Shown here: positions 1-64,000 of the stretch, piece by piece
How the letters are laid out: the number at the start of each line of letters is the position of its first letter
Position numbering within the stretch: position 1 is the stretch's first letter
Sequence record: ON190025.1
Strand: one strand, 5' to 3'
Length of the DNA stretch: 64,000 bases
Program-made: the position numbers and the translations under genes
Notes under the pieces: generated by a model
What the model was told of the DNA's origin: nothing
Database searches by the model: none
Seen by the model: only the letters and a program-made list of their open reading frames with translations

Positions 1-6
1 CATGCT

Positions 7-483
7 ATGCGTGCAGGTCGTGTGTGTGAAGAATATCGCGTTGAATTATCTGAAGCAGGTTACCCGCTTCTTGATATGATTGCGATGATGGAACGTAAAG
101 GCGTGAAACGTTTTGACTGTAAAGCATTTGCTGAAGCTATGCTATCGTTCGATGGTTGTGTTACCCCTGAGCGTCAAACAGTGACTGCATTTTCAACAAT
201 GGCTGAGTCGAATCGTGTATTCCACCCGAATATCATGTCTAGTCTACGTCCAGTGACTGAAATGGTTGATGATGTTGATTCACTGATTCGTGCTCTTGCA
301 AATGATCAGTTCAGTTCATTCAAGGTTGGTCAATCTTTCTCTGAAGCGATGCTTGATCAAGAAACACTTTACTCGATGATGGAAAACATCGTTGAAAACG
401 GCGTTGACGTTTCGGTTGACGGTACTTTGATTGAGTTCAGCGTTAACGCAACGAACTATCTGATTGATATTGATATTAAGTAG
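7..483 (+). CDS. hypothetical protein (possibly 5'-truncated by the window edge)
   Basis: Open frame from position 1; no motif recognised. Confidence 0.6.
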   Translation: MRAGRVCEEYRVELSEAGYPLLDMIAMMERKGVKRFDCKAFAEAMLSFDGCVTPERQTVTAFSTMAESNRVFHPNIMSSLRPVTEMVDDVDSLIRALANDQFSSFKVGQSFSEAMLDQETLYSMMENIVENGVDVSVDGTLIEFSVNATNYLIDIDIK

Positions 484-490
484 GTGCACA

Positions 491-1138
491 ATGAAGAAAT
501 TTGGTGAATTTTTAACTGAAGTACAAAAGTACAGTTCCGCAGCAACGTCGATACGTGGTAAAGAAGTAGCAGCACTGGTTAAACTATACAAGAAAGGTAT
601 GTTTACACCGGGTGGTACTGCTCTTGACTATGGTGCTGGTAAATACGGTCGTAACGCTGAATTTTTACGCTCTGAAGGCATCAAAACGTATGCATATGAC
701 AAATTCAATGGTACATCTGCTGATGGTTGGACTGATGTCAGTCTGACTATCCCAAATGGGGAATCATTCGATACGGCGTTTACTTCTTACGTACTGAACG
801 TTGTACCTGAAGAAGTCGAAGCAGAGATTATTCGTGATGTTGAGTCTCGTGCTCGTGGTAAAGTTTTCCATATCACTCGCGGTACTGACATTACTCAAAC
901 TGTGTTGAACGTGATCAGTGGTAAAAGCAAAAACGATATCATGATGCAATTCATTGCTCAAGAATATCCAGATCTGTCTATGCAGATTGAAGCAGGTAAT
1001 GCAACAAGAGACGTGGCTAAAGAAATTGCTACTCGCGGTGTAGTTACAGCGAAAGACAGCTTTCAACGTATTCCAGACCTTTCAAAGTACGGTTACAAGA
1101 AATCTGGTTCAGGTGCTTCGGTAGTTTGGACAAAATAA
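491..1138 (+). CDS. class I SAM-dependent methyltransferase with capsid-targeting-like N-terminus
   Basis: Start at 491 after AGGTG; MKKFGEFLTE; motif I LDYGAGKYG, YAYDKF, FDTAFTSYVLNVV. Confidence 0.75.
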   Translation: MKKFGEFLTEVQKYSSAATSIRGKEVAALVKLYKKGMFTPGGTALDYGAGKYGRNAEFLRSEGIKTYAYDKFNGTSADGWTDVSLTIPNGESFDTAFTSYVLNVVPEEVEAEIIRDVESRARGKVFHITRGTDITQTVLNVISGKSKNDIMMQFIAQEYPDLSMQIEAGNATRDVAKEIATRGVVTAKDSFQRIPDLSKYGYKKSGSGASVVWTK

Positions 1139-1155
1139 TTTGAAATTATTTGAAT

Positions 1156-1191
1156 AAAAGGGTTGCTTCGGCAACCCTTTTTGCGTATTAT
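1156..1191 (+). promoter_or_regulatory. combined intrinsic terminator and early sigma70-type promoter
   Basis: AAAAGGGTTGC-TTCG-GCAACCCTTTT hairpin; TTGCTT (1163) -17 nt- TATTAT (1186). Confidence 0.8.
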
Positions 1192-1232
1192 AGCTCTATC
1201 GAAACGAGATACGAAAACAAAGAGAGTACATT

Positions 1233-1499
1233 ATGATGATTACTGAATCAATTCGCCTTACTACTGTACGTGATATGCTAGACTGCCCTGCTACGTCTTT
1301 CGCATTCTGGTCGCGAGAATTCATGATTATGCCTGACGAAGATTTAACAATCAAGACAGACGAAGAAAAAGTGACATTTATTCTTCTTGACTCTATGTGT
1401 GTTGTTACTGTAACATTAGACGATACATTAGAAACATTAGAAGCGGAATTCTCAGATGCACTTACAGAACGAGCAAAACGAGCAAAACGAATAGTTTAA
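1233..1499 (+). CDS. hypothetical early protein
   Basis: ORF with GAGAG SD behind the early promoter. Confidence 0.7.
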   Translation: MMITESIRLTTVRDMLDCPATSFAFWSREFMIMPDEDLTIKTDEEKVTFILLDSMCVVTVTLDDTLETLEAEFSDALTERAKRAKRIV

Positions 1500-1546
1500 C
1501 TGCTCGTATTTGTTAGATATAATACTCAAACATTGAAGGAAACATT

Positions 1547-2008
1547 ATGATTTATATTGAAACGAGCAACATTCTATCTGATGACACTCTTGGGTTTGCA
1601 ATTGCAGGTGCGCCTCAAATCGACCAGCTTGAGAAAAAAGAGCGTGACAACGTACTCAATAAAGCAATTGAAGTCAAGCTTTATGAGCGTCTACCGTCAA
1701 CTGCTGTCCTTGATTTTCTCTTAAATCAAAAGATTTCATTCATTGCCGTTTTGAGCAAAGTTTCGGTTATTGCTGAACAACAACGCGCTTGGTTTGATAC
1801 GCTCGGTAAGCAATTAAACGTTGATGTAATGTACACTGACTTTCAAGAAGTCGAGCATACTCGCGATACACTATTGATTGCTGAAGATCGTCATGAACTG
1901 AAGCTTCACGCTCAGAAAGATGGTAAGATTCTTCCATTTTCAACACATACACAATTTCAATTCATCATCGACCATTTAAAGATTCAGGTCGATACTAAGG
2001 AGCAGTAA
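1547..2008 (+). CDS. hypothetical protein, degenerate HAD-like
   Basis: YIETSNIL and LLIAEDR sit where HAD motifs I and IV would be, but the Asp residues are missing. Confidence 0.55.
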   Translation: MIYIETSNILSDDTLGFAIAGAPQIDQLEKKERDNVLNKAIEVKLYERLPSTAVLDFLLNQKISFIAVLSKVSVIAEQQRAWFDTLGKQLNVDVMYTDFQEVEHTRDTLLIAEDRHELKLHAQKDGKILPFSTHTQFQFIIDHLKIQVDTKEQ

Positions 2009-2358
2009 TGCAAGAAAAGCCAGATTTACTTAAAGACGACGAAATTGTTGATGTAGTCGATGATCAAGAGGTACAAGAATATCTCGAACAGATTAACGCT
2101 CAACGCCGTGCTTTGATTGAGAAAGAAGCTAAACGACGCATCAAAAAGAACTCGCGTGAGATTAAACGTCTGCGTAAGCACGCTGAAAAGTGTTTAATTG
2201 AAGAGAACAAAGCGGGTTATATCTACGCAATTCGTAAGCTGCGTTCTATTACTGGTCAAACTGTCGGTGACGATGTGCTTGAGACGCTTTGGGAAACAAG
2301 TCGCGAACAAGTATTGACTATCGTACGCTCTTTCGCAGAAGCGAAAGCGGGTCAGTAA
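2008..2358 (+). CDS. a-gt.4: T4 a-gt.4-like conserved protein
   Basis: KKNSREIKRLRKHAE...YIYAIRKLR...LWETSREQV pattern; position upstream of gene 47. Confidence 0.65.
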   Translation: MQEKPDLLKDDEIVDVVDDQEVQEYLEQINAQRRALIEKEAKRRIKKNSREIKRLRKHAEKCLIEENKAGYIYAIRKLRSITGQTVGDDVLETLWETSREQVLTIVRSFAEAKAGQ

Positions 2359-2822
2359 TGGACATCAAATCAGGCGCTGGTTACCCAGCCAGTGCGCTGT
2401 CGAACTTTGCGCCACACGCATTCACTGTGCGTGGCGTTGAATGTGCTTCAATGGAAGGGTTTCTTCAGTCACTGAAGTTTAAAAACCCTGATATGCAACG
2501 TGAAGTCTGCAAGCTTGTAGGTAAAGTTGCTAAAGCACGCGGTGCAAAGAAGAACTGGCAGCGCACTCAGACACTTTATTGGCAAGGTGAGCCGATTCAG
2601 AGAGGTTCGGTTGGTTATCAATCGTTACTCGATGATGCGTACGCTGCGTTGGCTCAGAACGTCAAATTTCAAAAGGCACTGCTTGCTACTGGTAAAGCTA
2701 CCCTTACTCATTCAATCGGGCGTAAGAAGCAGGCAGAGACGGTTTTAACTGTACAAGAATTCTGTAGCCGATTGACAGAGATTCGGGAACATTTGCAGAA
2801 TGAAGCTTATGAACGTAGTTAA
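2358..2822 (+). CDS. 30.3: NADAR-family protein (T4 gp30.3-like, ADP-ribosyl-guanine hydrolase)
   Basis: ALSNFAPHAF, SMEGFLQSLKF, TLYWQG, QNVKFQKALLAT motifs; start at 2358 coupled to the upstream stop. Confidence 0.8.
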   Translation: MDIKSGAGYPASALSNFAPHAFTVRGVECASMEGFLQSLKFKNPDMQREVCKLVGKVAKARGAKKNWQRTQTLYWQGEPIQRGSVGYQSLLDDAYAALAQNVKFQKALLATGKATLTHSIGRKKQAETVLTVQEFCSRLTEIREHLQNEAYERS

Positions 2823-3309
2823 ATTGATGATTCGTGCGATCACTCGCGCTAAGAAAGCAAAGCCGATTGTTTACATTGACATGGACAATGTGCTTGTTGA
2901 CTTCAAAAGCGGTATTGATGCTCTTTCAATATGGGAGCGCAATCAATATGAAGGTCGCTACGATGAATGCCCGGGTATTTTCGCTCACATGAAACCACTC
3001 AACGGTGCAGTTTCTGCATTTGAAATGTTGAACAAACACTTCGATTGCTATATACTATCTACCGCACCGTGGGATAATCCCGGTGCATGGCAAGATAAAC
3101 GATTGTGGGTTGAGCGTTACTTAGGTAAAGGCGCTTACAAACGACTGATCTTGTCACACAATAAGCAGTTAAACTTCGGTCATTATCTCATCGACGACCG
3201 CACTAAAAACGGTGCAGGTGAGTTTATGGGCGAACACATTCACTTTGGCACAGACGAATTCCCTGATTGGGCTTCGGTTGTGACTTACCTTACGAGTGAG
3301 AAAAAATGA
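2800..3309 (+). CDS. 5'(3')-deoxyribonucleotidase, HAD family
   Basis: YIDMDNVLVDF, ILSTAPW, KRLW, YLIDDR. Confidence 0.85.
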   Translation: MKLMNVVKLMIRAITRAKKAKPIVYIDMDNVLVDFKSGIDALSIWERNQYEGRYDECPGIFAHMKPLNGAVSAFEMLNKHFDCYILSTAPWDNPGAWQDKRLWVERYLGKGAYKRLILSHNKQLNFGHYLIDDRTKNGAGEFMGEHIHFGTDEFPDWASVVTYLTSEKK

Positions 3310-4349
3310 GCAAAATAGCACTGGTTGGTGACTTACATATCGGCATTAAAGATGACGACTTGTGGGTTCAAAACTACCAACGAGAATTCTTCGATTTTAT
3401 GTTTGCTGAACTTGAAGAGCGCGGTGTAAAACAGATCATTCAGCTAGGCGACTGGTTTGATGTTCGACGCGGTGCGACTCAAGAAACATTGATGTTTCAG
3501 CGAACGTATCTAAATGGCATGCTGAAGGGATATGACACTCACGTTCTAGTGGGTAACCATGACATGCACTTGCGTGAATGCATTGTACCTAATACACCGT
3601 ATGAAGTACTGAGCATTGTCCCTGATGTGACTATCTATGAAAAACCGACAACGGTTGAGTTTGATGGCGTGAAAATCGACATTATTCCGTGGATTTGTAA
3701 AGAAAATGCGGTTGAAATCGATGAATTCATCAAAAAATCGACATCTGAATACTGTGTCGGTCACTTCGAACTAAATGGTTTTGAATTTCATCGCGGTCAG
3801 AAAGCAACGGGCTGTCTTGATGCTGGCTTCTTGAAGAAGTACAAGCAAGTATGGTCTGGTCACTTTCACACTCAGTCTGAAGCAGGCAACATCAAGTATC
3901 TTGGTACTCCGTATACATTGACACTTGCAGATGCTGACGACAAGCGTGGTTTTTGGTTGTTCGATACTGAAACTCATGAAATGGAGTTTATCGAGAACCC
4001 TAACTGTTGGCATACAAAGCTTTACTTTGATGCCGAGACGTTTGACCCGAAAACAATCCCGAGCTATGAAAACCGTAACGTCAAGATTATCGTTGAACGT
4101 CGTTCAAGCGACAAGCGAGAAATCTCGTTTGATGTCGTCGAAGACCGTATTGCACAAATCGCACATGCGTGTCAAACGCTTGATGAATTGGATATCAAGA
4201 AAGATGTTGCCGAAGACATCAAATCGATCAAAGACATTGACGACTATGTTGCTGAGTATGCAGATACGCTTGACGAATCGACTGATGTTAAGACGAAAGT
4301 TAAATCTATCTTCTCGGCGCTTCGTGCTGAAGCTTTGGAGAATGCATAA
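3306..4349 (+). CDS. 47: recombination endonuclease subunit gp47 (Mre11/SbcD-like)
   Basis: GDLHIG, LGDWFD, VGNHD, GHFELNGF, SGHFH metallophosphoesterase motifs. Confidence 0.95.
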   Translation: MSKIALVGDLHIGIKDDDLWVQNYQREFFDFMFAELEERGVKQIIQLGDWFDVRRGATQETLMFQRTYLNGMLKGYDTHVLVGNHDMHLRECIVPNTPYEVLSIVPDVTIYEKPTTVEFDGVKIDIIPWICKENAVEIDEFIKKSTSEYCVGHFELNGFEFHRGQKATGCLDAGFLKKYKQVWSGHFHTQSEAGNIKYLGTPYTLTLADADDKRGFWLFDTETHEMEFIENPNCWHTKLYFDAETFDPKTIPSYENRNVKIIVERRSSDKREISFDVVEDRIAQIAHACQTLDELDIKKDVAEDIKSIKDIDDYVAEYADTLDESTDVKTKVKSIFSALRAEALENA

Positions 4350-4573
4350 TGGAACGTGAACTAGTAAGTCCTTGTAAAATCTGCGGCAAACTTCCGTTTA
4401 TTCATAAGCCGCCAGTAATGGCAAATGGGTGTAGTTTCACAGCGTGGATTGTTGAATGTGACAACGACGATGATGATCAGCGCACTCCTCCTTTCGTTGA
4501 GCATAGTCTAGTCGTCTATGGTTCTACTAAAGAAGAAGCAGTTGACCGATGGGATGAAATAGCCAATGATTAA
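4349..4573 (+). CDS. Lar/restriction-alleviation-like small Zn-binding protein
   Basis: PCKICG...ECD...TKEEAVDRWD pattern. Confidence 0.5.
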   Translation: MERELVSPCKICGKLPFIHKPPVMANGCSFTAWIVECDNDDDDQRTPPFVEHSLVVYGSTKEEAVDRWDEIAND

Positions 4574-6803
4574 GTTTAAAGACGTAACATATAGTAATAT
4601 CATGTCAGTAGGCAACACGCCTATTACAGTAGATTTATCTGAGTTTAATAAGACATTGATTACTGGTACAAACGGTGCTGGTAAATCGACGTTTATCGAA
4701 GCAGTTTGTTTCGCGTTGTACGGTAAACCATTCCGTAATATCAAAAAGACTCAGATAGTCAACGCCGTGAATAAGAAAAAGCTATTGGTTGAAATTACAT
4801 TTCAAGACAATAAGCATGTTTATAAAATCATTCGCGGTATTAAACCAAACAAGTTCGAAATCTACAAAGACGATGAACTAATCCCGCAAGAAGCTGCTGT
4901 TGCTGATTATCAAGACATGCTCGAAAAGAACATCTTGAAAATGAGTCTAAGCACGTTTAAACAGATTGCGGTGCTAGGCACAGCGGGTTATACTCCATTT
5001 ATGCTTTTACCTGCGGGTAAACGTCGTGAAATCGTAGAAGACTTGCTTGATATCGGTATCTTCAGTGATATGGCAGCGTTGAACAAAGTTGCGCTGAAAC
5101 AACTCAATGAGAAGATCAAAGATACCGAAGCTGAAATCGAACGTCGAATGGGTGAGCTTAAACTCCACATTCAGTTTCAGAAAGAACAGCAAGATAACCG
5201 TGATGGTGATCTTGCTCAACTTGAAGCGCGTAAGAAAGAAGCTGAAGCAGAGCTTGTACCTATTGGTATTGCAATCGCAGAGCTTGAAAATCAAATCAGC
5301 GGCGATAGCAAGATTCTACGTGATCTGAAACAGAAGCTTGATTTTGAACTGTCAGCGGCAGAAGAAGAGCACGAAACTGAACTTGCTGCGTTAGATTCTG
5401 AGCACCGTGCCAATATCAACGAGATCGAATCTAAACAGAAAGAAGAACTTGATGAACTCAAGGCTAAGCAAACAAGCGAACAGAACGTAATCGACGAGCT
5501 GAATGAACAAGAAGTTCTCGACCTCGACAAAGAACACTCACAAGAATTGATTGATTTCGATAAAGAGACCGAGAAAAACACACCAGAAGCACCCGATGCT
5601 GATGCTATTGCTGCTGATACTTCGACGGTGTTGAGCAACAAGAAAGAAATCGCGAAGCTCAAAGAGAATAAAGAATTCTTCGAGAAGAACGGTGACTGTG
5701 AATGTTCGACGTGTAAGCAAACAATTTCGTCTGATTTCGCGCAAAGTGTCATTGATATGGCTGATTCGCAGATCGCAACTCTTACTGAAGAAAGCAAAGC
5801 ACTTGCTGAAAGAATTCGTGCTGCTCAAGCGCAGTCTAAAGCTCGTAGTGAGTATATTAGCACTCGTGCGAGTGAACGTTCAGCTTTAGATGAGAAACAG
5901 CGTACAGAGCGTTCTGTGCTTGTTAAAAAGCAATCAGAGAAGCGTGCTGAAGTAATCGAAGCGCAGCGTGAAGAAATGTCGAAGAAAACCAGTATTTTCA
6001 ACGATACACTGACGTTGTTACGTGAAGAACAATCTAAAGCTCGTGCAGAATCAGTTGCGCAGTTTGCTGACATCAAAGCGTCATTGACCGATAAGGGTGC
6101 GAGTGAACGCGAAGAATTAGCGAATAACATCGCTAAAGACAAAGCTGAATTAGCGAAAGCAATAACTAACGAGCAGAACTTGACGTCCAAGATTGCGACT
6201 ATCAATGCAGACATTGAAGACGTAAAAGCGAAAGCTGCAACGGAAGACCGCTCGGCGCTGATCAAGAAACTGACTGCTGAAGTTCGTGAAGTGAAGGCAG
6301 GCTTGCAAAATGATTTGCAGACTAAGCACTGTCGTACCATCGTTGGTACATTATTGAAAGATGACGGCGTGAAGTCGATGATCGTTCGCCAGTACATTCC
6401 GATGATCAACAAGTATATCAATGACTACTTGAAGACCATGAATGCAAACTACAACTTTGTTCTTGATGAAGAATTCAACGAGACGATTAAATCTCGTGGT
6501 CGTGACGACTTTAGTTACACGTCATTCTCTCAAGGCGAACGTTGTCGTATTGACTTGGCATTGCTATTCGCGTTTCGTGACTTAGTAAGTGCTCGTACAG
6601 GCTCAATGACCAACCTATTAGTACTCGATGAAGTATTTGATTCGGCTGCTGATACTGATGGTGTTGATTCTATCAACCAAATCTTGAGCAGTATTCAAGA
6701 TAACGTGTTTATTATCTCACACAGTGAGAAGCATGAACAAAGCATGTTCGATAAGCATATTAAATTTGCCAAGAAAGGTAATTTCACAAGAGAGGTCAAA
6801 TGA
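4566..6803 (+). CDS. 46: recombination endonuclease subunit gp46 (Rad50/SbcC-like ATPase) with long coiled coil
   Basis: Walker A GTNGAGKS, Zn hook CSTC, signature FSQGE, Walker B VLDEVFD, H-loop ISH. Confidence 0.95.
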   Translation: MIKFKDVTYSNIMSVGNTPITVDLSEFNKTLITGTNGAGKSTFIEAVCFALYGKPFRNIKKTQIVNAVNKKKLLVEITFQDNKHVYKIIRGIKPNKFEIYKDDELIPQEAAVADYQDMLEKNILKMSLSTFKQIAVLGTAGYTPFMLLPAGKRREIVEDLLDIGIFSDMAALNKVALKQLNEKIKDTEAEIERRMGELKLHIQFQKEQQDNRDGDLAQLEARKKEAEAELVPIGIAIAELENQISGDSKILRDLKQKLDFELSAAEEEHETELAALDSEHRANINEIESKQKEELDELKAKQTSEQNVIDELNEQEVLDLDKEHSQELIDFDKETEKNTPEAPDADAIAADTSTVLSNKKEIAKLKENKEFFEKNGDCECSTCKQTISSDFAQSVIDMADSQIATLTEESKALAERIRAAQAQSKARSEYISTRASERSALDEKQRTERSVLVKKQSEKRAEVIEAQREEMSKKTSIFNDTLTLLREEQSKARAESVAQFADIKASLTDKGASEREELANNIAKDKAELAKAITNEQNLTSKIATINADIEDVKAKAATEDRSALIKKLTAEVREVKAGLQNDLQTKHCRTIVGTLLKDDGVKSMIVRQYIPMINKYINDYLKTMNANYNFVLDEEFNETIKSRGRDDFSYTSFSQGERCRIDLALLFAFRDLVSARTGSMTNLLVLDEVFDSAADTDGVDSINQILSSIQDNVFIISHSEKHEQSMFDKHIKFAKKGNFTREVK

Positions 6804-7264
6804 AACTCGTACCGATGACGGTCGATTACAGTGAAGATATTTACACGATGTGTAAGTATCTTTTACTTAACGACACACACACAGAATGTCCAGAAACGAA
6901 GATCGGGCGCTTTATGCTCGGTCGTGCGACTGGTCATACAACTTCGATGGTAAAAGCCGCAGAGCGTCTACGACGCGAAGGTTTCAATGTGCTTGAAGTC
7001 TATTACAACGAATTAAATCGTTCGATGAATCGCCGTGGTTGTAATCATGACATGGCAACGACTTATGACAAGATCGTTCGTGATGGGGTTTATCACAACG
7101 CATTCGTAGGTCGTGGCAATGCAAATATGCCAGACATCATCTTGTTTGACACATATTCGTTTGCTGAACAACGCATTCGCGGTGTATCTACGAAAGTAGA
7201 TGAATTGATGCATATTTTGCATCGTGAGTTTAACAAGAAAACTGCGTTTTTCTTCATTCAATAG
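6800..7264 (+). CDS. hypothetical protein, degenerate P-loop-like
   Basis: GRATGHTT and PDIILFD resemble decayed Walker A and B motifs. Confidence 0.55.
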   Translation: MKLVPMTVDYSEDIYTMCKYLLLNDTHTECPETKIGRFMLGRATGHTTSMVKAAERLRREGFNVLEVYYNELNRSMNRRGCNHDMATTYDKIVRDGVYHNAFVGRGNANMPDIILFDTYSFAEQRIRGVSTKVDELMHILHREFNKKTAFFFIQ

Positions 7265-7530
7265 TGTTTAGACCGGTAAATAGCCGTGCTAATATAAGCG
7301 CAGCTATTGAGGAAATGCAAATGAACTTAGACAATTATCAATCTATGCCAGAGATAAAACATTGGGTTATCATTGATGCATTCACTGGCGAAGAAAAAAT
7401 CATCCCTGAGGCTCAACTACTAGAAGCGTTCGGTAAAGAGCGTTGGTTGAAAATCACATCTGGTCTAGACGACTACTTTACTGCTTACGAGTATAACTTT
7501 GAATATACTGAACGTGGCTTTAAACTTTAA
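7264..7530 (+). CDS. 45.2: gp45.2-like conserved protein
   Basis: IDAFTGEE...FGKERWLKITSG; syntenic between 46 and 45; GTG start. Confidence 0.6.
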   Translation: MFRPVNSRANISAAIEEMQMNLDNYQSMPEIKHWVIIDAFTGEEKIIPEAQLLEAFGKERWLKITSGLDDYFTAYEYNFEYTERGFKL

Positions 7531-7564
7531 TTGAATAAAATATCATAATCTTGAAGGTAAAAGA

Positions 7565-8230
7565 ATGAAACTATCTAAATCTACAATCGAAGTACTGAAA
7601 AACTTTGCAGGCATCAACAACGGCATGGTTATCCATCAAGGTTCTCGACTACGTACTCAAGACAACTTGAACAAGCAAATCGCTTACGCTGACATCGAAG
7701 ATTCGTTCCCTGTAGAGTTTGCAGTGTACGATCTGGGTGAGTTTCTAAGCGCGTTGAACTTGCTTGACAATGCTGAACTTGATTTCCAAGAAAAATACGT
7801 TGTCGTTACTGGTGATGGTGGTACGAAGCTTACGTTCCAATATGCAAACGCTGAGTTTGTAACTGAAGCACCTGAAAAAGTAAACTTCCCTACTGAACTA
7901 GACGGCGGTGCTGAGTTTGATCTCAAAGGTGAAGATCTACAGCGCGTTAAAAAAGCGTCTGCGACACTAGGTCTTTCTGACATTTGTGTTCGAACTGAAG
8001 CGGGTAGCACTGCAATCACGCTATCAGCTACTGATGCACAAGGTTCAAGCAAACACACGTTTGAAATCAACGTTGGTGAAGTTGAATCAGACGTTGAATT
8101 CAAGTTCTTCTTCAAAGCAGAGCGTTTGAACATCGTTGATCAAGACTACAAAGTTTCGATTCACCCAGCGGGTATTTCTCGCTTCTTGGGTCTATCCCTT
8201 GAGTACTTCATTGCAACCGAAGCACTTTAA
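7565..8230 (+). CDS. 45: sliding clamp gp45
   Basis: MKLSKSTIEVLKNFAGIN, FAVYDLGEFLSAL; synteny. Confidence 0.95.
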   Translation: MKLSKSTIEVLKNFAGINNGMVIHQGSRLRTQDNLNKQIAYADIEDSFPVEFAVYDLGEFLSALNLLDNAELDFQEKYVVVTGDGGTKLTFQYANAEFVTEAPEKVNFPTELDGGAEFDLKGEDLQRVKKASATLGLSDICVRTEAGSTAITLSATDAQGSSKHTFEINVGEVESDVEFKFFFKAERLNIVDQDYKVSIHPAGISRFLGLSLEYFIATEAL

Positions 8231-8247
8231 GTTATTTGTAAGTTATC

Positions 8248-8269
8248 GGGGCTGCAAAGCCCCTTTTTT
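8248..8269 (+). terminator. intrinsic terminator after gene 45
   Basis: GGGGCT-GCAA-AGCCCC followed by T6. Confidence 0.75.
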
Positions 8270-8296
8270 GAAAATTTTATTATGGGAAACGACTAA

Positions 8297-9247
8297 ATGA
8301 ATTTTGATCCGAAAGAACTTCTATGGGAACAACGCTACCGTCCACAAACAATCAACGACTGTGTATTACCCGAGCGCGTGCGTGAACACTTTCAAGCGAT
8401 GATTGATTCGGGTGAAATCCCAAATATGCTGTTAGCAAGTTCTTCACCTGGTACTGGTAAAACGACTGTTGCGCGTGCTGTGCTTGCAGATATGGGTTAT
8501 GAAGTGCTTTTCATTAACGCATCATCTAGTCGCGGCATCAAGCTTGTACAGAACGATTTACCTGCATTCTGTTCGACTGTATCATTCTCTGGTAAGCCAA
8601 AAGCAATCATTCTTGATGAGGCAGACAACTTAACACCAGATGCTCAGAAAGCACTACGTGGTTTGATTGAGCAATACAGCAAAAACGTTCGCTTTATTCT
8701 GACATGTAACTATTCTCAGAAAATCTTAACACCGATTCGTTCACGTCTACAGACATTCGAGTTTGTATACGACAAAGACGAGCGACTATCGTGTATCAAG
8801 CAAATGATTCTGCGTTCGATGAGTATTTGTAAGCAAGAAGGCATTTCTGTGACTAATGCAGCGGTGTTGAAAGAGCTTGTAAAACGCAATTACCCAGACA
8901 ATCGTAAAACTGTTGTTGCGTTGCAGAATTATTCTCGTAAAGGTGTTATCGACGAAGGTATTCTTTCAGAGATCACGGCAAACGATGATATTTCTGAAAT
9001 GATTGCGGCTTTGAAATCGAAAGACTTCAAAACGATTCGCGGTCTAATTCCGAAATACTCTGGCGATCTCGCGTCGTTTCTACATAATCTTTACAAAGCG
9101 GCATATACTGACTTAGACGGTAATAGCATCCCGACATTCATTCAAATTGTAGGCGAAGCAAACAACAACGCTACAACTTGTGTCGATACTGAAATTCTAC
9201 TAGCGTACACGCTTGTTCAAATCATGCTTGAGTGTACTTTCGTATAA
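8297..9247 (+). CDS. 44: clamp loader large subunit gp44 (AAA+)
   Basis: WEQRYRP, SPGTGKTT, ILDEAD, QKALRGLIE, SRL. Confidence 0.95.
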   Translation: MNFDPKELLWEQRYRPQTINDCVLPERVREHFQAMIDSGEIPNMLLASSSPGTGKTTVARAVLADMGYEVLFINASSSRGIKLVQNDLPAFCSTVSFSGKPKAIILDEADNLTPDAQKALRGLIEQYSKNVRFILTCNYSQKILTPIRSRLQTFEFVYDKDERLSCIKQMILRSMSICKQEGISVTNAAVLKELVKRNYPDNRKTVVALQNYSRKGVIDEGILSEITANDDISEMIAALKSKDFKTIRGLIPKYSGDLASFLHNLYKAAYTDLDGNSIPTFIQIVGEANNNATTCVDTEILLAYTLVQIMLECTFV

Positions 9248-9253
9248 GGGGGT

Positions 9254-9748
9254 TTGATGGACATCTTTGAATTCCTAGCGAAAGGCGAAGAAACTGAAGC
9301 GAGAATCGCTGAAGAAGAAAAAGAATACGAAGAAGAGCTGAAGAAAGCGAAGAAAGCAGAGAAATATTCACCGTTTGATTTCGTTGACAGTATCTACATG
9401 AAGAAACGTTTACCAGATGCGGTTGTTGATGAGCAATATCTACCATTTATGGTGAATCGCGCATTGAGCAACGGCATCGATACAGTTCTTCATGCGTATA
9501 TCATGGATTCGGTTGGTAGTAAGTTACCGAATGAAATGCAATATGATTATTTGTATCATGCAGTTCGTAAAGGTAAGCGATTCAATTCATGGGCAAAAGA
9601 ACCGAAATATGACTATGTTGATCTAATTGTTGAGGTATACAACGTCAATAAATCACATGCAATTAGTATTTCAAATCGTCTAACGCCCGAAGAGTTGAAT
9701 CAATTACAAGAATGGTACGACTCACGAACGGGGGGCTTAACACGCTAA
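9254..9748 (+). CDS. 62: clamp loader small subunit gp62
   Basis: YLPFMVNRALS, QYDYLYHAVRKGKRF; synteny. Confidence 0.9.
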   Translation: MMDIFEFLAKGEETEARIAEEEKEYEEELKKAKKAEKYSPFDFVDSIYMKKRLPDAVVDEQYLPFMVNRALSNGIDTVLHAYIMDSVGSKLPNEMQYDYLYHAVRKGKRFNSWAKEPKYDYVDLIVEVYNVNKSHAISISNRLTPEELNQLQEWYDSRTGGLTR

Positions 9749-10329
9749 ACAGAATCGGGTTTATGTTTGCAGTTGTCATTGTGCCAACGTTTGATAGTTG
9801 CGGCATTCTTTGAAGATTTGCCGCAATGAATACAAACTGAAATTGGTCTCTCATCCCAACTGTCGCTAATCTTTTTCTTTACATCGCGTGTTCTCTCAAC
9901 TCCTTTGAATGTAGACGGTACACCCTTTCGATTACTAGGCTTCCCGACTTTAGCATCACTGAGCTTTTGTTTATGTTCATTGCTCTTGGGCTTGCCTTTA
10001 AGAGAGTCTGAAATATTTCGGCGAGTTGTTTCGGAACGTTTAGTTCCCTTTACACTACCGCCTTCGCCGCCTATTTTGAGATTATAGGTGTTTTTACTAC
10101 TTACAAAATTTTCGTTCACTATCAGAGATTCGTATTCATATGCGTCTTCTTCGCAGTCGAACGTTTTTAAAATTATCTTTGTGAAATTATCAACACCGTA
10201 TTTATCAATTGAGCGAAATATAATCTTTCCAGAACCCATGTAACCGTCGTCGATGTTATTCGTTGAGTGTTTACCAATATAAACTTTATTGTTTATGTTG
10301 TTTATTATTTTATATACGATATGAAACAT
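9745..10329 (-). mobile_element. free-standing Seg-like GIY-YIG homing endonuclease with NUMOD3-type repeats
   Basis: IVYKIINNINNKVYIGKH, GYMGSG, YNLKIGGEGG, RSETTRRNIS/KSNEHKQKLS repeats; antisense insertion between 62 and regA. Confidence 0.85.
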
Positions 10330-10352
10330 AATAAATTCTCTTTATTTTCTGA

Positions 10353-10364
10353 TATTTATAAATA
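10353..10364. promoter_or_regulatory. palindromic bidirectional late promoter TATTTATAAATA
   Basis: TATAAATA on + at 10357-10364 and on - at 10353-10360. Confidence 0.75.
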
Positions 10365-10395
10365 GTGAGACATACATAATGATTACGAGGCTGCA

Positions 10396-10779
10396 ATGGC
10401 AGATTACATTAACAAACTTGAAATTCAATTACCAGATGACGATGCTTTTCTAAAAATTCGCGAGACTTTAACGCGAATTGGCATCGCCAATAACAAAACA
10501 AATACTCTATATCAATCGTGCCATATTCTTCAGAAACGTGGCGTGTATTTTCTAGTTCACTTTAAAGAGCTTCTAGCACTTGACGGTCGATGTGTAGAAA
10601 TTACTGACGAAGATATTGAACGTCGTAATAACATTGCCAAGTTACTTGAAGACTGGAATCTATGTAAAATCGCGCACCCTGAGTCGCACGAATTTACTGG
10701 CGATAATAAGTTTCGCGTGATCTCGTTCCGCGATTCTAAAAACTGGAATCTACGATACAAGTATAAGATAGGTGCATAA
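10396..10779 (+). CDS. regA: translational repressor RegA
   Basis: DAFLKIRETLTRIGIAN, LYQSCHILQKRG, FKELLALDG, RRNNIAKLL. Confidence 0.95.
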   Translation: MADYINKLEIQLPDDDAFLKIRETLTRIGIANNKTNTLYQSCHILQKRGVYFLVHFKELLALDGRCVEITDEDIERRNNIAKLLEDWNLCKIAHPESHEFTGDNKFRVISFRDSKNWNLRYKYKIGA

Positions 10780-11216
10780 TGAAAACTTACACTGAATTTT
10801 TGAGCGAATATCACATGCAACACCGAGCGCCGTCACCTCCTGATGACAGCCCTCTGTACGATATCTCATTGACGGGAACATTCCCTGAAGATGTATACGA
10901 AGCGAACGGTCTACGATGGTACGGCAATCACAATGATCGCGATGAGCGCGAGGCGTATCAAATCATCAAACGCTGTCACGGAAACCCGAATGCGAAAGTT
11001 AAAATCTATCGCGCATGTCCCGAGCACGTCAGCGTAATCAACTCAGGCGATTGGGTTACGATTGTCGAGAATTATGCAAAATCGCATCAAGAGTCTCGCG
11101 ACTATTCAAGTGAAATTTCAAACGACGATGAGCGTTATCATGTGATCAGTCAAGTTGTACTTGCTAAACAACTCTTCACTGAGGGATATTTCCTTGAGTG
11201 GGGATACGTTAAGTAG
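10779..11216 (+). CDS. capsid-targeted protein with ADP-ribosyltransferase-like domain
   Basis: MKTYTEFLSE; KVKIYRA...INSGDWVT...YAKSH...LEWGY pattern. Confidence 0.6.
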   Translation: MKTYTEFLSEYHMQHRAPSPPDDSPLYDISLTGTFPEDVYEANGLRWYGNHNDRDEREAYQIIKRCHGNPNAKVKIYRACPEHVSVINSGDWVTIVENYAKSHQESRDYSSEISNDDERYHVISQVVLAKQLFTEGYFLEWGYVK

Positions 11217-11233
11217 GTATTCAACTTGCTAAT

Positions 11234-11263
11234 AAAATTAAGAGGTGCAAGCCTCTTAATTTT
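11234..11263. terminator. 12-bp hairpin, probable terminator
   Basis: AAAATTAAGAGG-TGCAAG-CCTCTTAATTTT. Confidence 0.65.
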
Positions 11264-11275
11264 GAGGAATACAAT

Positions 11276-11794
11276 ATGAACGATGAACGTTTTCAAGAAC
11301 TACTACAATTCGGTGGCGAATTCGAAGCTGCCGTTGAGCCTAAGATAGCACGTGTGTTCTGTCATGCAGACCCTCTAGCAATGCTAATCAATACGGCTAC
11401 ATCAAAAACAGATCAGAAACATAATCGTGGTCAGCGTTTAATGTTCTGTCAAGACACATCCGCAAGCTTCATGCTACCAGACGTGTTTGTTTTCACAAAA
11501 GGCAAGCAATTCTGTGTTGAAATCAAGTGCAAGAAACGCTTTTATCGCCACTCAGATGGTAAATTGTATGGCGTTATCGACTCATACAAAGTTCAGGAAT
11601 ATCGCGACGCAGTTCGTCACATGGGATTTGATGGTATTTTCTATGTGTTCGGTGATGAAGAAACACGCTCGGTTTATTTTGCAAAAGACGACCCGATTGA
11701 CATCAAAATCCCTGCGTTTCGCGAATACAAAAACAAAAAAGGCGAGTTTAAAGCTTGGCTAATCGACGATTTGCACTTTTTAGGGAAATGGTAG
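11276..11794 (+). CDS. PD-(D/E)xK nuclease-like protein
   Basis: E...LPDVFVF...CVEIKCK motif. Confidence 0.6.
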   Translation: MNDERFQELLQFGGEFEAAVEPKIARVFCHADPLAMLINTATSKTDQKHNRGQRLMFCQDTSASFMLPDVFVFTKGKQFCVEIKCKKRFYRHSDGKLYGVIDSYKVQEYRDAVRHMGFDGIFYVFGDEETRSVYFAKDDPIDIKIPAFREYKNKKGEFKAWLIDDLHFLGKW

Positions 11795-11854
11795 TTTAGA
11801 ACTGCATTTTTCTCTGATAGCATAACAGCACGTAACAACTTGTGAAGGAATAAC

Positions 11855-14407
11855 ATGACAATCTATACATCAATTGAACGAATCGGGTCTAATCTTTGCG
11901 AACGCTACATCGACGACGACGGTTTTGAGCATATGCGCAAAGTCAAATATACACCGACACTTTTCATTCACTGTAACGAAGAAACTGGTTACAACGACAT
12001 TTACGGTCGCAACTGTCGCCCAAAGATGTTTGACACAATGGGCGAAGCTAGTAAGTACATCAAAGACACTAAGCAGCATCATGAAGTACTCGGTATGGAC
12101 GACTTCGTTGTAACTTATATATCTGATACTTACAAAGAACGTAACTTCGACATCAATCGTATTCGAATTGCAAATATCGATATCGAAACCCCGTCTGTTG
12201 AGTTCCCTGAAGCAGCGCACGCTCCAGTGCCTATTACTTCAATCGGTCACTATGACAACATCGACGATAAATTCTACGTTTACGGTATTCCATCAAATGA
12301 AGAATGGTCGCGTGAAAGCAGCATCGTTAAGCCAGAACTTCTAGAAAAAACAGTGTATATTCGCTGTGCAACTGAAAAAGAGTTACTTGTTAAGTATCTG
12401 CAATTCTGGCGCGAAAAGACCCCAGCAATCGTAACAGGTTGGAACATTGAATCGTTCGATATGCCATACATTGTCAATCGATACAAAAATCTGTTTGGTG
12501 AGAAGGTGATGAATAGCTTGTCACCGTGGGGTAAAGTTCACATTTCGACGATGACTAACGATTACGGGCAAGAAATTTGTAAAGTGAATATCGTCGGCGT
12601 ATCTGAACTCGATTATCTTCAGCTTTACAAGAAATTCACTTACGTAACTCGACCATCTTACCGTCTTGATTACATCGGTGAAGTTGAACTTGATGAGAAA
12701 AAGGTTGAGTTTACACAAGCGAACTACCTAGAGTTCTATGAGCAAGATTATCAGAACTTCATTGACTATCAGATTCAAGACGTTAACTTGGTTAAACGAC
12801 TTGATGAGAAACTTCAGTTGATGCTTTTGACTGTTTCTCTAGCGTACTATGCTGGTATCAACTATCAGACAGTACTTGGTACGATTAAACCGTGGGATGC
12901 AATCATCTTCAACAGTTTGAAAGCTGAGAAGAAAGTAGTACCTATGATGACATCCCACGAAGGTGGTCGATTCATGGGCGCGTTTGTAAAAGCACCACAA
13001 GTGGGTTATCATCGTGGCATTGGCTCTTTCGACTTAACATCACTGTACCCGTCGATTATTCGTGAGTGTAACATTTCACCAGAAACAATCGTTGGTCAGC
13101 TTGACTATGAAGGTACACTTGAAGATCGTATCGACAAGATTGTTGACATGGCTATTACGTTCCCTGCTGATGACATTTCAAACAGCGCGAACGGTATGCA
13201 ATATCGCAAAGACGTGCGTGGTGTAATCCCGATTGAGATTGAGAAAGTCTTCTTCCAGCGTAAAGCTAATAAGAAGAAAGCGTTCGAATACGAACAGCAA
13301 GCAATCGACATCAAGAAAAAGATGGACGAAGAAGGTGAAACACCTGAACTTCGTGAAGCATACGAGCACGCGAAACATGAAGCGAAGATCTACGACGTAC
13401 AGCAAATGGCTCGTAAGATCTTGATCAACTCACTCTATGGTGCGTTAGGTAACGAATACTTCCGCTTCTACGATCTACGTAATGCAGAAGCTGTAACAGC
13501 ATACGGTCAGCTTGCAATCAAATGGGTAGCGCGTGACGTTAACATCTGGTTGAACAAAGTTTGTAAGACAACTGACAAAGACTACGTGATTTACGGTGAT
13601 ACCGACTCAATCTACGTTAACTTTGATCCGCTTCTTGAACTTACTGGCGTTAACAAACTTGAAGGTGATGAATACACAGATAAATTCTCTAAAGTCTGTG
13701 AGACAGTTGAAACGAAAGTTATCAACCCGTCATACGAAGCACTGCACAAGTACATGAACACGTATGAGCGTCAAATGTTCATGGACCGAGAAGTTCTAGC
13801 ACGTACTGGCTTCTTTATCGCGAAAAAGCGTTACGCGCTTGACGTACAAGATAACGAAGGCATTCGTAAACCGAAGCTGAAAATCATGGGTATTGAAACT
13901 CAACGTAGTTCAACTCCACCACTTTGCCAAAAAGGTCTTAAAGAAGCAATTCGTTTGATTCTGCAAGAAGGCGAAGAGAAGCTTCAAGAATTCGTTAAAG
14001 AGTATGAGAAAGAGTTCAAAGTAGCTCCGTATCAAGAAGTGTCGTTTGTGTCTAGCGCGAACAACATGAACAAATACTCTGACGAGCAAGGTAACCCAGG
14101 TAAAGGTTGTCCAGGTCATGTAAAAGGTGCGTTGTACTACAACAAACTAGCTGCACAACATGGGTTCGACAAGATCAACGAAGGTGATAAAATCGCTGTT
14201 GTGTTCTTGACTCGAAACAAACACGGCATTGACCGTATTGCTTACCCATCTGGTGGTAAACTACCTGAATCAATCTCATACTTGATTGACCACGTAGATT
14301 ACAATCGTTTGTACGAAGATAAGTTCATCAAACCATTGACTGCGATTTCTGAAGCAATCAAGTTTGACTACAAGAAAACCATCACATTGGAGAGCTTCTT
14401 TGGCTAA
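11855..14407 (+). CDS. 43: family B DNA polymerase gp43 (single, uninterrupted)
   Basis: Exo [12 protein letters not shown]; pol [29 protein letters not shown]; C-terminal clamp motif LESFF. Confidence 0.97.
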
Positions 14408-14666
14408 TGTAGATAAAATTGAAATCAGTAGCGCAGAAATGCGCACTGATTTTGCCCGTGAACTTGGTATTGATGAAATAAGATACGTCAAATACGAGCG
14501 TGACATTCAACTCGATATTTCATCTTGGTATGTTGATCATGATAATAATGTATTATCGTTGACGTTTAAAAACGAAGAGCCGTCGATTCATGGCATCGTC
14601 ATTCCGCCCCGAGTCGAACTTAACCTATCAAAGGTTAAAGAAATCATCACAGAAATCTTGAAATAA
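14400..14666 (+). CDS. hypothetical protein
   Basis: Probable TTG start at 14400 after GGAG, overlapping the 43 stop. Confidence 0.55.
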
Positions 14667-14670
14667 GTTG

Positions 14671-14699
14671 TTGACAGTGTGCATGAACTCATGTACACT
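14671..14699 (+). promoter_or_regulatory. early promoter upstream of rnlA, within an imperfect inverted repeat
   Basis: TTGACA -17- TACACT. Confidence 0.65.
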
Positions 14700-14729
14700 G
14701 TTAAAAGACTATTTTGAGAGGAAAATAAC

Positions 14730-15875
14730 ATGAACGTACAAGAATTATACAAAAATTTGATGTCTCTAGCTGATGACGCTGAAGGCAAGTTCTTCTTTGC
14801 TGATCATCTTTCACCGCTTGGTGAAAAGTTTCGCGTGTTTAGCTATCATATTGCTTCATATTCTGATTGGCTTTTGCCGGGTGCTCTTGAAGCGCGTGGT
14901 ATCATGTTTCAATTAGATGACAATGATGAAATGATTCGTATCGTATCTCGTCCGATGGAGAAATTCTTCAATCTAAACGAGAATCCCTTTACGATGGAAC
15001 TTGACTTGACGACCACTGTACAACTAATGGACAAAGCTGATGGTTCATTGATTAGCACGTATTTGTCAGGTGAGAACTTCGCGCTGAAGTCAAAAACAAG
15101 CATCTTTTCGGAGCAAGCTGTTGCGGCTAATCGCTACATCAAAAAACCAGAGAATCGTGACTTGTGGGAATTCTGTGACGATTGTACTCAAGCGGGTTTG
15201 ACTGTCAACATGGAATGGTGTGCGCCTAACAACCGCATCGTTCTTGAGTACCCAGAAGCTAAACTGGTTATCTTGAATATTCGTGACAACGAAACAGGTG
15301 ATTATGTAAGTTTCGACGACATTCCACAATCTGCGTTGATGCGTGTTAAACAGTGGCTTGTTGACGAGTACGACCCAGCGACTGCACATGAACCAGATTT
15401 CGTTGAGAAATTGCGAGATACGAAAGGTATTGAAGGCATGATCTTGCGTCTTGCAAACGGTCAATCTGTGAAAATCAAAACTCAATGGTATGTTGATTTA
15501 CACTCGCAAAAAGACTCAGTGAATGTTCCGAAGAAGTTGGTAACAACTATCTTGAACGGCAATCACGATGATCTCTATGCGCTATTCGCAGATGACAAAC
15601 CGACGATTGAGCGTATTCGTGAATTTGATTCTCACGTGACGAAGACTCTTACGAATTCATTCAATGCAGTTCGTCAGTTCTATGCTCGTAATCGTCATCT
15701 AGCGCGTAAAGACTATGCAATTGCAGGTCAGAAAGTATTAAAACCATGGGAATTCGGGGTAGCTATGATCGCGTATCAGAAGCAGACAGTCGAAGGTGTC
15801 TATGAATCTTTAGTTACTGCATATCTGAAGCGACCAGAACTAGCAATCCCAGAGAAATATCTAAACGGGGTGTAA
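14730..15875 (+). CDS. rnlA: RNA ligase 1 / tail fibre attachment catalyst
   Basis: EARGIMF, MEKFFNLNE, KADGSLISTY, NMEW, EGMIL, VKIKTQWY. Confidence 0.95.
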   Translation: MNVQELYKNLMSLADDAEGKFFFADHLSPLGEKFRVFSYHIASYSDWLLPGALEARGIMFQLDDNDEMIRIVSRPMEKFFNLNENPFTMELDLTTTVQLMDKADGSLISTYLSGENFALKSKTSIFSEQAVAANRYIKKPENRDLWEFCDDCTQAGLTVNMEWCAPNNRIVLEYPEAKLVILNIRDNETGDYVSFDDIPQSALMRVKQWLVDEYDPATAHEPDFVEKLRDTKGIEGMILRLANGQSVKIKTQWYVDLHSQKDSVNVPKKLVTTILNGNHDDLYALFADDKPTIERIREFDSHVTKTLTNSFNAVRQFYARNRHLARKDYAIAGQKVLKPWEFGVAMIAYQKQTVEGVYESLVTAYLKRPELAIPEKYLNGV

Positions 15876-16145
15876 ATGCATTTTGTATTTCAAGACGGGG
15901 AGCCGATGCAAGTCGGTGACCCGAATGTATTCATTAAAAAGTTACAAGAAGAGTTTTTACCTGCGTTGCAGAAGAAACTCGAAGAAGACCCAAAAAATCG
16001 AGGCGGTAAAATCGTCTACGTGGGCCCATCAAAAACAGATACTATTCAAGGTCTTGACGTTCAAATATCAGACAAGAATGGTGTCGTATCTACGTTTTAT
16101 CTAAATCCCTTCACACAGACGTTCGCTCCAGTCTTCTATTCTTAA
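15876..16145 (+). CDS. hypothetical protein
   Basis: ORF coupled to the rnlA stop. Confidence 0.65.
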   Translation: MHFVFQDGEPMQVGDPNVFIKKLQEEFLPALQKKLEEDPKNRGGKIVYVGPSKTDTIQGLDVQISDKNGVVSTFYLNPFTQTFAPVFYS

Positions 16146-16148
16146 TAA

Positions 16149-16154
16149 TAAATA
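16149..16154 (+). promoter_or_regulatory. late promoter for the spanins
   Basis: TAAATA about 35 nt upstream of the start. Confidence 0.65.
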
Positions 16155-16187
16155 CTCTCGTATACAACTAATACGGGAGTACCTATC

Positions 16188-16571
16188 GTGTTTTCACAAT
16201 ATAAAATTTACGTGCTCTTGGCGGTTGCTGCTGTTTTCATTGGTTCTATTGGTTACTTGAAGTATGAGAATGTAAGTCTTGAGAAAGATTTAGTTACTCA
16301 AACTGCTGAAGTTGAGCGACTAACGGGTGATAATGAGCGTTTGCAAACAACTATCAAGAACAAAAACTTAACCATAGATCAATGGCGAAGTGTTTACCGT
16401 GAACAGGAACAATATCGCAAAACTCTTCAAACAGAATTGGACAAGTTAACCGCGACTATTGACACATACAAATCACGTCAAGATATCGTATTTCAAAAAC
16501 CTGGTCTAGTTCAAATAAAAGAGCAAAAAGCTCTTGACAAGTTCTTCGACGAGGTGCGAAATGGTCAATAA
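16188..16571 (+). CDS. pseT.3: i-spanin (PseT.3-like)
   Basis: N-terminal TM, coiled coil, KPGLV motif; between rnlA and pseT. Confidence 0.8.
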   Translation: MFSQYKIYVLLAVAAVFIGSIGYLKYENVSLEKDLVTQTAEVERLTGDNERLQTTIKNKNLTIDQWRSVYREQEQYRKTLQTELDKLTATIDTYKSRQDIVFQKPGLVQIKEQKALDKFFDEVRNGQ

Positions 16572-16890
16572 AATCATAGCAATTGCTCTATGCTTCATGC
16601 TGGTCGGTTGTATCGGTACACCAAAAGAGCCAGTACCTGAGCCGCAAAAGAATGAAATCGTCCACCCGAATATTCCAACACCACCGCCAAATCCCGGTGT
16701 CAAAATATTGGTCATTACGACTGATACAATCAAAGCTAATACAGCTTATGTGGGTTTTGAATACGACGAATGGTTAGATTTCGCGAAGTGGATGCATTCG
16801 TACAAGACATATAACTTTGATTTACTTGAGGTTATTCGACTGTACAAAGAGCAAGATGCAAATATTCAGAAAAAAGATGAAAATAATTAA
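16561..16890 (+). CDS. pseT.2: o-spanin lipoprotein (PseT.2-like)
   Basis: Lipobox LVGC, Pro-rich linker, overlaps the end of the i-spanin. Confidence 0.8.
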   Translation: MVNKIIAIALCFMLVGCIGTPKEPVPEPQKNEIVHPNIPTPPPNPGVKILVITTDTIKANTAYVGFEYDEWLDFAKWMHSYKTYNFDLLEVIRLYKEQDANIQKKDENN

Positions 16891-16892
16891 AG

Positions 16893-16928
16893 AAAAGGGT
16901 TGCTTCGGCAACCCTTTTTGCGTATTAT
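16893..16928 (+). promoter_or_regulatory. combined terminator and early promoter (near copy of 1156)
   Basis: Same hairpin; TTGCTT (16900) -17- TATTAT (16923). Confidence 0.8.
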
Positions 16929-16969
16929 AGCTACATCGAAACGACATCGACTAACAAAGAGAGTAAATT

Positions 16970-17269
16970 ATGATTCAATTCAAAGGCAGAAAAATTATCT
17001 CTGACAATCAATATTCCATATGGGTTTATGATTCTATTGACTCGCTTAAAAGCGACGACTTAAATGAGCGTAACTTTTATAACAACGTAACTGGTGAAAC
17101 TCATAAAAAGCTGCGTATTCGTCGCGGTCGCTTTGGCAAGAATTGGGTTCTCCGTGCTACGTCGAAAGACGACGACTCTACAATGTTAGTAGTTGCAGAA
17201 GGCTTCAAAACGAAGAAAGAAGCAATTGAATACGTAAATGACGTTTACTTAAACACAAAAGGGCTGTAA
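16970..17269 (+). CDS. hypothetical early protein
   Basis: ORF with GAGAG SD. Confidence 0.7.
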   Translation: MIQFKGRKIISDNQYSIWVYDSIDSLKSDDLNERNFYNNVTGETHKKLRIRRGRFGKNWVLRATSKDDDSTMLVVAEGFKTKKEAIEYVNDVYLNTKGL

Positions 17270-17270
17270 T

Positions 17271-17504
17271 ATGAAGCATCTAGAAAAAGCATACAACGAA
17301 GCGAACATTCAATTCAATCAATACGGTGTATGTAGTGTATTTCAGCTTGGAAGTCTGATTGAAGAACTAGAAGAGTCTGTGCCTAGCAACGTAGTTGTTA
17401 AAGAAGCGCGTAATGAACTAAATTCATTTGGTGCTCTATCAGATACACGCACGAAACAATTGCTAGAAATCGCGCAGTCTATCGTGACTCGATACAAGAA
17501 ATAA
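17271..17504 (+). CDS. hypothetical protein
   Basis: ORF in operon. Confidence 0.65.
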   Translation: MKHLEKAYNEANIQFNQYGVCSVFQLGSLIEELEESVPSNVVVKEARNELNSFGALSDTRTKQLLEIAQSIVTRYKK

Positions 17505-17512
17505 GGACAAAC

Positions 17513-18430
17513 ATGAAACTGATTGTAACAGTCGGTGTGCCTGCGTCCGGCAAAACTACGTGGGCTGAGAAATTCTGTGCGAACGGGAAAGCAGTAAACG
17601 TCAATCGCGACGATACTCGTCAAGAACTGTTCGGTCCCTTCAAGTGGGGCGAATACAAATTCACGAAGCAAAACGAAGAACTTGTAACTAAAGTCAACAA
17701 AGACAAAGCTATGCTTGCACTTCGTCAAGGTAAGAGTGTTGTTATCTCTGATACAAACCTTGTGCCTGAACGTCGCGAAGTGTGGCGAAACATCGCACAA
17801 GAGCTAGGTGCTGAATACGAAGAGAAGTTATTTCATATCTCTTTCGATGAAGCATTTGCACGCGATAAGGCTCGTGAAATGTCAGTCGGTGGTAAAGTTC
17901 TAACAACTATGTTCCAGAACTATCACAAACACAATCGCGATTTGATTATCGCGCATTTCAAATCACTGCTTGAACCTCTGTGGGAAGCAGGTACTGATTT
18001 GTGTGTATTGTCAGACATCGACGGTACGGTTGCTGAAATGCATAAAGGTATCAAAGGTCGTCGTAGCCCGTTTGAATGGCTTCGTGTCGAAGAAGATTCG
18101 CCACGCGAAACTGTAATCGAAATGCTTGATCTTCTAAGCATTCATTACCCAATCATCTTCATGAGCGGTCGTGATGGTATTTGTGAAGAGCATACGCGCA
18201 GTTGGTTATCTAAGCACATGCCATTCACACACTCAAGTGGTTTTGATTTGGTAATGCGCAAGAAAGGCGATTCTCGCCCGGATTGGGTAATCAAACTAGA
18301 ATTGCTGCTAGAATTAGCAGAACGCGGTTTCCGTCGTCCTATTGTGATGTTCGATGATCGTGACCAAGTAGTCAATACTCTACGTGAAGTAGGTGTTGAA
18401 GTGTTCCAAGTACAACCAGGTAACTTTTAA
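17513..18430 (+). CDS. pseT: polynucleotide 5'-kinase/3'-phosphatase
   Basis: GVPASGKTTW, VNRDD, HAD DIDGTVA, MSGR, RPDWVIK, FDDR. Confidence 0.95.
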   Translation: MKLIVTVGVPASGKTTWAEKFCANGKAVNVNRDDTRQELFGPFKWGEYKFTKQNEELVTKVNKDKAMLALRQGKSVVISDTNLVPERREVWRNIAQELGAEYEEKLFHISFDEAFARDKAREMSVGGKVLTTMFQNYHKHNRDLIIAHFKSLLEPLWEAGTDLCVLSDIDGTVAEMHKGIKGRRSPFEWLRVEEDSPRETVIEMLDLLSIHYPIIFMSGRDGICEEHTRSWLSKHMPFTHSSGFDLVMRKKGDSRPDWVIKLELLLELAERGFRRPIVMFDDRDQVVNTLREVGVEVFQVQPGNF

Positions 18431-18440
18431 AGGTAAAAAT

Positions 18441-18998
18441 ATGATTGAATTATCAGTAACAGTAGCGGCAATCTTGTTTGTATTGTTTGTAATTTACATG
18501 TACAAACGTGCGGCAGACAAGCAAAAAGCAGAAAACGCGAAGTCGATGCGTGAACAAGCAAACCCTGACATTCTCGACCGTCTGCGTGACCGCGATGCAA
18601 AAGAACTTCGTTCGTTGAATGGTACATCAAGCAATGCAAAATCTCGCGTGACTCATTCAGTGCGTCATAATGTACCAAAAACTCAATCACTGTCGCGTAC
18701 TTCTCGTAAGCGTCGTGAAGATGATGACATCGTGACAAATCCGCTGCATCCTCTAAACCCGATTACTGACCCTGTAGGTCTGTATTCTGAAGACGAGCCA
18801 ACACGCTCACGACCTGAACCAAGCTACTCTGCTCCTGAGCCGAGTTACAGAGAATCAGAGCGCGTGTCTAGCCCAGGTAGTTACTCATTCGGTGGTAGTT
18901 CTGACAGCTCTTCAAGCTACTCAGGGTCGAGTGATAGTGGCTCAAGCTACTCAAGCAGTGATAGCAGCTCAAGTAGTTCAGGCGGGGGTTTTGATTAA
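18441..18998 (+). CDS. membrane-anchored protein with Ser/Gly-rich C-terminal tail
   Basis: N-terminal TM; SSDSSSSYSGSSDSGSS tail. Confidence 0.7.
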   Translation: MIELSVTVAAILFVLFVIYMYKRAADKQKAENAKSMREQANPDILDRLRDRDAKELRSLNGTSSNAKSRVTHSVRHNVPKTQSLSRTSRKRREDDDIVTNPLHPLNPITDPVGLYSEDEPTRSRPEPSYSAPEPSYRESERVSSPGSYSFGGSSDSSSSYSGSSDSGSSYSSSDSSSSSSGGGFD

Positions 18999-19510
18999 TG
19001 ATTGTATCTGAGATTCGTGGCGATTTAGTCGCCACTCTCGCTCACGCGATTGAAAACCCTAATCATCAACGTACGTTTATCATGGGACAAGGTTGTAACT
19101 GTTTTATCAGACAAGGCGCAGGTATTGCAGGTCAATTACGACGTTTCCCTGAAGTTTACCGAGCTGATATCGACTTCGGTCGTAGCGGTGACCCACTGAA
19201 GCTAGGTGAATACTCGGTTGCGTTGTTTGATGACCACGGAACTGTCCCTCAAGCTGTTGTGTTTAACATGTACACACAGTTCAGCATGGGTACGAAAGAG
19301 AGACACGCTGAATACTCTGCAATTGCTGAATCTGTGCGTGGTATCGTTCGCTATCTTGAAGGCAATGACGATAAAATCTACTTACCTCTTATTGGTGCGG
19401 GTCTAGCGGGTGGTGATTGGGAAATTATTCGTGATATCATCGACCGTGCAAGCGGTAGTAAAGAAATCGTTATTGTTCATTTTGAAGAAGATAAATTAAT
19501 CGACTGGTGA
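18998..19510 (+). CDS. macrodomain protein (ADP-ribose binding/hydrolase; T4 tk.4-like)
   Basis: RGDL, GCNC..QGAGIAGQL, FNMYTQ, LPLIGAGLAGGDW. Confidence 0.85.
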   Translation: MIVSEIRGDLVATLAHAIENPNHQRTFIMGQGCNCFIRQGAGIAGQLRRFPEVYRADIDFGRSGDPLKLGEYSVALFDDHGTVPQAVVFNMYTQFSMGTKERHAEYSAIAESVRGIVRYLEGNDDKIYLPLIGAGLAGGDWEIIRDIIDRASGSKEIVIVHFEEDKLIDW

Positions 19511-19513
19511 TGT

Positions 19514-19684
19514 ATGTTCCCTTCCGAACTTGCGTTTAATGCATTGATTTTATTGCTTATTCTGTCATTGATTGCATTATTTGTATATTTTATTACGAAA
19601 ATCATTGACAAGAGTGAGGCTAAACGTGTTAAACTACGTCATAAGATCATAAGGCAACGAGCTAGAAAGAGATTACCTAAATGA
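19514..19684 (+). CDS. small membrane protein (56 aa, not in the ORF track)
   Basis: Translated by hand: MFPSELAFNALILLLILSLIALFVYFITK followed by a basic tail. Confidence 0.55.
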   Translation: MFPSELAFNALILLLILSLIALFVYFITKIIDKSEAKRVKLRHKIIRQRARKRLPK

Positions 19685-19911
19685 GTTTTGAAACAAATAA
19701 AAAACTTGCTGAAGCTTTCGACTCGTGGCGCATTGTCCCTCGAATTTTAGTTGCAATGTATTGCTACTTGCTTTATACTACAGCAATATGGTTCATGGCA
19801 CTGCCTGACCCTTCAGCAACACAATCTGCATTTGTATCGACTATTGTCGGTGCAGGTGCAGCGATATTCGGTTTATACACAAATTCTGGAAAAGGAAAAA
19901 CAAATGGCTAA
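19681..19911 (+). CDS. small two-TM membrane protein
   Basis: WRIVPRILV, two hydrophobic segments. Confidence 0.7.
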   Translation: MSFETNKKLAEAFDSWRIVPRILVAMYCYLLYTTAIWFMALPDPSATQSAFVSTIVGAGAAIFGLYTNSGKGKTNG

Positions 19912-20095
19912 ATTACTTTACGCACACGAAGTTGAACATGAAATGCAACGACGCGACGTGTGGTTGAAAGCATGGTGTCATACTGCGAACGCAAATGACT
20001 GTAAAGAAACATCAACTGCAACAAACTATGCTGATGCATGTCTAGCTGCGTTTGACCGTCGATTTGAAAATATTAAGGTGGTATCAGATGCTTGA
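19904..20095 (+). CDS. hypothetical protein
   Basis: Start at 19904 after AAGGA. Confidence 0.6.
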   Translation: MAKLLYAHEVEHEMQRRDVWLKAWCHTANANDCKETSTATNYADACLAAFDRRFENIKVVSDA

Positions 20096-20486
20096 TTTAG
20101 ATGTAGTACTACTCAACCCAAATATCATCAAGTCAACTGAAATCGCTGGTCATAACTTCGGTGTTCAGGTCATTGAAATTGTAAGTGATAATATTTCTGG
20201 CGACGACGTTGATAACTTTATTGATTTCATCGTTGAAGCTGAAACACAAGAACGTGAGCACCCGTATGTTGGTCACTTCTACGGCGACTTACTAGTATTG
20301 AACGTAGCTGAAGAACGTCACCACTTCGAAGCGCGTATGTCTGAAGAAGACATTGCGAATCTAACAATCGAGCTTGATGATGCATTCATTCAACACACAT
20401 ACGAGTTTATTGAATGGTACAAGCGAAAAGCGCGAGAGTTCTTCGATGATGATGAATTAGAATTCGAAATTGACAATCAAATCTAG
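20088..20486 (+). CDS. acidic hypothetical protein
   Basis: Start at 20088 after AAGGTGG; D/E-rich. Confidence 0.65.
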   Translation: MLDLDVVLLNPNIIKSTEIAGHNFGVQVIEIVSDNISGDDVDNFIDFIVEAETQEREHPYVGHFYGDLLVLNVAEERHHFEARMSEEDIANLTIELDDAFIQHTYEFIEWYKRKAREFFDDDELEFEIDNQI

Positions 20487-20488
20487 TT

Positions 20489-20517
20489 AAATCCCGTCGG
20501 TTAAGACGGGATTTTTT
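20489..20517 (+). terminator. intrinsic terminator
   Basis: AAATCCCGTC-GGTTAA-GACGGGATTT followed by T-run. Confidence 0.75.
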
Positions 20518-20525
20518 GTTTTGTC

Positions 20526-20531
20526 TAAATA
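20526..20531 (+). promoter_or_regulatory. late promoter
   Basis: CTAAATAG, about 30 nt upstream of the 20560 start. Confidence 0.7.
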
Positions 20532-20559
20532 GAAGAAACAACATTAAAAGGTTAATTAA

Positions 20560-22011
20560 ATGAAACAATTTAACGAATTTTATCAAGAAGTTCGCCTTGA
20601 TGAGATTTCTGATCGTGCGAATATCGACATTGATTGGGATTGGGGTCATGAGAACGGGACGGGCGAGACTTCAGCGCGATTCGACGCTGCTGGTGAGCGA
20701 TTTGAAGTTGGTGTTGAAGAAAGCAACCCTGGTTATTTCACTATTACATTCCAAAACTCAGGTGGTTATGCTCAGACAGGTAAAGCAGGACACTCTGCGG
20801 CTGCGGTATTCTCTGGTGTATTGACGACTCTACGTGAATTCACCGAGACGTATGAAGAAGAAATGGGCATGAAGCCGTATGAATATGACTTCAGCGCAGC
20901 TTATGAACTACCAAAGAATCACGAGTACTACGCACTTGTTAACAATCGACGCGAAGCGACTCGTTTAGATGAAGAAAGCAAGAAAAAGCTATTGAAAGAC
21001 TTGATTTCTCGTCCAATGCTTTACTACGCACTGTCACTGACTTTCGGTAAAGAATATGGTTATTCGACTGACATTAGCGACCGCTGGCTTGCACGTCTAG
21101 CAGGTGGCGCAAACGATTTCCGTTCTGTTCGTAAGAACGTGACGCGCAGTATTCTTTCAATGAGCGACAGCGACGTTAACCAAGCGTTGATGAGTATGAG
21201 TGGTTCAGTTTCATTTACTCTTACCAACGAGAACGAGCGTTCTAGCAGCTACGACACTGCATTTGGTGGCGGCCCGTCTCTTGAAGATTTTGTTGATGAA
21301 GCAGATCAATATCAAATCGAAGCATGGATCAATGAAGGTCGTGAAGATGAAATCATTGAACACGCAGATTGGCAAACTCTAGTTCGTATTGCTAGTTGGG
21401 GTCTGATGCACGAAGAGCTGATTTTCCACGATGACGAAGACGTTCGTGCAGCGGTAGTTGAGTCAGATTACGAAATGGGCGATAAACTTGCTTCATCTGG
21501 CGATTGGCAACACCGTAAACAAGCTGCGGACATGGGTTTTGGTATTTGGGATCTTGTTCTTGACTCAGATGAAGATGTACGGGACACAGCGTGGGATTGG
21601 TCATTCTCAAACGACGATGCAGACACACGTATCACATATGCGAAACGCTACGAAAGTGAATTCGGTCGCGATATGGCAGAAGATATCTGGGATAGAATGA
21701 TCGATGATACAGATGATTACGAAGAACGCCAATACGTAGCCGAACAAGGTTATCGAGTTGAGGAACTTCTAGCAGACCATGATGAAGACGTGCGCGAATC
21801 TGCAATTGGTGCGGTATTTAACGTACTGGGGTTAGATGGTCGCGAAGCTGCTGAGTTCTTGATGAATAACTCAGATCCATATCAAGAAGAGGTGTTTGAA
21901 TACGCTATAAATGGTAACTTCGGTCCGTCATTTGATGAAGCACTTATTGAGCTTGCTGAAGAAAACGGCGTTGATGTATCTGAGTACAAAGACGACGAAG
22001 ACGAAGAATAA
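20560..22011 (+). CDS. capsid-targeted acidic protein with C-terminal HEAT/LRV-like repeats
   Basis: MKQFNEFYQEVRLDE; repeats LIFHDDEDVR, LVLDSDEDVR, LLADHDEDVR. Confidence 0.75.
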   Translation: MKQFNEFYQEVRLDEISDRANIDIDWDWGHENGTGETSARFDAAGERFEVGVEESNPGYFTITFQNSGGYAQTGKAGHSAAAVFSGVLTTLREFTETYEEEMGMKPYEYDFSAAYELPKNHEYYALVNNRREATRLDEESKKKLLKDLISRPMLYYALSLTFGKEYGYSTDISDRWLARLAGGANDFRSVRKNVTRSILSMSDSDVNQALMSMSGSVSFTLTNENERSSSYDTAFGGGPSLEDFVDEADQYQIEAWINEGREDEIIEHADWQTLVRIASWGLMHEELIFHDDEDVRAAVVESDYEMGDKLASSGDWQHRKQAADMGFGIWDLVLDSDEDVRDTAWDWSFSNDDADTRITYAKRYESEFGRDMAEDIWDRMIDDTDDYEERQYVAEQGYRVEELLADHDEDVRESAIGAVFNVLGLDGREAAEFLMNNSDPYQEEVFEYAINGNFGPSFDEALIELAEENGVDVSEYKDDEDEE

Positions 22012-22015
22012 TATT

Positions 22016-22055
22016 AAAAAAAGGGTTGACAGATGTCAGCCCTTTTTTGTATTAT
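22016..22055 (+). promoter_or_regulatory. combined terminator and early promoter
   Basis: GGGTTGAC-AGAT-GTCAGCCC followed by T-run; TTGACA -18- TATTAT. Confidence 0.75.
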
Positions 22056-22085
22056 AGCTTTATCGAAAACGAAAAAGAGAATAAT

Positions 22086-22358
22086 ATGAACATTAATGAC
22101 TTAACAGAAATATTCATCAACATTCACGACGAGCATTATGACGTTGATGAAACGCTCGACCGAATCGAAGCATCTATTGATCGAGACGACGTACACGGTG
22201 TGTTTATGCCCTTTACACAAGGCGTGAGCATCTTTTTCGAGAAGTTTGACGACGAAACGCTTGAATTAGAAAAGTATCAAGAATTCGTCATCGAGAAACT
22301 ACAGAGTGAGTTTGGTGACGAGATTGGTGAAATTGAATTTGAAATTAGAGAGAATTAA
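22086..22358 (+). CDS. acidic hypothetical early protein
   Basis: Start at 22086 after GAGA. Confidence 0.65.
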   Translation: MNINDLTEIFINIHDEHYDVDETLDRIEASIDRDDVHGVFMPFTQGVSIFFEKFDDETLELEKYQEFVIEKLQSEFGDEIGEIEFEIREN

Positions 22359-22359
22359 G

Positions 22360-22983
22360 ATGTTATTAGCTGACTACATTAAACACGTGATGCAAGAATA
22401 TCACACGATTTTCCCGACTCGATTTTCAGTACTAGATCATCTTTTCGCTACGAACGGTAATGGGATTACTCTCAAAGATGGTTATATCATGGATTTCGAG
22501 ACTCGGCAAGTCAAAGAGCCTACACGTTTATCGCGTGAAGAGATTATTCAACATGTGAAAGACTCTTCAGATTATAGACTTGGGTGGTGTGCTCGTGTGA
22601 TTAAAGAAATCGGTGATGAGTACCCCGAAGCAACAGAAAAGTTGAAGAAGCGTTTAGAATCTCATATGGCAGAAGACGAGCGAACAATCGAACGTCTGTG
22701 CAACATTGACGAAGCATACAAAATTCAACCCGATTTAACACGACTTGAGGTGTATGCATGGGGTGGCTCGCGTCGTTATATCCCGATGTATGATTTCGAG
22801 AAATCGAAATACGATGACACAATCGAGCAGCTTGAGTACTTCAGAGATTGCATTGTCAATGCGACGCCTTATGAACTCACTGAAGATTCTTCTGACACAG
22901 AAAAATTCTACGCTCGTGGGGTTCTGTCGTGGAAAGAAAACGTCGGCGAAATCGACAAAATCATTAAAAAACTTCGCAAATGA
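22360..22983 (+). CDS. hypothetical protein
   Basis: Start at 22360. Confidence 0.65.
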   Translation: MLLADYIKHVMQEYHTIFPTRFSVLDHLFATNGNGITLKDGYIMDFETRQVKEPTRLSREEIIQHVKDSSDYRLGWCARVIKEIGDEYPEATEKLKKRLESHMAEDERTIERLCNIDEAYKIQPDLTRLEVYAWGGSRRYIPMYDFEKSKYDDTIEQLEYFRDCIVNATPYELTEDSSDTEKFYARGVLSWKENVGEIDKIIKKLRK

Positions 22984-23027
22984 TGTTTATCTTTGCTGTG
23001 TTTTTCTTATAATAGAGTAAGCATGTT

Positions 23028-23405
23028 ATGTTACACAAATATTCGACCAATCGTTTTATGAACATGGTTAATTACATGAGTTCTCAATTCGTGCAAGGTA
23101 CGATATTCTTGGGATTCATGCCGATTACAGCGCCCAGCGATTCTTGGGGAATGTACGTACCTGAGAGTGACCATCGCTGGTGCGCTGTCCATTTATTCGA
23201 CTCTGAGCAACAAGCGACACGCTCAGATGAAGAAGAACGCGAACAGAAGCGAATCAATAAAGGTTATGAGTGGTTAATTGTGCTTTACGGTACAGACAAT
23301 TCATCATACATGAAACGCTTTAAGCGTCGTGAAGACGCAATCGCATGGTTCTTCAATGAAGAATCAGTTAAAACACTAGATGGGCTATTCTTTTACAATA
23401 GCTAA
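23028..23405 (+). CDS. hypothetical protein
   Basis: ORF track. Confidence 0.6.
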   Translation: MLHKYSTNRFMNMVNYMSSQFVQGTIFLGFMPITAPSDSWGMYVPESDHRWCAVHLFDSEQQATRSDEEEREQKRINKGYEWLIVLYGTDNSSYMKRFKRREDAIAWFFNEESVKTLDGLFFYNS

Positions 23406-23417
23406 TAGAGAGAATAC

Positions 23418-24038
23418 ATGAACGTTGAACAAACATTGCGAGAGTTGAATCAAATTAACAACAAGGTTTACACTCGCATCGTAAATGAAGCAATGAAGCC
23501 GAATATTCTTTCAATTTACGAACATGTGAAATTGAAAATCGGGTACAATAAAGAAATCTGGTATGGTGATGCTGATGTATATGTATCAATCGAGCCAGCG
23601 TATGTGAAATACAAAGAAGAACACGACGTTCTGATCATCAAAAACGTAGTATCGTGCTTTGAACGTGGCGTAGTTGTTGCTATCGTCAACAAAAAGACTG
23701 GGGACATCCCACTCTGTAAGTGTGTTGAGTCACACGGTGTGAAGCGCGAAGGTTGGGACTTCGGGGATCATCGCGATTGGGAAGTTGAAGGTCTTGATAC
23801 GCTTCGCGACCACAATTGGAAATTCGGTTATGAAGATCTTCGAGATGACTCGTTAGTATTCAAGCGAGAATCTTACTGGGAAGACGTTCGACCTGACAAA
23901 CCATACAACGACTGGCATCGTGCATCACATGGCTGTGGATTTCTTGTGGATAACTTGCTATACGCTGAACGAGAAATCAGATGGACATATCACATGGTCG
24001 TCGAAGATGAAGCATATACAATTTGCGATGAAGAATAA
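23418..24038 (+). CDS. hypothetical protein
   Basis: ORF with GAGAG SD. Confidence 0.7.
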   Translation: MNVEQTLRELNQINNKVYTRIVNEAMKPNILSIYEHVKLKIGYNKEIWYGDADVYVSIEPAYVKYKEEHDVLIIKNVVSCFERGVVVAIVNKKTGDIPLCKCVESHGVKREGWDFGDHRDWEVEGLDTLRDHNWKFGYEDLRDDSLVFKRESYWEDVRPDKPYNDWHRASHGCGFLVDNLLYAEREIRWTYHMVVEDEAYTICDEE

Positions 24039-24063
24039 AAAAAAGGGGCGAAAGCCCCTTTTT
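24037..24063. terminator. bidirectional terminator between convergent genes
   Basis: A-run GGGGC-GAAA-GCCCC T-run. Confidence 0.85.
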
Positions 24064-25117
24064 ATGGTCGGTAGATCATATGATTAGAACCCATTCGTTC
24101 CCATGAACCTAGATTCATACGATTACGCATTTCAGCGAATAATGCTGAGTTTGCTCGTATATCATCAAGTGGTAGTGCAACTACACCTTCAGTTTTATGT
24201 GCTAGTAATTCAAGTTTATCTAGCAATTCGCTAGAATTACGACCGTCGTATTTAAACTGACTGAACCAATAACCAATCTTACTAAACTTCTTATCTCTGG
24301 TGTATCTCACATCAAACCCTTTCAATGCATACATCAAGCTGCTTTCTTTACCTTTAAACGGTTGTCTCGACTCACTGTGTTCAGCCCCTGCACGCGAAAT
24401 CAATCGTTTCTTAGACTCTTCTGGTATATTGTCCCACCCATCAAAGTTGTGTTTAAATCGATTAATCCATGCTTGAGCAGTGGCTGGTGAATTTTTAAAA
24501 TCTGCTTTAGTATCTGCAATCGCTTGTGCATAACGAGCGTTTATCTCGTGCGAATAGTTCTGATATTCGTCGTGTGTCGCTTTGTGACCTGCTTTAGCAT
24601 GTCGAATGAACTCTTTATCGATATAAGCTCTATTACGCCCTGAGTGTTGATATACACCCTCTTCGTCGCGTGTCTCGAAGTCTTCTATATCACCAGAACG
24701 CCAGTTATCATAAGCATGTTGAAGTTCATGTAATGTAGTGCTGTACATCTGTTCTTTCTCGACTCTAAACTTAGCCATAATCTGACTCACCGCAGTGACA
24801 CCGGTTATATCAACGGTGATTTGCAAGTTCCCTGCTTCACCTGCTTCTGGGTCGTGTAAAGCACCGCGCCAAACACCCATTTCGGTTGGGTTTTGGTTAT
24901 CAAGTTTAAGATAAGCAACGATACCACGCGCAAGAAGCGCATCGAACTCAGTTTCACCAGTTTTGATGTTCAGATTCTTGGTATTGAGCGCGAGTTTGTT
25001 TGGGTCGAATGGTCGGCTACTTAGAGCTGCTTCTAATTGTGTCTCAAGCTTATCGACAATAAACTTAGATGCGTACTCTAATGCACGCTGCGATTGAACG
25101 TTTTCAAAAATAATCAT
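24062..25117 (-). CDS. late-expressed zincin-like metallopeptidase
   Basis: TTLHELQHAYD (HExxH) and YSHEINAR third-ligand motif; TAAATA on - at 25150-25155. Confidence 0.7.
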   Translation of the reverse strand: MIIFENVQSQRALEYASKFIVDKLETQLEAALSSRPFDPNKLALNTKNLNIKTGETEFDALLARGIVAYLKLDNQNPTEMGVWRGALHDPEAGEAGNLQITVDITGVTAVSQIMAKFRVEKEQMYSTTLHELQHAYDNWRSGDIEDFETRDEEGVYQHSGRNRAYIDKEFIRHAKAGHKATHDEYQNYSHEINARYAQAIADTKADFKNSPATAQAWINRFKHNFDGWDNIPEESKKRLISRAGAEHSESRQPFKGKESSLMYALKGFDVRYTRDKKFSKIGYWFSQFKYDGRNSSELLDKLELLAHKTEGVVALPLDDIRANSALFAEMRNRMNLGSWERMGSNHMIYRP

Positions 25118-25135
25118 CTTTTTTCTCGAATTCGG

Positions 25136-25164
25136 TTGACTGTATTACTTATTTAGGTTAATAT
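25136..25164. promoter_or_regulatory. overlapping divergent promoters: early (+) and late (-)
   Basis: TTGACT -17- TAATAT on +; CTAAATA on - inside the spacer. Confidence 0.65.
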
Positions 25165-25194
25165 CTATCGCATCGAAACGAAAGAGAGAACACT

Positions 25195-25890
25195 ATGACT
25201 AATGCAGCTCGCAAATATGTGTACGACATCTTCCATGATGAGCTTCAAAAGCCGTCTGTGAATCTAGACGCCTTTAAAATTAAAGGTTCAAATGGTAAAC
25301 CACTTCTCGGTTATCTGACTGACACACATCTACGCAAACTACGATTTGTTATGTTCGTGAGTAAGCGACATGCATCCGAGTACGGACGTTCTTGTTGGTC
25401 TCATGATGTTCGTGATGATTGTGACAAAATCGAAGGTACTTGGTCGAGCGTAGCGAAAGAAATTATAAAGCGCAAAGCTGAATACGCAAATTACGTGACT
25501 AAGACGTATCTTGATTACGACTATGGTGTTGAAGAGCCGACCCTTGCAATCATCGACAAGATGCTGAATAAACCGAAGCGTTTTCACGTTGCAAAGTACG
25601 TCAACAATGAAATGTGTGTTAGTGAGAATAATGATTCAATTGTGCTAATTGATCGTGATACTGATGTGAAATTCGTTGTGAAGTATCAAGATTTTCGCTA
25701 TACTGGCGAATTGAGGCGTCTCGCAACGCCTGCAAACGTGTTTACCAATAACGAAGAGAAAGCACTTTGCAGTGCAATTTCAAATCTCGTGAGTTCTCGA
25801 ATCAACGATATTCTTGCTAAGAAGCGAGCGAAAGAAGAGAAACGTCGCCAAGCAAAACGCCAACAACTAATTGAAGCATACGGAGCTTAA
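25195..25890 (+). CDS. hypothetical early protein
   Basis: ORF with GAGAG SD. Confidence 0.7.
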   Translation: MTNAARKYVYDIFHDELQKPSVNLDAFKIKGSNGKPLLGYLTDTHLRKLRFVMFVSKRHASEYGRSCWSHDVRDDCDKIEGTWSSVAKEIIKRKAEYANYVTKTYLDYDYGVEEPTLAIIDKMLNKPKRFHVAKYVNNEMCVSENNDSIVLIDRDTDVKFVVKYQDFRYTGELRRLATPANVFTNNEEKALCSAISNLVSSRINDILAKKRAKEEKRRQAKRQQLIEAYGA

Positions 25891-25892
25891 TC

Positions 25893-26285
25893 ATGGCATA
25901 TCAAGTAATCAACGGCAAATTGCGTAAAGTAAAGAAAAACAAGCCACGCGACTATGATAAAGAGTGGTCAAAGATGCACGAAACTGCCAAGAAGCAAGCA
26001 GAAATCATGGATCGCATTCATGAACGTGAGCGCATTGAACGTCTAGGTTCTCGTGAGCGTCATGAAGCAATGATTGACCTTGCTAAACGCAATGATCGTA
26101 AAGGTAAGAAAGGCGGCGACTGTAACGTAACTCAGTGTCAAAAGCCCGGTGCAAGCTCTTACAACACTGCAATGAGAGCGTATTACTGCGAGTCTTGTGC
26201 TAAAGAAATTTGGCTAGCAGGTCAACGCGAGGGTCGAGACTTCATTCGACCAACACCAGACTACACATACAAATACGAGGGTTAA
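25893..26285 (+). CDS. basic protein with putative Zn finger
   Basis: CNVTQC...YCESC. Confidence 0.65.
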   Translation: MAYQVINGKLRKVKKNKPRDYDKEWSKMHETAKKQAEIMDRIHERERIERLGSRERHEAMIDLAKRNDRKGKKGGDCNVTQCQKPGASSYNTAMRAYYCESCAKEIWLAGQREGRDFIRPTPDYTYKYEG

Positions 26286-26289
26286 TCTC

Positions 26290-26529
26290 ATGGGCGAATT
26301 TTTATTTCTTATGTTCATTATCACGTTTGTGTTGTCAAACGTTATAGCGATTTTCATTGGTTTGCATGTGATCTTCGAACGTCAATACAACATACCCATG
26401 GTGGTGGTCATGTTATATGGCTTCATTGGTACGCTACTCGTAGCAACTGTTATGTCTATTCTGTTCGTCTTATGTAAAATCGAAGAAACAGAATTTTGGC
26501 GAAAAATTTCCAAAATGAGAGAAATCTAA
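26290..26529 (+). CDS. small two-TM membrane protein
   Basis: Two hydrophobic segments. Confidence 0.65.
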   Translation: MGEFLFLMFIITFVLSNVIAIFIGLHVIFERQYNIPMVVVMLYGFIGTLLVATVMSILFVLCKIEETEFWRKISKMREI

Positions 26530-26864
26530 TGCAGCAAATTGTATTATATGTTGATTACCAAAACCCCCGCACTGCAATCGTAGCTGATACTACGTTGAGA
26601 GACGCAGATTATGACCTATCTGGTATGGGGTTGTCTAAAGCATGTCAATCAAATTACATTGCACTTGAGAAGAACGGCAAATGGCGTCTTGTGAAATGTC
26701 GTTATATGATTGGATTTGAATCAATGGAATTCAGCACGATTGATGGGATAGTTGCGTTCATCAATGCGATTAACATCGACAACAATCAAGCAACGATTAA
26801 ATCAGTCGTGTTTGAAAAAGTCGCGCCTGTGTATGAAAACATCAAAGTAAGAGGTTTATCATGA
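26529..26864 (+). CDS. hypothetical protein
   Basis: Start at 26529 coupled to the upstream stop. Confidence 0.6.
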   Translation: MQQIVLYVDYQNPRTAIVADTTLRDADYDLSGMGLSKACQSNYIALEKNGKWRLVKCRYMIGFESMEFSTIDGIVAFINAINIDNNQATIKSVVFEKVAPVYENIKVRGLS

Positions 26865-27142
26865 GTTTTGAAACAAAGATTGTCTGTTACGGTGCACTTG
26901 TAACTGAAGTTGAGCATGGATGGGGTACTCGACCAGATGGTTACATCATCGCGAAAAGCGAAGCTGAAGTGCTGAAAAAAGGTGCTGAAATGCGAGAAAT
27001 TGCTGCAAAAGCGAAGTACGGCTATGAATATATCGGTGACGTATTTACATTCGAACCGACTCAAAAAGCTATCGAAGAGTTGACCAACCGCGAGTTCATT
27101 TGGACTGGTCGTGACTTCTCTGAATGGGGTAAACGAATTTAA
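26861..27142 (+). CDS. hypothetical protein
   Basis: EHGWGTRPDG; AGAGG SD. Confidence 0.65.
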   Translation: MSFETKIVCYGALVTEVEHGWGTRPDGYIIAKSEAEVLKKGAEMREIAAKAKYGYEYIGDVFTFEPTQKAIEELTNREFIWTGRDFSEWGKRI

Positions 27143-27148
27143 AAAGAT

Positions 27149-27196
27149 TGTGAAACTAGTTTAATATCAACGACATGATGCTATACTAGTTTCACA
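27149..27196. repeat. perfect 12-bp inverted repeat with 24-bp spacer
   Basis: TGTGAAACTAGT (27149) and ACTAGTTTCACA (27185). Confidence 0.7.
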
Positions 27197-27424
27197 TTGC
27201 AGCGATGTACTGCAATTCACGTCCGGTTAGGTTGTACAGATAAAAATAAAACTTAAAAATATAGGTATAAAATGAAAAACTTTGGCTTTCATTAGCATTG
27301 TTATGTTCTACTGCGTCAACGACAGCGGCTACATTCACGGGACTACCGGCTGAAGGTGTCGAAACACCGAGTCCTTTAATTAAAATAGTGGCGGCTTGAG
27401 ACGCCACTCTAAAACGAGGTTATT

Positions 27425-27604
27425 ATGAGAAAGCATGAAATACGAGATATGGTTGAACGTCAAGGGTTCATTCTGAACGAAGAAATTGACGAACACAATC
27501 AATCACTCTGGCAGATAAAAGACAACGGTCAAGTTGTTTACGAATCGTATAATGAATATTGCCTTGAGGCATTTCTCAAAGGTGTTAGATATTCAGAACA
27601 GTAA
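27425..27604 (+). CDS. hypothetical protein (59 aa, not in the ORF track)
   Basis: GAGG SD; MRKHEIRDMVERQGF... Confidence 0.55.
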   Translation: MRKHEIRDMVERQGFILNEEIDEHNQSLWQIKDNGQVVYESYNEYCLEAFLKGVRYSEQ

Positions 27605-27612
27605 GCGCCTTT

Positions 27613-27939
27613 ATGGCGCTTTTTGAGGTTATTATGAGACGACAAATCAATAGAATGAAAAACGATAATGGTGATTTCGAGCGTTATATGCGCACGCAAG
27701 CAGCTAGATACGCTCGAAGAGAGATCATCAACAATATAGCCGATGACAATGACATCTTCTTAGTCGGTTCTTACACGATGTACAAAGATTGTGATGAAAA
27801 GGTTGTTCTTCAGCTTGTACGATACGCAGGTTACGAGCGTGCTGAAGTTAAAGCAGTGCCGATTGTCGGTAGTCTTGTTGATTGTGTTAATGTCATTCAC
27901 GGTGTTGGGTTTAGAGTGGTGCTAAATAATGATAGTTAA
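27613..27939 (+). CDS. hypothetical protein
   Basis: ORF track; start may be the second ATG after GAGG. Confidence 0.6.
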   Translation: MALFEVIMRRQINRMKNDNGDFERYMRTQAARYARREIINNIADDNDIFLVGSYTMYKDCDEKVVLQLVRYAGYERAEVKAVPIVGSLVDCVNVIHGVGFRVVLNNDS

Positions 27940-28213
27940 CATTGCTCATCATTCTTTTGATGTGTACATTGGTCGCGGCACCCCGTTTGGTAATCCATTT
28001 AAATCAGGGATAGACGGCACTCGTAGCGAAGTTATTGAGCTTTATCGCGAGTGGTTACGCATTCAATTGCAAGACGACGAATTTAAAAAGCAGTTTATGC
28101 AACTAAAAGGAAAGATTCTCGGTTGTCATTGTAAGCCTAAAGCGTGTCATGGTGATGTAATACTAGAAGAACTTGATAGATTGAGCAGCCCATTAAACAA
28201 TTTTATAGGTTAA
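27929..28213 (+). CDS. DUF4326-family protein
   Basis: DVYIGRGTPFGNPF, LKGKILGCHCKPKACHGDV. Confidence 0.85.
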   Translation: MIVNIAHHSFDVYIGRGTPFGNPFKSGIDGTRSEVIELYREWLRIQLQDDEFKKQFMQLKGKILGCHCKPKACHGDVILEELDRLSSPLNNFIG

Positions 28214-28216
28214 TCT

Positions 28217-28510
28217 ATGAGAGAAGCAATTGCATTATTGAAAAACACGAAGATGAGTTATACGGACATTAGCGCATTCGGCGACCCCGTAGTATATGTT
28301 CATGCCGGTCATGAAACGATTTTAAAGGTAGAATACACTAAAGATTGCTACTCATTTTTCGATTACAGAAGCAAGTATCTCTATACTGAACAATCAATCG
28401 ACGACTTAGAAATACATTTAAAATCAATAGATGTCGGTCTTGACGACGACCTACCATTAAATGGTAATATCGACAAAGACACGATACCAGACGGAGAGTT
28501 CCTTGAATGA
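28217..28510 (+). CDS. hypothetical protein
   Basis: ORF track. Confidence 0.6.
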   Translation: MREAIALLKNTKMSYTDISAFGDPVVYVHAGHETILKVEYTKDCYSFFDYRSKYLYTEQSIDDLEIHLKSIDVGLDDDLPLNGNIDKDTIPDGEFLE

Positions 28511-29427
28511 AATTTAGCGAATATCAAAGACTCAACGAGTCGTTAGATCGCCCTGCGAAATATAAACTCGTCCGAGAGTTACCAAATTTAAACGTGTATG
28601 CGTTTCAAGTTGATGGTGTTTATTATGAAATAGACATTCAGAAAGGTATTATACGTGAACCGAACGGGATGAAGTCTATGAAGGCTGAGGTGTCGTTCAA
28701 AGCTCTTGATGGTAGTGGTTATAATCTAACTAAGAAAGATGATAAAACAGCTCGTATCGTATTATCAACGGTTGTCGATGCTATTTTCAGTTTTGTTAGA
28801 GACAATTCACCAGCTCAAATAACATATAGCGCGTTCAATGACGCTGATCAGCGTGATGCCGATAAACGTCTCAGACTGTATAAGATCATGACAAAGGCGA
28901 AACTAAGAGAGTTCCCTGAGTATGATTTCAGAAACGTAGGTCGTGAATTCATTGTATATGACGTTGGTTATCAACAACGTGTAGATGAATTTTCGCGTCG
29001 AGCACGTCGTCCAGTCGGATTTGAAGAACATGGCGACCATGTTGAGGTTAATTTATCTCATGCCAATGCATATGCATTTGTAAGAGCGTTTGAAGTTGAA
29101 GATGGTTCGATGATTAGTGGTGTTCTAGGGCAAGGTCGTGCAGTTGTAAAAGCGGCTGACGAAATTGCAGCTAGGTTACGTGTAAATCGCGTTGTGTATG
29201 AAATGTCGGACAGGGAAGGTTGGTTAGCAGCACTACAGCACCCAATTTTCGACTATGGTGAAGGTCCTGAAGAAGATAGAACATATCTGGTTGGTGCATT
29301 CAAGAACTTCTATATCGTCTTGACTAGTCAAACAAGTCTAAAAATATACACCGACGATGCAGCGTTTACCAAATACGTGAATGCATTCGATGCGCCGTGG
29401 TTAAACCCAGAAATAATGGAATCTTAA
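28507..29427 (+). CDS. capsid-targeted protein, paralogue 1
   Basis: MKFSEYQRLNE; shared VLSTV...ITYSAF...RLRLYK domain. Confidence 0.7.
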   Translation: MKFSEYQRLNESLDRPAKYKLVRELPNLNVYAFQVDGVYYEIDIQKGIIREPNGMKSMKAEVSFKALDGSGYNLTKKDDKTARIVLSTVVDAIFSFVRDNSPAQITYSAFNDADQRDADKRLRLYKIMTKAKLREFPEYDFRNVGREFIVYDVGYQQRVDEFSRRARRPVGFEEHGDHVEVNLSHANAYAFVRAFEVEDGSMISGVLGQGRAVVKAADEIAARLRVNRVVYEMSDREGWLAALQHPIFDYGEGPEEDRTYLVGAFKNFYIVLTSQTSLKIYTDDAAFTKYVNAFDAPWLNPEIMES

Positions 29428-29428
29428 A

Positions 29429-30304
29429 ATGAAATTTAGCGAATATCAAAACGAGCTAACAGAAGCGTTTAACCGCGCTGCACCCATAACAGCACGGCGT
29501 GGTAATCAGAGTTACTTCGAAATAGACGGCGCAGAGTATATGATTGGTCTGTATTATGAAGAAGATCGCAAAGCTCTAGGCGTGGATTTTATGCATAAGC
29601 CAGCGGGTGCAATGTCTTACAATTACAGCCTAGCAAAGGGTGATTCTAAAGACGCGATGACTGTTTTCGCCACGGTTATTTCTGAAATTAAGCACGTGAT
29701 GCAAAACAACATCGTAAATCGAATCACATTCGCAGCATTTAATGACACAAATCGTTCTGATTCCCGTAAGCGTACTCGATTATACAAAAGAATGGCTGAA
29801 CGATTTGCCAAAGATTTAGGTTTCAAATTGAGAGTATCAAATGAATCTGAAGGTGCGTCATTCGTGATGGAACGAATCGTTCCTATTGAAGACCCAAAGC
29901 CTGTTTACACTGATAACCCGACTGGTTATGATACAGAAATGGGAACTGAATTGCTCGATTTACCTACAATCAACGACGCTGCTATTGTTAAAGTAACGGG
30001 TGGTGATGGTATTTGGTATCTTCGTGGCGGTCACTCGTTAAACATCGAAGCTGGTATTGTTGAACTTTCGGCAGGTAGCATCAATGATGATGTTGCTTGG
30101 TATAAATCATTTTACCCGTTAGAGTGGTATTATGAACCTGAAGACGAGCTTTTCTACGATGATGAGCAACGTATAGCAATGATTTCTGGTAAGATCTGGG
30201 TAATCAATGGAAATGAGATCACCGTTTGGAGTGATGTTAGTTCTCTTGAAGCCCAAAGTGATTCGAAATTGAGTCAAGCAACGTTAGAACGAATTGGTGC
30301 TTAA
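29429..30304 (+). CDS. capsid-targeted protein, paralogue 2
   Basis: MKFSEYQNELTE; VFATV...ITFAAF...RTRLYK; first 22 nt identical to 28507. Confidence 0.7.
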   Translation: MKFSEYQNELTEAFNRAAPITARRGNQSYFEIDGAEYMIGLYYEEDRKALGVDFMHKPAGAMSYNYSLAKGDSKDAMTVFATVISEIKHVMQNNIVNRITFAAFNDTNRSDSRKRTRLYKRMAERFAKDLGFKLRVSNESEGASFVMERIVPIEDPKPVYTDNPTGYDTEMGTELLDLPTINDAAIVKVTGGDGIWYLRGGHSLNIEAGIVELSAGSINDDVAWYKSFYPLEWYYEPEDELFYDDEQRIAMISGKIWVINGNEITVWSDVSSLEAQSDSKLSQATLERIGA

Positions 30305-30315
30305 ATTAAATACAG

Positions 30316-30340
30316 AAAGGTAGCTTCGGCTACCTTTTTT
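30316..30340 (+). terminator. intrinsic terminator (UUCG loop)
   Basis: AAAGGTAGC-TTCG-GCTACCTTT followed by T-run. Confidence 0.85.
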
Positions 30341-30362
30341 CGTTTTAGAGCAAAAAAAACGG

Positions 30363-30391
30363 TTGCATGAATTTCACGAAACGCCTATTAT
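30363..30391 (+). promoter_or_regulatory. early promoter
   Basis: TTGCAT -17- TATTAT, then AGCTACATCGAAACGACATCGACTA identical to the 16893 cassette. Confidence 0.75.
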
Positions 30392-30435
30392 AGCTACATC
30401 GAAACGACATCGACTACTAACAAAGAGAGAACATT

Positions 30436-30630
30436 ATGAAAGCACGCATCAATCAAGGTTTTGGCAAATACACTGAAGTTGAAATCGTTTCACACGACGA
30501 AAACTCAGTAAACCGTCTTGGTAACAAAGACAACTACACTGTTAGAATCACAGGCGGTGTTGACTGTTTCGGCAAACCTGCTAAAATCGGTGCTGTTCAG
30601 ACAGTTCAAGCATCAAACATCGAATTTTAA
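30436..30630 (+). CDS. hypothetical early protein
   Basis: ORF with GAGAG SD. Confidence 0.65.
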   Translation: MKARINQGFGKYTEVEIVSHDENSVNRLGNKDNYTVRITGGVDCFGKPAKIGAVQTVQASNIEF

Positions 30631-30642
30631 GAGGTAACAAAC

Positions 30643-30942
30643 ATGGATATTACTGGTAAGTTAGAACTATCAATGAAGCAGTTTGTGAACACAGGGTTCA
30701 ACCCGAATAAAACTCACATTCTAGTTGGTCAAGCAAGCGGTCACTCAATCGAGCGATTCAATGACGCAGGCGAAATCATGACTTCTAATGTCATGTATGT
30801 TGAAATCAATGGCGGTATTGTGTATGCTGTGACGCACTCTAAGAGTCGTTATCAACTAACCAACGTGTCTTTTGACGAGATTACGCAAATGATTAAAGAC
30901 GCTGCTGAACGCGGTATTAACATTCCGCTTTACAACAACTAG
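30643..30942 (+). CDS. hypothetical protein
   Basis: GAGG SD. Confidence 0.65.
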   Translation: MDITGKLELSMKQFVNTGFNPNKTHILVGQASGHSIERFNDAGEIMTSNVMYVEINGGIVYAVTHSKSRYQLTNVSFDEITQMIKDAAERGINIPLYNN

Positions 30943-31003
30943 AAATTCTGCTTTAATACAAACGAATTCACTATTTTTGATTACTTTTTGAGAGAAATAT
31001 ATT

Positions 31004-31321
31004 ATGACTACATTCAACGTTAACTTCACTGCTGCAATCGAACTTACTTCTAAAGAATTCGTTGAGACGAATCGCATCAAAGGTCGTTTCTTCAATTCAA
31101 TGGTTGGTCATGAGCAAGGCGAGCACGCATTAACTGCGCCGATTGAATCATTCAAAGTAATCGACAACAAAGTATACGCAGAGACGCGCAACGCAGTATA
31201 TCACATTCGTAACCTATCTGCTGTTGCTCTTGCTGACTTCAACACAATCAACGCACCAGTTTACGTAAAAAAAGCTGATGCGCAGTTTGATGAACTAGTT
31301 AAATCTGCTCTGTTATCGTAA
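31004..31321 (+). CDS. hypothetical protein
   Basis: GAGAG SD. Confidence 0.65.
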   Translation: MTTFNVNFTAAIELTSKEFVETNRIKGRFFNSMVGHEQGEHALTAPIESFKVIDNKVYAETRNAVYHIRNLSAVALADFNTINAPVYVKKADAQFDELVKSALLS

Positions 31322-31773
31322 TGTACCCGAAGAATAAAAGCTATTATGACTTGGTGTATCTTGACATCGCCAAGTCATTTGCTAAGAAAAGCACCTGCAA
31401 GCAGAAGCAAGTAGGTGCTGTCATCGTCAAGAATGATCGTATTATCTCACACGGTTACAATGGTGTTCCTGCGGGTGTGACACACTGTAACAAAATCGAA
31501 GACTATGGCGATTTATCACATCGCGAATGGTCAGAAATTCACGAGATACATGCGGAACAAAACGCGATTTGCTACGCTGCACGCGCTGGCATATCTACTG
31601 AAGGCGCGACTATGTATGTTACAACGTCGCCGTGTCATAACTGTGCCAAGCTGATAGTCGCGGCTGGTATCAAAATTCTCATTGTAGGTTCGATTTACAG
31701 CGGTTCACAACCCGATTGGTGGCATTGGCTAGATGCTCGTGGTGTGAAAGTTATTATGTTCGAAGACGAATAA
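31321..31773 (+). CDS. cd: dCMP deaminase
   Basis: QVGAVIV, GYNG, HAEQNAI, SPCHNCAK. Confidence 0.9.
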   Translation: MYPKNKSYYDLVYLDIAKSFAKKSTCKQKQVGAVIVKNDRIISHGYNGVPAGVTHCNKIEDYGDLSHREWSEIHEIHAEQNAICYAARAGISTEGATMYVTTSPCHNCAKLIVAAGIKILIVGSIYSGSQPDWWHWLDARGVKVIMFEDE

Positions 31774-31827
31774 TGTTTAATATAAGTAATTCGGACTTAT
31801 AATAGAGCTTTAACAAGAGAGAAACAT

Positions 31828-32760
31828 ATGAAAAGTACAATGTTTTTAAACAACATCACATGCATCGATCACGCATACGTTGATGAAAACGGTAAAATTA
31901 ACGGTATGAGTTACAATCTATGTGTTGAAATCACCGGCGAAGTAGATGAAACTGAGCAAGTCGTAATTGACTTCAGCGGTTGCAAGAAAGCGATCAAGCA
32001 GTTAGTAGACGAATCTGAACACGCAATTGATCACCGTCTAGTTCTTGTCAACGGATACAGTGAATATGTGTTAAGCGATATTGAAAATCGTGACCGTACA
32101 CAAATCGACTCTCCGTTATTCACTGCTGTTTCGTCTGTCAATGACTGGTATCAAGAGATCGTCGATTTATCGCTATTCGATACTGATCTTCACATCCCGT
32201 CGGATACGCTGTACATGAACTATCTAACCGAGTATCTTGAAAATATGTTGCTGAAGCAGCTTAAACTACAAGGCTATCCGGTCACACACGTCACTGTAGA
32301 GCTTTCAGAGAGCTTTGACTTGCCATCATGGGCAAACACGCACGTTTCATTTCATTACGCTCATGGCTTGCGTTCTAGCTCTTCTTATGGGTGTCAGAAC
32401 ATTGCACATGGACATCGTTCGTTCATTGCAGTTGATGCCATGTTAAACAGTCGTGGTCGCAAAGTACTAAAGCGCATTGCTGAAGAAATGAGCGGCTACA
32501 TCGTATGGAACGACAATCTAACTGCGGAAGGTGCGGTAGCGTATTGTTCACAGCGTGGTAATTTCTATTTGAACATCGATTCAGAAGAAACAATCGTAAT
32601 CAACACTGAAACTACAGTTGAAAATCTCGCGAACTACATTGCAAAAACATACGAAGACGAGTTTCAGCGTATGGGTGTACAGCGTGTATGGGTATCTGAA
32701 GGTCTTTCGAAAGGCGCAGTCGTTGACATCAAAATCAACAAAGAATTACTCTATAAGTAA
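31828..32760 (+). CDS. queD: QueD-like 6-carboxytetrahydropterin synthase, tandem T-fold
   Basis: IDFSGCKKAIK..IDH, HYAHGL...AHGHRSF, TTVENL; adjacent to folE. Confidence 0.75.
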   Translation: MKSTMFLNNITCIDHAYVDENGKINGMSYNLCVEITGEVDETEQVVIDFSGCKKAIKQLVDESEHAIDHRLVLVNGYSEYVLSDIENRDRTQIDSPLFTAVSSVNDWYQEIVDLSLFDTDLHIPSDTLYMNYLTEYLENMLLKQLKLQGYPVTHVTVELSESFDLPSWANTHVSFHYAHGLRSSSSYGCQNIAHGHRSFIAVDAMLNSRGRKVLKRIAEEMSGYIVWNDNLTAEGAVAYCSQRGNFYLNIDSEETIVINTETTVENLANYIAKTYEDEFQRMGVQRVWVSEGLSKGAVVDIKINKELLYK

Positions 32761-32776
32761 TCAACAATTAATGTTT

Positions 32777-32800
32777 AGTAGCACGCTTCGGCGTGCTATT
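32777..32800 (+). promoter_or_regulatory. UUCG hairpin between queD and folE without an adjacent U-tract
   Basis: AGTAGCACGC-TTCG-GCGTGCTATT. Confidence 0.55.
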
Positions 32801-32827
32801 ATTGTTTTCTGACTAAGAGGAAATAGA

Positions 32828-33496
32828 ATGTTAGACAAAAATAAAGTAGATCCAATTCTTGGACAAAAAGTTGAAGCGCATCTTCGTGAAATCGGAATGC
32901 ACACGCCGACTGTTGAAAACGGTCTAACTGATGATGAAAAGAAAGTAATTCTTGAAGATCGATTCACTGACATCATGCAAGCTCTAGGTCTTGACCTTAC
33001 TGACGATTCACTTGTTGATACACCGAAGCGTTGGGCTAAGATGATGGTCAATGAACTCATGAGCGGTCTATCACCAGATATGTTCCCTAAATGTACTGCT
33101 GTAGACAACAAAATGAACTACGATCAGATGGTTTGTGAAAAAGGCATTACTGTTCTTTCACAATGTGAGCATCACATTGTAACAATCGACGGCTTTGCAA
33201 CAGTTGCATATATCCCAAATAAGAAAGTACTTGGTCTTTCTAAGATGAATCGCATCGTCGAGTACTTTGCTCGACGCCCACAGATTCAAGAGCGTTTGAC
33301 TGTTCAAATCGCTGAAGCACTGAAGTTCATTCTTGAAACAGAAGATGTTGCAGTACTAATCGATGCCAAACACTATTGCGTCAAGGCACGCGGTGTTGAA
33401 GACAACAACTCAAGCACTGTTACAAGTCACCTATCAGGTGCATTTCGTACCGAACCAGAAGCACGCGCCGAATTCATGTCTCTAGCACGAGGGTAA
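32828..33496 (+). CDS. folE: GTP cyclohydrolase I
   Basis: DTPKRWAKM, SQCEHH, GLSKMNR, RPQIQERLT, HYCVKARG. Confidence 0.95.
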   Translation: MLDKNKVDPILGQKVEAHLREIGMHTPTVENGLTDDEKKVILEDRFTDIMQALGLDLTDDSLVDTPKRWAKMMVNELMSGLSPDMFPKCTAVDNKMNYDQMVCEKGITVLSQCEHHIVTIDGFATVAYIPNKKVLGLSKMNRIVEYFARRPQIQERLTVQIAEALKFILETEDVAVLIDAKHYCVKARGVEDNNSSTVTSHLSGAFRTEPEARAEFMSLARG

Positions 33497-34876
33497 TTGA
33501 TGATAATTGAATACGTTATGTCTGCGACGGGTCATGCTCGTCTTGGTGCAGCACATAAACTAATGGACGTGGTTGACACGTCCTATTTGCGTAAAATACT
33601 AGACACAGCACAAGATCTCGACGGTGTTCATAAAATCAGTATGTTGTATAACGCATACACTGAAAAGAAAGTCGGTAAGCAAATTAAAGACTTGTTCGGT
33701 GATTCTGTATACAAGATTCATGTCGATTCTGGCGGTCTTCAGATTGTTAACTTAGGTCTAGAGAATACACCAGAACTTCGTAAAGCAGTTTACGAGAATC
33801 AAGCAGAGTCTGGTGATATTGGCATGTGTTTCGATGAAATCCCGTTGCATAATGAAGCACAAGGTGGTGGTTCTGCTCGTATCAACACGAAAGACAAGGT
33901 CTTCATGTATGATCTAGCGTACAAATACGGTGTTAAAACAGGTAAGAACATACGCGCTCAGATTGAAACATATCTTGAGAAAGAAAGCGATTGTAAACCG
34001 TACATAATCTTACAAGGCAACTCAGACGATGACTTTAAGGCATTCAGTGATGGTATAATGTCACAACTTGAAGGCGTTGAGCATCACATTGCTGGTTGTG
34101 CTGCTGCCGATACATGTATTGGTAATGGCGTACGTGAGTCTATTGACATGATGAGTGTCATTCCGAAGCTCAATATCCCAGATAAAGCAAAGAAATCTGT
34201 GCATATGCTAGGTGTCGGTTCTGTTAAGCGATTGTTGCCTGCTGTAGCTCTTATCAGAAGCGGTTATTTCGGTGACGATTTTCACATTAGCTACGACTCA
34301 TCAACTCACACTGGTTGTTTAACCAATCGTGAATACACAGATAAGCTCGGTCGTCGTCGTAAGATCTCAGGTCACGGTATCTTTAAAGATGGTAAGAAAT
34401 TACCGTCGCGTGAACTAGATGAAATGCTAGATGAAGTGTGGGGTCGTTTCGGTCATGTGTTACCTCGGGGTAAAGAAGAGTTCAAAGAGTTCGCAACACG
34501 ATTGTGGTTGAAAGAACTCGACAAAGAAACGATGACAGACGAAGATATTGTGTTTGAAGTTGCTTGTAATATGTGTATAATCTTATCACAAGTCAATAAT
34601 TTCCAAGCAATCATCTCCGAAACTCTTGACTTGAATACACCGAAAGCAGTTGACTTATCATCATTCTTCGGCGGGGTTGTAGAAGAAAAAGAACCACAAG
34701 AAGGGTTTAAGAAATGGTCTTCGATTCGTCGTCTAGACGTTTTAGATAAACTACTTGATGTGAAAGACGTTGCTGCATATCAGCGATGGCACGCAAGTCA
34801 TATTGACAAGCTACCATCTATGCGTATTCGTCGCGGTACAACTGCTGAATTCCCAGCTTTCAAAGAACAAGAATAA
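33497..34876 (+). CDS. dpdA: TGT-like DNA 7-deazaguanine transglycosylase (DpdA2-type)
   Basis: VDSGGLQ, CFDEIP, ILQGN, HMLGVG, SYDSSTH; embedded in the preQ0 pathway cluster. Confidence 0.75.
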   Translation: MMIIEYVMSATGHARLGAAHKLMDVVDTSYLRKILDTAQDLDGVHKISMLYNAYTEKKVGKQIKDLFGDSVYKIHVDSGGLQIVNLGLENTPELRKAVYENQAESGDIGMCFDEIPLHNEAQGGGSARINTKDKVFMYDLAYKYGVKTGKNIRAQIETYLEKESDCKPYIILQGNSDDDFKAFSDGIMSQLEGVEHHIAGCAAADTCIGNGVRESIDMMSVIPKLNIPDKAKKSVHMLGVGSVKRLLPAVALIRSGYFGDDFHISYDSSTHTGCLTNREYTDKLGRRRKISGHGIFKDGKKLPSRELDEMLDEVWGRFGHVLPRGKEEFKEFATRLWLKELDKETMTDEDIVFEVACNMCIILSQVNNFQAIISETLDLNTPKAVDLSSFFGGVVEEKEPQEGFKKWSSIRRLDVLDKLLDVKDVAAYQRWHASHIDKLPSMRIRRGTTAEFPAFKEQE

Positions 34877-34877
34877 T

Positions 34878-34915
34878 AAAATGGGTTGACAATTGTCAAC
34901 CCATTTTTGTATAAT
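34878..34915 (+). promoter_or_regulatory. 30-bp perfect palindrome acting as terminator and early promoter
   Basis: AAAATGGGTTGACAA|TTGTCAACCCATTTT; TTGACA (34886) -18- TATAAT (34910). Confidence 0.75.
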
Positions 34916-34946
34916 GCATATTGGTTACATTTAAGAGAAAAATATA

Positions 34947-36605
34947 ATGAGTAAAAGCGATTACTATGTGTATCTGTTAATAGACCCTCGAACAAATAAA
35001 GTATTTTATGTAGGAAAGGGTAGGAATGAACGTGCTAAGTTTCACGAATCCGAAGTTCGTCGAGATATTTCAAGCAACCGAGTACTAAATTCAGCAAAGA
35101 AAAAAGAAATTAACGACATCATCAAGAGTGGTTATGATGTCGTTATTAAAATAGTCAAAGACAATTTAACTGAAGATCTTGCATTCGGTATCGAATCGAA
35201 TCTCATTGAATCATTTGGTATCGAAAATCTATCAAATGCAGTGCGCGGGCATCATAGAGAAAATTGCGAGCGTTTTAAACTGTCAATGTCATTCGACTCT
35301 GAATTGTCATCTATATATACAACAACACTGTACAACGTATTCAATCGAGCATTTTCGAATGACTACAATGGTAATAAGTGTCAATCTCATTTAATTTCAA
35401 ATCATAATGTACTAAGAACAATGCTCAAAGCAGTCAACATGATTGACAATGACGGTATGTGGCGTAACACATCGCGTACAGTATTATGTGTTGAATGTAT
35501 TGAAGTTGTTTACCTTGCATATATGTTAGGTGCAGATATGAGTAAGATAACATTTGCCACATCGTCATTGAAAAAAATTGAATGGGTTTCAGAACGATTC
35601 GGTATTAGAACACAATACAATGTATTAGGAGCAGTCATGGAAAAATTTGACGTGTGTATTATGAATCCACCATACGAACGAACACAAGGGAAACTGTTTG
35701 TTGAGAAATGCATGGAATATGCGCATGAAGGTGTTATCATCGGGTTAGCTAACTTAGTTATGGACTATTGCAAATACACACGCGGTACGTCGCAGAAAAA
35801 CCCAGCGCAAAACTTTTCACAAACGTTATTAGATCGTTCGCGTGAAATTTACATGACGAATAACACGCTCGTAGACGGCACGACTATTTTCAGCGCAAAC
35901 ATGAAGAACATGATTATAATTGCCTCATGGGATGCAAATGAGACAAATTCAACAAAAGTAATCAACTATCAAACGGGCAAGCAAACTGTTGTGAAACGAG
36001 GTGAACGAGTCTCTTTCTTATTAGATCAAAAGAACAAAGAAATAGTTGATTCCCTGCACGAAATATTCAAAGAACGTAAGCCTTTAATTGCTGACGATAA
36101 TGTACAACTTTTCCAAAAAGGTCGTATCGTTGATAATGAACGTTTCAAAGGTATCAACTCGATCACGTACCCGATTCATGTTCAACTATGTTCTGCCGAA
36201 ACATCACCGGCGTCTGGTGGAGATAAAACGACTCAAATCGGTGCGTTAGATAGTGTATCTGCGATGATGTTTAACAAAACATTCACTCATGATAAAATAA
36301 ACAACTACAAAGACATTCAATCACGCATTGAAGAAGAACAAAGAACAATCAAACGTGGTAGTTGCGAGAATAACCCGTTAATTGCCGCCTTCAAAACAGA
36401 AGAAGATGCTAAACGAATGTTCGATTGGTTTAAAAACCCATTGATATGTCTATACGCTCTTCATACTGATTATATGCAACACGGGTATGGTATCAATACA
36501 GTCCCTATGCCATTCTGTACAATCGAAGAATTGATTGATATGGCGGGGTTGACACAAGAACACATAGAATACGCACAAAAAGCATATGAGGGTTATGCGG
36601 AATGA
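34947..36605 (+). CDS. GIY-YIG nuclease fused to the catalytic (NPPY) half of an N6-adenine methyltransferase and a putative target-recognition region
   Basis: YVYLLIDPRTNKVFYVGKG..R...H, E..LIE..G...L.N; FDVCIMNPPY; no canonical FxGxG. Confidence 0.7.
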   Translation: MSKSDYYVYLLIDPRTNKVFYVGKGRNERAKFHESEVRRDISSNRVLNSAKKKEINDIIKSGYDVVIKIVKDNLTEDLAFGIESNLIESFGIENLSNAVRGHHRENCERFKLSMSFDSELSSIYTTTLYNVFNRAFSNDYNGNKCQSHLISNHNVLRTMLKAVNMIDNDGMWRNTSRTVLCVECIEVVYLAYMLGADMSKITFATSSLKKIEWVSERFGIRTQYNVLGAVMEKFDVCIMNPPYERTQGKLFVEKCMEYAHEGVIIGLANLVMDYCKYTRGTSQKNPAQNFSQTLLDRSREIYMTNNTLVDGTTIFSANMKNMIIIASWDANETNSTKVINYQTGKQTVVKRGERVSFLLDQKNKEIVDSLHEIFKERKPLIADDNVQLFQKGRIVDNERFKGINSITYPIHVQLCSAETSPASGGDKTTQIGALDSVSAMMFNKTFTHDKINNYKDIQSRIEEEQRTIKRGSCENNPLIAAFKTEEDAKRMFDWFKNPLICLYALHTDYMQHGYGINTVPMPFCTIEELIDMAGLTQEHIEYAQKAYEGYAE

Positions 36606-37090
36606 CATACAGCGATACGAATCGTTATTCAGATGATGTTAGCTTAGAGCGTCGAAAGAAGACAGGTGAAGTATTCACCCCTCTGAATTTCGTTGATTTC
36701 ATGATCGATCAAAAAAAGCATTTACTGGAAGCTGGTAAGACATGGTTCGAGCCAAGCTTTGGTGACGGTAATATAGTTTGTCGTATAATCGAACGCAAAA
36801 TTGATATCGGCGTCGAACCATTACAAGCAGTTCGAGATGTATACGGTTGTGAATATATGAAAGACAATTATGAGTGTACTCTTCAGAGAATACGTGATAT
36901 AGTAGGCGAGTCCGATGAACTCGAAGAGATAATGTCTAATAATCTAGCATTTTGCAACACGTTAGACAAAAACGACCGAAGCGAGGGTCGTGAATGGCCT
37001 TCTTGGTTGTTGCAGCTAGACAGAAAATGTTTAAGAGAATCAGGCGGACTTGCGAGTTTTTTCGATTCAAATAATGAAGGTAAAAATTAA
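36602..37090 (+). CDS. SAM-binding half of a gamma-class N6-adenine methyltransferase
   Basis: Motif X GEVFTP, motif I FEPSFGDGN, motif II YGCEY, motif III CNTL; no NPPY. Confidence 0.7.
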   Translation: MTYSDTNRYSDDVSLERRKKTGEVFTPLNFVDFMIDQKKHLLEAGKTWFEPSFGDGNIVCRIIERKIDIGVEPLQAVRDVYGCEYMKDNYECTLQRIRDIVGESDELEEIMSNNLAFCNTLDKNDRSEGREWPSWLLQLDRKCLRESGGLASFFDSNNEGKN

Positions 37091-38001
37091 TGACATCTAA
37101 TTATGATGAAGTATCAGCTATTGCGGCTGAGCATTTAGGTAAAAAAGCTGGCGATTACAGCGATTTCGTTAATATCGTAGACGTTCGACCAGATTTACTT
37201 GTACCAATCCCGCGTGAGCTAAATCGAACTGATTACGGTATCACAAACGAAGACTTTGCAGGGTTTGATACATGGCATGGCTTCGAAGTATCGGCACTGA
37301 CTGAACAAGGTCTGCCTGTATCTGGTATGGCGAAAGTCGTATACCCGAGCGATTCACCGAATATCGTTGAAAGTAAATCAATGAAACTGTATTGGAACAG
37401 TTTCAACATGGCAAAAGTCGCTGCGACTCGTGCTGAAGTACAAGGTGCAATTGAAGCTATCGCGTCGCGTGATCTATCTGAAGTCATCGGTGCTGAAGTA
37501 CAAGTGAGCTTCTTCACAGTCAGATCAACACAACCGCACGGTATGACAGGGTATGCAGAACTCGACAAATACGTATCTGAAGACACTGTATTCGACTCAG
37601 AAAGCGGTGCAGATGCTGATTTACTGCAAGAATCTCACGTGAAGCGCATGAAAGTGTTCACGCCGAATCTACGTTCTAACTGTCGCGTGACGCATCAACC
37701 AGATTTCGGTGATCTGTATGTATACATGAAAGGTGAAAAAACACCAACTATTGACAGTCTCATGCAATACATCGTGTCATTCCGTAAAGAGAATCATTTC
37801 CATGAAGAATGTGTTGAAATGATTTACAAAGCGTTACTTGATAAGTTCGACCCACAAGAGCTTATGGTAACAGCGTTATACACACGTCGCGGCGGTTGGA
37901 ATATCTGCCCAGCACGTGCAACGCATGAAGAACTACTACCAGAAGCACTTGGTAGTGAAGTTGTCTCGCACACTAACGGAAGTTGTTTATTCCGTCAGTA
38001 A
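37090..38001 (+). CDS. queF: preQ0 reductase, bimodular E. coli-type QueF
   Basis: VESKSMKLYWNSFN, RSNCRVTHQPD, ENHFHEECVE, YTRRGG. Confidence 0.9.
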   Translation: MTSNYDEVSAIAAEHLGKKAGDYSDFVNIVDVRPDLLVPIPRELNRTDYGITNEDFAGFDTWHGFEVSALTEQGLPVSGMAKVVYPSDSPNIVESKSMKLYWNSFNMAKVAATRAEVQGAIEAIASRDLSEVIGAEVQVSFFTVRSTQPHGMTGYAELDKYVSEDTVFDSESGADADLLQESHVKRMKVFTPNLRSNCRVTHQPDFGDLYVYMKGEKTPTIDSLMQYIVSFRKENHFHEECVEMIYKALLDKFDPQELMVTALYTRRGGWNICPARATHEELLPEALGSEVVSHTNGSCLFRQ

Positions 38002-38056
38002 TAAGAGCTATGATGAGTGTTCAATTGTGAGCACTCATATACTTGAGAGGTTAAAA

Positions 38057-38773
38057 ATGAAAGTAGTATCTGTTCTAAGCGGTGGCTTGGACTCAACAAT
38101 CCTTACGTACAAACTAGTAGATGAATACGGCAAAGACAATGTGTTTGCATTATCGTTCTACTACGGTCAAAAACAGTCAATTGAGCTAGAAAAAGCTAAA
38201 TTGACTTGTCAAAAGCTCGGTATCGAGCATCGTCTAATCGACATCTCATTCTTAGGTGAAGTGGTAGCACCTGTATGTGCAAATATCGCTGGTTCAGATG
38301 TTGCTATGCCAACTATTCAAGACGTTCTAGGCGACCCTCAACCGCCAACTGAAGTTCCATATCGTAATATGCTATTGAACACAATCGCGTTCTCATTCGC
38401 GCAAGCAAATGGCTGTGCAGCGGTTTTTACTGGCATTCAAGTGCATGACGCATACGGTTACTGGGACTGCACACAAGACTTTCTTGACGGCATGAACAAT
38501 CTATCTGCACTGAATCGTCAACACGAGATTGCATTACTTGCTCCGTTCGCTCGTATGTCAAAGGCAGATGAAATCGCTATTGGTGTTAAGCTCGGTGTAC
38601 CGTTTGAAGATAGTCTAACGTGTTACGACCCTAACGAAGCAGGTGAAAGCTGTGGTAAATGTCCGTCATGTGCTGAACGCATCATGAACTTCGGTAAAGC
38701 GGGTATTAAAGACCCAGCACCTTACTCGATTGATATCCCATGGGAACAAGTATTTGCTAAGGCAGGTCATTAA
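38057..38773 (+). CDS. queC: 7-cyano-7-deazaguanine synthase
   Basis: LSGGLDST, YGQK, VPYRN, YWDC, TCY, CGKCPSCAER. Confidence 0.95.
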   Translation: MKVVSVLSGGLDSTILTYKLVDEYGKDNVFALSFYYGQKQSIELEKAKLTCQKLGIEHRLIDISFLGEVVAPVCANIAGSDVAMPTIQDVLGDPQPPTEVPYRNMLLNTIAFSFAQANGCAAVFTGIQVHDAYGYWDCTQDFLDGMNNLSALNRQHEIALLAPFARMSKADEIAIGVKLGVPFEDSLTCYDPNEAGESCGKCPSCAERIMNFGKAGIKDPAPYSIDIPWEQVFAKAGH

Positions 38774-39381
38774 TGTGTGGACTATTTGCTGCTAGAAGCA
38801 AGCAAGAGCTTATTGAATTGTCAAAGAGTAATATTCATCGTGGTTCGCGTACTCACTCTGTGAGTACGTTTAAGAACGGTCATGTGACGGTTCACAAGTT
38901 TACAGGGGCGTTCAATACAACTAATGTGCCTGATAGTGCAGATTTTTATATCTGTCATGTACAAGCACCAACGGGAACAAGTGCTCAAGCACATCCCGCT
39001 ATTGTAACAATTGAAGAGAACGGTCAGTTGCATGATTCACACGTGTGGCATAATGGTATTCTCAAAGACCATTACATGAAAAATCAGACTCAAGAATGGG
39101 ACACTGCACACATTGCTGAAGCGATTTGCTACGGCAAATTAAACGAACTTGACGGTACGTTTGCTTGTTTTCACTTCATTAACGGCAATTTGCGTGTATT
39201 TCGCAATGAAATTAGCCCGTTGTTCATGAGCGAAGACGGTACATCGTTTAGCAGCACGCGAACGATTTTAACTCCAGAGCATGTTGAGCCAAATAAAGTG
39301 TTTAACATCGACTTGAAGACGTTTAAGATGACAGTCGTAAACGAGTTCAAGACTCTTGAAAATCCCTATTTCTTTATGTGA
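38773..39381 (+). CDS. class II (Ntn) glutamine amidotransferase domain
   Basis: N-terminal MCGLF, HRG, H..APT, AHP, WHNGIL, DTAHI; coupled to queC. Confidence 0.8.
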   Translation: MCGLFAARSKQELIELSKSNIHRGSRTHSVSTFKNGHVTVHKFTGAFNTTNVPDSADFYICHVQAPTGTSAQAHPAIVTIEENGQLHDSHVWHNGILKDHYMKNQTQEWDTAHIAEAICYGKLNELDGTFACFHFINGNLRVFRNEISPLFMSEDGTSFSSTRTILTPEHVEPNKVFNIDLKTFKMTVVNEFKTLENPYFFM

Positions 39382-39390
39382 GGTTAAAAC

Positions 39391-39666
39391 ATGATTGAAG
39401 TGAATATCGACGACTTGCTGAAAAATGGTAAAGTCACATTTGAATTTGAGAAAGCAGATGGTTCTATTAAGACTGTAACTGGTACGCGCAATCTCGATTT
39501 CATCCCTGCTGAGTTTCACCCGAAAGAAAAGCCTTTATCTGAAGGTGAGACAAAGCCAGAGAAAACAGAAAAGCAAAAAGCGACATGCGGTTACTTCGAT
39601 CTCGAAGCTAATGGCTGGCGTTCGTTTAAACGAGCTAATTTACGCGAAGTGAAATCGTTTGATTAA
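39391..39666 (+). CDS. small SH3/WYL-like beta-barrel protein (DUF2693-like)
   Basis: VTFEFEKADGS..GTRN...YFDLEANGWRSFK. Confidence 0.65.
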   Translation: MIEVNIDDLLKNGKVTFEFEKADGSIKTVTGTRNLDFIPAEFHPKEKPLSEGETKPEKTEKQKATCGYFDLEANGWRSFKRANLREVKSFD

Positions 39667-39868
39667 AGACCCGTTTGCTGAACACTTGCGCGTCGGACAG
39701 TGTATTATTCACAAGAAGACGAGCAATGTGTATACAGTAACGAGTAAAGGCAAACTCAAGTTCGACGGTAAGTGGTACAATGCTATCACTTACACGAGCG
39801 AACTAGGCGACGTATACACAAGAACATACGACGACTTCCGCGGGTTTGAACTAAATAGTCCGCACTGA
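39659..39868 (+). CDS. hypothetical protein (DUF1653-like)
   Basis: IHKKTSNVYTV...VYTRTYDDF. Confidence 0.55.
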   Translation: MIKDPFAEHLRVGQCIIHKKTSNVYTVTSKGKLKFDGKWYNAITYTSELGDVYTRTYDDFRGFELNSPH

Positions 39869-39960
39869 GAGACGGTCGCAGTGCGCTGATAAAACAGCGA
39901 TCAACAAATAGGAGTGATGGGCCCTAACTCATCAAATCATCAACTTTCGTGAGAACTATA
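39852..39960 (+). promoter_or_regulatory. late promoter plus structured about 100-nt leader
   Basis: TAAATA at 39852; stems CGCACTG/CAGTGCG, CGCTG/CAGCG, TGATG/CATCA. Confidence 0.5.
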
Positions 39961-39962
39961 TA

Positions 39963-40169
39963 ATGGCTACAGAAAAAGAATTACTCGATGACGTGAATAA
40001 CTTCTGGATTGGTTGGGACCAACGTGGTCCTGAGAGTCGAGATTATGACATCGAAGATGGTAATATGCGCAAGAAATGTCGTGAGTTTGAAGAGCGAAAG
40101 AAAGCTACAGACGAACGCATTGCAGCATTTGAAGCAACACGAAACAAATACAAAAGACGAGAGAAATAA
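39963..40169 (+). CDS. hypothetical protein
   Basis: ORF coupled to gene 31. Confidence 0.6.
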   Translation: MATEKELLDDVNNFWIGWDQRGPESRDYDIEDGNMRKKCREFEERKKATDERIAAFEATRNKYKRREK

Positions 40170-40507
40170 TGACACTTAAAGCACACGCAATGGGCGAACA
40201 AATCATCATCGACACTAAAGCAGTTAAAGAAGGTGAAGAAATCAAATCTGAAGGTGGTATCGTTCTCGGGCGTGCTACTCAACCCGAAGTTCCGCTTCAC
40301 GGTATTGTGATTTCTGTCGGCGAAGACGTAGACCAAAAGGTCATCAAAGTAGGTGACAAAGTTCTATTACCACTAGGTAATATCAAAAACGTACCTGACC
40401 CACGCATTATCGAAGGTATCATGAAGCCAGACGATCAAGATCGTGCGCTATGGGTGCATACACACTACAAAAACATCGCGGCTGTATATCGCGACGACGA
40501 GGCATAA
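40169..40507 (+). CDS. 31: co-chaperonin gp31 (GroES-like)
   Basis: mobile loop KSEGGIVLG, GIVISVGE, KVGDKVLLP, PDPR, HYKNI. Confidence 0.9.
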   Translation: MTLKAHAMGEQIIIDTKAVKEGEEIKSEGGIVLGRATQPEVPLHGIVISVGEDVDQKVIKVGDKVLLPLGNIKNVPDPRIIEGIMKPDDQDRALWVHTHYKNIAAVYRDDEA

Positions 40508-40509
40508 CA

Positions 40510-40899
40510 ATGAACGACAATCTTAGACTAATTGAAGTATCAGCAACTGGCTACTACAGCAATGCGACCGCAGCACACACGTGCTGGGTTACGGCTGAGT
40601 TCGTTGAGAAATATGAAGATGCGATTTGCGCATTTAGCTTTTCTTTCAGTGACCTAGACGGTAAGCATTCTGAAACAGAAGCTGAAGTTTGCATACATGA
40701 AGAACAGCGCGACATGGCACTGGCTTGGAGTGAGTCTCAAGGTGAAGATTGGTCAATCACTGAAATCATGTTCGACCATGAAGCATTCGAGAGCGATGAC
40801 ATTGAAGAAATGATCAGCTTGAACGAAGACATGAACAACACGATTGAAGTCAAGACACAAACAGTCATTACAATCGGTACTGAAACTATCATTGTATAA
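40510..40899 (+). CDS. acidic hypothetical protein
   Basis: Start at 40510; LDGKHSE. Confidence 0.65.
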   Translation: MNDNLRLIEVSATGYYSNATAAHTCWVTAEFVEKYEDAICAFSFSFSDLDGKHSETEAEVCIHEEQRDMALAWSESQGEDWSITEIMFDHEAFESDDIEEMISLNEDMNNTIEVKTQTVITIGTETIIV

Positions 40900-40926
40900 A
40901 AAAAGGGAGCTAATTGCTCCCTTTTT
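40898..40926. terminator. bidirectional terminator
   Basis: A7 GGGAGC-TAATT-GCTCCC T5 between convergent genes. Confidence 0.85.
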
Positions 40927-40927
40927 G

Positions 40928-41434
40928 CTATTCGTCATCTCCATAACCATACTTGTTGTTGTCAAAATCACAACGCGGGTTATTCAAGAAACTCTTTCTG
41001 TAAATCTTTTCCAATTCGCTTTTCTTCGCACCCTCTGGGTACTTAATACCTAGACTGTCTAAATGTTCTTTTTGCTCTTGCAGTTTTAATCGACTGAAGA
41101 TCTTAGTTTGGTCTTTTGGGTGCTGAGGGTGATAATCATTATCTGAGTAATCAGCTTCTAGGTATTCTACTAGATTTTTAAGCCACTGAATGTAATCAAT
41201 TCCACGACCTTTCAAACCACTTCTTGTAAACTTATGAATCACAACGCCTTCGTAAGTATTGCACGCTCGACACAGAACGCCTCGAATATGCCCCGTGTTG
41301 TGGTCGTGGTCAGTATGTGGCGTGCTTTTCTCTTCACTCAATTTAGTACCGCACAACACACATCTGTCCAATTGATCCATGATTAGTTCATTACGGCATT
41401 CTGTCAGTTCTGATTGTTTAAGTTGTTTGCTCAT
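40928..41434 (-). CDS. 49: recombination endonuclease VII (Holliday junction resolvase)
   Basis: CVLC...DHDH..GHIRGVLCRACN..EG, RSGLKG, WLKNLVEYL, YHP. Confidence 0.9.
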   Translation of the reverse strand: MSKQLKQSELTECRNELIMDQLDRCVLCGTKLSEEKSTPHTDHDHNTGHIRGVLCRACNTYEGVVIHKFTRSGLKGRGIDYIQWLKNLVEYLEADYSDNDYHPQHPKDQTKIFSRLKLQEQKEHLDSLGIKYPEGAKKSELEKIYRKSFLNNPRCDFDNNKYGYGDDE

Positions 41435-41506
41435 GTTTTTCTCAAAAAGTTATTGACTATGCTATTGTTTATATGTACAATGAGAAGGCAAATTCATATA
41501 AGGAAT

Positions 41507-41767
41507 ATGACAATGAAATTGAGACATTTAAGACAACGACTCGAAACTCTTGCGATATGTGAATTCAGCGTCGTCGAAGTTCGATACTTTGAAGATGGTC
41601 GAGAGCGTTATATCACGCCAGAGTTCGAAATCGAATTCAACCCAGAAGTGACAATCATCATGTTGTCAGATTCAAAAGGTCGAATCTCTTACAATGAGAT
41701 CGAAATAGAAAAAGAAATCGCAAGTCATGAAGAGCTTGCACATCGTGAACGTTTTTTAGGAATTTAA
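41507..41767 (+). CDS. hypothetical protein
   Basis: Start at 41507 after AAGGA. Confidence 0.6.
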   Translation: MTMKLRHLRQRLETLAICEFSVVEVRYFEDGRERYITPEFEIEFNPEVTIIMLSDSKGRISYNEIEIEKEIASHEELAHRERFLGI

Positions 41768-41776
41768 GGTAAAATT

Positions 41777-42784
41777 ATGAGCTTTGTGAAATACACATCA
41801 TTAGAAAACAGCTACCGTCAAGCATTCGTAGACAAATGTGACATGCTTGGCGTCAAAGAATGGGTAGCTCTTGAGAAGATCCACGGTGCCAACTTCAGCT
41901 TTATCGTCGAATTCAAACCAAGCACTGAGGAAGTACCTGGAGAGATGTCTGTAACGCCCGCTAAACGCACTTCTACTATTGGCGCTAATGCTATGGGTGA
42001 TTACGACTTCTACGGTTGTACGAGCGTTGTAGAAGCTCACATCGAAAAAATGCAAGATATCTCAAATTGGCTATTTGCCAATGATTTTATCAAAAACGAT
42101 GAAACGATCATCGTCTATGGTGAACTTGCAGGTAAAGGCATTCAAAAAGAAGTCAACTACGGTGATAAAGATTTCTGGGCTTACGATATCTTATGCCCAG
42201 AAACCGGTGAGTTTCTAGATTGGGATGTTGTGCTCAAAGCATGTAAGTTTGCTGGAGTCAAGACGACTCACGAAATCGCACGCGGTACACTTGATGAACT
42301 ACTTAAAATCGATCCCCTCTTCAGAAGCTTTCACACGCCCGCTGACGTTGATAGTGAAAACGTAGCAGAAGGGTTCGTAGTTAAGCAATTGAAAGCGGAG
42401 AAACGCTTACACAACGGTTCTCGTGCAATCTTGAAGGTTAAGAATGAGAAATTCAAAGAGAAAAAGAATAAGCAGGGAAAAACGCCGCGAGCTAAAGTTG
42501 TTCTTACAGAAGAACAAGAAAAACTGCACGCTGCATTTAGTTGTTATCTAACTGAAAACCGCTTGCGCAATGTACTGAGTAAGATCGGCAAAGTTGAAGC
42601 GAAGCAGTTCGGTATGGTAAGTGGTTTGTTTGTCAAAGACGCGAAAGATGAGTTTGAACGTGACGAACGAGACGAAGTAGCAATCCCTCGTGATGATTGG
42701 GATGTTATCAAGCGTTCTCTAGTCAATGTAGCCAACGAGATCTTGCGTAAGAACTGGTTGAATATCGTTGATGGTACTTTTTAA
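41777..42784 (+). CDS. rnlB: RNA ligase 2
   Basis: FVKYTSLEN, EKIHGANFS, YGELAG, EGFVVK, LKVKNEKFKE. Confidence 0.95.
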   Translation: MSFVKYTSLENSYRQAFVDKCDMLGVKEWVALEKIHGANFSFIVEFKPSTEEVPGEMSVTPAKRTSTIGANAMGDYDFYGCTSVVEAHIEKMQDISNWLFANDFIKNDETIIVYGELAGKGIQKEVNYGDKDFWAYDILCPETGEFLDWDVVLKACKFAGVKTTHEIARGTLDELLKIDPLFRSFHTPADVDSENVAEGFVVKQLKAEKRLHNGSRAILKVKNEKFKEKKNKQGKTPRAKVVLTEEQEKLHAAFSCYLTENRLRNVLSKIGKVEAKQFGMVSGLFVKDAKDEFERDERDEVAIPRDDWDVIKRSLVNVANEILRKNWLNIVDGTF

Positions 42785-42896
42785 ACACTTTCGTAAACTA
42801 TACTGCAAGCACACGAACAGGAATGAAACAAGTGTATGTGGCATTATATTCTGGTCGTGTCCTGACTGCGGCGATGATAATTATCGCGATAGATAA
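42771..42896 (+). CDS. 41-aa Zn-ribbon peptide (not in the ORF track)
   Basis: Translated by hand: MVLFKHFRKLYCKHTNRNETSVCGIIFWSCPDCGDDNYRDR. Confidence 0.45.
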   Translation: MVLFKHFRKLYCKHTNRNETSVCGIIFWSCPDCGDDNYRDR

Positions 42897-42918
42897 AGCT
42901 CCTTCGGGAGCTTTTTTT
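42895..42918 (+). terminator. intrinsic terminator (UUCG loop)
   Basis: AAAGCTCC-TTCG-GGAGCTTT followed by T-run. Confidence 0.85.
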
Positions 42919-42958
42919 GTATCTGAAACATGACATAAGTACTCATAACAGTATATGA

Positions 42959-43522
42959 GTGAGACTTATCATGGCATTTATGAAAAAAGAGAAAGACACA
43001 AAAGACATTACAGAAGCAGATGTACAGTACGCAATTGCCGTACAAAGCGTATGGATTCACAAGAGATACACAGCGGTTATACCAAACTGTTACACCAAGT
43101 TCGATAATGAAGCTGATTTATTTGGTATTCGACCAAGTGGTTTATGTGATGAGATTGAAATCAAAGTATCTAAAGCAGATTATCGAGTTGACGAGCAGAA
43201 AACTGTTCTAATCGAAAATGAGTCTTACGATCACTGGCGTGACAAGTATACCAAAACACCAAAACGTGATGCATTGCAAGATGGTAAAATGAGCAATTAC
43301 TTCTGGTATGCATTCCCGAAAGGTCTTGTCGACCATGCTGATGTACCTGAGTGGGCTGGTATAATCGAAGTAGATGGTTTTCTCAATGCAAGAGAAGTAA
43401 GAATGCCAAAACGTCTACATGGTGGAAAGATGACAATCGAAGAGCAGTTAAAGCAAATCAAGAAATTGGGCTTTCGATTCTGGAATCTGGTTAAAAAGAA
43501 CAAGAAGAGCGAAGCGAAATAA
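42959..43522 (+). CDS. MmcB-like PD-(D/E)xK nuclease
   Basis: EADL..DEIEIKVSKADY, NYFWYAFP. Confidence 0.7.
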   Translation: MRLIMAFMKKEKDTKDITEADVQYAIAVQSVWIHKRYTAVIPNCYTKFDNEADLFGIRPSGLCDEIEIKVSKADYRVDEQKTVLIENESYDHWRDKYTKTPKRDALQDGKMSNYFWYAFPKGLVDHADVPEWAGIIEVDGFLNAREVRMPKRLHGGKMTIEEQLKQIKKLGFRFWNLVKKNKKSEAK

Positions 43523-43553
43523 CCAACTGAGGCCCAAAAATTGGGCATCATCT

Positions 43554-43607
43554 TAGTAGTATTAGTAGTTTTAGTGAAGTTAGAGATATTAGTAATATTA
43601 GGGGATT
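43554..43607. repeat. six degenerate 9-bp direct repeats, each starting with TAG
   Basis: TAGTAGTAT TAGTAGTTT TAGTGAAGT TAGAGATAT TAGTAATAT TAGGGGATT. Confidence 0.65.
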
Positions 43608-43628
43608 GAAAATAACTTGAGAAAGTTG

Positions 43629-43657
43629 TTGACAGTCCCCTTTTTTGATCGTACTAT
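43629..43657 (+). promoter_or_regulatory. early promoter
   Basis: TTGACA -17- TACTAT. Confidence 0.7.
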
Positions 43658-43691
43658 ACAGTCCTTGAAACAATTTATGTGAGTGAAGACT

Positions 43692-44216
43692 ATGAACTTG
43701 AGTGAACGTGAAGAAGAGCTAAGATCGTTATCGATTGAGCATGTGGACGATGAAGTTGCTGTTACTGTCTCATGTGCTGGCATGCTGAATTACTACACTG
43801 TTTGCCCGTCAGAGTTCAAAGACTTTTTGGACAACCATGAGGGAACAGCTTATGTAGCATTTGAATGGCACAACATGCCATGTGATTTACAAGACGAAGA
43901 ATTAGACTTCGACGGTCTACTTGCTTGGTTTAATCTCGATGAACAAGAACGTGAAATCTGCGAAGCATTGTATAATAACAACGTTTGTATGTCATTCGAA
44001 GATGCAGCCGAGAAAATCAGTGACTGTTGGGTGTTCGAAGGCACAAGCGAAGACTATGCAAGACATGTAACGTCTGAGCTAATGGGTATTCGCTTAGAAG
44101 ATATGCCTGTCATTGTAAGCAGCAACATCAACTGGCGTGATGTATTCATCGACCTTGACGCAGAAGGTAATATCTACGAAATTGGTCGCGACAAATACTT
44201 AACAGTACACGGTTAA
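43692..44216 (+). CDS. ArdA-like acidic antirestriction protein
   Basis: Very acidic; EGTSEDYARH...NINWRDVFIDL resembles the ArdA C-terminal domain. Confidence 0.55.
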   Translation: MNLSEREEELRSLSIEHVDDEVAVTVSCAGMLNYYTVCPSEFKDFLDNHEGTAYVAFEWHNMPCDLQDEELDFDGLLAWFNLDEQEREICEALYNNNVCMSFEDAAEKISDCWVFEGTSEDYARHVTSELMGIRLEDMPVIVSSNINWRDVFIDLDAEGNIYEIGRDKYLTVHG

Positions 44217-44218
44217 AA

Positions 44219-44797
44219 ATGAGTAGCACAAAAGGTAAAGTCAACAAAGACGATTACTACGCTACGCCAGACTGGATTGTTGAAGAGTTTCTACTAGAGT
44301 TTGAAACTCGCATTCAGCATGAGCACGAGAAGAGCATGGCAGGTATGTACGTGCTCGACCCATCATGTGGTGGTTGTTCAGAACACAAAGCAGCATATCC
44401 CGTAGCATACAAGAGTTTGTATCATGTTGATATTGACACAATGGACATTCGCGAAGACAGTCACGCGCAAATTATCGCGAACTATCTTGAAGCTGATGTT
44501 CAAGTGAATTACTACGATATGATCATGACTAACCCACCGTTCAGCTTATCAGTTGATTTTGCAGAGAAAGCACTGAGCGAAGTCAAGAATGGTGGTTATG
44601 TTGTCATGCTACAACGTCTTAACTGGCTAGGTAGTATCAAACGAAAGCCTTTCTGGGATGAAGCACCCCTGAGAGCAGTGATGGTTCATCATCGAAGACC
44701 ATCATTTCACGGTACAAAAGGCACAGACTCGATTGAGTATGCGCACTTTGTATTTCAAAAAGGTTACGCAGGTAAAGCAGAGATTATAGTAATATGA
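44219..44797 (+). CDS. DNA N6-adenine methyltransferase
   Basis: DYYATP, VLDPSCGG, IMTNPPFS, RLNWLGS..R. Confidence 0.85.
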   Translation: MSSTKGKVNKDDYYATPDWIVEEFLLEFETRIQHEHEKSMAGMYVLDPSCGGCSEHKAAYPVAYKSLYHVDIDTMDIREDSHAQIIANYLEADVQVNYYDMIMTNPPFSLSVDFAEKALSEVKNGGYVVMLQRLNWLGSIKRKPFWDEAPLRAVMVHHRRPSFHGTKGTDSIEYAHFVFQKGYAGKAEIIVI

Positions 44798-45009
44798 TTA
44801 CTTCAGTTGAAACTTATGAAGGTCTACTAGACACATTCGACAAACCACAACAAATGAAAATCGTAGATGGTGATGTTCATTATTCACTATTCGGCACTCA
44901 GTTGTTTAGTCGCAAAAGCGAACTATTGCTAGAGACCTACTTGGTTTCAACTGAATCTACGCTCGGTGATGTTTACATGTGGAGAGTGGCATGTCGTTTA
45001 CGAAAATGA
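44794..45009 (+). CDS. hypothetical protein
   Basis: ORF track. Confidence 0.55.
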   Translation: MITSVETYEGLLDTFDKPQQMKIVDGDVHYSLFGTQLFSRKSELLLETYLVSTESTLGDVYMWRVACRLRK

Positions 45010-45383
45010 GAAAAATAAGGGAATCTATGTCCAATTTTAAAGCAAATCTAGCAAGTCGTAGTACGATTAAGATCAATGGTACTGAGTATCACGGTACAAG
45101 CGTGACAGTTAAGAACGGCAAAGTCGTTGTTGACGGTCGTTTGCAAGGTGATATTGATGACCGCGTGGTAAACGTGTACATTGATGGTGACTGTACTCTT
45201 GTTCAAAACGAGAACGGCAATATTGCATGTCGTAACGTACAAGGTGACGTGACAACGACTAATGGCGATATTGAATGTGACGATGTTGATGGTTCAGTAT
45301 CATCAACAAACGGTGATATCAAATGTGGTGATGTTGCTGGTAATGTAAGCACAAACAACGGGGATATTATTCGAAAATGGTAG
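45006..45383 (+). CDS. beta-strand-repeat protein (DUF4097-like)
   Basis: Repeats V(T/S)(T/S)TNGDI.C.DV.G. Confidence 0.7.
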   Translation: MRKIRESMSNFKANLASRSTIKINGTEYHGTSVTVKNGKVVVDGRLQGDIDDRVVNVYIDGDCTLVQNENGNIACRNVQGDVTTTNGDIECDDVDGSVSSTNGDIKCGDVAGNVSTNNGDIIRKW

Positions 45384-45649
45384 ATAAAACTCGAATCAAA
45401 GAAGTAATTGACCTCGCGATTGAAAAAATTGAAGCAGGTTCAAATATTGCACACAGCGTGCAAGAGTTTACTCCGTTTGATATTGTCAACTACTTACAAG
45501 AAATTGGCTACGAAGCTCATGATCTTGAGACAAACGGTTGGCAAGTAGACTTCTGGCAAGATTTCACCAAAGACGGCTGCAAGAAACTTACATTTGCAGG
45601 TAGCTGGTATTTCGGTCAATCAACACTGAGTGAGGCATGTGATGACTAG
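45377..45649 (+). CDS. hypothetical protein
   Basis: ETNGWQVDFW motif. Confidence 0.6.
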   Translation: MVDKTRIKEVIDLAIEKIEAGSNIAHSVQEFTPFDIVNYLQEIGYEAHDLETNGWQVDFWQDFTKDGCKKLTFAGSWYFGQSTLSEACDD

Positions 45650-45938
45650 ACAAACAGATTTTTTCGGTCGAGAAATTAAAGACGGTGACTTTGTATTGCG
45701 TGCAAAGAACTCAGGTCGTTCTTACTCAATGAGCGTACTGCTCGTTGTTGACTTGCCTGATGATCGTCGTAAATACCTAGAACTCAGAACTTATGGTGGT
45801 GTTAGCAACAATGCCAAATTACCTTGCGGTAGTTCAGCGACGATTGTCGAACCTGAAATCGTCGAGCAAAAGTATCCAGATGCTTATCGCGCTGCGTTAG
45901 TAGAAGCTGCAAATCTTCGCACGGTAATCCCTCGATAG
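45642..45938 (+). CDS. hypothetical protein
   Basis: DFFGREIKDGDFV. Confidence 0.6.
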   Translation: MTRQTDFFGREIKDGDFVLRAKNSGRSYSMSVLLVVDLPDDRRKYLELRTYGGVSNNAKLPCGSSATIVEPEIVEQKYPDAYRAALVEAANLRTVIPR

Positions 45939-45941
45939 TTG

Positions 45942-45969
45942 TTGACGTGAGTTGTCAATTGTGTATAAT
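45942..45969 (+). promoter_or_regulatory. early promoter upstream of rIIA, with TTGAC/GTCAA inverted repeat
   Basis: TTGACG -16- TATAAT. Confidence 0.6.
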
Positions 45970-46139
45970 GCTCTTAAAATGAAGGAGAACTACTATGATT
46001 GACAACATGATACGCGACATGATTGAGTCTGAATATGAATTCGATGACATCATTCATTGTCTTGAAAAGCAATACAAGATGCCTCATATAGAAGCAGTGG
46101 ACGCTCTAAACGAGGTAATTAACGATATGTGAGAAATAC

Positions 46140-48209
46140 ATGATTATTCATACCCCTGAAAGTAAAGTCCAAACATCTGGTAAGATGCGAACGGCTGGCT
46201 TTAATATGAAAGCAAGTGCAAAAGGCTTTCGTATTATTTCGACTACACTATACAAAGACCCTATTCTAGCTATTGTACGTGAATTGACATGTAACGGCTG
46301 GGATGCTCATCAAATGAACAAAAATATCGATAAAGCAATCGAAGTACACTTGCCGAATCAGTTTGAACCATGGTTTGCAGTGAAAGATTTCGGTTGTGGT
46401 ATGAGCGATGACGAGATCTTTGGCGTGTACACGACTGTTTTTGATTCGACGAAAGACGACTCGAACGACGTGATTGGTGCAATGGGTCTTGGTTCTAAGA
46501 CACCGTTTAGCTATAACAACGGTCAATCGTTCACTGTTAAGTCAACAAAGAACGGTCTTAAAGCGGTTTACTCTGCTTATCTTGATAATGGCGAACCTGC
46601 AATCACTTGTATGTCAGAGCCTGCACCAACTGATGAGCCTGATGGTGTTGAAGTAATCGTACCAGTACGTAAAGAAGACTTCAATCGCTTCAAAGAAGCT
46701 GCAAACAAAGTAATGCCGTACTTCAAAGCACCTGCTGTTGAGACGAATATCACTCTTTCTGAGCGTAATTTCACTCATATGGACGGTTACTTCACTGAAA
46801 ACAAGAAGAATTCATGGCGTTCTGGTGATGTTTACGCAGTAATGGGCAATGTTTGTTACCCACTAAGTGAATATCACATTCAAGATATTCATCTAGTTCG
46901 AAACTACTTCAAGAACTCTGATCTATACATTGAATTCCCGATTGGTGAACTCGATGTCAGTGCGTCTCGTGAAGAGCTTCACTATGATGACTATACGATT
47001 GACAATATCAATAAGCGTGTGAATGAAATCAATTCTAAGTTTCTAGCTGAAGCACAGAAATGGGTTGATGATCAAAACTTTGATTATATCGGTGATGCAT
47101 ATCGCGCTTGTGACAATCGTTTCAATGACGTTGTGCTGAAGAAGCTGAAGTTTAATGACGAGCTTGTGGCGACTTATGCAAGTCGTATGCTTAAAGATTT
47201 CCCGATTATGGGTAAAACTGTACGTATGCGACCTGAGTGCAGCAATAAAGAAGGTGTTCAACGCAATACCCGTGCTGCGCGTCCGTACGACTTGGTCAAC
47301 CCGCGTAATGATTACTCTAAAAAACCGATTACGGTCATTGTTGACGATTTGAAGTCTGGTGGTGTTGCAATCACAAAAGAATATATTCGTCAAGAAAACG
47401 TGAGTATTTTCTATCATCATGACGATAAGCCGTCTACGACTGCACCGTTGGCATTCTTCAAAGAACGTCTTCGTGATTGTGAGTATCGCGTGTTGAAAAC
47501 GTCTGATTTGAAAGCGAATTACACGCCTCAGAAGAAGAGCGTCAAGAAAAAACCAGTGTCAGCTACAATTCGTTTGTATGAAATGCGAATTAATGAAGAC
47601 GGCGAGCGTACAGTTAAAGCATCTGACGTTAAACGCGAAGTATTAAAGAGCGGTTCGTTTCATTACGTAAGTCTGTTCCGTGATTACATTGAGAAAGTAC
47701 CAGAGTGTGGTCATGGTCTTGATTACCATCGTTCGTTGGGTATGATCGAGACGATTATGCGTATTAAAGGCATTGATGTTGTTTACATCGCTCGACGTCC
47801 TGAGTACGTTCACATCAAAGGTAATGAAAATGCTGTAAATATCTTTGATATTAAGTTTAACAAGCGTGAATTGCGTAGTAAAATTGATTGGAAATCATAC
47901 ACAGTTGATAACAATCTGTACGGGTATCGCAGTGCGCTTGTGATGACGTGGAATAATGATGCTGTTCGTAATCATTTCGGTTACGCTCGTTCTTATCACA
48001 CGTGTAATCAGACGATTGATCGACTGTGCGACCACTTCTCTGCTATTCGCGACGTTCGAACACAAGAGCAAGAAAAGCACTTAGAGAAGTTGAAAAAGAT
48101 TCAAAATGAATCGAAATATGAATTGCTATTCAAACTTGTTGGTTCTAACACGTGTGAAGAATCAACTACAAAACTAATTAAACTCTTGAGAGGAAAACGC
48201 AATGGTTAA
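46140..48209 (+). CDS. rIIA: rIIA protein
   Basis: GHKL-like N-terminus: LYKDPILAIVRELTCN..DAH, KDFGCGM, STK, GAMGLGSKTPFSY; DGVEVIVP. Confidence 0.92.
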   Translation: MIIHTPESKVQTSGKMRTAGFNMKASAKGFRIISTTLYKDPILAIVRELTCNGWDAHQMNKNIDKAIEVHLPNQFEPWFAVKDFGCGMSDDEIFGVYTTVFDSTKDDSNDVIGAMGLGSKTPFSYNNGQSFTVKSTKNGLKAVYSAYLDNGEPAITCMSEPAPTDEPDGVEVIVPVRKEDFNRFKEAANKVMPYFKAPAVETNITLSERNFTHMDGYFTENKKNSWRSGDVYAVMGNVCYPLSEYHIQDIHLVRNYFKNSDLYIEFPIGELDVSASREELHYDDYTIDNINKRVNEINSKFLAEAQKWVDDQNFDYIGDAYRACDNRFNDVVLKKLKFNDELVATYASRMLKDFPIMGKTVRMRPECSNKEGVQRNTRAARPYDLVNPRNDYSKKPITVIVDDLKSGGVAITKEYIRQENVSIFYHHDDKPSTTAPLAFFKERLRDCEYRVLKTSDLKANYTPQKKSVKKKPVSATIRLYEMRINEDGERTVKASDVKREVLKSGSFHYVSLFRDYIEKVPECGHGLDYHRSLGMIETIMRIKGIDVVYIARRPEYVHIKGNENAVNIFDIKFNKRELRSKIDWKSYTVDNNLYGYRSALVMTWNNDAVRNHFGYARSYHTCNQTIDRLCDHFSAIRDVRTQEQEKHLEKLKKIQNESKYELLFKLVGSNTCEESTTKLIKLLRGKRNG

Positions 48210-49242
48210 CTTGCCACTCGAAACAAAACAGTCTATCGTTAAAGCATCTGCTAATGGTATGACACAGAAAGACAACGCGGCGAAGCATGGGACTTCGCCA
48301 ACCACTCTACGCCGTGTTCTTGCTGAACATCGTGATGGTAAATTCAGCTTGAATACTGCAAAGCAAGTTGTCAAACGCCCGCGCCGTAAACAACATTGTC
48401 AAGACGTATTCAAAGAAAACCTAGAGAAGTTGCTAGACACTACTGGTACTAAAGAGCCAACGCCTAAGACGAAAGCACCTGAGCCTGAAAAGACTCTTGA
48501 TCAAAAGCTTGACGAGGCGATTGAAGAATTCGCTTATGTAATCACGCCAGTTAACGTGTCTTTTACTGTTGACGGTCAAGCTTATTCTGCCGATATCACA
48601 GCACCGAACTACAGCAAGATCGTTGAAGCATTGCTAGACAATGACGGTGCTACCGCAGTTGAACTTCTAGATGTAGCAAAAGGCATTGAAGAGTTTATGC
48701 TTGGTAATGTCAAAGTGAAAGGTGGCGTTGTTAAGTACAAAGACCTTGATATCGATGGTGGTATGACTGGTCGCATTCTTGAAGCTATGGAAGATGGTGA
48801 CAAGACTCAAGTGACTAAACTCGTGAAGTTCTTCGAGAATCTAATCGAGAACCCATCGCGTCGCGCTGTCGAAGAGCTTTACGGCTTCTTAGAAGCTGCT
48901 GATATCGAACTAACCGATGATGGTCACTTCTTAGCGTACAAAAAGATTCGCGACAACTACAAAGACATTCACAGTAACAAAATGTGCAATAAGCCAGGTA
49001 CACGTGTATGGATGTTGCGTCACCAAGTGAACGACAACAAAGATCAAACTTGTTCGGCTGGTCTGCATGTCTGTTCGAAAGGTTACTTGCCACACTTTGG
49101 TGGTGCTGCGGGTAATCGCGTCGTGCTTTGTAAAGTCAACCCACGTGATGTTGTGTCTGTACCATCTGATTACAACAACACCAAGTTGCGCTGTAGCGAA
49201 TATCTAGTTCTGAAAGAGCTAGACAAAAATACTTTGAAATAA
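48202..49242 (+). CDS. rIIB: rIIB protein
   Basis: N-terminal HTH, FFENL.ENPS, LTDDGHFLAYK, TCSAGLHVCS, VNPRDVVSVP.DY...KLRC. Confidence 0.92.
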   Translation: MVNLPLETKQSIVKASANGMTQKDNAAKHGTSPTTLRRVLAEHRDGKFSLNTAKQVVKRPRRKQHCQDVFKENLEKLLDTTGTKEPTPKTKAPEPEKTLDQKLDEAIEEFAYVITPVNVSFTVDGQAYSADITAPNYSKIVEALLDNDGATAVELLDVAKGIEEFMLGNVKVKGGVVKYKDLDIDGGMTGRILEAMEDGDKTQVTKLVKFFENLIENPSRRAVEELYGFLEAADIELTDDGHFLAYKKIRDNYKDIHSNKMCNKPGTRVWMLRHQVNDNKDQTCSAGLHVCSKGYLPHFGGAAGNRVVLCKVNPRDVVSVPSDYNNTKLRCSEYLVLKELDKNTLK

Positions 49243-49246
49243 TTTT

Positions 49247-49285
49247 AAAAAAGGGTTGACTTCGGTCAGCCCTTTTGTGTATTAT
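49247..49285 (+). promoter_or_regulatory. combined terminator and early promoter
   Basis: GGGTTGAC-TTCG-GTCAGCCC TTTT; TTGACT -18- TATTAT. Confidence 0.75.
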
Positions 49286-49320
49286 ACAACTACTGAAACG
49301 AAACAACGAAAGAGAACATT

Positions 49321-49578
49321 ATGACTGCACAACAAATTATCGCTTCACTAGAATCAACATATGACATCGACTATGCTTGTACAACTACTGATGGTGAAGT
49401 TCACACAATCACTGAGTATCGTGAAATCATCGGCTGTCTTGTAGTTTCACCGCGTCGAGGTAGTATTGGTGTTGGTTATGTTCATGATGACGACACAGAT
49501 GAAGTTCAACCGTATGATATTACGTGGTTCTCGTCTGATGACCTAAATTCTATCGAAGTTCACATTGATTGCTTATAA
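49321..49578 (+). CDS. hypothetical early protein
   Basis: ORF with GAGA SD. Confidence 0.65.
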   Translation: MTAQQIIASLESTYDIDYACTTTDGEVHTITEYREIIGCLVVSPRRGSIGVGYVHDDDTDEVQPYDITWFSSDDLNSIEVHIDCL

Positions 49579-49590
49579 GAGGAAAACATT

Positions 49591-49935
49591 ATGAAAGTTA
49601 TGAACGCTACTGACTTACGCGCTGTTGAAGCACTTGTCGAACAGAATGACGCAGCGGTCGTTAATAAAGAAAAATACCGCAGTGCTCTTGCTTTCGCATA
49701 TGGCTGCATGAACAGTATTCAACGTTCAGTATATCGCGATTATCATCTGAATGTGTTAGCCGAGCGTTATGACATTGAGTACTGCAACGATGATCAAGTT
49801 ATCTTGCCTCACGGTGCATTGAAGGCAACTATCAAATTCATCAAAGAAACTCTAAGTGATTCTGATTATGCAGAACTTAAAGAATACTTTCAATTCACAA
49901 TTGCACTGGCGGTGAACGACAATGAAACGATTTAA
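49591..49935 (+). CDS. hypothetical protein
   Basis: GAGG SD. Confidence 0.65.
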   Translation: MKVMNATDLRAVEALVEQNDAAVVNKEKYRSALAFAYGCMNSIQRSVYRDYHLNVLAERYDIEYCNDDQVILPHGALKATIKFIKETLSDSDYAELKEYFQFTIALAVNDNETI

Positions 49936-50605
49936 GAAACATATTCGAAAATACGATGAGCATGGAGTTGCTCAGTATAATATGCTGATGATATTCGGTT
50001 TGATGATAGTAATCGCTCTATCAATAGCACTTACTGCGGCAAATATATTATTTTCATTCGAAATACAAAACCCTGACGCGAACATCACAACACCGGGTGA
50101 TTCTTTCTGGACAGTATGGATGGCAATGAGTACAATCGGTTTTGGTGACAAGTACCCTGTCACTACAGGTGGTCGATATGTCATCGGGTGTATGTTTGTT
50201 GTTGGTACATCGTTACTGGGTTTGACTATTGGTATTATCAACTCATGGGTCGTGTCCAAGTTTGATAAAAGCATTCAGAATCGCGTGTTGAAGAGTCAGA
50301 ACGATGCATTATTGCACAAACTAGACCGTCTTGAGACGCATTTAGGCATCGATCAAGAAGTTCGATTTGATAAAGATGCACATGGTATAGATACAATAAT
50401 TGATCAGTATTTTGACAGCAACGATAAAGCCGATAGATTTGTTACACTTGGTCAAGATGATAGCGGTCGATATGTCGTAGCAATAAATCAGCTAATAGTC
50501 GAAACGCAACATACATCAATGAAGTGGCATACTTTCATCAATGAAAAAGATGCTGTTAAATTCTTTGAAGAAACTAGTGAATTATTTCACACGGAGCTAT
50601 TATGA
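49922..50605 (+). CDS. KcsA-like two-TM potassium channel
   Basis: M1, pore helix GDSFWTVWMAMS, filter TIGFGD, KYPVTTGGR, M2, coiled coil. Confidence 0.85.
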   Translation: MKRFKKHIRKYDEHGVAQYNMLMIFGLMIVIALSIALTAANILFSFEIQNPDANITTPGDSFWTVWMAMSTIGFGDKYPVTTGGRYVIGCMFVVGTSLLGLTIGIINSWVVSKFDKSIQNRVLKSQNDALLHKLDRLETHLGIDQEVRFDKDAHGIDTIIDQYFDSNDKADRFVTLGQDDSGRYVVAINQLIVETQHTSMKWHTFINEKDAVKFFEETSELFHTELL

Positions 50606-51093
50606 TTCGTAAAATTATACTCGTTGCACTAGCAACACTGACACTTGCCGCATGTGACAACAAACCTGCGACGCTTGATACTAACGCTTACTATGCTGAA
50701 CAAGAAGATGAACAGCTACTAGTTGACGCACCAACTACTGAAAAGTTTGATGTGACGCCGCCTGTTGTTGAAGAACAACCGCAACAACCACAGACAGTCG
50801 TTGTACAGCAAGATGACGGGTTTGATTTAGGTGATGCAGCGATTGGTTTTGTTGCTGCTGAGTTAATCGACGAAGTAGGTGATTCTTTTGAGTCGAAGAA
50901 GACGCACGTTAAACAAGTTGTAATCAAGCAGCCTGTAAAGAAAGCGCCAGTGATTAAACGTGTTGAACCTAAAAAGGTAGAAGCGAAGAAGATAACAAAG
51001 ACTGTAGTCAAGAAGAAACAGAAAAAAGAAAGCTTTTTAAATCGAGCAGTCAAAAAAGTGAAAAAATCGAAGTTTAAAAAACGTCGCAGATAA
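50602..51093 (+). CDS. lipoprotein with acidic middle and Lys-rich C-terminus
   Basis: Lipobox LAAC; C-terminal KKVKKSKFKKRRR. Confidence 0.7.
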   Translation: MIRKIILVALATLTLAACDNKPATLDTNAYYAEQEDEQLLVDAPTTEKFDVTPPVVEEQPQQPQTVVVQQDDGFDLGDAAIGFVAAELIDEVGDSFESKKTHVKQVVIKQPVKKAPVIKRVEPKKVEAKKITKTVVKKKQKKESFLNRAVKKVKKSKFKKRRR

Positions 51094-51121
51094 AAAAAGG
51101 GAGCAATTAGCTCCCTTTTTT
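51092..51121. terminator. bidirectional terminator (reverse complement of the 40898 element)
   Basis: A7 GGGAGC-AATTA-GCTCCC T6. Confidence 0.85.
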
Positions 51122-51122
51122 G

Positions 51123-51680
51123 TTATTTTGACTTCTTAGCGGCTTTTTTAGCACGTTTAGTAGCCTTTTCAATCTTTATCAGCTCTGCTTCCATCTTCTC
51201 AAGACCTTGAAGATATTGATCAGATTGCTTGATGTCGCTACGAAATACGCCTTTCGCTGTTGCAATATCAATGTCACTGTTGAGACTTGTGCGAAGCTTA
51301 CGAACTAAGAACAACGAACGCTCTAAGTCTTTTTCAAATGCTGCTACTTTCTTCTCAGTGATATCGTCTTGTTTCAGTGAGCGATACTTCTCGATTTTCT
51401 TCATAGTCTTTTTGAGTTCGCTGTAGTCTTTGCGTGCTTGACCGCCTGCAAATAACGCACCACCAATAAGACCATGAATACCGAGACTAATTGCACCCCA
51501 TGTTGCAAGTGGTACAGCGACTGCCAAACCACCTGTTGCTGTCGCACCCGCTGCTGCGGTCATAAAGCCAAATGCAGCACCGAGAGATGCACCAGCTAAT
51601 GCAGAACGACCAGCCCATTGCTTTATTGTAGCTTCTTTAAGCTCTGTTTCTTTATATTCATCAAATGTTTTAAGTTCCAT
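51123..51680 (-). CDS. capsid-targeted glycine-zipper/coiled-coil protein
   Basis: MELKTFDEYKETELKEA; GxxxG-rich hydrophobic hairpin; late promoter on - at 51808-51813. Confidence 0.7.
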   Translation of the reverse strand: MELKTFDEYKETELKEATIKQWAGRSALAGASLGAAFGFMTAAAGATATGGLAVAVPLATWGAISLGIHGLIGGALFAGGQARKDYSELKKTMKKIEKYRSLKQDDITEKKVAAFEKDLERSLFLVRKLRTSLNSDIDIATAKGVFRSDIKQSDQYLQGLEKMEAELIKIEKATKRAKKAAKKSK

Positions 51681-51712
51681 CACGGTATTCCTTTGTTGTC
51701 AGTAATAAAAAA

Positions 51713-51813
51713 CGAGGGAAGCGACTATAGTTGGAACCAATACTCGCAGTGACCAATGCGATACATAGTCACGACCCTCGAAACTGAATAAAATATTGTG
51801 TATGATATATTTA
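51713..51813 (-). promoter_or_regulatory. late promoter plus multi-stem leader followed by a U-tract
   Basis: CTAAATA on -; stems CGAGGG/CCCTCG, GACTAT/ATAGTC, TCGCA/TGCGA. Confidence 0.6.
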
Positions 51814-51948
51814 GTGCTACAACACTACTTGATTTACAATTTTCTCATAAAAAAGACAAAATAATTGTTGACTAAAGTGTAAAAAATGCTTATCATAAGG
51901 CATATTCTGATTAAACGTTCAATAATCCAACAAAAAGAGATTTATATT

Positions 51949-52413
51949 ATGACACCAAAAGACATTCTACGCGCTGCGAACACTACTGTTTCTAAGCTGA
52001 GTATTTTAAATGGCGAGTACAGCACAGTTGTTCTAGGCTCACCTGCAAGTGGTAAAAACACTATGCTATTGGGTATGATGATGCAACGTGGCATCGACAA
52101 CTGTACAATGATCGTTACAGAAACACATCCCGCTAATATGGCTAATAAAATTGGTGTTGGTGCATTGGTTGTATGTGGTGGACTGAATCTTGAAAAACTC
52201 ATTGAGGCAGTTTCATTTGCATGTACTCAAGATCGTGAACATATCTTCATCGAGCACGTGCAGCCTATGTTAGGTCACGACATCGTTGAAATTCTAGAGT
52301 CAATCGTGAAACCATTCAACAAGCGCATCTACATCGGTATTCAAGCTGCACGCAGTAGCGGTCTAGGTGATAACTATAAAACACAAATGATGAATACATT
52401 GACACTGGGGTAA
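51949..52413 (+). CDS. degenerate P-loop protein
   Basis: VVLGSPASGKNT, HIFIEH at the Walker B position. Confidence 0.55.
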   Translation: MTPKDILRAANTTVSKLSILNGEYSTVVLGSPASGKNTMLLGMMMQRGIDNCTMIVTETHPANMANKIGVGALVVCGGLNLEKLIEAVSFACTQDREHIFIEHVQPMLGHDIVEILESIVKPFNKRIYIGIQAARSSGLGDNYKTQMMNTLTLG

Positions 52414-52415
52414 TT

Positions 52416-52691
52416 ATGAACTTCTTTCAAATAAGCATGAATTTAGCTATTGACCCATCAATTGAACCAGACGAAGAGTGGGCTGATAAGCAATTGATCA
52501 TTGCTTCTAGTCACGAAATGGCTAGAAAACTTGCTGATGCACGCAAGAAAGGTCGTCATGGTTGGTTCGACCCTAATGTGTGCTCTATCGACTATCTCTA
52601 TGAGTTGCGCGATAAAGCACTTGAAGATAATGATCACGTGAGTGTAATGAACTACACCGCAATGATCGCTATGCGGGAGAGTGTACAATGA
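52416..52691 (+). CDS. hypothetical protein
   Basis: KLADARKKGRHGW motif. Confidence 0.65.
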   Translation: MNFFQISMNLAIDPSIEPDEEWADKQLIIASSHEMARKLADARKKGRHGWFDPNVCSIDYLYELRDKALEDNDHVSVMNYTAMIAMRESVQ

Positions 52692-53701
52692 ATGTACTAT
52701 TCACGAGTCTATTCGGCTCGAAACTCTATGGCACAGACACGCCAGAGTCAGATACAGACTACAAAGCTGTCTTTCAACCTGAAATACGTAAACTGTTGCG
52801 CGGTGTTGCAATAAAGAACTCAGTACACACGACTGGCAAATCGTTTGAGAAGAACGGTGCAGACGATGAAGACTTTGAATATATACCAGTTCAAGTGTTC
52901 ATGCGTGACTTTCTTGCAGGTCAGTCGTATGCAATTGAATTGGCATTTAATGCACTACAGAACCCAGATGACTGCAACCCTGCATTCTCTGCTATGTGTC
53001 GTGAGTTAACAAGTACGTATTTGACATCAAACGTTAAAGCAATGACTGGTTACGCGCTCAATCAAGCACAGAAGTACGGCATCAAAGGTACGCGACTAAA
53101 CAGCCTTATGCAATTCGCCCGTGCTGTAGAGACGCACAACGTCGATTCTAAAGCGAAGTTGGGTTCAAGCCCTGAGTTGTGCAAACAACTATGGGAACTG
53201 TGTGCAGAAGACGCTCACGTGCGTTTTCAGTGGTATCATGGGCCTAAAACTAAAGACGCGAGCGATTTGAAAGACCCTGCATTCAGTGTGCTTGAGAAAG
53301 TATTCGGTCTTGAGATAACGTTTGAAGAAGCTGCGGGTCGTCTTGAGAAGATGATGAGCAAATATGGTGCTCGTGCATATCAAGCGCGTGCTGCAAGTGG
53401 TTCAGATTGGAAAGCGATATCACATGCCATGCGTGTAATCGATCAAGCAATCGATATACTAACAGTAGGTAAGTTGGAATTCCCTTTGAAGAACGCAGCG
53501 TTCTATCGTGACGTGAAACAAGGTAAGTACAAGTGGGAATATGTGTCTGAAGTGCTGCAAGAACGTCTTGAAGTGCTAGAAGATGCAAAAGATACAACGT
53601 CACTTCCGAATCACACACCTGAATTGGTTAATGATTTCTACGAGTGGTATGATGACTGGCTTGACGAATTCTACTTCCCTTCAGTATATAGTTACAATTG
53701 A
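52688..53701 (+). CDS. Pol-beta-superfamily nucleotidyltransferase (T4 NrdC.11-like)
   Basis: LFGSKLYGTDTPESDTDYKAVF, DWKAISHAMR, LEFPL. Confidence 0.85.
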   Translation: MNVLFTSLFGSKLYGTDTPESDTDYKAVFQPEIRKLLRGVAIKNSVHTTGKSFEKNGADDEDFEYIPVQVFMRDFLAGQSYAIELAFNALQNPDDCNPAFSAMCRELTSTYLTSNVKAMTGYALNQAQKYGIKGTRLNSLMQFARAVETHNVDSKAKLGSSPELCKQLWELCAEDAHVRFQWYHGPKTKDASDLKDPAFSVLEKVFGLEITFEEAAGRLEKMMSKYGARAYQARAASGSDWKAISHAMRVIDQAIDILTVGKLEFPLKNAAFYRDVKQGKYKWEYVSEVLQERLEVLEDAKDTTSLPNHTPELVNDFYEWYDDWLDEFYFPSVYSYN

Positions 53702-53702
53702 T

Positions 53703-53710
53703 TATAAATA
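53703..53710 (+). promoter_or_regulatory. late promoter
   Basis: TATAAATA 26 nt upstream of the 53736 start. Confidence 0.8.
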
Positions 53711-53735
53711 CGTTAAACAAATAAAGAGGTTTAAC

Positions 53736-53987
53736 ATGAAAGGTTTTAACGATTTTTTCAAAAAAGGTGAAGTCAAGCTGCAAGAAACTGAACAAGAGTT
53801 TCACGAGCGCGTTGTCAAGCATCGTAAAGTAGATGACAAACGTTATCCAGACTTATCTAAGGCTGGGCTAGAGGGTCCATACACTGATCTTAATGGTAAA
53901 GTGTACTACTATGATGCACGCGAGGGTCTTTATTATGACCCAGACACTGACATTTACATCACTGCTAAAGAATTACGTTTACCGTAA
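53736..53987 (+). CDS. 83-aa late protein with capsid-targeting-like N-terminus and Tyr-rich beta motif
   Basis: GAGG SD; MKGFNDFFKKGEVKLQE; GKVYYYDAREGLYYDPDTDIY. Confidence 0.7.
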   Translation: MKGFNDFFKKGEVKLQETEQEFHERVVKHRKVDDKRYPDLSKAGLEGPYTDLNGKVYYYDAREGLYYDPDTDIYITAKELRLP

Positions 53988-53988
53988 T

Positions 53989-54015
53989 AAAAAAGCGCCT
54001 GTAGGCGCTTTTTTT
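53989..54015. terminator. bidirectional terminator
   Basis: A6 GCGCCT-GT-AGGCGC T-run. Confidence 0.8.
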
Positions 54016-54730
54016 ATATTTCCTCAAACCAATACCCCTCTTTCTCGTTGCGAATATATCTTTGCACCGTAGAAGCACTACAGCCATTTTCTTTAGCTGC
54101 GGATCTCAATGAGCTGAATACTCCATTTGGCGTGTGATAATACCCTCTGAATTTAGGATGCGATTCTGCTGTATTTTTCCCGCGAGTGTTTTTAGATATT
54201 TTGCTCAACGTCTCTTTTGAGTGTTTGGTTCCAAACATTGGATTTTTATCACCGACACGCTTCCCTACTTGAGATTGCGAGATTTTAAGTTTCTTGTCTT
54301 CGCTGAGAGTCTTCCCGAAAGAGTGATGTTCTTCGCCTGATTTATATTCTCTACCACAATTTTTCAGTGCGATTGAGATTTTCATTCTGTGTTCAGGTGT
54401 CTTCGGGACACCTCTCTGAGATTCAGCTTTATGTTTACGTGCATATGCAAACGTCCTGCTTGTGTATCGGCGTTTTGTATTAGGTCCCGACATGCACATT
54501 GCGTACCATGCATTTAATGTTCCATAATTTCGAAAACGTTTATATAACAGCCAGTGTGCTATATAATGTTCTCTTGCTGTCAGTGCAACTATATTGTCAC
54601 TGTCATCGGTTCCATTCATGCAGCGAGGGACTATGTGGTGCATTTCTATGTATTCTGATGAGTTTTCTTTCGACCAAGAACGGTCAACTGCACGCGCTAT
54701 AAGCTCGTTATATATTCTTTCGTAGTTCAT
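54014..54730 (-). mobile_element. free-standing Mob-like HNH homing endonuclease with NUMOD3-type repeats
   Basis: NYERIYNELI, EMHHIVPRCMNG.D...N...LTAREHYIAHWLL; KTPEHRMKIS/KHSKETLSKIS; start at 54730 after GGGA. Confidence 0.85.
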
Positions 54731-54763
54731 TGTTATCCCACATCGGATCATCACTTAGATATA

Positions 54764-54831
54764 AGCAACAAGGGTGTGTGATGTGAGACACCCGGTTCGA
54801 CCGCTAAATCTAGTTGCTCAGTGTATTTATA
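54764..54831 (-). promoter_or_regulatory. late promoter plus three-stem leader of the HNH gene
   Basis: TATAAATA on - at 54824-54831; AGCAAC/GTTGCT, GGGTGT/ACACCC, CGGT/ACCG stems. Confidence 0.65.
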
Positions 54832-54856
54832 ATCATCAAACGGAGTATTTATAAAA

Positions 54857-55234
54857 ATGAATTTAATGTCGCCTCGTATATTAGTGTGCGGTGGTCGCAA
54901 GTATAATAATCGAAAACTTGTTTATGCTGCATTGGATAAGATATACAATAGCTCTTACATAGGGAGACTGACTATTATTGAAGGCGGCGCATTGGGTGCT
55001 GATCGTCTTGCGCAAGATTGGGCGAATCAAGCGCATATCGACGTTGAGCTAATCACATGCGAAGCTGATTGGGATAAGCATGGTGTTTCTGCGGGATATA
55101 GACGCAACACTGACATGGCTAATCTCAAGCCAGACTTGTGTCTGGCATTTAAAGGTGGTCGCGGGACACAGAATATGGTTGATATCTGTCGCGACCGTAA
55201 TATCAAAGTACACTTATTAGAATGGAAGTATTAA
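54857..55234 (+). CDS. SLOG/YspA (DUF2493)-family protein
   Basis: [31 protein letters not shown]. Confidence 0.85.
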
Positions 55235-55587
55235 TGAAAGGTTATATTGTTTCACTGTCTGGTGAAAACTTTGCAATCATCACACGTGATAACGCGACTG
55301 GTCAAGTTATCGAAGCAGGCAAGAGTGGTCTTGCAGTTGGTGACATCATCAACATCGACGAGTCTCGTATTGTCAAAGAGTTTGACATTGAAGTTCAGAA
55401 GATCGAAGGTGGACAACATTTGAATGTAAATGTTCTCAATCGTGATACTCTAATCGAAGCTCAAAAACACCCTGAAAGTTATCCACAGCTTACAATTCGT
55501 GTTAGTGGTTATGCTGTTCGATTCAACTCACTGACAACTGAGCAACAAAATGACGTGATCGCACGTACGTTCACTGATTCTCTTTAA
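55234..55587 (+). CDS. grcA: autonomous glycyl radical cofactor GrcA (T4 vs.6-like)
   Basis: [32 protein letters not shown]. Confidence 0.93.
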
Positions 55588-55610
55588 CGAACATCTGAGA
55601 GTAATACACA

Positions 55611-56876
55611 ATGAGTCTAACTAACTGCCAACAAGGTGCAATGAATGCGTTTCTCGACTCTGATGGGCATATGACTATTTCTGGTCCCGCGGGTTCTGGT
55701 AAGACATTCTTAATGAAGTCTATTCTAGCGGCCCTTGACGCAAAAGGCAAGAACGTAGCAATGGTAGCACCAACTCACCAAGCAAAGAACGTGCTACACA
55801 AAATGACAGGTCGTGATGTATCAACGATTCACAGTCTACTGAAAATTCACCCAGACACGTATGAAGATCAGAAGCACTTCAAGCAAGCTGGTGATGTTGA
55901 AGGTCTAGACGAAATTGATGTGCTTGTGGTCGAAGAAGCAAGTATGATCGACAATGAGCTATACGACATCATGGGTAAAACAATGCCACGCAAGTGTCGC
56001 ATTCTAGGTGTTGGTGATAAGTATCAGCTTCAACCAGTGAAACATGAGCCTGGTATTATCTCACCGATGTTCACTAAGTTCAACACTTATGAAATGACTG
56101 AAGTTGTACGACAAGCAAAAGACAACCCGTTGATTCAAGTCGCAACTGAAGTACGTCAAGGTGAATGGCTACGCACTAACTGGTCAAAAGAGCTGCGTCA
56201 AGGCGTTTTGCACGTTCCGAACGTGAATAAAATGCTAGACACTTACTTGAGTAAAATCAACACACCTGAAGACTTGCTTGACTATCGTATTCTTGCTTAC
56301 ACAAACGATTGTGTTGATACGTTCAATGGTATTATTCGTGAGCACATTTACAACACGAGCGAACCATTTATCCCGAATGAGTATCTTGTAACACAAATGC
56401 CAGTTATGCAGTCAAACGGGAAGTACCCTGTTTGTGTCATTGACAATGGTGAAATCGTTAAGATTCTTGATGTTCGTCAGAAAACAATCGATGGTATGTT
56501 ACCAAAAGTAGACAACGAATCGTTTGATGTTGCTGTGCTAACTGTTGAGAAAGACGATGGTAATGTGTATGAGTTCACTGTTCTGTGGGATGACCTACAG
56601 AAAGAACGCTTTGCGCGTTACTTGATGGTTGCTGCTGGTACTTACAAGTCGATGCGTGGTAATACTAAACGCTACTGGCGTGCTTTCTGGGGCTTGAAAG
56701 AGCAGATGATTGAAACTAAGTCTCTTGGTGCATCAACAACTCACAAGTCACAAGGTACGACTGTTAAAGGCGTGTGTATCTACACTCAAGACATGGGATA
56801 CGCCGAGCCAGAGATTGTTCAGCAACTTGCTTATGTTGCACTAACTCGACCAACAGATTGGGCATTGTACAATTAA
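55611..56876 (+). CDS. dda: SF1B DNA helicase Dda
   Basis: GPAGSGKT, APTHQA, STIHSLL, EEASM, GDKYQL, TTHKSQG, YVALTR. Confidence 0.93.
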   Translation: MSLTNCQQGAMNAFLDSDGHMTISGPAGSGKTFLMKSILAALDAKGKNVAMVAPTHQAKNVLHKMTGRDVSTIHSLLKIHPDTYEDQKHFKQAGDVEGLDEIDVLVVEEASMIDNELYDIMGKTMPRKCRILGVGDKYQLQPVKHEPGIISPMFTKFNTYEMTEVVRQAKDNPLIQVATEVRQGEWLRTNWSKELRQGVLHVPNVNKMLDTYLSKINTPEDLLDYRILAYTNDCVDTFNGIIREHIYNTSEPFIPNEYLVTQMPVMQSNGKYPVCVIDNGEIVKILDVRQKTIDGMLPKVDNESFDVAVLTVEKDDGNVYEFTVLWDDLQKERFARYLMVAAGTYKSMRGNTKRYWRAFWGLKEQMIETKSLGASTTHKSQGTTVKGVCIYTQDMGYAEPEIVQQLAYVALTRPTDWALYN

Positions 56877-56889
56877 TTTCAAAAAGTAG

Positions 56890-56918
56890 TTGACAAAACG
56901 TGTGAGTGGCAGTAATAT
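56890..56918 (+). promoter_or_regulatory. early promoter
   Basis: TTGACA -17- TAATAT. Confidence 0.7.
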
Positions 56919-56954
56919 GTCACTCAACGCCTAACGAAACAAGAGAACAAAATC

Positions 56955-57278
56955 ATGAAATTCAAAATGCCGAAAATGCCTAACTGGCTTGACAACACTG
57001 TGATTCTCGCTCAAGAAGCTAAATCACACCCTCGTATCACTGCTGCTGTTCTTGTAGCTGTATTAGCACTTGGTTATGTCAGTTATACTCGTGTACCTGC
57101 AATTGCATCGTGTACATGGACTGCTGTAATCGATCAATCTGTACCATGGGATTTGTGGCGTCACAACATGTGGAACAATAACTGTCAATACTACAATGGC
57201 ACTCGTTGGATTGCATTAGAGAAAGTCATGGACGTTGGCGCAGGTTCTGCTGAAGAACTAGAGGAATTGGCTCTATGA
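56955..57278 (+). CDS. single-TM membrane protein
   Basis: TM ITAAVLVAVLALGYV; Cys/Trp-rich outer domain. Confidence 0.7.
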   Translation: MKFKMPKMPNWLDNTVILAQEAKSHPRITAAVLVAVLALGYVSYTRVPAIASCTWTAVIDQSVPWDLWRHNMWNNNCQYYNGTRWIALEKVMDVGAGSAEELEELAL

Positions 57279-57518
57279 TCTTAGCAACTGCTGAAGAAGT
57301 TCAAGAATACTTAGACAGAGCGCGTGCATGGTTATGCACGCCGTCTGGTAGAATGTTCAACGATTGTAAGTCTGTGGCTCGTACTGCATATGCAGAAGCA
57401 TTAGCAAACGTAGACGGTAAAACAATCTACAATTTGAAACAAAAGCGAGATTAATAGCAAATTCATATGAAATCATGTGAATAATGTGTTAAATTCCAAT
57501 AAATAAGAGTGATATATT

Positions 57519-58280
57519 ATGAGTATTGCAACTACATCTGGGCATCGCTTCGGCATGCTTGTTAAATCAATCACAACTGGCATCGAAGGTACGGTAATCG
57601 GTATCACACAGTGCATCGCAGGGTGTGAATTGCTTGAAGTTCGAGCAAAAGACGCTAAAAATGAAGTGAAAACTCATGTTTTTAGCTCGAAATTAGTCGA
57701 AATCGTCAATTCTAATCGAGTTGAAGAGTATGAAGCTATCTTCGCAGAGACAAATACTACAATGCCAATTCGTCTTGGTGATGAAGTTGAAGACACAGTT
57801 TCAGAAGCGAAAGGTATCGTAACTGAAATTCAATACTCAGTGAACGCAGCACCTAATGTGCTTTTGATTAAGCCATACGCAGAGCATGAAACGAATATTT
57901 ATGCATCTGCGCGGGTCATTAGCTGTAAGCAAACAGGTCACTCGATTCACGATAAGATCATCAACAATCGTCAAAAGCGTGAGCGTGATGAGCTTAAAGT
58001 GGAATTGCTGCAAAAAGCTCGATGCATGGCAACTGGCGCAACTGGCTTAGTCACTGCCATTTTCAATCAAGCAAACGGGACAATCTCGGTTGGTATTCAA
58101 CCCGTGAGTAAAGAAGGTCGACTACTCGATACTCATTATACCGATATTGAATTAGTCGAAATCATCACTGAAGAAGCAAAGAAAATCGTTCAACCTAAAG
58201 AGACAAAGCTCAAGAAAAGTGGCTCACTGCGCTCCCATGAACTGTCTTCATTGCGACGCAGTGGTATGCATACAGTGTAA
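57519..58280 (+). CDS. protein with three tandem small beta-barrel (SH3/KOW-like) repeats
   Basis: GMLVKSITTGIEGTVIGI / GDEVEDTVSEAKGIVTEI / LQKARCMATGATGLVTAI. Confidence 0.6.
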   Translation: MSIATTSGHRFGMLVKSITTGIEGTVIGITQCIAGCELLEVRAKDAKNEVKTHVFSSKLVEIVNSNRVEEYEAIFAETNTTMPIRLGDEVEDTVSEAKGIVTEIQYSVNAAPNVLLIKPYAEHETNIYASARVISCKQTGHSIHDKIINNRQKRERDELKVELLQKARCMATGATGLVTAIFNQANGTISVGIQPVSKEGRLLDTHYTDIELVEIITEEAKKIVQPKETKLKKSGSLRSHELSSLRRSGMHTV

Positions 58281-58331
58281 AACTAACAGCGCCATATTTG
58301 CACGTGTGCAACAAGCACAAGGAAGCACAAT

Positions 58332-58793
58332 ATGAAGTTCGCATTGTTAAGCTTGGCAATAATGCCATTGATTGCGAACGCACACGTACACGATGATTGG
58401 ATGACTGTTCATCGTGTTGATGTTCGCACACATGAGCCAATACACACTGCAAGCACGAACTCAGTCAATCGTCTTGCTGTGCTCACAATTGACTGTGATA
58501 AAGCAATCACGTTGTATGAAACGAGAGCATACCTGACCGCTGCAAAACCGGACGAAATCTGGTATTCACTAGATGGGAACCCATACGTGCGAGTCGAGAG
58601 TAATCAGTTACAACAACAATCATCTGTCACGACTTATCTTGGTAATAGTGATGATGTTATCGATACGCTCAAAACAGGAAATATGCTCGAATATGTTGTA
58701 AACAACGGGCACGGTGTGTCATACTCGTATCATTTTAGTCTACACGGCATGAATGATGCATATGACGCACTCGGTGAATTATGCAAGTGGTAA
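58332..58793 (+). CDS. exported protein with signal peptide
   Basis: MKFALLSLAIMPLIANA; W.V...D..T, LTIDC, FSLHGM..AY..L...C. Confidence 0.7.
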   Translation: MKFALLSLAIMPLIANAHVHDDWMTVHRVDVRTHEPIHTASTNSVNRLAVLTIDCDKAITLYETRAYLTAAKPDEIWYSLDGNPYVRVESNQLQQQSSVTTYLGNSDDVIDTLKTGNMLEYVVNNGHGVSYSYHFSLHGMNDAYDALGELCKW

Positions 58794-58797
58794 CAAA

Positions 58798-59313
58798 ATG
58801 AAAGTTATATTCTTGGACATAGACGGCGTTCTAAACAACGCTTTAGAAGTCGATGAGCACATGGACGTGCTATTGAATGGCGAGTATCAAGGGATTTATT
58901 CGCCTCGATGCGTCGACCGTTTAAATGATCTCATTAAAAGAACTGACGCACGCATTGTGCTTACAAGTGTGTGGCGTTGTGGTCTTAGTATCGATGAGAT
59001 CAATACAGTGCTTAATGATATGGGTGTTAATGGTGAATGTATCGGCAAAACAGATATGCTCGACCATCAATACTCATGGGCTTTTCGTGGTAATGAGATT
59101 CTTAAATGGATTCAAGACAATGAAGAGTTGCTTGGTAAGCGATACGACTTTCGAAGCTATGTCATCTTAGATGATGACACTGATATGTTGTTATGGCAAC
59201 GTCATAACTATGTAAACTGCGACCCTGAGATCGGTATGACGGATCGAGTAGTCGCAAAAGCTGCTGCAATACTTAATAACGCAATTTGTTCTGATGCAGG
59301 TCAAGAGTTTTAA
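58798..59313 (+). CDS. HAD phosphatase (Swiss-Army-knife RNA-repair type)
   Basis: IFLDIDGVLN, IVLTSVWR, RGNEI..W, YVILDD. Confidence 0.85.
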   Translation: MKVIFLDIDGVLNNALEVDEHMDVLLNGEYQGIYSPRCVDRLNDLIKRTDARIVLTSVWRCGLSIDEINTVLNDMGVNGECIGKTDMLDHQYSWAFRGNEILKWIQDNEELLGKRYDFRSYVILDDDTDMLLWQRHNYVNCDPEIGMTDRVVAKAAAILNNAICSDAGQEF

Positions 59314-59382
59314 AGTATTTGACACAAACAATAATAGATGTAATAATCTAATCTCAATCAATGACAAAATGGGGAGCCCAAT

Positions 59383-60408
59383 ATGTCACACGCAATCTTT
59401 ATCGGACGCTTTCGTCCATTCCACAACGGTCATCTATCTGCAATCACCCAAGCGTTCGAATCGCTTAATCTAGACAAGATGACTATCTTAATCGGTAGCT
59501 CTAATCGACATCGCTCAGTTAAAAACCCCTTCACGTTCGAAGAAGTACGTGATATGATGGGTATTGCTCTACCTGACGATATTCGAAGCAAAGTTCGCTT
59601 TGTACCACTAGGTGATTACGCGAAAGACGACGTTTGGCAGTCAAATGTTCGTTCTCATACAAAAGGTGCCACTCACATCGTTGGTTACGACAAAGACGAA
59701 AGCAGCTACTATCTCAAGCTATTCCCTGAGCTAAAACTATTTCAACCTGAACCAGTGAAGATGTATAACAGAGTTATCTCTGCAACTGACTTCAGAGAAC
59801 TGTACTTCAGCGAGATTCTACTGAACCACCCTGTTATGTCTGGTCTGATTCCCAAGCAAACAATGATGTTTCTTGACGATTGGAGCAAAACAGAGCATTT
59901 CACTGAAATGAAAGCTGAATACGATAGCTCAGTGCGCGAAATCGAGAAGTTTAAAGACTATCCCTACCAAGGTCACTTGAATATCGCGTGTGCTGACAGC
60001 GTTGTGATGTGTGCAGGTCATGTTCTTCTTGTCGAGCGTAAGTTCAACCCAGGCAAAGGCTGTTTAGCATTACCTGGCGGTCATAAGCACGAGAAAGAAA
60101 CATTCTTGTCTGCTGCGATTCGTGAACTGCAAGAAGAAACTAACATCAAAATCCCAGAGAAAGTCTTGCGTGGCTCTCTCAAAGGTGAGAAGATGTTCGA
60201 TAACCCTAATCGATCTTACCCTCACACTCGTATCACAATGGCATATCACTTCAAAGTGCAGCCAAACCCTGACAACACTTTCCCGAAAGTGAAACCAGCC
60301 GATGATGCTGTGTCTGCAAAATGGTATTCGTTGAGCGAAGTAATGGAAATGCAAGAACGTTTGTATGACGATCATTATCAAATCATTCAGTACTTCACTG
60401 GCATCTAA
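59383..60408 (+). CDS. natV: bifunctional NMN adenylyltransferase / Nudix ADP-ribose pyrophosphatase (NadM-Nudix, NatV-like)
   Basis: FIGRFRPFHNGH, KNPFT, ISATDFR, Nudix ALPGGH...E....AAIRELQEET, ADDA, DDH. Confidence 0.9.
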   Translation: MSHAIFIGRFRPFHNGHLSAITQAFESLNLDKMTILIGSSNRHRSVKNPFTFEEVRDMMGIALPDDIRSKVRFVPLGDYAKDDVWQSNVRSHTKGATHIVGYDKDESSYYLKLFPELKLFQPEPVKMYNRVISATDFRELYFSEILLNHPVMSGLIPKQTMMFLDDWSKTEHFTEMKAEYDSSVREIEKFKDYPYQGHLNIACADSVVMCAGHVLLVERKFNPGKGCLALPGGHKHEKETFLSAAIRELQEETNIKIPEKVLRGSLKGEKMFDNPNRSYPHTRITMAYHFKVQPNPDNTFPKVKPADDAVSAKWYSLSEVMEMQERLYDDHYQIIQYFTGI

Positions 60409-60444
60409 CTAACGGGGCAGTAATGCCCCTTTGAGGAAATTAAT

Positions 60445-60717
60445 ATGAGCATTAAACAATTAGCAAAAACTGAAGTAAACAATTACAACACTGCATACGT
60501 AGATGTATACAAAATTCGTGAAGATATGATTGCAAAGTACTCTGCTGCTCGTGCATGTGTTGAACGCGGCGATGGTACTATGAAAAACTGTACATTACGT
60601 CGTGAAATCTGTCGCGCTCTTGATAATTCTAGTGATTGGAATAAAGTTGCTAAGACTGATTCTGGTCGTCTATTGTATCAACGAGTGAAAAGCAATTCAC
60701 TAGAGAACTTTGTATGA
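60445..60717 (+). CDS. hypothetical protein
   Basis: GAGG SD. Confidence 0.65.
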   Translation: MSIKQLAKTEVNNYNTAYVDVYKIREDMIAKYSAARACVERGDGTMKNCTLRREICRALDNSSDWNKVAKTDSGRLLYQRVKSNSLENFV

Positions 60718-61064
60718 ACGCATACCGAATCAACACATCAATCGAAGATCTAGCAATAGTAAAAGGCGATTTGTTTGTTCAAAGTCCATTCAATGAACAT
60801 GAATATAAAATGGCTCGTCAACCCCAACGACCACCAATGCACATCGACTTGATTACTCAGTTTCATCATCTTTATAATGAAACGACTGCTACTGATGACG
60901 AAATCGCTGAATTGGTTCTAGAATGGAAGAATCAATTCAAAACACGAACCGAAGCATTGAATATGTTTCGCCAATCACTAATCGAACAGCGCCAATCGAT
61001 TGATGAACAAATCAAACAAACTACATCTACCATTGAACAATTACGTGAAAAGTTCGGAGAGTAA
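60714..61064 (+). CDS. hypothetical coiled-coil protein
   Basis: ORF track. Confidence 0.65.
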   Translation: MNAYRINTSIEDLAIVKGDLFVQSPFNEHEYKMARQPQRPPMHIDLITQFHHLYNETTATDDEIAELVLEWKNQFKTRTEALNMFRQSLIEQRQSIDEQIKQTTSTIEQLREKFGE

Positions 61065-61065
61065 T

Positions 61066-61692
61066 ATGCACGCATATGACTTAGTAAGAAAAATGCAAAA
61101 GGTTGTTGAGTCTTGCGAGACAATTGAACAACTACGCAATGCAAGAAAGTACCTCATGCGCTGTCAAGACTATGCACTCGATGGTGGCAATGATAGCTAC
61201 ATCACTACTATCATGGTTGAAGTTCAAGACCTCGATGAGCGAATCACAAATAAGATTGTTGAGTTGTCTGATACTCGTGGCATGAACGCTATCGAAACTG
61301 GCGTTATCAAAGTCGGCATCGATATTCATGGCGTAATTGATCAATCACCAGAGTTCTTCGCGCTGTTAAGCAAACTACCAGTTGAAGTGCATATCATCAC
61401 TGGCATTAAAGAAGAACTCGATACTGATGTACCAGATGACTTCGAGTATGATCACTGGTTTAGCATTCATCAATCATGTGAAGACGACGGCGTTGAAATC
61501 TTGTACGACGAGAAAGGTCGCCCATGGGTCGATGACGAAATCTGGAACAACAAGAAAGCTGAATACTGCCGTGAGAATCAAATCAATATCATGATCGATG
61601 ACTCACCAACGTATGCTAGATCCTTCGAAGGTCTTGATACTTTCTATCTACAACTAACCAATACTGTTCGTGATGAATGGAGACGCAAATGA
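61066..61692 (+). CDS. N-terminal helical domain plus HAD-like domain
   Basis: Start at 61066 after GGAG; GIDIHGVID, IITG, K...C, MIDDS. Confidence 0.7.
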   Translation: MHAYDLVRKMQKVVESCETIEQLRNARKYLMRCQDYALDGGNDSYITTIMVEVQDLDERITNKIVELSDTRGMNAIETGVIKVGIDIHGVIDQSPEFFALLSKLPVEVHIITGIKEELDTDVPDDFEYDHWFSIHQSCEDDGVEILYDEKGRPWVDDEIWNNKKAEYCRENQINIMIDDSPTYARSFEGLDTFYLQLTNTVRDEWRRK

Positions 61693-61874
61693 GAAATTAC
61701 GGCATCATTGACCGAGAAGGCAGATATCTACTTGTGCTAGACATTGACAATGATATAAAAGTCATGGCAATCTTTTCTGAAATCGAAGATGCAAATCGTG
61801 TGCTGTACAAATATGATTTCGATAAGCAAGGCTTTCGCGTAATTGAACTACAACCATTGGAAAAGAAACTATGA
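61689..61874 (+). CDS. hypothetical protein
   Basis: Start at 61689 after GGAG. Confidence 0.55.
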   Translation: MRNYGIIDREGRYLLVLDIDNDIKVMAIFSEIEDANRVLYKYDFDKQGFRVIELQPLEKKL

Positions 61875-62086
61875 ACGTATCAAATGTAATGTCACAACAC
61901 GCTGAAATTCAAGATGCACTTATTGCCATGCTCGACGATGAGTTCAACGGCAAAGGTCATATCGAATATGCAGATTACTTCGATGACGAACAACTATGGG
62001 AAGTGCAATACTTCGATGGTGAAACAGTACAAGAAGTCATTGTAACTACAGTCGCGCTCGAAAAATGGATGCATAATAACAAATGA
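61871..62086 (+). CDS. acidic hypothetical protein
   Basis: ORF track. Confidence 0.6.
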   Translation: MNVSNVMSQHAEIQDALIAMLDDEFNGKGHIEYADYFDDEQLWEVQYFDGETVQEVIVTTVALEKWMHNNK

Positions 62087-62295
62087 TACATGACATTATC
62101 ATCGAACATCGTCGCATCATGAACATAGTCACTGAGTTATGCCAACTCAAATCATATGAATTCATTGATGACATCGAGTACGATGAAGACAAACAAATAT
62201 TCTATGTCACTATCGCTGAAGAAACTCAAAACGGCACTGAATACATAGAATGTAAAATCACTCTGCAACTAGTAGAAAACTACTATAAGGCTTGA
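62083..62295 (+). CDS. acidic hypothetical protein
   Basis: ORF track; similar character to 61871. Confidence 0.6.
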   Translation: MIHDIIIEHRRIMNIVTELCQLKSYEFIDDIEYDEDKQIFYVTIAEETQNGTEYIECKITLQLVENYYKA

Positions 62296-62470
62296 CAATG
62301 AAATTACCAGAATACTTACAACACATCAAAGTAAACGAAAACGTAATTACAGTAGACTCAGCACGCGATAAAGCATTAGTCATCGATTACCTACAATCAA
62401 TCAAAGCACGATTCCATACTGTACAAAAGACAGTTAGCCGCTGCGAAATTCACGTCAAGAGAGCTTAATC

Positions 62471-62830
62471 ATGAAAGAACTACTTAAAACAATGAAAGAA
62501 ACTGAAGAAGCCATCGCAGCGAAGTTTGGTCTAGACCATCTATGGCACGGACTAGTAGACTGCACCGATGTGCTATTCACTTGCGATCTAGTAACTGACG
62601 ACGTGAAAGATATGCATACCGTCATTAATCAAATACGTGAGTTCCAATACGGCTTTGAAGACGCTAATGCATTAGAAGAAGGCGATTGCTATGCAGTAGA
62701 AGTTTACGGCACAAGCGTGTGGCTATCAACTGATAACAAATACATGTTGACTACTGCCGATGACGGAAGTGGCAATAGAGACTTCTATATCTTCGATATG
62801 AATAATCTCAGATCATATGAATTATACTAA
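62471..62830 (+). CDS. acidic hypothetical protein
   Basis: GAG SD; VEVYGTSVW. Confidence 0.65.
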   Translation: MKELLKTMKETEEAIAAKFGLDHLWHGLVDCTDVLFTCDLVTDDVKDMHTVINQIREFQYGFEDANALEEGDCYAVEVYGTSVWLSTDNKYMLTTADDGSGNRDFYIFDMNNLRSYELY

Positions 62831-62832
62831 AG

Positions 62833-62869
62833 AAAAGGGTTGACAGTTGTCAGCCCTTTCGCGTATCAT
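62833..62869 (+). promoter_or_regulatory. combined terminator and early promoter
   Basis: AAAGGGTTGAC-AGTT-GTCAGCCCTTT; TTGACA -18- TATCAT. Confidence 0.7.
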
Positions 62870-62899
62870 ACACATATCAAATCAAGAAAGGAAAACATT

Positions 62900-63073
62900 A
62901 TGATTGGACTATCTATTATCATCGCAGTATTCAGCGTCGTGCTAATGATAGACTCACACGAGCAAATCATGTCTAAAGAATACAGAAACTTTGTCTTGAT
63001 ATTCAATGCCATTTGCTGTATAGTCAATGTAGCTAACATGATTGTGATTCACAAATACGGAGTAACACTATGA
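62900..63073 (+). CDS. small two-TM membrane protein
   Basis: Start at 62900 after AAGGA; MIGLSIIIAVFSVVLMI. Confidence 0.6.
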   Translation: MIGLSIIIAVFSVVLMIDSHEQIMSKEYRNFVLIFNAICCIVNVANMIVIHKYGVTL

Positions 63074-63234
63074 GCTTGACAATACTACTAATGACACTTC
63101 TATGCTGTGCAATACTCACTGGCATGAGTATCTTCAGCTTTATAAGCAAACCTAGCTTCGTGAAACTAGTAATCACTGCTGTTCTAGGCTTTGTCTCATA
63201 TGTTCTACTACACGTAACGGCAGGCGCAATATGA
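63070..63234 (+). CDS. 54-aa two-TM membrane protein (not in the ORF track)
   Basis: Translated by hand: MSLTILLMTLLCCAILTGMSIFSFISKPSFVKLVITAVLGFVSYVLL...; ATGA coupling on both sides. Confidence 0.6.
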   Translation: MSLTILLMTLLCCAILTGMSIFSFISKPSFVKLVITAVLGFVSYVLLHVTAGAI

Positions 63235-63446
63235 ATCAAACTATCAAAGCAATATGCATCGACAATACTTCAACTCGTATCGATAAACCCGAACCACCAA
63301 GCGGCATTACTCTCGGCAAAGAATATGTTGTTCACATGTATAACGTAAACGAACATACAAACAAACCACCTATGATTCGTATTACTAATGACAACAACCA
63401 ACGAGCAAGCTATGTCGCTGCACGATTTAATCTAACAGTAGGATAA
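63231..63446 (+). CDS. DUF6501/SH3-like small protein
   Basis: AICID....ITLGKEY.V...IRITNDN...Y..ARF. Confidence 0.6.
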   Translation: MNQTIKAICIDNTSTRIDKPEPPSGITLGKEYVVHMYNVNEHTNKPPMIRITNDNNQRASYVAARFNLTVG

Positions 63447-63450
63447 ACTC

Positions 63451-63618
63451 ATGTTCGCACTATCAATCTTAATTCTGATTCTCACTACATATCTGTTTGT
63501 AACCGATAAATCAAAACGAACAGTTCCATTCGTGGCTCTGCTAATAACAACTGCGTTTAACTGTATCATTCAGTATTACCTAATTGATATTCTATCATTG
63601 AGCTTTAAACTATCGTAA
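63451..63618 (+). CDS. 55-aa membrane protein (not in the ORF track)
   Basis: Translated by hand: MFALSILILILTTYLFV... Confidence 0.55.
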   Translation: MFALSILILILTTYLFVTDKSKRTVPFVALLITTAFNCIIQYYLIDILSLSFKLS

Positions 63619-63734
63619 TGCAAACACTAATCAATCTACTAAACGATATACCTATCGGCTACATTATGCTTGTTCTATGTGCTCTAGCAGCTATAGCCGG
63701 TTGGTGCTTGAGCGATATATCAAACGATGACTAA
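63618..63734 (+). CDS. 38-aa membrane peptide (not in the ORF track)
   Basis: MQTLINLLNDIPIGYIMLVLCALAAIAGWCLSDISNDD; TAATG coupling. Confidence 0.5.
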   Translation: MQTLINLLNDIPIGYIMLVLCALAAIAGWCLSDISNDD

Positions 63735-63825
63735 AAACGCTTAGAATCGCTCTCACAGCGTCTCAGAGCATGGTACAGATACAAAGCTTTTTAATATATC
63801 GCACCATGCCTCGTTTAAATGCACA

Positions 63826-63934
63826 TGTGTATAAATCTGTGGATAATATGTGTATGAGATTGTGCATAAGTGTCTGAAATCTGTGTATAAAAACATGATT
63901 TAGCTGTGCATAAGTCTGTGGATAATGTGGATAA
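63826..63934 (-). repeat. co-oriented DnaA-box array (TTATNCACA on -)
   Basis: TGTGNATAA at 63826, 63838, 63861, 63882, 63905, 63917 and 63926, plus a 1-mismatch box at 63849. Confidence 0.8.
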
Positions 63935-64000
63935 CTTTTTAGTGAAAAATTGGTGAAAGTCTCATCGGCTCCTGTGTGGTACGCGGCAGTCTAAAACCTT

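What the first reader, a model, noticed from the sequence alone, without database searches (positions are those of the whole stretch)
491..53987. Dispersed family of capsid-targeted late genes with varied enzymatic payloads: a virion-delivered effector arsenal
Seen: seven otherwise unrelated or paralogous ORFs begin with an MKx(F/Y)xE(F/Y)...E leader: 491 MKKFGEFLTE, 10779 MKTYTEFLSE, 20560 MKQFNEFYQEVRLDE, 28507 MKFSEYQRLNE, 29429 MKFSEYQNELTE, 51680(-) MELKTFDEYKETELKE and 53736 MKGFNDFFKKGEVKLQE. Most lie downstream of a (TA)TAAATA late promoter (10357, 20526, 27923, 51808 on -, 53703), sit as islands among early genes and are often fenced by terminators. Established: T4 internal proteins IPII/IPIII carry the capsid-targeting sequence MKTYQEFIAE, are cleaved after Glu by gp21 and are injected with the DNA; IPI* is an anti-restriction protein. 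Inference: the phage uses this leader as a swappable address tag to package a methyltransferase, an ART-like domain, HEAT-like repeats, a glycine-zipper protein and other domains for delivery at time zero, probably against host defences.
Basis: partly seen in the sequence, partly recalled or inferred. Interest (0 to 1): 0.85.

Follow-up and report, generated by a model that had tools for sequence, protein, structure and literature searches.

The report
Capsid-targeting leaders on vibriophage proteins
Seven otherwise unrelated genes of a KVP40-like Vibrio phage begin with the short leader that T4-type phages use to load proteins into the capsid and inject them with the DNA, so they are good candidates for injected proteins, which is a known kind of system that I could not find described for this phage group.

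Summary
The window is identical to Vibrio phage PVA23 (KVP40-like) record positions 182963-246962. The core motif K-x(0,1)-[FY]-x-[DE]-[FY] follows the start Met in 7 of 107 annotated genes, where 0.09 are expected (P about 1e-11). All seven have an L-x-E 10-17 residues from the Met; 16 of the other 100 genes do. With the first 20 residues removed, only 28507 and 29429 are related.

The leader is near-identical to that of annotated internal head proteins of a Tequatrovirus fetched by tool. Its conserved positions 4, 7, 8 and 10 are the ones mapped in T4 as targeting and processing residues. The phage encodes a T4-type prohead protease and scaffold. Leaders and promoter boxes are conserved in relatives at 42-66% identity.

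The best reading is that these are T4-type capsid-targeted, gp21-processed internal proteins. Packaging, cleavage and injection are inferred, because no virion proteome was found. Payload claims:
- Methyltransferase: supported at family level.
- HEAT/ARM-like repeats and a glycine-zipper-like membrane segment: plausible.
- ART-like domain: not supported.
- Anti-defence role: speculative.

Verdict: new members of a known kind, of moderate interest.

The parts
1..483 (+). 3' end of PVA23_272 (481 aa; its start lies 1,446 nt upstream of this end, outside the window). Possible further member of the set.
   Evidence: Its N-terminus has F-x-x-F-L-x-E at residues 5-11. This is kept in D482, but the Glu is Ala in phage 1.081.O. 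It sits between gp55 and the methyltransferase gene in three phages.
491..1138 (+). Leader gene 1, 215 aa. The leader is residues 1-10 (nt 491-520). The body is a small SAM-dependent methyltransferase-like protein.
   Evidence: The protein's only [LI]xE is in the leader. It has no promoter box of its own and lies behind gp24 (TATAAATA)-gp55-PVA23_272.
1156..1191 (+). Terminator hairpin overlapping an early-promoter-like TTGCTT-N17-TATTAT (PeSL type), approximate bounds.
   Evidence: The consensus for nt-1/KVP40 is given in PMC4122927.
10357..10364 (+). TATAAATA late-promoter-like box in front of regA (10396-10779).
10779..11216 (+). Leader gene 2, 145 aa. The leader is residues 1-10. The body is a widespread domain of unknown function that also occurs inside giant multidomain (polyvalent-type) proteins.
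   Evidence: A hairpin follows at about 11233-11264.
20489..20531 (+). Terminator hairpin followed by a cTAAATA late-promoter-like box, 28 nt before the start of 20560.
   Evidence: The box is kept in KVP40 and D482. Gene 19 of this phage has the same arrangement.
20560..22011 (+). Leader gene 3, 483 aa, pI 4.2. The leader is residues 1-15. The body is acidic with HEAT/ARM-like repeats.
22017..22055 (+). Terminator hairpin overlapping an early-promoter-like element (PeSL type), approximate bounds.
27921..27928 (+). cTAAATA box 33 nt before 27962. It is the possible late promoter of the gene run 27962, 28217, 28507, 29429.
28507..29427 (+). Leader gene 4, 306 aa. The leader is residues 1-11. 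It is a paralogue of gene 5.
29429..30304 (+). Leader gene 5, 291 aa. The leader is residues 1-12. The body is a two-domain protein of unknown function.
   Evidence: A terminator follows at about 30314-30339, and an early-promoter-like element at about 30363-30391.
51123..51680 (-). Leader gene 6, 185 aa. The leader is residues 1-16. It is followed by a Gly/Ala-rich hydrophobic segment (about residues 21-82) and a basic coiled C-terminus.
   Evidence: A terminator lies at 51094-51120.
51681..51813 (-). cacTAAATA box plus a conserved, structured 5' leader upstream of gene 6.
   Evidence: No Rfam match.
53703..53710 (+). TATAAATA box 25 nt before the start of 53736.
   Evidence: It is kept in D482 and nt-1.
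53736..53987 (+). Leader gene 7, 83 aa. The leader is residues 1-17.
   Evidence: A terminator lies at 53990-54013.
62298..62468 (+). Doubtful weak variant, 56 aa (hydrophobic-P-E-Y ... V-N-E). I do not count it as a member.
   Evidence: It is phrog_15328, function unknown.

Best explanation
The seven genes encode T4-type capsid-targeted internal head proteins. There are probably two to four more in the same genome: PVA23_141, PVA23_30, PVA23_137 and PVA23_272.

Proposed mechanism:
1. A 10-17-residue N-terminal propeptide is predicted to be helical. It has aromatic residues three apart (positions 4 and 7 in the canonical register) and ends in L-x-E.
2. The propeptide binds the gp22-based scaffolding core while the prohead assembles.
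3. The gp21 prohead protease cuts after the Glu. The mature protein stays in the head and leaves with the DNA at infection.

Shown here:
- The motif is real and enriched.
- It is near-identical to annotated Tequatrovirus internal-protein leaders.
- It is conserved on diverged orthologues.
- The bodies are unrelated to each other.
- The phage has a T4-type protease and scaffold.
- Late-promoter-like boxes and terminators lie around most of the genes.

Inferred:
- Packaging, cleavage and ejection.
- What the payloads do after entry. These are a small SAM-methyltransferase-like protein, a polyvalent-protein-type domain, an acidic HEAT/ARM-like protein, two paralogues of unknown function, a membrane-active protein and an 83-residue protein.
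- An anti-defence role. This is only an analogy with T4 Ip1-3, and I give it about 0.4.
For: Enrichment and specificity.

Comparator fetched by tool: two annotated internal head proteins of Escherichia phage teqsoen carry a leader identical in 7 of 10 positions to that of 10779, with conservative changes at positions 8 and 9. One of the two is phrog_3155 'internal virion protein'.

PMC9026906: in T4 IPIII, residues 4 and 7 matter for targeting and residues 8 and 10 for processing. These are the conserved positions here.

Machinery: gp21 is Peptidase_S77 (E 2e-98), gp22 is T4_CASP (E 5e-71), and an Alt-like ART begins with an F...L-N-E N-terminus.

Leader conservation:
- In the 29429/28507 family, 9 of the first 12 columns are invariant although the paralogues are 24% identical overall.
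- Leaders are kept at 32-48% identity in relatives of 10779 and 20560.
- The leader of 51680 is kept in nt-1 at 42% identity.

Promoter boxes:
- TAAATA occurs only 12 times on the + strand, and 7 of these lie 13-38 nt before gene starts.
- The boxes are kept in KVP40, D482 and nt-1.
- Known late genes of this phage use TATAAATA or cTAAATA.

Portability:
- The 10779 domain is found in 3,780 proteins, 31 of the top 149 longer than 1,000 aa, and the match starts at profile position about 9.
- The methyltransferase family has [LI]xE in the first 14 residues in 69% of 112 members, against 14% of control windows.
- One relative lies in a T4-like structural module and another on a T4-like contig behind a TAAATA box.
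- nt-1 has an extra leader gene between the same TATAAATA box and the orthologue of 53736.
Against: - There is no direct evidence of virion presence or processing for any KVP40-like phage.
- Only two of the seven genes have a late box within 60 nt, so the direct association is not significant.
- 10779 probably also gets early or middle transcription through regA, and 491 has no late box of its own.
- The 20560 protein is very acidic (pI 4.2), unlike the basic DNA-binding internal proteins described in PMC9026906. It could be a core component that is degraded.
- Gene 6 has a long hydrophobic segment and a weak holin-like Pfam hit (E 0.03), so a lysis or membrane role is possible.
- PVA23_30 has the core motif but no [LI]xE anywhere.
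- The orthologue of PVA23_272 in phage 1.081.O lacks the Glu.
- None of the bodies matches a known internal-protein family.
Confidence: 0.7

Rival explanations
1. The proteins enter the prohead through the leader but are assembly or core accessory proteins. Like gp22, gp67 and gp68, they would be cut up and expelled before DNA packaging, so they are not delivered to the next host.
For: - The 20560 protein is highly acidic and has 7 [LI]xE sites.
- The gp68 homologue also starts with an M-K-F-I-S-E type N-terminus, and the core proteins carry many such sites.
- PMC9026906 says core proteins are cleaved into fragments that leave the head.
Against: - The density of [LI]xE in the seven bodies is about 1 per 100 residues, against 5 per 100 in gp22.
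- 491, 53736 and PVA23_141 have only the leader site.
- Enzyme-like and polyvalent-type payloads make more sense after delivery.
Confidence: 0.13
2. The N-terminal motif serves something other than capsid targeting. Candidates are a translation-initiation or mRNA-level signal shared by a regulon, or a generic amphipathic helix for membrane or partner binding. The likeness to T-even leaders would then be convergent.
For: - 20 of 107 genes start with M-K, so part of the motif is common.
- 10779 follows the translational repressor gene regA.
- Gene 6 is membrane-like.
Against: - Codons differ between leaders while the residues are kept, so selection acts on the protein.
- The motif is absent from the other 100 genes.
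- It matches annotated internal-protein leaders residue by residue, including the L-x-E.
- This phage has the matching protease.
Confidence: 0.1
3. The shared N-terminus is chance or a remnant of common ancestry (paralogy) with no present function.
For: 28507 and 29429 are true paralogues with 21 identical leader nucleotides.
Against: - Poisson P is about 1e-11.
- The other bodies are unrelated.
- The leader is the best-conserved block across orthologues.
Confidence: 0.02

Closest known systems
T-even internal proteins (T4 IPI, IPII, IPIII and the Ip families of related Tequatrovirus) with their capsid targeting sequence
   Same: - A 10-19-residue N-terminal propeptide with key residues at positions 4, 7, 8 and 10, and cleavage after Glu by gp21.
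- Mature parts that are otherwise unrelated to each other.
- Non-essential, variable genes (PMC9026906; PMC3012670; PMC12373910).
- Leaders nearly identical to those found here.
   Different: - The known ones are small (about 8-20 kDa) and sit in two loci. Here the bodies range from 83 to 483 residues, some look like enzymes or repeat proteins, and the genes lie at six loci in the window and at least nine in the genome.
- In four of the seven, the spacing between the aromatic pair and L-x-E is stretched (11-17 residues).
- No body is homologous to a known Ip family.
- Nothing has been shown experimentally.
T4 Alt (packaged, injected ADP-ribosyltransferase)
   Same: - It is an enzyme packaged in the head, trimmed at the N-terminus by gp21 and injected (PMC9026906; PMC5512222).
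- This phage has an Alt-like protein with an F...L-N-E N-terminus and an ART domain.
- The 29429 model resembles several proteins annotated as Alt in BFVD.
   Different: - None of the seven has a detectable ART domain.
- I could not see which part of the Alt proteins the structure match covers.
Polyvalent proteins of phages and conjugative elements (Iyer et al. 2017, PMC5512222)
   Same: - Effector domains that travel with the DNA.
- The 10779 domain occurs inside 2,000-4,000-residue proteins together with NUDIX, GNAT, DUF7178 and DUF5661.
- Solo versions of such domains near structural genes are described there.
   Different: Here each domain is a separate small gene with its own cleavable address tag, rather than being strung into one polypeptide.
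Phage P1 Dar proteins (DarB methyltransferase-helicase in the head)
   Same: A methyltransferase carried in the capsid to act at entry (PMC5512222).
   Different: - DarB is huge and fused to a helicase.
- The 491 protein is a 215-residue stand-alone Methyltransf_23-like protein with an unknown substrate, and it would use a different packaging route.
Inner-body and ejection proteins of phiKZ-like giant phages
   Same: Many head proteins are cut after Glu by a gp21-related protease and ejected (PMC9026906).
   Different: The phage lineage and the propeptides differ. No T4-type 10-residue leader is involved.

Membership tests
T4-type CTS-bearing internal head proteins | N-terminal propeptide of about 10-19 residues with the targeting residues at positions 4 and 7 | tested here: met
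   - F or Y at positions 4 and 7 in 491, 10779, 20560 and 53736.
- The same pair is shifted by one residue in 28507 and 29429, and by two in 51680.
- Near-identical to annotated Tequatrovirus internal-protein leaders.
- The positions are as given in PMC9026906.
T4-type CTS-bearing internal head proteins | Prohead-protease site (L/I-x-E) closing the leader | tested here: met
   L-x-E ends at residue 10, 10, 15, 11, 12, 16 and 17 in the seven genes. This is 7/7 against 16/100 other genes.
T4-type CTS-bearing internal head proteins | The phage has the T4-type prohead protease and scaffolding core | tested here: met
   Peptidase_S77 at E 2e-98 and T4_CASP at E 5e-71. gp67/68-like genes are annotated.
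T4-type CTS-bearing internal head proteins | Late expression, together with the head genes | tested here: inconclusive
   - Boxes lie directly before 20560 and 53736.
- 10779, 28507 and 29429 have them only at operon level.
- 51680 has one 127 nt upstream, and 491 has none.
- The boxes are conserved in relatives.
- No expression data are available.
T4-type CTS-bearing internal head proteins | Present in the virion, N-terminally processed, and ejected with the DNA | not testable with these tools
   No virion proteome of a KVP40-like phage was found in the held library.
T4-type CTS-bearing internal head proteins | Leader shared by mature parts that are otherwise unrelated | tested here: met
   With the first 20 residues removed, only 28507/29429 match (E 1e-11). 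All other pairs have E > 0.05.
Class I SAM-dependent methyltransferase (gene 491) | Rossmann-type motif I (D/E-x-G-x-G) and a match to a methyltransferase profile | tested here: inconclusive
   - The window's own protein scores PF13489 at E 0.014, below the cut-off.
- 43 of 56 aligned relatives match at E <= 0.001, and D46, G48, A49 and G50 are invariant.
- Profile against PDB: only E about 0.7 hits, all of them methyltransferases.
- The substrate is unknown.
   - No ART family in Pfam for any of the seven.
- The 10779 model (pLDDT 63) has no PDB fold match.
- The 29429 family against this phage's Alt-like protein gives hhalign probability 0.1%.
- The only hint is BFVD structure matches to proteins annotated as Alt, E about 1e-5.
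HEAT/ARM repeat proteins (gene 20560) | Tandem helical repeats that match HEAT/ARM profiles | tested here: inconclusive
   - PF02985 at E 6e-4 and PF13646 at E 0.013, both below the cut-offs.
- Three D-E-D-V-R-type repeats are visible.
- The 48%-identical orthologue in phage 1.081.O is annotated armadillo-like.
- No structure was predicted.
Polyvalent-protein-associated domains (gene 10779) | The same domain embedded in very large multidomain phage or mobile-element proteins alongside disparate enzymatic domains | tested here: met
   - 3,780 proteins carry the domain.
- 31 of the top 149 are longer than 1,000 aa.
- NUDIX, GNAT, DUF7178 and DUF5661 occur in the same polypeptides.
- PHROGs calls it 'ParB C-terminal domain'.

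The most novel reading that the evidence does not exclude
The T4 capsid-targeting leader is an old, portable address tag used well beyond the T-even coliphages. Marine T4-like phages would use it to load real enzymes and polyvalent-type effector domains into the head. In particular, a widespread family of about 220-residue SAM-methyltransferases would be virion-packaged, protease-processed and injected, to act at the moment of DNA entry. 69% of its members carry an [LI]xE in the first 14 residues, and some of its genes lie inside structural modules.
Probability: 0.35. Interest if true: 0.65.

Novelty: new member of a known kind. Interest (0 to 1): 0.5.

Why it matters
If the leader works here as it does in T4, it gives a short, sequence-readable list of the proteins that a broad-host-range vibriophage group delivers with its DNA: 7 in this window and about 9-12 in the genome. 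None of them is annotated in any of roughly 48 related genome records. The list includes a methyltransferase family that is common in marine metagenomes. It also shows that internal-protein catalogues can be read from N-termini in distant Straboviridae. Finally, it links the single-gene, tagged format of T4-like phages with the fused, polyvalent format of other phages. The idea itself, diverse injected proteins sharing only a targeting leader, is established for T-even phages.

Tried and rejected
- **KVP40 genome paper and Repoila 1994:** neither is held, so I cannot exclude that the leaders were already noted there.
- **Literature searches** linking KVP40-like phages with CTS or internal proteins, or with virion proteomics, found nothing relevant. 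Two of them were badly framed and wasted.
- **Sequence search against PDB** for 491, 10779 and 20560 found nothing. A profile of the methyltransferase family against PDB gave only E about 0.7.
- **AlphaFold model of 10779** (6-sequence alignment, pLDDT 63): no fold match.
- **AlphaFold model of 29429** (pLDDT 84):
  - Against PDB there are only weak matches, to the DNase-I-like subdomain of RNase E and to GNAT folds, with TM about 0.25 by query. I assign no function from these.
  - BFVD gives matches to proteins annotated as Alt and to polyvalent-like proteins. hhalign against this phage's Alt-like protein found nothing.
- **NCBIfam:** nothing.
- **Rfam on the 5' leader of gene 6:** nothing.
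- **A looser N-terminal regex** picks up about 1% of all start codons, so its extra hits are not counted: PVA23_19, _56, _58, _243, _246, gp5 and window 62298.
- **Depletion of [LI]xE in the payloads** is not demonstrable. The density is about what composition predicts.

Full report
**What the window is.** The 64,000 bases are identical (0 mismatches) to positions 182963-246962 of Vibrio phage PVA23. PVA23 (ON190025.1) is a 247-kb KVP40-like member of Schizotequatrovirus, Straboviridae. The region is the replication, recombination and nucleotide-metabolism arm, with many small unnamed genes.

**The observation.** The seven N-termini read as the finding says.
- I reduced the motif to K-x(0,1)-[FY]-x-[DE]-[FY]. 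In all six frames of the window it occurs at 14 distinct places, and 7 of them come directly behind a start Met.
- In the 107 annotated proteins there are 7 N-terminal and 4 internal occurrences. From the internal rate, 0.09 N-terminal cases are expected, Poisson P about 1e-11.
- All seven also have L-x-E ending at residue 10-17, against 16 of the other 100 genes (P about 1e-5).
- With the first 20 residues cut off, only 28507 and 29429 are related (E 1e-11). Every other pair is unrelated.
- Codons differ between the leaders, apart from that paralogue pair, so the constraint is on the peptide.
- I scanned the rest of the PVA23 record piece by piece. That gave two more strict cases (PVA23_30 and PVA23_141) and looser ones: PVA23_137, and PVA23_272, whose last 483 bases open this window.

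**Is it the T4 capsid-targeting sequence?** I did not use remembered letters.
- I searched with this phage's endonuclease V and fetched the neighbourhood of denV in Escherichia phage teqsoen, a Tequatrovirus. Two genes annotated as internal head proteins lie there.
- Their first ten residues match the leader of 10779 in 7 of 10 positions, with I/L and T/S or A/S changes at positions 8 and 9. One of the two is phrog_3155, 'internal virion protein'.
- A review of T4 head assembly states that the first ten residues of IPIII suffice for packaging, that residues 4 and 7 matter for targeting and residues 8 and 10 for processing, and that gp21 cuts after Glu (PMC9026906). Positions 4, 7, 8 and 10 are the conserved F/Y, F/Y, L and E of the canonical leaders here.
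- PVA23 encodes a Peptidase_S77 prohead protease (E 2e-98) and a T4-type scaffold (E 5e-71).
- Its Alt-like ADP-ribosyltransferase begins with an F...L-N-E N-terminus.
- The protease, scaffold, gp68-like and major capsid proteins all have [LI]xE near their N-termini.

**Conservation.**
- In the 29429/28507 family, 9 of the first 12 alignment columns are invariant, against about 10% of the rest. The two paralogues are only 24% identical.
- The five metagenomic relatives of 10779 (32-88% identity) all start with a leader of the same pattern.
- Orthologues of 20560 in KVP40, D482 and 1.081.O (90, 64 and 48% identity) keep it.
- Orthologues of 51680 in D482 and nt-1 (66 and 42%) keep K-T-F-D-E-[YF] and L-x-E.
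- Orthologues of 53736 keep both the leader and the TATAAATA box.
- In nt-1 an additional leader-bearing gene sits between that box and the orthologue. This is cassette gain or loss of the kind known from T-even internal-protein loci (PMC4122927).

**Transcription signals.** Known late genes of PVA23 have TATAAATA or cTAAATA 20-60 nt upstream. TAAATA is rare on the + strand: 12 occurrences, against roughly 46 that I estimate from base composition. Seven of the 12 lie 13-38 nt before gene starts.
- Of the seven leader genes, 20560 and 53736 have their own box.
- 10779 follows regA, which has one.
- 28507 and 29429 follow 27962 and 28217, behind one.
- 51680 has one 127 nt upstream, in front of a conserved structured leader.
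- 491 has none, and sits behind gp24 (TATAAATA), gp55 and PVA23_272.
- The direct association is therefore weak (P 0.11). The boxes are, however, conserved in relatives.
- Intrinsic terminators directly follow six of the genes, 28507 being the exception. After 491, 20560 and 29429 an early-promoter-like -35/N17/-10 follows or overlaps the stem-loop. These are three of the four such elements in the window, and they fit the PeSL consensus published for nt-1/KVP40.

**The payloads.**
- **491** belongs to a family of more than 233 proteins of about 220 residues, mostly metagenomic.
  - 43 of 56 aligned members match Methyltransf_23, and the DxGxG motif is invariant. The window's own score is below threshold.
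  - 69% of 112 members have [LI]xE in the first 14 residues, against 14% of control windows. Many start with M-K, then hydrophobic-x-acidic-hydrophobic-hydrophobic-x-E.
  - One relative with the strict leader lies on a T4-like contig behind a TAAATA box. Another lies inside a gp13-gp15-sheath-terminase module. A third is on a contig that does not look T4-like.
- **10779** carries a domain found in 3,780 cluster representatives.
  - It is often internal in 2,000-4,000-residue proteins that also hold NUDIX, GNAT, DUF7178 or DUF5661. The profile match begins after the leader.
  - This is the architecture of the injected polyvalent proteins described by Iyer et al. (PMC5512222).
  - Some short stand-alone relatives have the leader and others do not.
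  - Its fold could not be assigned.
- **20560** is very acidic, has HEAT/ARM-like repeats and is confined to Vibrio KVP40-like phages.
- **28507 and 29429** gave a good model (pLDDT 84) but only weak or ambiguous fold matches.
- **51680** has a 60-residue Gly/Ala-rich hydrophobic stretch with 19 small-xxx-small motifs, then a basic coiled tail.
- **53736** is an 83-residue protein of unknown function.
- No ART domain was found in any of the seven.

**Mechanism and rivals.**
- The best-supported reading is that these are capsid-targeted, gp21-processed internal proteins. I give this 0.7.
- That they act against host defences rests only on analogy with T4 Ip1-3 (PMC12373910). I give it about 0.4.
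- The main rival is that some of them, especially the acidic 20560 protein, are core accessory proteins that are degraded and not delivered.
- A non-packaging role for the leader, or chance, is unlikely.
- Gene 6 is the least secure on functional grounds, because a late membrane protein could also belong to lysis.

**Novelty.**
- Diverse injected proteins that share only a capsid-targeting leader are textbook for T-even phages, and packaged enzymes are known (Alt, DarB).
- I found no held paper that reports such leaders in KVP40-like phages. [quoted passage not shown]
- The original KVP40 genome paper could not be read.
- I therefore file this as new members of a known kind. What is new is the candidate set of effectors and the leader-bearing methyltransferase family.

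Noticed in passing
window 51681-51813 (minus strand); L012 upstream of 621(-); L013 upstream of 1796(-): A structured 5' leader of about 100 nt, with nested inverted repeats, lies between a cacTAAATA box and gene 6. It is conserved in D482 and nt-1 although the protein is only 42-66% identical. It has no Rfam match.
   Followed up: partly
window about 1156-1191, 16893-16931, 22017-22055, 30363-30391: Four near-identical cassettes: a stem-loop, or in the last case a -35-like box, plus TATTATAGC-N3-ATCGAAACGA. They fit the PeSL early-promoter/terminator elements described for nt-1/KVP40. Three of the four directly follow leader genes.
   Followed up: partly
L013:3744-4097 (Vibrio phage nt-1): An extra 117-residue gene with a canonical leader is inserted between the TATAAATA box and the orthologue of window 53736. 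It has no PHROG match.
   Followed up: partly
L014:10755-10937 (metagenomic T4-like contig): The gene right after the leader-bearing methyltransferase homologue also starts with a K-S-F-S-E-F core at residues 4-9. This may be a second tagged gene in tandem.
   Followed up: no
window 32828-39381: A cluster of 7-deazaguanine (queuosine/archaeosine-type) pathway genes. It holds GTP cyclohydrolase I, a transglycosylase-like 458-residue protein (so annotated in phage 1.081.O), QueD-like and QueC-like genes, an amidotransferase-like gene and a small DNA methyltransferase at 36602-37090. This suggests modified DNA bases in this phage group.
   Followed up: no
window 9745-10329(-) and 54014-54730(-): Seg-like and HNH homing endonuclease genes on the minus strand. 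Each is preceded by TA-TAAATA boxes on its own strand: 10358 for the first, 54829 and 54851 for the second. The D482 genome has a different homing endonuclease at the regA site and lacks 10779.
   Followed up: no
window 25117(-), 7321, 16188, 57519: Four further genes have a TAAATA box 13-38 nt upstream but no leader. 16188 and 16597 are annotated as Rz-like spanins in D482, which would fit late expression.
   Followed up: no
L006 (PVA23 record 74532-78847, minus strand): Two small leader-type genes, PVA23_137 and PVA23_141, lie within the tRNA gene region. PVA23_141 starts 30 nt after a cTAAATA box that directly follows a tRNA gene.
   Followed up: partly
L016 (ENA contig k141_2654826): A methyltransferase-family member lies next to two more methyltransferase-like genes, on a contig with chitin-synthase-like, glycosyl hydrolase and hemerythrin genes. 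The contig is not obviously T4-like, so the family is not confined to Straboviridae.
   Followed up: no

What the first reader, a model, noticed from the sequence alone, without database searches (positions are those of the whole stretch)
34878..37090. GIY-YIG nuclease fused to half of a split adenine methyltransferase, inserted into the deazaguanine cluster
Seen: between dpdA and queF lies a two-gene cassette with its own promoter in a perfect 30-bp palindrome. ORF1 (552 aa) has an N-terminal GIY-YIG domain, then a region with motif IV (FDVCIMNPPY) but no canonical SAM-binding FxGxG, then a long C-terminal region. The overlapping ORF2 (162 aa) has motifs X, I, II and III (GEVFTP, FEPSFGDGN, YGCEY, CNTL) and ends before motif IV. 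Established: gamma-class m6A MTases run X-I-II-III-IV-TRD, and Type IIG enzymes combine nuclease, MTase and TRD, usually with a PD-(D/E)xK nuclease. Inference: the two ORFs reconstitute a heterodimeric, permuted MTase with an attached GIY-YIG nuclease. This would be a phage-borne restriction-modification-like module that could cut unmodified host or co-infecting phage DNA, or a selfish element whose specificity comes from an MTase TRD.
Basis: partly seen in the sequence, partly recalled or inferred. Interest (0 to 1): 0.8.

Follow-up and report, generated by a model that had tools for sequence, protein, structure and literature searches.

The report
Phage nuclease fused to split methyltransferase
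A 2.2-kb mobile cassette in a Vibrio T4-like phage encodes a GIY-YIG nuclease fused to the catalytic half and DNA-reading domain of an adenine methyltransferase, with the cofactor-binding half on a second small protein: a compact, untested relative of a widespread bacterial restriction-modification design.

Summary
The window is Vibrio phage PVA23/phi-ST2. A 2.2-kb cassette (34876-37098) replaces the 29-nt dpdA-queF spacer that more than 40 relatives keep.

- **Promoter:** it carries the only perfect sigma-70 promoter in the 64 kb, set in a perfect 30-nt palindrome.
- **ORF1:** GIY-YIG nuclease, then a degenerate cofactor-binding half, then NPPY motif IV, then a TaqI-like recognition domain.
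- **ORF2:** motifs X-I-II-III only.

Single-chain phage relatives are colinear with ORF1(233-552)+ORF2, and the split falls in a linker. Canonical-order relatives also exist. The same split recurs in Shigella, Klebsiella and Aeromonas phages and in metagenomes. In 80 bacterial loci the ORF2-like half is always a separate gene. It usually sits beside a helicase protein that PADLOC calls Type IIG. In Actinobacteria a third gene begins exactly at motif IV.

Both ORFs are under purifying selection. The link to deazaguanine is positional only, because DpdM is a different protein.

Best reading: a mobile, Type IIG-like nuclease-methyltransferase with a naturally split gamma-class methyltransferase. 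Complex formation, methylation and cleavage are untested. It is a new variant of a known kind.

The parts
34876..37098 (+). The inserted cassette as a whole. It runs from the last base of the dpdA stop codon to queF codon 3. It replaces the GCGCC..GGCGC hairpin spacer and the native queF start (MSNYD becomes MTSNYD).
   Evidence: Alignments of the occupied site against the empty sites of R11Z and KVP40. More than 40 relatives cover only 51% of the query, in two pieces.
34878..34907 (.). Perfect 30-nt palindrome (13-bp stem, 4-nt loop) followed by a T run. Probable terminator for dpdA; it also holds the -35 hexamer.
34886..34915 (+). Consensus sigma-70-type promoter, TTGACA-18-TATAAT. It is unique in the window.
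   Evidence: 1 match, 0.10 expected.
34947..36605 (+). ORF1, 552 aa: nuclease, pseudo N-half, catalytic C-half and TRD.
   Evidence: dN 0.17 against the 77%-identical metagenomic copy, with dS saturated.
34965..35288 (+). GIY-YIG nuclease domain (residues 7-114), of the GIYxY-YIG type, with catalytic residues intact.
   Evidence: Pfam PF22945 6e-16; PADLOC PD-T4-3; PDB 9U7U/9U75 CMoRE at 3e-9; PMC12923530.
35394..35642 (+). Degenerate cis N-half (residues about 150-232). Predicted beta-alpha-beta-alpha-beta; VLCVECIEVV stands where motif I would be; no glycine loop.
   Evidence: Conserved in PSD9, KpV477, Ah1, P0034 and P0204. AF2 pLDDT about 70-78 here. Foldseek matches whole small methyltransferases: 1ne2 TMt 0.60, 1wy7 0.55. 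No sequence-profile similarity to the true N-half.
35643..35996 (+). Catalytic C-half (motifs IV-VIII). FDVCIMNPPY is at 35646-35675.
   Evidence: NPP and F251 are invariant across relatives.
35997..36602 (+). Target-recognition domain, TaqI/Eco57I-like, with a conserved F.T.EEA...P motif. It ends at the linker where single-chain relatives continue into motif X.
36602..37090 (+). ORF2, 162 aa: AdoMet-binding N-half only. Motif X 36665-36682, motif I 36746-36772, then II and III.
   Evidence: phrog_21201 at 2e-83; phrog_11371 positions 271-383. Profile matches to M.BseCI and HsdM. 569 representative relatives, mostly standalone proteins of 120-200 aa.
33497..34876 (+). Left flank: DpdA2-type transglycosylase (phrog_10773). 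Not part of the cassette.
   Evidence: PMC10516641.
37090..38001 (+). Right flank: queF. Its ribosome-binding site and first codons are now supplied by the cassette.

Best explanation
This is a mobile two-gene cassette. It encodes a Type IIG/IIC-like combined nuclease-methyltransferase whose gamma-class N6-adenine methyltransferase is naturally split.

**The two proteins.**
- ORF1 carries a generic GIY-YIG cleavage domain, a dead relic of the AdoMet-binding half, the NPPY catalytic half and a TaqI-like target-recognition domain.
- ORF2 is translationally coupled to ORF1 and supplies the live AdoMet-binding half (motifs X, I-III) in trans.

**Shown.** The domain content, the cassette's status as an insertion, the colinearity with single-chain relatives, the recurrence of the split, and purifying selection.

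**Inferred.**
- ORF1 and ORF2 assemble into an active heterodimer that methylates a short TRD-defined site in the phage genome.
- The tethered nuclease cuts DNA at or near unmethylated sites, in host or co-infecting cassette-free phage DNA.
- Those breaks, together with the strong early promoter, favour spread of the cassette by recombination.

The position between dpdA and queF is an insertion site, not a functional link.
For: **Insertion and promoter.**

**Domains.**

**Colinearity.** phrog_11371 is a 383-position profile. ORF1 232-337 maps to positions 2-98 and ORF2 3-122 maps to 271-383. Aeh1p090 (415 aa), G2_0023 (384 aa), P0028, P0036 and P0088 start at motif IV and end with X-I-II-III. 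The ORF1 end and ORF2 start align to their inter-domain linker. An AF2 model of Aeh1p090 has pLDDT 76 and pTM 0.74. Its best PDB matches are CamA, M.TaqI, BrxX, LlaBIII and DrdV. Canonical-order relatives are P0026 and P0203.

**The split recurs with different effectors.**
- PSD9: 499 + 160 aa.
- KpV477.
- Ah1: 545 + 166 aa, with a weak T5orf172-like N-terminal match.
- L017: a 1243-aa protein with no Pfam domain match, plus 177 aa.
- L019: 4-nt overlap.
- L009: 77% identical, at the same site.

**Bacterial loci.** In 80 of 80 loci the ORF2-like half is a separate gene of about 215-260 aa. In 75 of 80, FDVVIGNPPY lies about 3.3 kb downstream. In at least 45 of those it opens a separate gene of about 345 aa that begins at motif IV, so complementation in trans is unavoidable there. 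In the one such locus tested, the large partner matches PADLOC REase_MTase_IIG at 1.5e-43, plus ResIII and Eco57I.

**Selection.** dN is 0.10-0.23 in every ORF1 segment and in ORF2, against saturated dS.

**Mobility.** The cassette is absent from relatives that are 99.4% identical in Vibrio phages, and from 97%-identical relatives in Dhakavirus, at a different locus.
Against: - No experiment or complex prediction shows that ORF1 and ORF2 bind each other.
- ORF1's own degenerate N-half is predicted, at moderate confidence, to complete a Rossmann fold next to motif IV. Where ORF2 docks is therefore unresolved.
- The whole ORF1 model is poor (pLDDT 55.6).
- Pfam matches to the methyltransferase parts fall below the curated cut-offs.
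- The recognition site is unknown.
- A nuclease aimed at a short site needs complete self-methylation of a 247-kb genome.
- In the Klebsiella phage examined, KpV477, the ORF1 homologue is broken into 381 + 110 aa, and matches in the other Klebsiella phages stop at about the same point, so the nuclease-bearing gene may be dispensable there.
- SNP density around the cassette gives no clear co-conversion signal.
Confidence: 0.55

Rival explanations
1. Anti-restriction orphan methyltransferase carried by a homing nuclease. On this reading the ORF1+ORF2 methyltransferase protects phage DNA from host restriction enzymes. The GIY-YIG domain serves only to move the cassette, by cutting the cassette-free allele near dpdA/queF. 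It does not act as a methylation-sensitive restriction nuclease.
For: - Nuclease-free single-chain relatives in Aeromonas phages look like ordinary orphan phage methyltransferases.
- The GIY-YIG subfamily is the one found in NUMOD-bearing putative homing nucleases.
- The window and its relatives hold other free-standing homing-endonuclease genes.
- The cassette replaces an intergenic spacer precisely.
Against: - The nuclease has no DNA-binding module other than the methyltransferase/TRD. Its targeting should therefore follow the short methyltransferase site, not a long homing site.
- The same scaffold carries what looks by eye like a PD-ExK motif (P0034) or a helicase-like region (L017). Neither is backed by a Pfam match.
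- Its bacterial relatives are called RM-type by PADLOC.
Confidence: 0.25
2. Seg-like homing endonuclease that uses a catalytically dead methyltransferase purely as a DNA-binding domain. ORF2 would be an unrelated or vestigial fragment.
For: ORF1 lacks an AdoMet motif I of its own. The cassette's distribution is sporadic and intergenic.
Against: - NPPY/NPPF is invariant in all relatives.
- ORF2 keeps E/D-P-x-x-G-D-G-N and the motif II acid.
- ORF2 is tightly linked and overlapping in every split lineage.
- ORF2 is under purifying selection.
Confidence: 0.08
3. A recent frameshift, pseudogene or sequencing artefact of a single permuted methyltransferase gene.
For: ORF2 is in the -1 frame relative to ORF1 with an ATGA overlap, and single-chain relatives exist.
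Against: - The split is present in PVA23, in phi-ST2 and in a 77%-identical metagenomic copy.
- It is present in PSD9, Ah1, L017, L019 and 80 bacterial loci, with different overlaps and gaps. That rules out a conserved slippery site.
- dS is saturated while dN stays low.
Confidence: 0.03
4. A deazaguanine-pathway enzyme, for example a dPreQ1 N-methyltransferase, placed between dpdA and queF for functional reasons.
For: Its location inside the folE-dpdA-queF-queC cluster. NPPY enzymes methylate amino groups.
Against: - The dPreQ1 methyltransferase of these phages is DpdM, a DUF3109 protein.
- phi-Grn1 lacks the cassette and phi-ST2 has it, yet their mdPreQ1 levels are alike: 35 against 44 per 10^6 nt (PMC10516641).
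- Homologous cassettes sit in unrelated contexts, for example between primase and dCTPase in PSD9 and KpV477.
Confidence: 0.03

Closest known systems
Type IIG/IIC combined restriction-modification enzymes (Eco57I, BpuSI, MmeI; PMC4081073)
   Same: An N-terminal nuclease, then a gamma-class NPPY adenine methyltransferase, then a C-terminal specificity domain. Both activities use one recognition module. Foldseek matches to TaqI, CamA and MmeI.
   Different: The nuclease is GIY-YIG, not PD-(D/E)XK. The AdoMet-binding half is a separate polypeptide. ORF1 keeps only a dead relic of it. The system is carried by a lytic phage as a sporadic cassette.
Bacterial two- and three-gene systems found here (L022-L101): a small N-half methyltransferase, a ResIII/SNF2 helicase protein (PADLOC REase_MTase_IIG PDLC03626), and a C-half+TRD
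   Same: The live N-half is a separate small protein. There is a degenerate cis N-half just before motif IV: class A has ILEINSKTGLYPL, and class B has X'-I'-II'-III' at the helicase C-terminus (hhalign 95% to the ORF2 family). The TRD is of the same family.
   Different: The effector is a helicase motor of 1100-1470 aa, not a 115-aa GIY-YIG domain. The N-half gene comes first. The hosts are Actinomycetota and Firmicutes. Homology of the phage pseudo-half to the bacterial one is not detectable by profile comparison.
Single-chain circularly permuted methyltransferases of Aeromonas T4-like phages (Aeh1p090, phage 65, G2_0023; phrog_11371)
   Same: Colinear with ORF1(233-552)+ORF2. Same motifs and same TRD.
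   Different: One polypeptide, no nuclease, no pseudo-half.
Free-standing GIY-YIG homing endonucleases of T4-like phages (Seg proteins, I-TevI)
   Same: An N-terminal GIY-YIG cleavage module tethered to a specificity module. Intergenic, sporadic, with its own promoter.
   Different: No NUMOD, zinc-finger or HTH modules. The specificity module is a methyltransferase/TRD that appears to be catalytically maintained.
CMoRE / PD-T4-3 (PDB 9U7U, 9U75; PMC12923530)
   Same: The closest solved GIY-YIG domain (GIYxY-YIG). One generic nuclease plus a C-terminal sensor domain.
   Different: CMoRE's sensor reads 5hmC/5ghmC. Here the sensor is a methyltransferase/TRD.
Naturally heterodimeric methyltransferases M.EcoHK31I and M.AquI (PMC2836561, PMC3404938)
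   Same: A DNA methyltransferase made of two polypeptides.
   Different: Those are C5-cytosine enzymes, split elsewhere, with no nuclease.
Beta-class amino methyltransferases (order IV-TRD-I; PMC7544214)
   Same: The gene order ORF1 then ORF2 gives IV-TRD-X-I-III.
   Different: Sequence and fold relatives are gamma-class (BseCI, HsdM, TaqI, CamA). There is no PF01555 match.

Membership tests
Gamma-class N6-adenine DNA methyltransferase (Eco57I/TaqI/HsdM type) | Motif IV (N/D)PP(Y/F/W) | tested here: met
   FDVCIMNPPY at ORF1 234-243. N240, P241 and P242 are invariant in 16 relatives.
Gamma-class N6-adenine DNA methyltransferase (Eco57I/TaqI/HsdM type) | AdoMet motifs X and I-III | tested here: met
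   Present in ORF2 only. A profile of the ORF2 family matches M.BseCI at 1e-5 and HsdM at 6e-5.
Gamma-class N6-adenine DNA methyltransferase (Eco57I/TaqI/HsdM type) | Order X-I-II-III-IV-VIII-TRD in one chain | tested here: not met
   Two chains, and the gene order is IV-TRD then X-I-III.
Gamma-class N6-adenine DNA methyltransferase (Eco57I/TaqI/HsdM type) | Pfam gathering score (PF07669 / PF02384) | tested here: not met
   Eco57I scores 18.0 bits against a cut-off of 25.3. ORF2 has no Pfam methyltransferase match. The canonical-order relative P0026 passes at 47 bits.
Type IIG/IIC restriction-modification enzyme | Nuclease, gamma-class methyltransferase and specificity domain sharing one recognition module | tested here: met
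   Domain order in ORF1. One tested bacterial relative matches PADLOC REase_MTase_IIG.
Type IIG/IIC restriction-modification enzyme | PD-(D/E)XK nuclease domain (true of the majority) | tested here: not met
   The domain is GIY-YIG.
Type IIG/IIC restriction-modification enzyme | AdoMet-dependent or AdoMet-stimulated cleavage, and methylation of the same site | not testable with these tools
   Needs biochemistry.
Free-standing GIY-YIG homing endonuclease (Seg-like) | Intact GIY-YIG catalytic residues | tested here: met
   Y7/Y9, Y21, R29, H33, E83 and N97 align with CMoRE.
Free-standing GIY-YIG homing endonuclease (Seg-like) | Sporadic intergenic insertion between conserved genes | tested here: met
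Free-standing GIY-YIG homing endonuclease (Seg-like) | NUMOD/HTH/zinc-finger DNA-binding tail and a long asymmetric target in the empty allele | tested here: not met
   ORF1 has no NUMOD match. Cleavage of the empty allele cannot be tested here.
PD-T4-3 / CMoRE | C-terminal modified-cytosine sensor domain | tested here: not met
   Only residues 4-105 match the PADLOC model, at positions 14-115 of 256.
Beta-class amino methyltransferase (PF01555) | Sequence membership in N6_N4_Mtase | tested here: not met
   No match. Only the motif order agrees.
DpdM (dPreQ1 methyltransferase) | DUF3109 fold with a CxxxCxxCC motif | tested here: not met
   ORF1 and ORF2 have no DUF3109 match in Pfam, and no CxxxCxxCC run is visible in either sequence. 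DpdM is a separate gene, present with or without the cassette.

The most novel reading that the evidence does not exclude
The clade-wide pairing of a dead AdoMet-binding half in cis with a live one in trans could be a molecular switch. It is seen in phage ORF1/ORF2, in class A Firmicutes proteins, and in class B Actinobacteria, where the relic sits on the helicase.

- With the relic docked on the catalytic half, the enzyme would recognise DNA and license its nuclease or motor.
- When the AdoMet-loaded small subunit displaces the relic, the same recognition event would lead to methylation instead.

The stoichiometry of the small subunit would then set the balance between restriction and modification. 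In the phage version this would give a homing-type selfish element whose immunity is methylation rather than disruption of the target site.
Probability: 0.15. Interest if true: 0.85.

Novelty: new variant of a known kind. Interest (0 to 1): 0.66.

Why it matters
- **A new Type IIG-like layout.** It would be the first combined nuclease-methyltransferase of the Type IIG kind that I could find built on a GIY-YIG nuclease. It would also be a natural gamma-class adenine methyltransferase that works as two polypeptides split between motifs III and IV.
- **A record of how methyltransferases get permuted.** The family holds canonical, permuted, split and relic-bearing forms side by side. That is a rare living record of circular permutation in methyltransferases.
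- **A widespread split.** The same split, with a dead cis half, turns up in hundreds of bacterial RM-like loci. The phage cassette is a small, tractable model (about 700 residues in total) for a widespread and apparently undescribed subunit arrangement.
- **Phage biology.** It suggests a restriction-like weapon or selfish element that moves among T4-like phages.
- **Practical use.** A short-site, methylation-gated GIY-YIG nuclease could be a useful enzyme scaffold.

Tried and rejected
- **Word-based protein searches.** With ORF1 or alignment A3 as query, the hits were swamped by GIY-YIG-only proteins and gave no methyltransferase relatives.
- **Mixed alignments.** Alignments that combined GIY-YIG-only and methyltransferase-only proteins (A7, A9) aligned LLIDPR with IMNPPY. 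I discarded them.
- The PSD9 ORF1 homologue has no relative in IMG/VR.
- **Phage pseudo-half.** Profile comparisons against the ORF2 family, against PDB and against the bacterial pseudo-half found nothing beyond motif IV. Its Rossmann nature therefore rests only on a moderate-confidence AF2 model and on its position.
- **Co-conversion test.** SNP density against R11Z is about 0.5-1% beside the cassette and 0-0.3% on the right-hand side, but the left-hand background is mosaic, up to 8.8% per kb. The result is inconclusive.
- **DpdM hypothesis.** Checked in the literature and rejected.
- **Programmed frameshift.** There is no slippery heptamer, and the overlaps and gaps differ between lineages.
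- **Literature searches.** Searches for GIY-YIG Type IIG enzymes, split adenine methyltransferases and DUF4145-helicase systems found no description of this arrangement. The MANTIS system is unrelated.
Full report
**Identity and observation.** The window is 100% identical to Vibrio phage PVA23 and 99.5% identical to phi-ST2 (Schizotequatrovirus, KVP40-like) over 33500-38000.

ORF1 (34947-36605, 552 aa) and ORF2 (36602-37090, 162 aa) overlap by ATGA. The ORF2 stop overlaps the queF start as TAATG. The stretch 34878-34907 is a perfect 30-nt palindrome. TTGACA-18-TATAAT (34886-34915) matches the consensus 12 of 12 and is the only such site in the 64 kb, where 0.10 are expected. The hairpin followed by a T run also reads as a terminator for dpdA.

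**It is an insertion.** Only PVA23 and phi-ST2 cover the whole query. R11Z, Va3, ValKK3, phi-Grn1, VH7D, KVP40 and about 35 further relatives match in two pieces, with dpdA separated from queF by 29 nt. Alignment of the occupied and empty sites puts the left edge at the last base of the dpdA stop codon and the right edge at queF codon 3. The native GCGCC..GGCGC hairpin and the queF start (MSNYD) are replaced by the cassette's palindrome and by MTSNYD.

A metagenomic relative (L009, a 146-kb contig) carries a 77%/79%-identical ORF1/ORF2 pair at the same site, with flanks 80-86% identical. Between the two copies dS is saturated. dN is 0.10-0.23 in each ORF1 segment (GIY-YIG, pseudo-half, IV-VIII, TRD) and 0.15 in ORF2. 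Both genes are therefore under purifying selection.

**Domains.**
- ORF1 residues 7-114 match the LEM-3-like GIY-YIG family (6e-16) and PADLOC PD-T4-3 (2.5e-15).
- The closest solved structure is CMoRE/PD-T4-3 (9U7U, 9U75). The tyrosines, R29, H33, E83 and N97 all align (PMC12923530).
- Other members of this GIY-YIG subfamily carry NUMOD1 or NUMOD3 tails, or are annotated as phage homing nucleases. The domain is thus a generic cleavage module that takes its specificity from whatever it is fused to.
- ORF2 is phrog_21201, 'DNA methyltransferase' (2e-83). A profile of its family matches the N-terminal X-I-II region of M.BseCI and of Type I HsdM.

**The split is real and maps to a linker.** phrog_11371 (383 positions) matches ORF1 232-337 at positions 2-98 and ORF2 3-122 at positions 271-383. 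Aeromonas phage proteins Aeh1p090 (415 aa) and G2_0023 (384 aa), and metagenomic P0028, P0036, P0088 and P0195-P0202, begin at motif IV (for example MHFDYMIANPPY) and end with X-I-II-III. In alignments, the ORF1 C-terminus and the ORF2 N-terminus abut the inter-domain linker of these single chains.

An AF2 model of Aeh1p090 has pLDDT 76 and pTM 0.74, with both halves above 85-90. Its best PDB matches are the gamma-class enzymes CamA, M.TaqI, BrxX/PglX, LlaBIII/LlaGI and DrdV. Canonical-order members also exist: P0026 (388 aa, Eco57I 3e-12) and P0203. One family therefore shows the gamma order, the beta-like permuted order (IV-TRD-I; PMC7544214) and the split form.

**The split recurs, with interchangeable effectors.**
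- Shigella phage PSD9: 499 + 160 aa, with a 17-nt overlap, lying between primase and dCTPase.
- Klebsiella phage KpV477: 381 + 110 + 153 aa.
- Aeromonas phage Ah1: 545 + 166 aa. Its N-terminus matches T5orf172 weakly. This phage also carries a single-chain paralogue.
- A viral contig (L017): a 1243-aa protein, which looks helicase-like by eye but has no Pfam match, plus 177 aa.
- A short contig (L019) with a 4-nt overlap.

All of these show the same pair. P0034 (814 aa) joins an N-terminal region that looks by eye like a PD-ExK nuclease, the relic, IV-TRD and X-I-III in one chain.

PSD9 is the only one of 725 matching records with the cassette. Its 97%-identical relatives lack it. An exhaustive search with ORF2 found 569 representative relatives. 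Of the best 150, 134 are standalone proteins of at most 277 aa, nine are C-terminal parts of permuted chains, and six are N-terminal parts of longer chains.

**Bacterial relatives.** I scanned one genome per species with an alignment of the ORF2 family. This gave 80 loci, from Actinomycetota, Streptococcus, Lactococcus and Proteus.
- In all 80, the ORF2-like half is a separate protein, about 215-260 aa in most, with no NPPx motif.
- In 75 of 80, FDVVIGNPPY lies about 3.3 kb downstream.
- **Class A.** The motif sits near residue 1120 of a protein of about 1450 aa. In the one example tested, that protein has DUF4145, ResIII/SNF2 and Eco57I domains and matches PADLOC REase_MTase_IIG at 1.5e-43.
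- **Class B.** In at least 45 loci the motif opens a separate gene of about 345 aa (MSKKFDVVIGNPPY...TRD), which follows a ResIII helicase of about 1100 aa. There the catalytic half has no N-half of its own, so complementation in trans is unavoidable.

This is the strongest indirect support for an ORF1-ORF2 heterodimer, and for filing the system with restriction-modification enzymes.

**The relic N-half.** Between the nuclease and motif IV, ORF1 has about 80 conserved residues (VLCVECIEVV...ITFATSS...FG). They show a beta-alpha-beta-alpha-beta pattern and have no glycine loop. PSD9, KpV477, Ah1, P0034 and P0204 share this region.

The AF2 model of ORF1 is poor overall (pLDDT 55.6), but it reaches 70-78 across residues 150-270. 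Foldseek aligns the model to complete small methyltransferases (1ne2 TMt 0.60, 1wy7 0.55) and to TaqI, CamA and MmeI. ORF1 is therefore predicted to hold a whole Rossmann fold whose cofactor half is dead.

Bacterial relatives have the same feature. The class B helicase ends with a degenerate X'-I'-II'-III' (LVFTPQPVV...ADLFSTAGLF). It is homologous to the ORF2 family (hhalign 95%, E 2e-8) and to the region before motif IV in class A (99%, E 3.5e-19).

The phage relic is not detectably homologous to either of them, nor to anything in PDB. How two N-halves share one catalytic half is unresolved. It is the most interesting open point.

**Function.** Nothing here tests activity. I commit to a Type IIG-like mechanism. 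The heterodimer methylates a short TRD-defined site. The tethered GIY-YIG domain cuts DNA where that site is unmethylated. The cassette behaves as a mobile, selfish or competitive element.

Supporting points:
- The domain order matches the Type IIC/IIG layout (PMC4081073).
- The bacterial relatives are RM-type.
- The catalytic motifs are maintained.
- The distribution is sporadic and covers several loci.
- The cassette has a unique consensus promoter.

The main rival (0.25) is an anti-restriction methyltransferase that a homing nuclease merely carries about.

The deazaguanine context is positional only. The dPreQ1 methyltransferase of these phages is DpdM (DUF3109). phi-Grn1, without the cassette, and phi-ST2, with it, have similar mdPreQ1 levels (PMC10516641).

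**Novelty.** GenBank calls ORF1 'hypothetical protein' and ORF2 'DNA methyltransferase'. The PVA23 genome paper does not mention methyltransferases or homing endonucleases at all. Earlier surveys noted GIY-YIG fusions to a different NPPY family (COG4123; PMC1564403). The known natural heterodimeric methyltransferases are C5 enzymes. I found no description of this arrangement. I rate it a new variant of a known kind, with interest 0.66.

Noticed in passing
window 44219-44797 (+): A compact 192-aa protein with YATP, VLDPSCGG and MTNPPF motifs. It looks like a complete minimal NPPF methyltransferase with no recognition domain and has no Pfam match. It is identical in R11Z, where it is annotated 'DNA methyltransferase'. 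So the phage core genome has its own amino-methyltransferase, independent of the cassette.
   Followed up: partly
window 54014-54754 (-): A free-standing HNH + NUMOD3 homing-endonuclease gene, in a segment that does not align with R11Z. It is a second presence/absence mobile gene in the same window.
   Followed up: partly
L001:736-1437 (-) (phi-ST2); L009:3795-4496 (-): phi-ST2 and the metagenomic relative carry a 233-aa gene, annotated 'mob-like homing endonuclease', between folE and dpdA. In the window, folE ends at 33496 and dpdA starts at 33497, with no such gene between them. Pfam finds no domain in it.
   Followed up: partly
L021:33711-35087 (R11Z), against window about 27370: R11Z has a 458-aa gene with weak reprolysin-like metallopeptidase matches. 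It is absent from the window at the corresponding junction.
   Followed up: no
L022-L101 (80 bacterial loci): A widespread operon made of a small N-half methyltransferase, a ResIII/SNF2 helicase protein, and a C-half+TRD that is either fused to the helicase or a separate gene starting at motif IV. The helicase side carries a degenerate N-half. PADLOC labels the tested large protein Type IIG. I found no literature on the split.
   Followed up: partly
P0120 (454 aa); P0106 (448 aa): P0120 has what looks by eye like an HNH-type nuclease motif N-terminal to an ORF2-like N-half; Pfam confirms only the methylase part. P0106 joins a complete beta-class N6_N4 methylase (PF01555, 1.5e-20) to an extra ORF2-like N-half. 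The N-half module is combined with other partners too.
   Followed up: no
L012:3001-4245 and L015:3001-5175 (Aeromonas phage Ah1): One phage carries both a single-chain permuted methyltransferase (92% identical to Aeh1p090) and a split pair. The large subunit of the split pair has a weak T5orf172-like N-terminal match.
   Followed up: partly
L004:2520-4453 (Klebsiella phage KpV477; other Klebsiella phages not read): In KpV477 the ORF1 homologue is broken into ORFs of 381 aa and 110 aa within the TRD. Matches in the other Klebsiella phages stop at about the same point of the query. This is either a further split or decay.
   Followed up: no
L001:5030-5130, against window 37070-37090: phi-ST2 has one A fewer in the A run before the ORF2 stop. 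Its ORF2 therefore ends differently (167 aa) and overlaps queF by 17 nt.
   Followed up: yes
window 26001-27000 and 60001-61000, against R11Z: Patches of 8.8% and 16% divergence in an otherwise 99-100% identical pair of genomes. This points to mosaic recombination tracts.
   Followed up: no

What the first reader, a model, noticed from the sequence alone, without database searches (positions are those of the whole stretch)
63826..63934. Dense DnaA-box array in a T4-like phage: host-initiator sink or DnaA-assisted origin?
Seen: within 109 bp of non-coding DNA there are seven perfect TGTGNATAA 9-mers (TGTGTATAA at 63826 and 63882; TGTGGATAA at 63838, 63917 and 63926; TGTGCATAA at 63861 and 63905) and one near match (TGTGTATGA at 63849). 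All have the same orientation, with start-to-start spacings of 12, 11, 12, 21, 23, 12 and 9 bp, mostly about one or two helical turns. Established: the reverse complement is the bacterial DnaA box TT(A/T)TNCACA, and TTATCCACA is the high-affinity R1/R4 type. T4-type phages start replication from R-loops and recombination with their own primase-helicase, without host DnaA. Inference: the array could be a datA-like titration site that soaks up host DnaA as phage genomes multiply, blocking host re-initiation without any protein product. Alternatively it is a DnaA-assisted origin or a decoy. The array abuts the window edge, so the downstream context is unseen.
Basis: partly seen in the sequence, partly recalled or inferred. 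Interest (0 to 1): 0.85.

Follow-up and report, generated by a model that had tools for sequence, protein, structure and literature searches.

The report
DnaA-box array at a phage origin-like site
A T4-type Vibrio phage carries a conserved row of eight binding sites for the host replication initiator DnaA, placed at the sharpest strand-composition switch in its genome, which suggests that a virulent phage with its own replication machinery still uses the host initiator at an early replication origin.

Summary
Window 63826-63934 holds seven perfect TGTGNATAA 9-mers and one near match, all on the + strand. It is the only such cluster in the 247-kb genome of Vibrio phage PVA23.

The array is under selection as DnaA boxes. 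Across eight phages of two genera, fixed box positions vary at 5 of 64 columns, spacers at 20 of 37, and the "N" position drifts like spacer. The same box-GTC-box dimer is common in bacteria and is strongly enriched next to dnaA. No phage-encoded DnaA-like domain was found.

The new finding is that the array sits at the genome's strongest strand-composition switch. Third-codon GC skew goes from -0.45 to +0.35 and AT skew flips the other way, inside a ~160-kb block of genes all transcribed the same way. The switch persists in distant relatives with diverged flanking genes.

The locus has unique conserved flank blocks and a strong early promoter 108 bp downstream. KVP40 has lost the boxes. D482 carries a different 10-bp iteron array at the same locus.

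Best reading: a host-DnaA loading module that assists a T4-type early origin. A pure datA-like sink is less supported but not excluded. Similar phased DnaA-box arrays are widespread in other phages (T5, T7-like), so this is a new variant of a known but unexplained kind.

The parts
63826..63934 (+). Array of eight co-oriented DnaA boxes, read as TGTGNATAA on the + strand (TTATNCACA on the - strand). Boxes start at 63826, 63838, 63849 (imperfect, TGTGTATGA), 63861, 63882, 63905, 63917 and 63926. They are grouped 4 + 1 + 3, with 0-3 bp gaps inside groups and 12-14 bp gaps between groups.
   Evidence: unique cluster; the same eight positions are conserved in 8 phages of 2 genera; fixed positions vary at 5/64 columns against 20/37 for spacers, p = 4e-7; the N position varies at 4/8. 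Box 3 is imperfect in every phage, so it looks like a conserved weak site.
63735..63825 (.). Conserved left flank block. It includes the AT-only patch TTTTTAATATAT (63788-63799) and the near-invariant TATCGCACCATGCCTCGTT (63797-63815).
   Evidence: Conserved in all 13 aligned phages, including the box-free KVP40 and D482. Single copy in the genome. It holds the least stable 25-mer of the gap, but only at z = 2.3. The apparent hairpin arms do not covary.
63935..64000 (.). Start of the conserved right flank block (includes CTCATCGGCTCCTGTGT at 63961-63977). It continues past the record junction to a strong early promoter, TTGACA-18-TGnGAGAAT, at PVA23 positions 42-71. That is 108 bp after the last box and outside the window.
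   Evidence: The promoter and the upstream TGAAAATCTAAT.CGCTTCGCATCTT block are conserved in KVP40, VS1, ValKK3 and VH7D.
62001..63734 (+). Left arm of the strand-composition switch. These are small + strand ORFs whose third codon positions are C- and A-rich (GC3 skew -0.45, AT3 skew +0.19), the most extreme of 32 two-kb bins in the window.
   Evidence: The right arm (PVA23 positions ~105-2550, outside the window) has GC3 +0.34 to +0.42 and AT3 about -0.28.

Best explanation
The array is a cooperative loading platform for the host initiator DnaA. It is built into a conserved, single-copy non-coding locus that acts as an early replication initiation zone of these T4-type vibriophages.

Shown:
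- The eight 9-mers are selected as TGTGNATAA, mostly with one-helical-turn phasing.
- They sit exactly where synonymous-site composition switches from C/A-rich to G/T-rich on the + strand. That is the lagging-to-leading pattern of a bidirectional origin, and transcription direction does not change there.
- A strong sigma-70 early promoter fires rightwards 108 bp downstream, into DNA whose non-template strand is strongly G-rich.

Inferred:
- As at T4 oriA/oriE/oriF, an early transcript forms an R-loop that primes rightward synthesis.
- A DnaA-ATP oligomer on the phased boxes helps open or hold open the adjacent AT-rich flank, and/or shields the initiation zone from read-through transcription coming from the upstream operon, so that the phage's own helicase loader, helicase and primase can assemble.
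- The DnaA module is auxiliary and exchangeable, not essential. The KVP40 clade has let the boxes decay, and the D482 group carries a different 10-bp tandem iteron at the same locus, while both keep the flank blocks, the promoter and the composition switch.
For: Box identity and selection. The same box-GTC-box dimer occurs in at least 120 bacterial genomes, and 27 of 120 have dnaA within 4 kb. No DnaA domain IV homologue was found in Vibrio phages by tblastn.

The 11-12 bp phasing is the dominant spacing of such arrays in 79 unrelated viral contig families: 175 and 135 cases against 16 at 9 bp and 2 at 10 bp.

Composition switch: whole-sequence GC skew goes from -0.024 to +0.225 across the junction. 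In VH7D the step peaks at 7800, with the array at 7827-7935, at 0.35 against sd 0.053 and a maximum of 0.145 elsewhere. At third codon positions GC3 goes from -0.44 to +0.36 and AT3 from +0.18 to -0.28. Genome-wide, dGC3 is +0.80 and dAT3 -0.42, against sd 0.115 and 0.090 and a next-largest step of +0.26. The flip is kept in F86 and D482 even though flanking proteins are only 27-66% identical and the gene order on the right differs.

T4 control: annotated oriA lies within ~750 bp of the joint-largest positive GC3 step in a 50-kb co-directional region.

Locus features: early promoter and no terminator; unique conserved flanks; a different phased iteron array at the same locus in D482. Precedent: T4 oriE combines an early promoter with evenly spaced direct repeats (PMC3016281).
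Against: No replication data exist, so the origin is inferred from composition alone.

The skew asymmetry decays within ~2.5-4 kb. A classical replichore-wide effect would extend further, so a long-lived bubble or R-loop with exposed single strands has to be assumed.

The right arm could be explained by very high transcription alone, although the left arm could not.

There is no strong unwinding element (best z = 2.3), no IHF consensus and no GATC.

The switch is also present in KVP40 and D482, which have no boxes, so the boxes are not required for whatever causes it.

In T5, and probably in T7-like phages, comparable DnaA-box clusters do not lie at mapped origins.

The boxes lie upstream of the promoter, not in the transcribed R-loop region.
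Confidence: 0.45

Rival explanations
1. DnaA sink or datA-like inactivator. The array has no role in phage replication. As phage genomes multiply it sequesters DnaA, or catalyses DnaA-ATP hydrolysis, and so blocks new rounds of host chromosome 1 initiation. Placing it at the earliest-replicated locus would maximise its copy number.
For: The boxes are high-affinity-type sites: TTATCCACA is the commonest variant, 37 of 64. Phased arrays occur in many virulent phages that bring their own replisomes, including T5 and T7-like phages where they are not at origins. The array is dispensable in the KVP40 clade.
Against: No IHF consensus is present, and IHF is needed for datA function in E. coli. The array adds only 7 perfect boxes to 18 scattered ones per genome, so clustering and phasing are not explained by titration alone. 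A conserved weak box and strict helical phasing point to a defined oligomer. Its exact coincidence with the composition switch and the promoter would be unexplained. Blocking new initiations brings little obvious gain within one lytic cycle (inference).
Confidence: 0.15
2. Transcriptional element. DnaA bound to the co-oriented boxes acts as a roadblock or insulator that ends the upstream early operon, which has no intrinsic terminator. Alternatively it couples the downstream early promoter to the host's DnaA-ATP (growth) state.
For: No terminator-like hairpin lies between two co-directional operons. All boxes share one orientation relative to transcription. The array is 108 bp upstream of a strong conserved promoter. 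DnaA/box complexes are known to block RNA polymerase and to regulate promoters, for example the asnC terminator, dnaA autoregulation and lambda pR (own knowledge; lambda is cited in PMC8477408).
Against: Eight phased boxes are far more than known DnaA roadblocks use. This idea does not explain the C/A-rich left arm of the composition switch. The KVP40 clade manages without the boxes while keeping the same operon layout.
Confidence: 0.15
3. Iterons for a phage-encoded or other non-DnaA protein that happens to share the DnaA-box sequence. This would be a Rep-like initiator, as assumed for the T4 oriE iterons and as plausibly applies to the 10-bp repeats of D482.
For: D482 carries an unrelated 10-bp iteron array at the same locus. 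Many small genes of unknown function surround the site.
Against: The motif equals the DnaA consensus, including its degenerate fifth position. The same dimer marks bacterial dnaA/oriC regions across phyla. The same motif and phasing recur in 79 unrelated viral contig families, which argues for a universal host reader. No DnaA-domain-IV homologue turned up in Vibrio phages.
Confidence: 0.1
4. Membrane tether or DNA-entry element, as proposed for the eight DnaA boxes of the T5 injection-stop region. Membrane-bound DnaA would capture the array.
For: Davison's T5 analysis (bioRxiv 10.1101/866236). A T7-like phage has a similar array near the genome end that enters first.
Against: T4-type genomes are packaged by the headful and are circularly permuted (own knowledge; stated for T4 in PMC3016281). 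The array therefore has no fixed position relative to the entering end. All boxes here are direct repeats, not the inverted-repeat pairs seen in T5.
Confidence: 0.05

Closest known systems
Bacterial oriC DnaA-box arrays (E. coli and Vibrio oriC1 type)
   Same: Same 9-mer consensus. Head-to-tail sites with 2-3 bp gaps, about one helical turn. A mix of strong and weak sites. Located at a GC-skew switch. The AT-rich patch lies on the side where the unwinding element lies relative to TGTGGATAA-oriented boxes in E. coli oriC (own knowledge for that orientation).
   Different: No 13-mer-type unwinding element, IHF site or GATC cluster. No opposed second half-array. The phage encodes its own helicase, loader and primase, so DnaB/DnaC loading is not obviously needed. 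The skew signal is local (a few kb).
T4 origins: R-loop origins oriA/oriF/oriG, and oriE with an early promoter plus 12-nt 'iterons'
   Same: T4-type phage. An origin built around a promoter whose transcript primes synthesis. oriE uses an early promoter and has evenly spaced direct repeats of unknown role (PMC3016281). T4 oriA shows a smaller GC3 step of the same sign.
   Different: The T4 oriE repeats lie inside gene 5 coding sequence (24-nt period) and have no DnaA-box content. No host DnaA involvement is known for T4. Here the repeats are upstream of the promoter and non-coding.
T5-like phage injection-stop (iss) region with eight DnaA boxes
   Same: Virulent phage with its own replication genes. 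About eight conserved DnaA or DnaA-like boxes. Pairs separated by 3 bp. A conserved non-coding region. Function unproven.
   Different: The T5 boxes sit in inverted-repeat pairs within the terminal repeat and away from mapped origins. Here all eight boxes are direct repeats, internal to a presumably permuted genome, and at an origin-like composition switch.
E. coli datA / B. subtilis DnaA-box clusters (negative regulators of initiation)
   Same: A cluster of DnaA boxes outside the host oriC that could draw DnaA away from oriC.
   Different: No IHF site was found. The element is carried on an amplifying phage genome. It is tightly phased. It coincides with promoter and skew features that the chromosomal titration loci do not need.
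DnaA boxes that assist R-loop or iteron origins of plasmids and phages (pBR322/ColE1, P1, F, pSC101, lambda pR activation)
   Same: Host DnaA acts as an auxiliary, partly dispensable factor at an origin whose main initiator is something else (own knowledge). This matches the loss of the boxes in KVP40 and their replacement by other iterons in D482.
   Different: Those elements have one to five boxes and rely on the host replisome. Here there are eight phased boxes in a phage with a complete T4-type replisome.

Membership tests
DnaA-box cluster (host DnaA binding array) | 9-mers matching TT(A/T)TNCACA | tested here: met
   Seven perfect sites and one with a single mismatch in 109 bp. Unique in the genome.
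DnaA-box cluster (host DnaA binding array) | Selection on the eight specified positions but not on the degenerate fifth position | tested here: met
   Variable columns: fixed 5/64, N 4/8, spacer 20/37. Mean pairwise difference 0.04, 0.25 and 0.29 respectively.
DnaA-box cluster (host DnaA binding array) | Same site-pair architecture as chromosomal DnaA-binding regions | tested here: met
   The exact box-GTC-box dimer occurs in at least 120 bacterial genomes, and 27/120 have dnaA within 4 kb.
DnaA-box cluster (host DnaA binding array) | Physical binding by host DnaA | not testable with these tools
   Needs EMSA, footprinting or ChIP with Vibrio DnaA.
Bacterial oriC-type origin | AT-rich DNA unwinding element next to the boxes | tested here: inconclusive
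   Only a 12-bp AT-only patch (63788-63799). The least stable 25-mer has z = 2.3, which is not unusual for this locus.
Bacterial oriC-type origin | IHF/Fis sites and a GATC cluster | tested here: not met
   No WATCAANNNNTTR match (strict or relaxed) and no GATC in the gap.
Bacterial oriC-type origin | Strand-composition (GC skew) switch from negative to positive at the site | tested here: met
   dGC3 +0.80 and dAT3 -0.42, the largest in the genome, with no change in transcription direction. The effect is local, a few kb.
datA-type DnaA inactivation/titration locus | Box cluster plus an essential IHF site; lowers host initiation | tested here: not met
   The cluster is present but there is no IHF consensus. 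The effect on the host is not testable here.
T4-type R-loop origin | A promoter whose transcript enters an R-loop-prone or unwinding region | tested here: inconclusive
   There is a strong early promoter, TTGACA-18-TGnGAGAAT, and the downstream non-template strand is strongly G-rich (skew +0.31 in the first kb). It is a sigma-70 early promoter, not a MotA middle promoter. R-loop formation was not tested.
T4-type R-loop origin | Mapped start of early DNA synthesis | not testable with these tools
   No replication data are available for any Schizotequatrovirus. No paper holds both 'DnaA box' and KVP40.
T4 oriE iterons | Sequence or positional homology to the T4 oriE repeats | tested here: not met
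   The T4 repeats are a 24-nt period inside gene 5, with no DnaA-box enrichment. The locus is not syntenic.
T5 iss-type DnaA-box cluster | Box pairs placed in inverted repeats within a terminal repeat | tested here: not met
   All eight boxes are direct repeats. The locus is internal, in the middle of the record in VH7D, KVP40 and others.
Rep/iteron origin with a phage-encoded initiator | A phage protein with matching DNA specificity | tested here: inconclusive
   tblastn with DnaA domain IV found no Vibrio phage among 103 records. A non-homologous binder cannot be excluded.

The most novel reading that the evidence does not exclude
T4-type vibriophages have a modular early origin. The core is a conserved set of flank blocks, an early promoter and a G-skewed R-loop zone. 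Its initiator-binding cassette is exchangeable: host-DnaA boxes in the PVA23, VH7D, VS1 and nt-1 lineages, an unrelated 10-bp iteron in the D482 group, and none in KVP40. In the DnaA-box lineages, a virulent phage with a complete replisome recruits the host initiator to open its own origin. As a side effect it draws DnaA away from the host chromosome at the most amplified phage locus.
Probability: 0.3. Interest if true: 0.78.

Novelty: new variant of a known kind. Interest (0 to 1): 0.62.

Why it matters
How T4-type phages outside the T-even group start replication is unknown, and host DnaA has never been implicated for this family. This locus gives a precise, testable candidate origin in cultivable phages. 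Natural variants provide ready-made controls: eight boxes, decayed boxes, or a different iteron.

It also connects to a wider and largely unexplained pattern. Helically phased DnaA-box arrays recur in many virulent phages, including T5, T7-like phages and dozens of uncultured lineages. An answer here would show what lytic phages gain by binding the host initiator: help with origin opening, shutdown of host replication, or sensing of the host's growth state.

The codon-position skew method used here may also help locate origins in other phages whose genes all run in one direction.

Tried and rejected
1. Structured RNA. Rfam found nothing relevant. RNAalifold gave a consensus energy of -0.31 kcal/mol, and the single-sequence z-score was -1.1. 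The apparent hairpin in the left block does not covary. Rejected.

2. Homology to the T4 oriE iterons. Those are coding repeats in gene 5 with no box content. Rejected.

3. A phage-encoded DnaA-like binder. tblastn with E. coli DnaA domain IV found pelagiphage, Polaribacter, Cellulophaga and other phages, but no Vibrio phage. Not supported.

4. Capture of host oriC. The specific dimer is generic across bacterial phyla rather than Vibrio-specific. No evidence of capture.

5. datA and oriC hallmarks (IHF, GATC, strong unwinding element). Absent or weak.

6. General test of whether arrays in unrelated viral contigs sit at skew steps. This was confounded by divergent transcription, because GC and AT skew mostly move together there. 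Inconclusive.

7. Flank blocks as a repeated regulatory element. Both are single copy.

8. Chance clustering. Excluded.

9. The KVP40 genome paper could not be read, because it is not held. One literature query failed on term length.

10. Boxes versus spacers in KVP40. Boxes are 50% identical to PVA23 and spacers 62%. The difference is small and was not tested, so it is treated as neutral decay rather than directed removal.

Full report
IDENTITY AND OBSERVATION. The window is the last 64 kb of the circular record of Vibrio phage PVA23 (ON190025.1, 246,962 bp; genus Schizotequatrovirus, the KVP40-like T4-type phages). The window end is the record's linearisation point. The reported sites are all there: seven perfect TGTGNATAA 9-mers and one single-mismatch copy between 63826 and 63934, all on the + strand, spaced 12, 11, 12, 21, 23, 12 and 9 bp. 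The window holds 16 matches against 4.3 expected. The other 183 kb of the genome holds 9 against about 11 expected. Over the whole genome there are 25 perfect sites, and no other 150-bp stretch holds more than one. The Poisson chance of seven in 109 bp is about 4e-19.

CONTEXT. The array lies in a ~390-bp non-coding gap between a small ORF ending at 63734 and a small membrane-protein gene that starts about 105 bp into the record. All neighbouring genes are on the + strand. The site is in the middle of a ~160-kb block of + strand early and middle genes. A strong sigma-70 promoter with an extended -10 (TTGACA-18-TGnGAGAAT) starts 108 bp after the last box. No intrinsic terminator is detectable in the gap.

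CONSERVATION. Homologous gaps were taken from 13 phages and aligned. The eight boxes occupy the same positions in PVA23, VH7D, ValKK3, VS1, VS2 and QD01 (Schizotequatrovirus) and in CZ01 and nt-1 (Mylasvirus). phi-ST2 carries the same seven perfect boxes, and phi-Grn1, XZ1, R10Z, R11Z and Va3 match the whole gap at 95-99% identity by BLAST. F86 has a partial array. Among the eight array-bearing phages in the alignment, the 64 fixed box positions vary at 5 columns, the 37 spacer positions at 20 (Fisher p = 4e-7), and the eight fifth-position 'N' columns at 4. Mean pairwise differences are 0.04, 0.29 and 0.25. So selection acts on exactly the positions that define the DnaA box and ignores the one the consensus leaves free. 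Box 3 is imperfect in every phage, though at different positions, which suggests a maintained weak site. TTATCCACA is the commonest variant.

KVP40, phi-pp2 and PVA8 in the alignment, and V07, V09, PG216, VH1_2019 and TCU-VP03 by BLAST, keep both flanks but have a degenerate middle segment with no boxes. The D482 group also lacks boxes. Instead it carries about ten tandem copies of a 10-bp unit, AGCCAAGAAC, just beyond the right flank block of the same locus. The two flank blocks are single copy in the genome and conserved in all 13 phages.

WHO READS THE BOXES. tblastn with E. coli DnaA domain IV finds DnaA-like genes in pelagiphages, Polaribacter, Cellulophaga and other phages, but in no Vibrio phage. 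The exact dimer TGTGNATAA-GTC-TGTGGATNA occurs in at least 120 bacterial genomes from many phyla. In 27 of the 120, a dnaA homologue lies within 4 kb, and those loci carry a median of 9 boxes. Chance expectation is well under 1%. Host DnaA is therefore the economical reader. Binding itself cannot be tested here.

THE NEW FINDING: A STRAND-COMPOSITION SWITCH. GC skew in 4-kb windows falls to -0.024 just left of the array and jumps to +0.225 just right of it. These are the lowest and highest values in about 90 kb. In VH7D, where the region is contiguous, the step with 2-kb arms peaks at position 7800 (array at 7827-7935) at 0.35, against sd 0.053 and a maximum of 0.145 anywhere in the 64-kb window.

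The effect sits at third codon positions. In VH7D, GC3 skew is -0.44 in the 2 kb to the left and +0.36 in the 2.5 kb to the right, with AT3 skew +0.18 and -0.28. Both sides return to about -0.1 further out. The corresponding PVA23 bin, 62001-64000, has GC3 -0.45 and AT3 +0.19. Across the whole PVA23 genome, the step at the array is dGC3 +0.80 and dAT3 -0.42, against sd 0.115 and 0.090 and a next-largest positive step of +0.26 in co-directional regions.

C/A excess to the left and G/T excess to the right on one physical strand is the classical lagging-to-leading pattern of a bidirectional origin. Because transcription direction does not change here, that usual confounder is absent. The flip is also present in F86 (-0.43 to +0.23) and D482 (-0.28 to +0.27). 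Their flanking proteins are only 27-66% identical to VH7D's, and the gene order on the right differs. At that divergence synonymous sites are saturated, so the asymmetry must be maintained by a process tied to the position. KVP40 shows it too, but its genes are close homologues, so that is weak evidence.

As a control, T4's annotated oriA lies within ~750 bp of the joint-largest positive GC3 step (+0.21, z about 2.5) in a 50-kb co-directional region. The sign is the same but the size is much smaller.

WHAT IT IS NOT. It is not a structured RNA. It is not related to the T4 oriE 'iterons', which are a 24-nt coding repeat in gene 5 with no DnaA-box content. It is not a full oriC or datA copy: there is no IHF consensus, no GATC, and only a modest AT-rich patch at 63788-63799.

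WIDER PATTERN AND PRECEDENT. These fall into 79 sequence families, none related to PVA23, with up to ten perfect boxes per 200 bp. They are mostly intergenic, and same-strand spacings are dominated by 11 bp (175 cases) and 12 bp (135), against 16 at 9 bp and 2 at 10 bp. Flanking genes include a VapE-like primase/helicase-type protein and an AT-hook protein.

Array-only BLAST matches led to cultured virulent phages: T7-like P483, A7 and nasanit, Lactococcus AM4 and AM5, and microviruses. In P483, about eight co-oriented boxes lie between the genome end and the early promoters. Davison has described eight conserved DnaA boxes, paired with 3-bp gaps, in the injection-stop region of T5-like phages. 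He argued they are not replication-related, and their role is hypothetical (bioRxiv 10.1101/866236). No paper in the library links DnaA boxes with KVP40-type phages. The T4 replication review does not mention DnaA, but it notes that oriE pairs an early promoter with evenly spaced repeats of unknown role (PMC3016281).

INTERPRETATION. Three things are shown:
- A selected, phased DnaA-box array exists.
- It sits in a unique conserved non-coding locus with a strong early promoter.
- That locus carries the genome's sharpest origin-like composition switch.

The rest is inferred. I read the locus as an early initiation zone of the T4 R-loop type, with the DnaA array as an auxiliary, exchangeable module that helps open or insulate it. 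The auxiliary status follows from its loss in KVP40 and its replacement by another iteron in D482 while the core features persist.

The short range of the asymmetry (a few kb) fits long-lived exposure of opposite single strands in an initiation bubble or R-loop better than replichore-wide fork polarity. This step is speculative.

Three other readings remain possible, and they are not mutually exclusive with an origin location: the datA-like sink, a transcriptional roadblock or regulator, and a non-DnaA binder. A sink placed at the first-amplified locus would be especially effective.

NOVELTY AND SCORE. DnaA boxes in phage DNA are not new (lambda, P1, T5, and origins predicted in other phages), and phased arrays prove to be widespread. 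What is new is such an array in a T4-type phage, its exact coincidence with an origin-like composition switch, and the natural series of cassette variants. I classify it as a new variant of a known kind, with interest 0.62.

Noticed in passing
IMG/VR loci L019-L138 (e.g. L065 1599-1770, L062 12733-12881, L087 7202-7303, L073 254-378): Helically phased, mostly co-oriented DnaA-box arrays (up to 10 perfect boxes per 200 bp, spacing 11-12 bp) occur in at least 79 unrelated viral contig families. One large family places them upstream of a small AT-hook protein gene, and another next to a VapE-like primase/helicase-type gene.
   Followed up: partly
L142 (Escherichia phage P483, Berlinvirus) 2503-2628: A T7-like virulent phage has about eight co-oriented DnaA-type boxes (TGTGGATAAC units, 11-12 bp phasing) between the genome end and the early sigma-70 promoters. 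Similar matches occur in Shigella phage A7 (positions 79-149), phage nasanit, Lactococcus phages AM4 and AM5, and some Microviridae.
   Followed up: partly
L144 (Vibrio phage D482) 7224-7323, plus TGAGAGAAT at 7044-7052 and 7062-7070: At the locus homologous to the array, D482 has about ten tandem copies of a 10-bp unit (AGCCAAGAAC) and duplicated promoter -10-like TGAGAGAAT elements instead of DnaA boxes. Some of this stretch is annotated as tiny ORFs, which may be spurious.
   Followed up: partly
window 62900-63734: A run of very small + strand ORFs encoding hydrophobic peptides (62900-63073, 63070-63234, 63451-63618, 63618-63734). Several are not annotated in VH7D. Their third codon positions are unusually C- and A-rich.
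   Followed up: partly
window 63751-63769: A 10-bp unit (TCTCACAGCG / TCTCAGAGC) occurs twice in tandem in the left flank. D482 has CAGAAGCTCT twice at the equivalent place. Function unknown.
   Followed up: no
window 59383-60408: An intact 341-aa NMN adenylyltransferase / Nudix hydrolase fusion (natV-type). It belongs to the NAD salvage gene set seen elsewhere in the genome (NadR, nicotinamide riboside transporter, nicotinamide phosphoribosyltransferase in PVA23 positions 20-40 kb).
   Followed up: no
PVA23 genome position ~2788 (outside the window, L003): The largest negative GC3 step in the genome (-0.43) lies about 2.8 kb right of the array and marks the sharp end of the G/T-rich right arm. 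Why the asymmetry ends so abruptly is unexplained.
   Followed up: no
L140 (T4) 2427-2558: The T4 oriE 'iterons' coincide with the 24/48-nt periodic repeat that lies within gene 5 (locus 960-2687), so their periodicity may reflect the repetitive protein sequence rather than initiator binding.
   Followed up: partly
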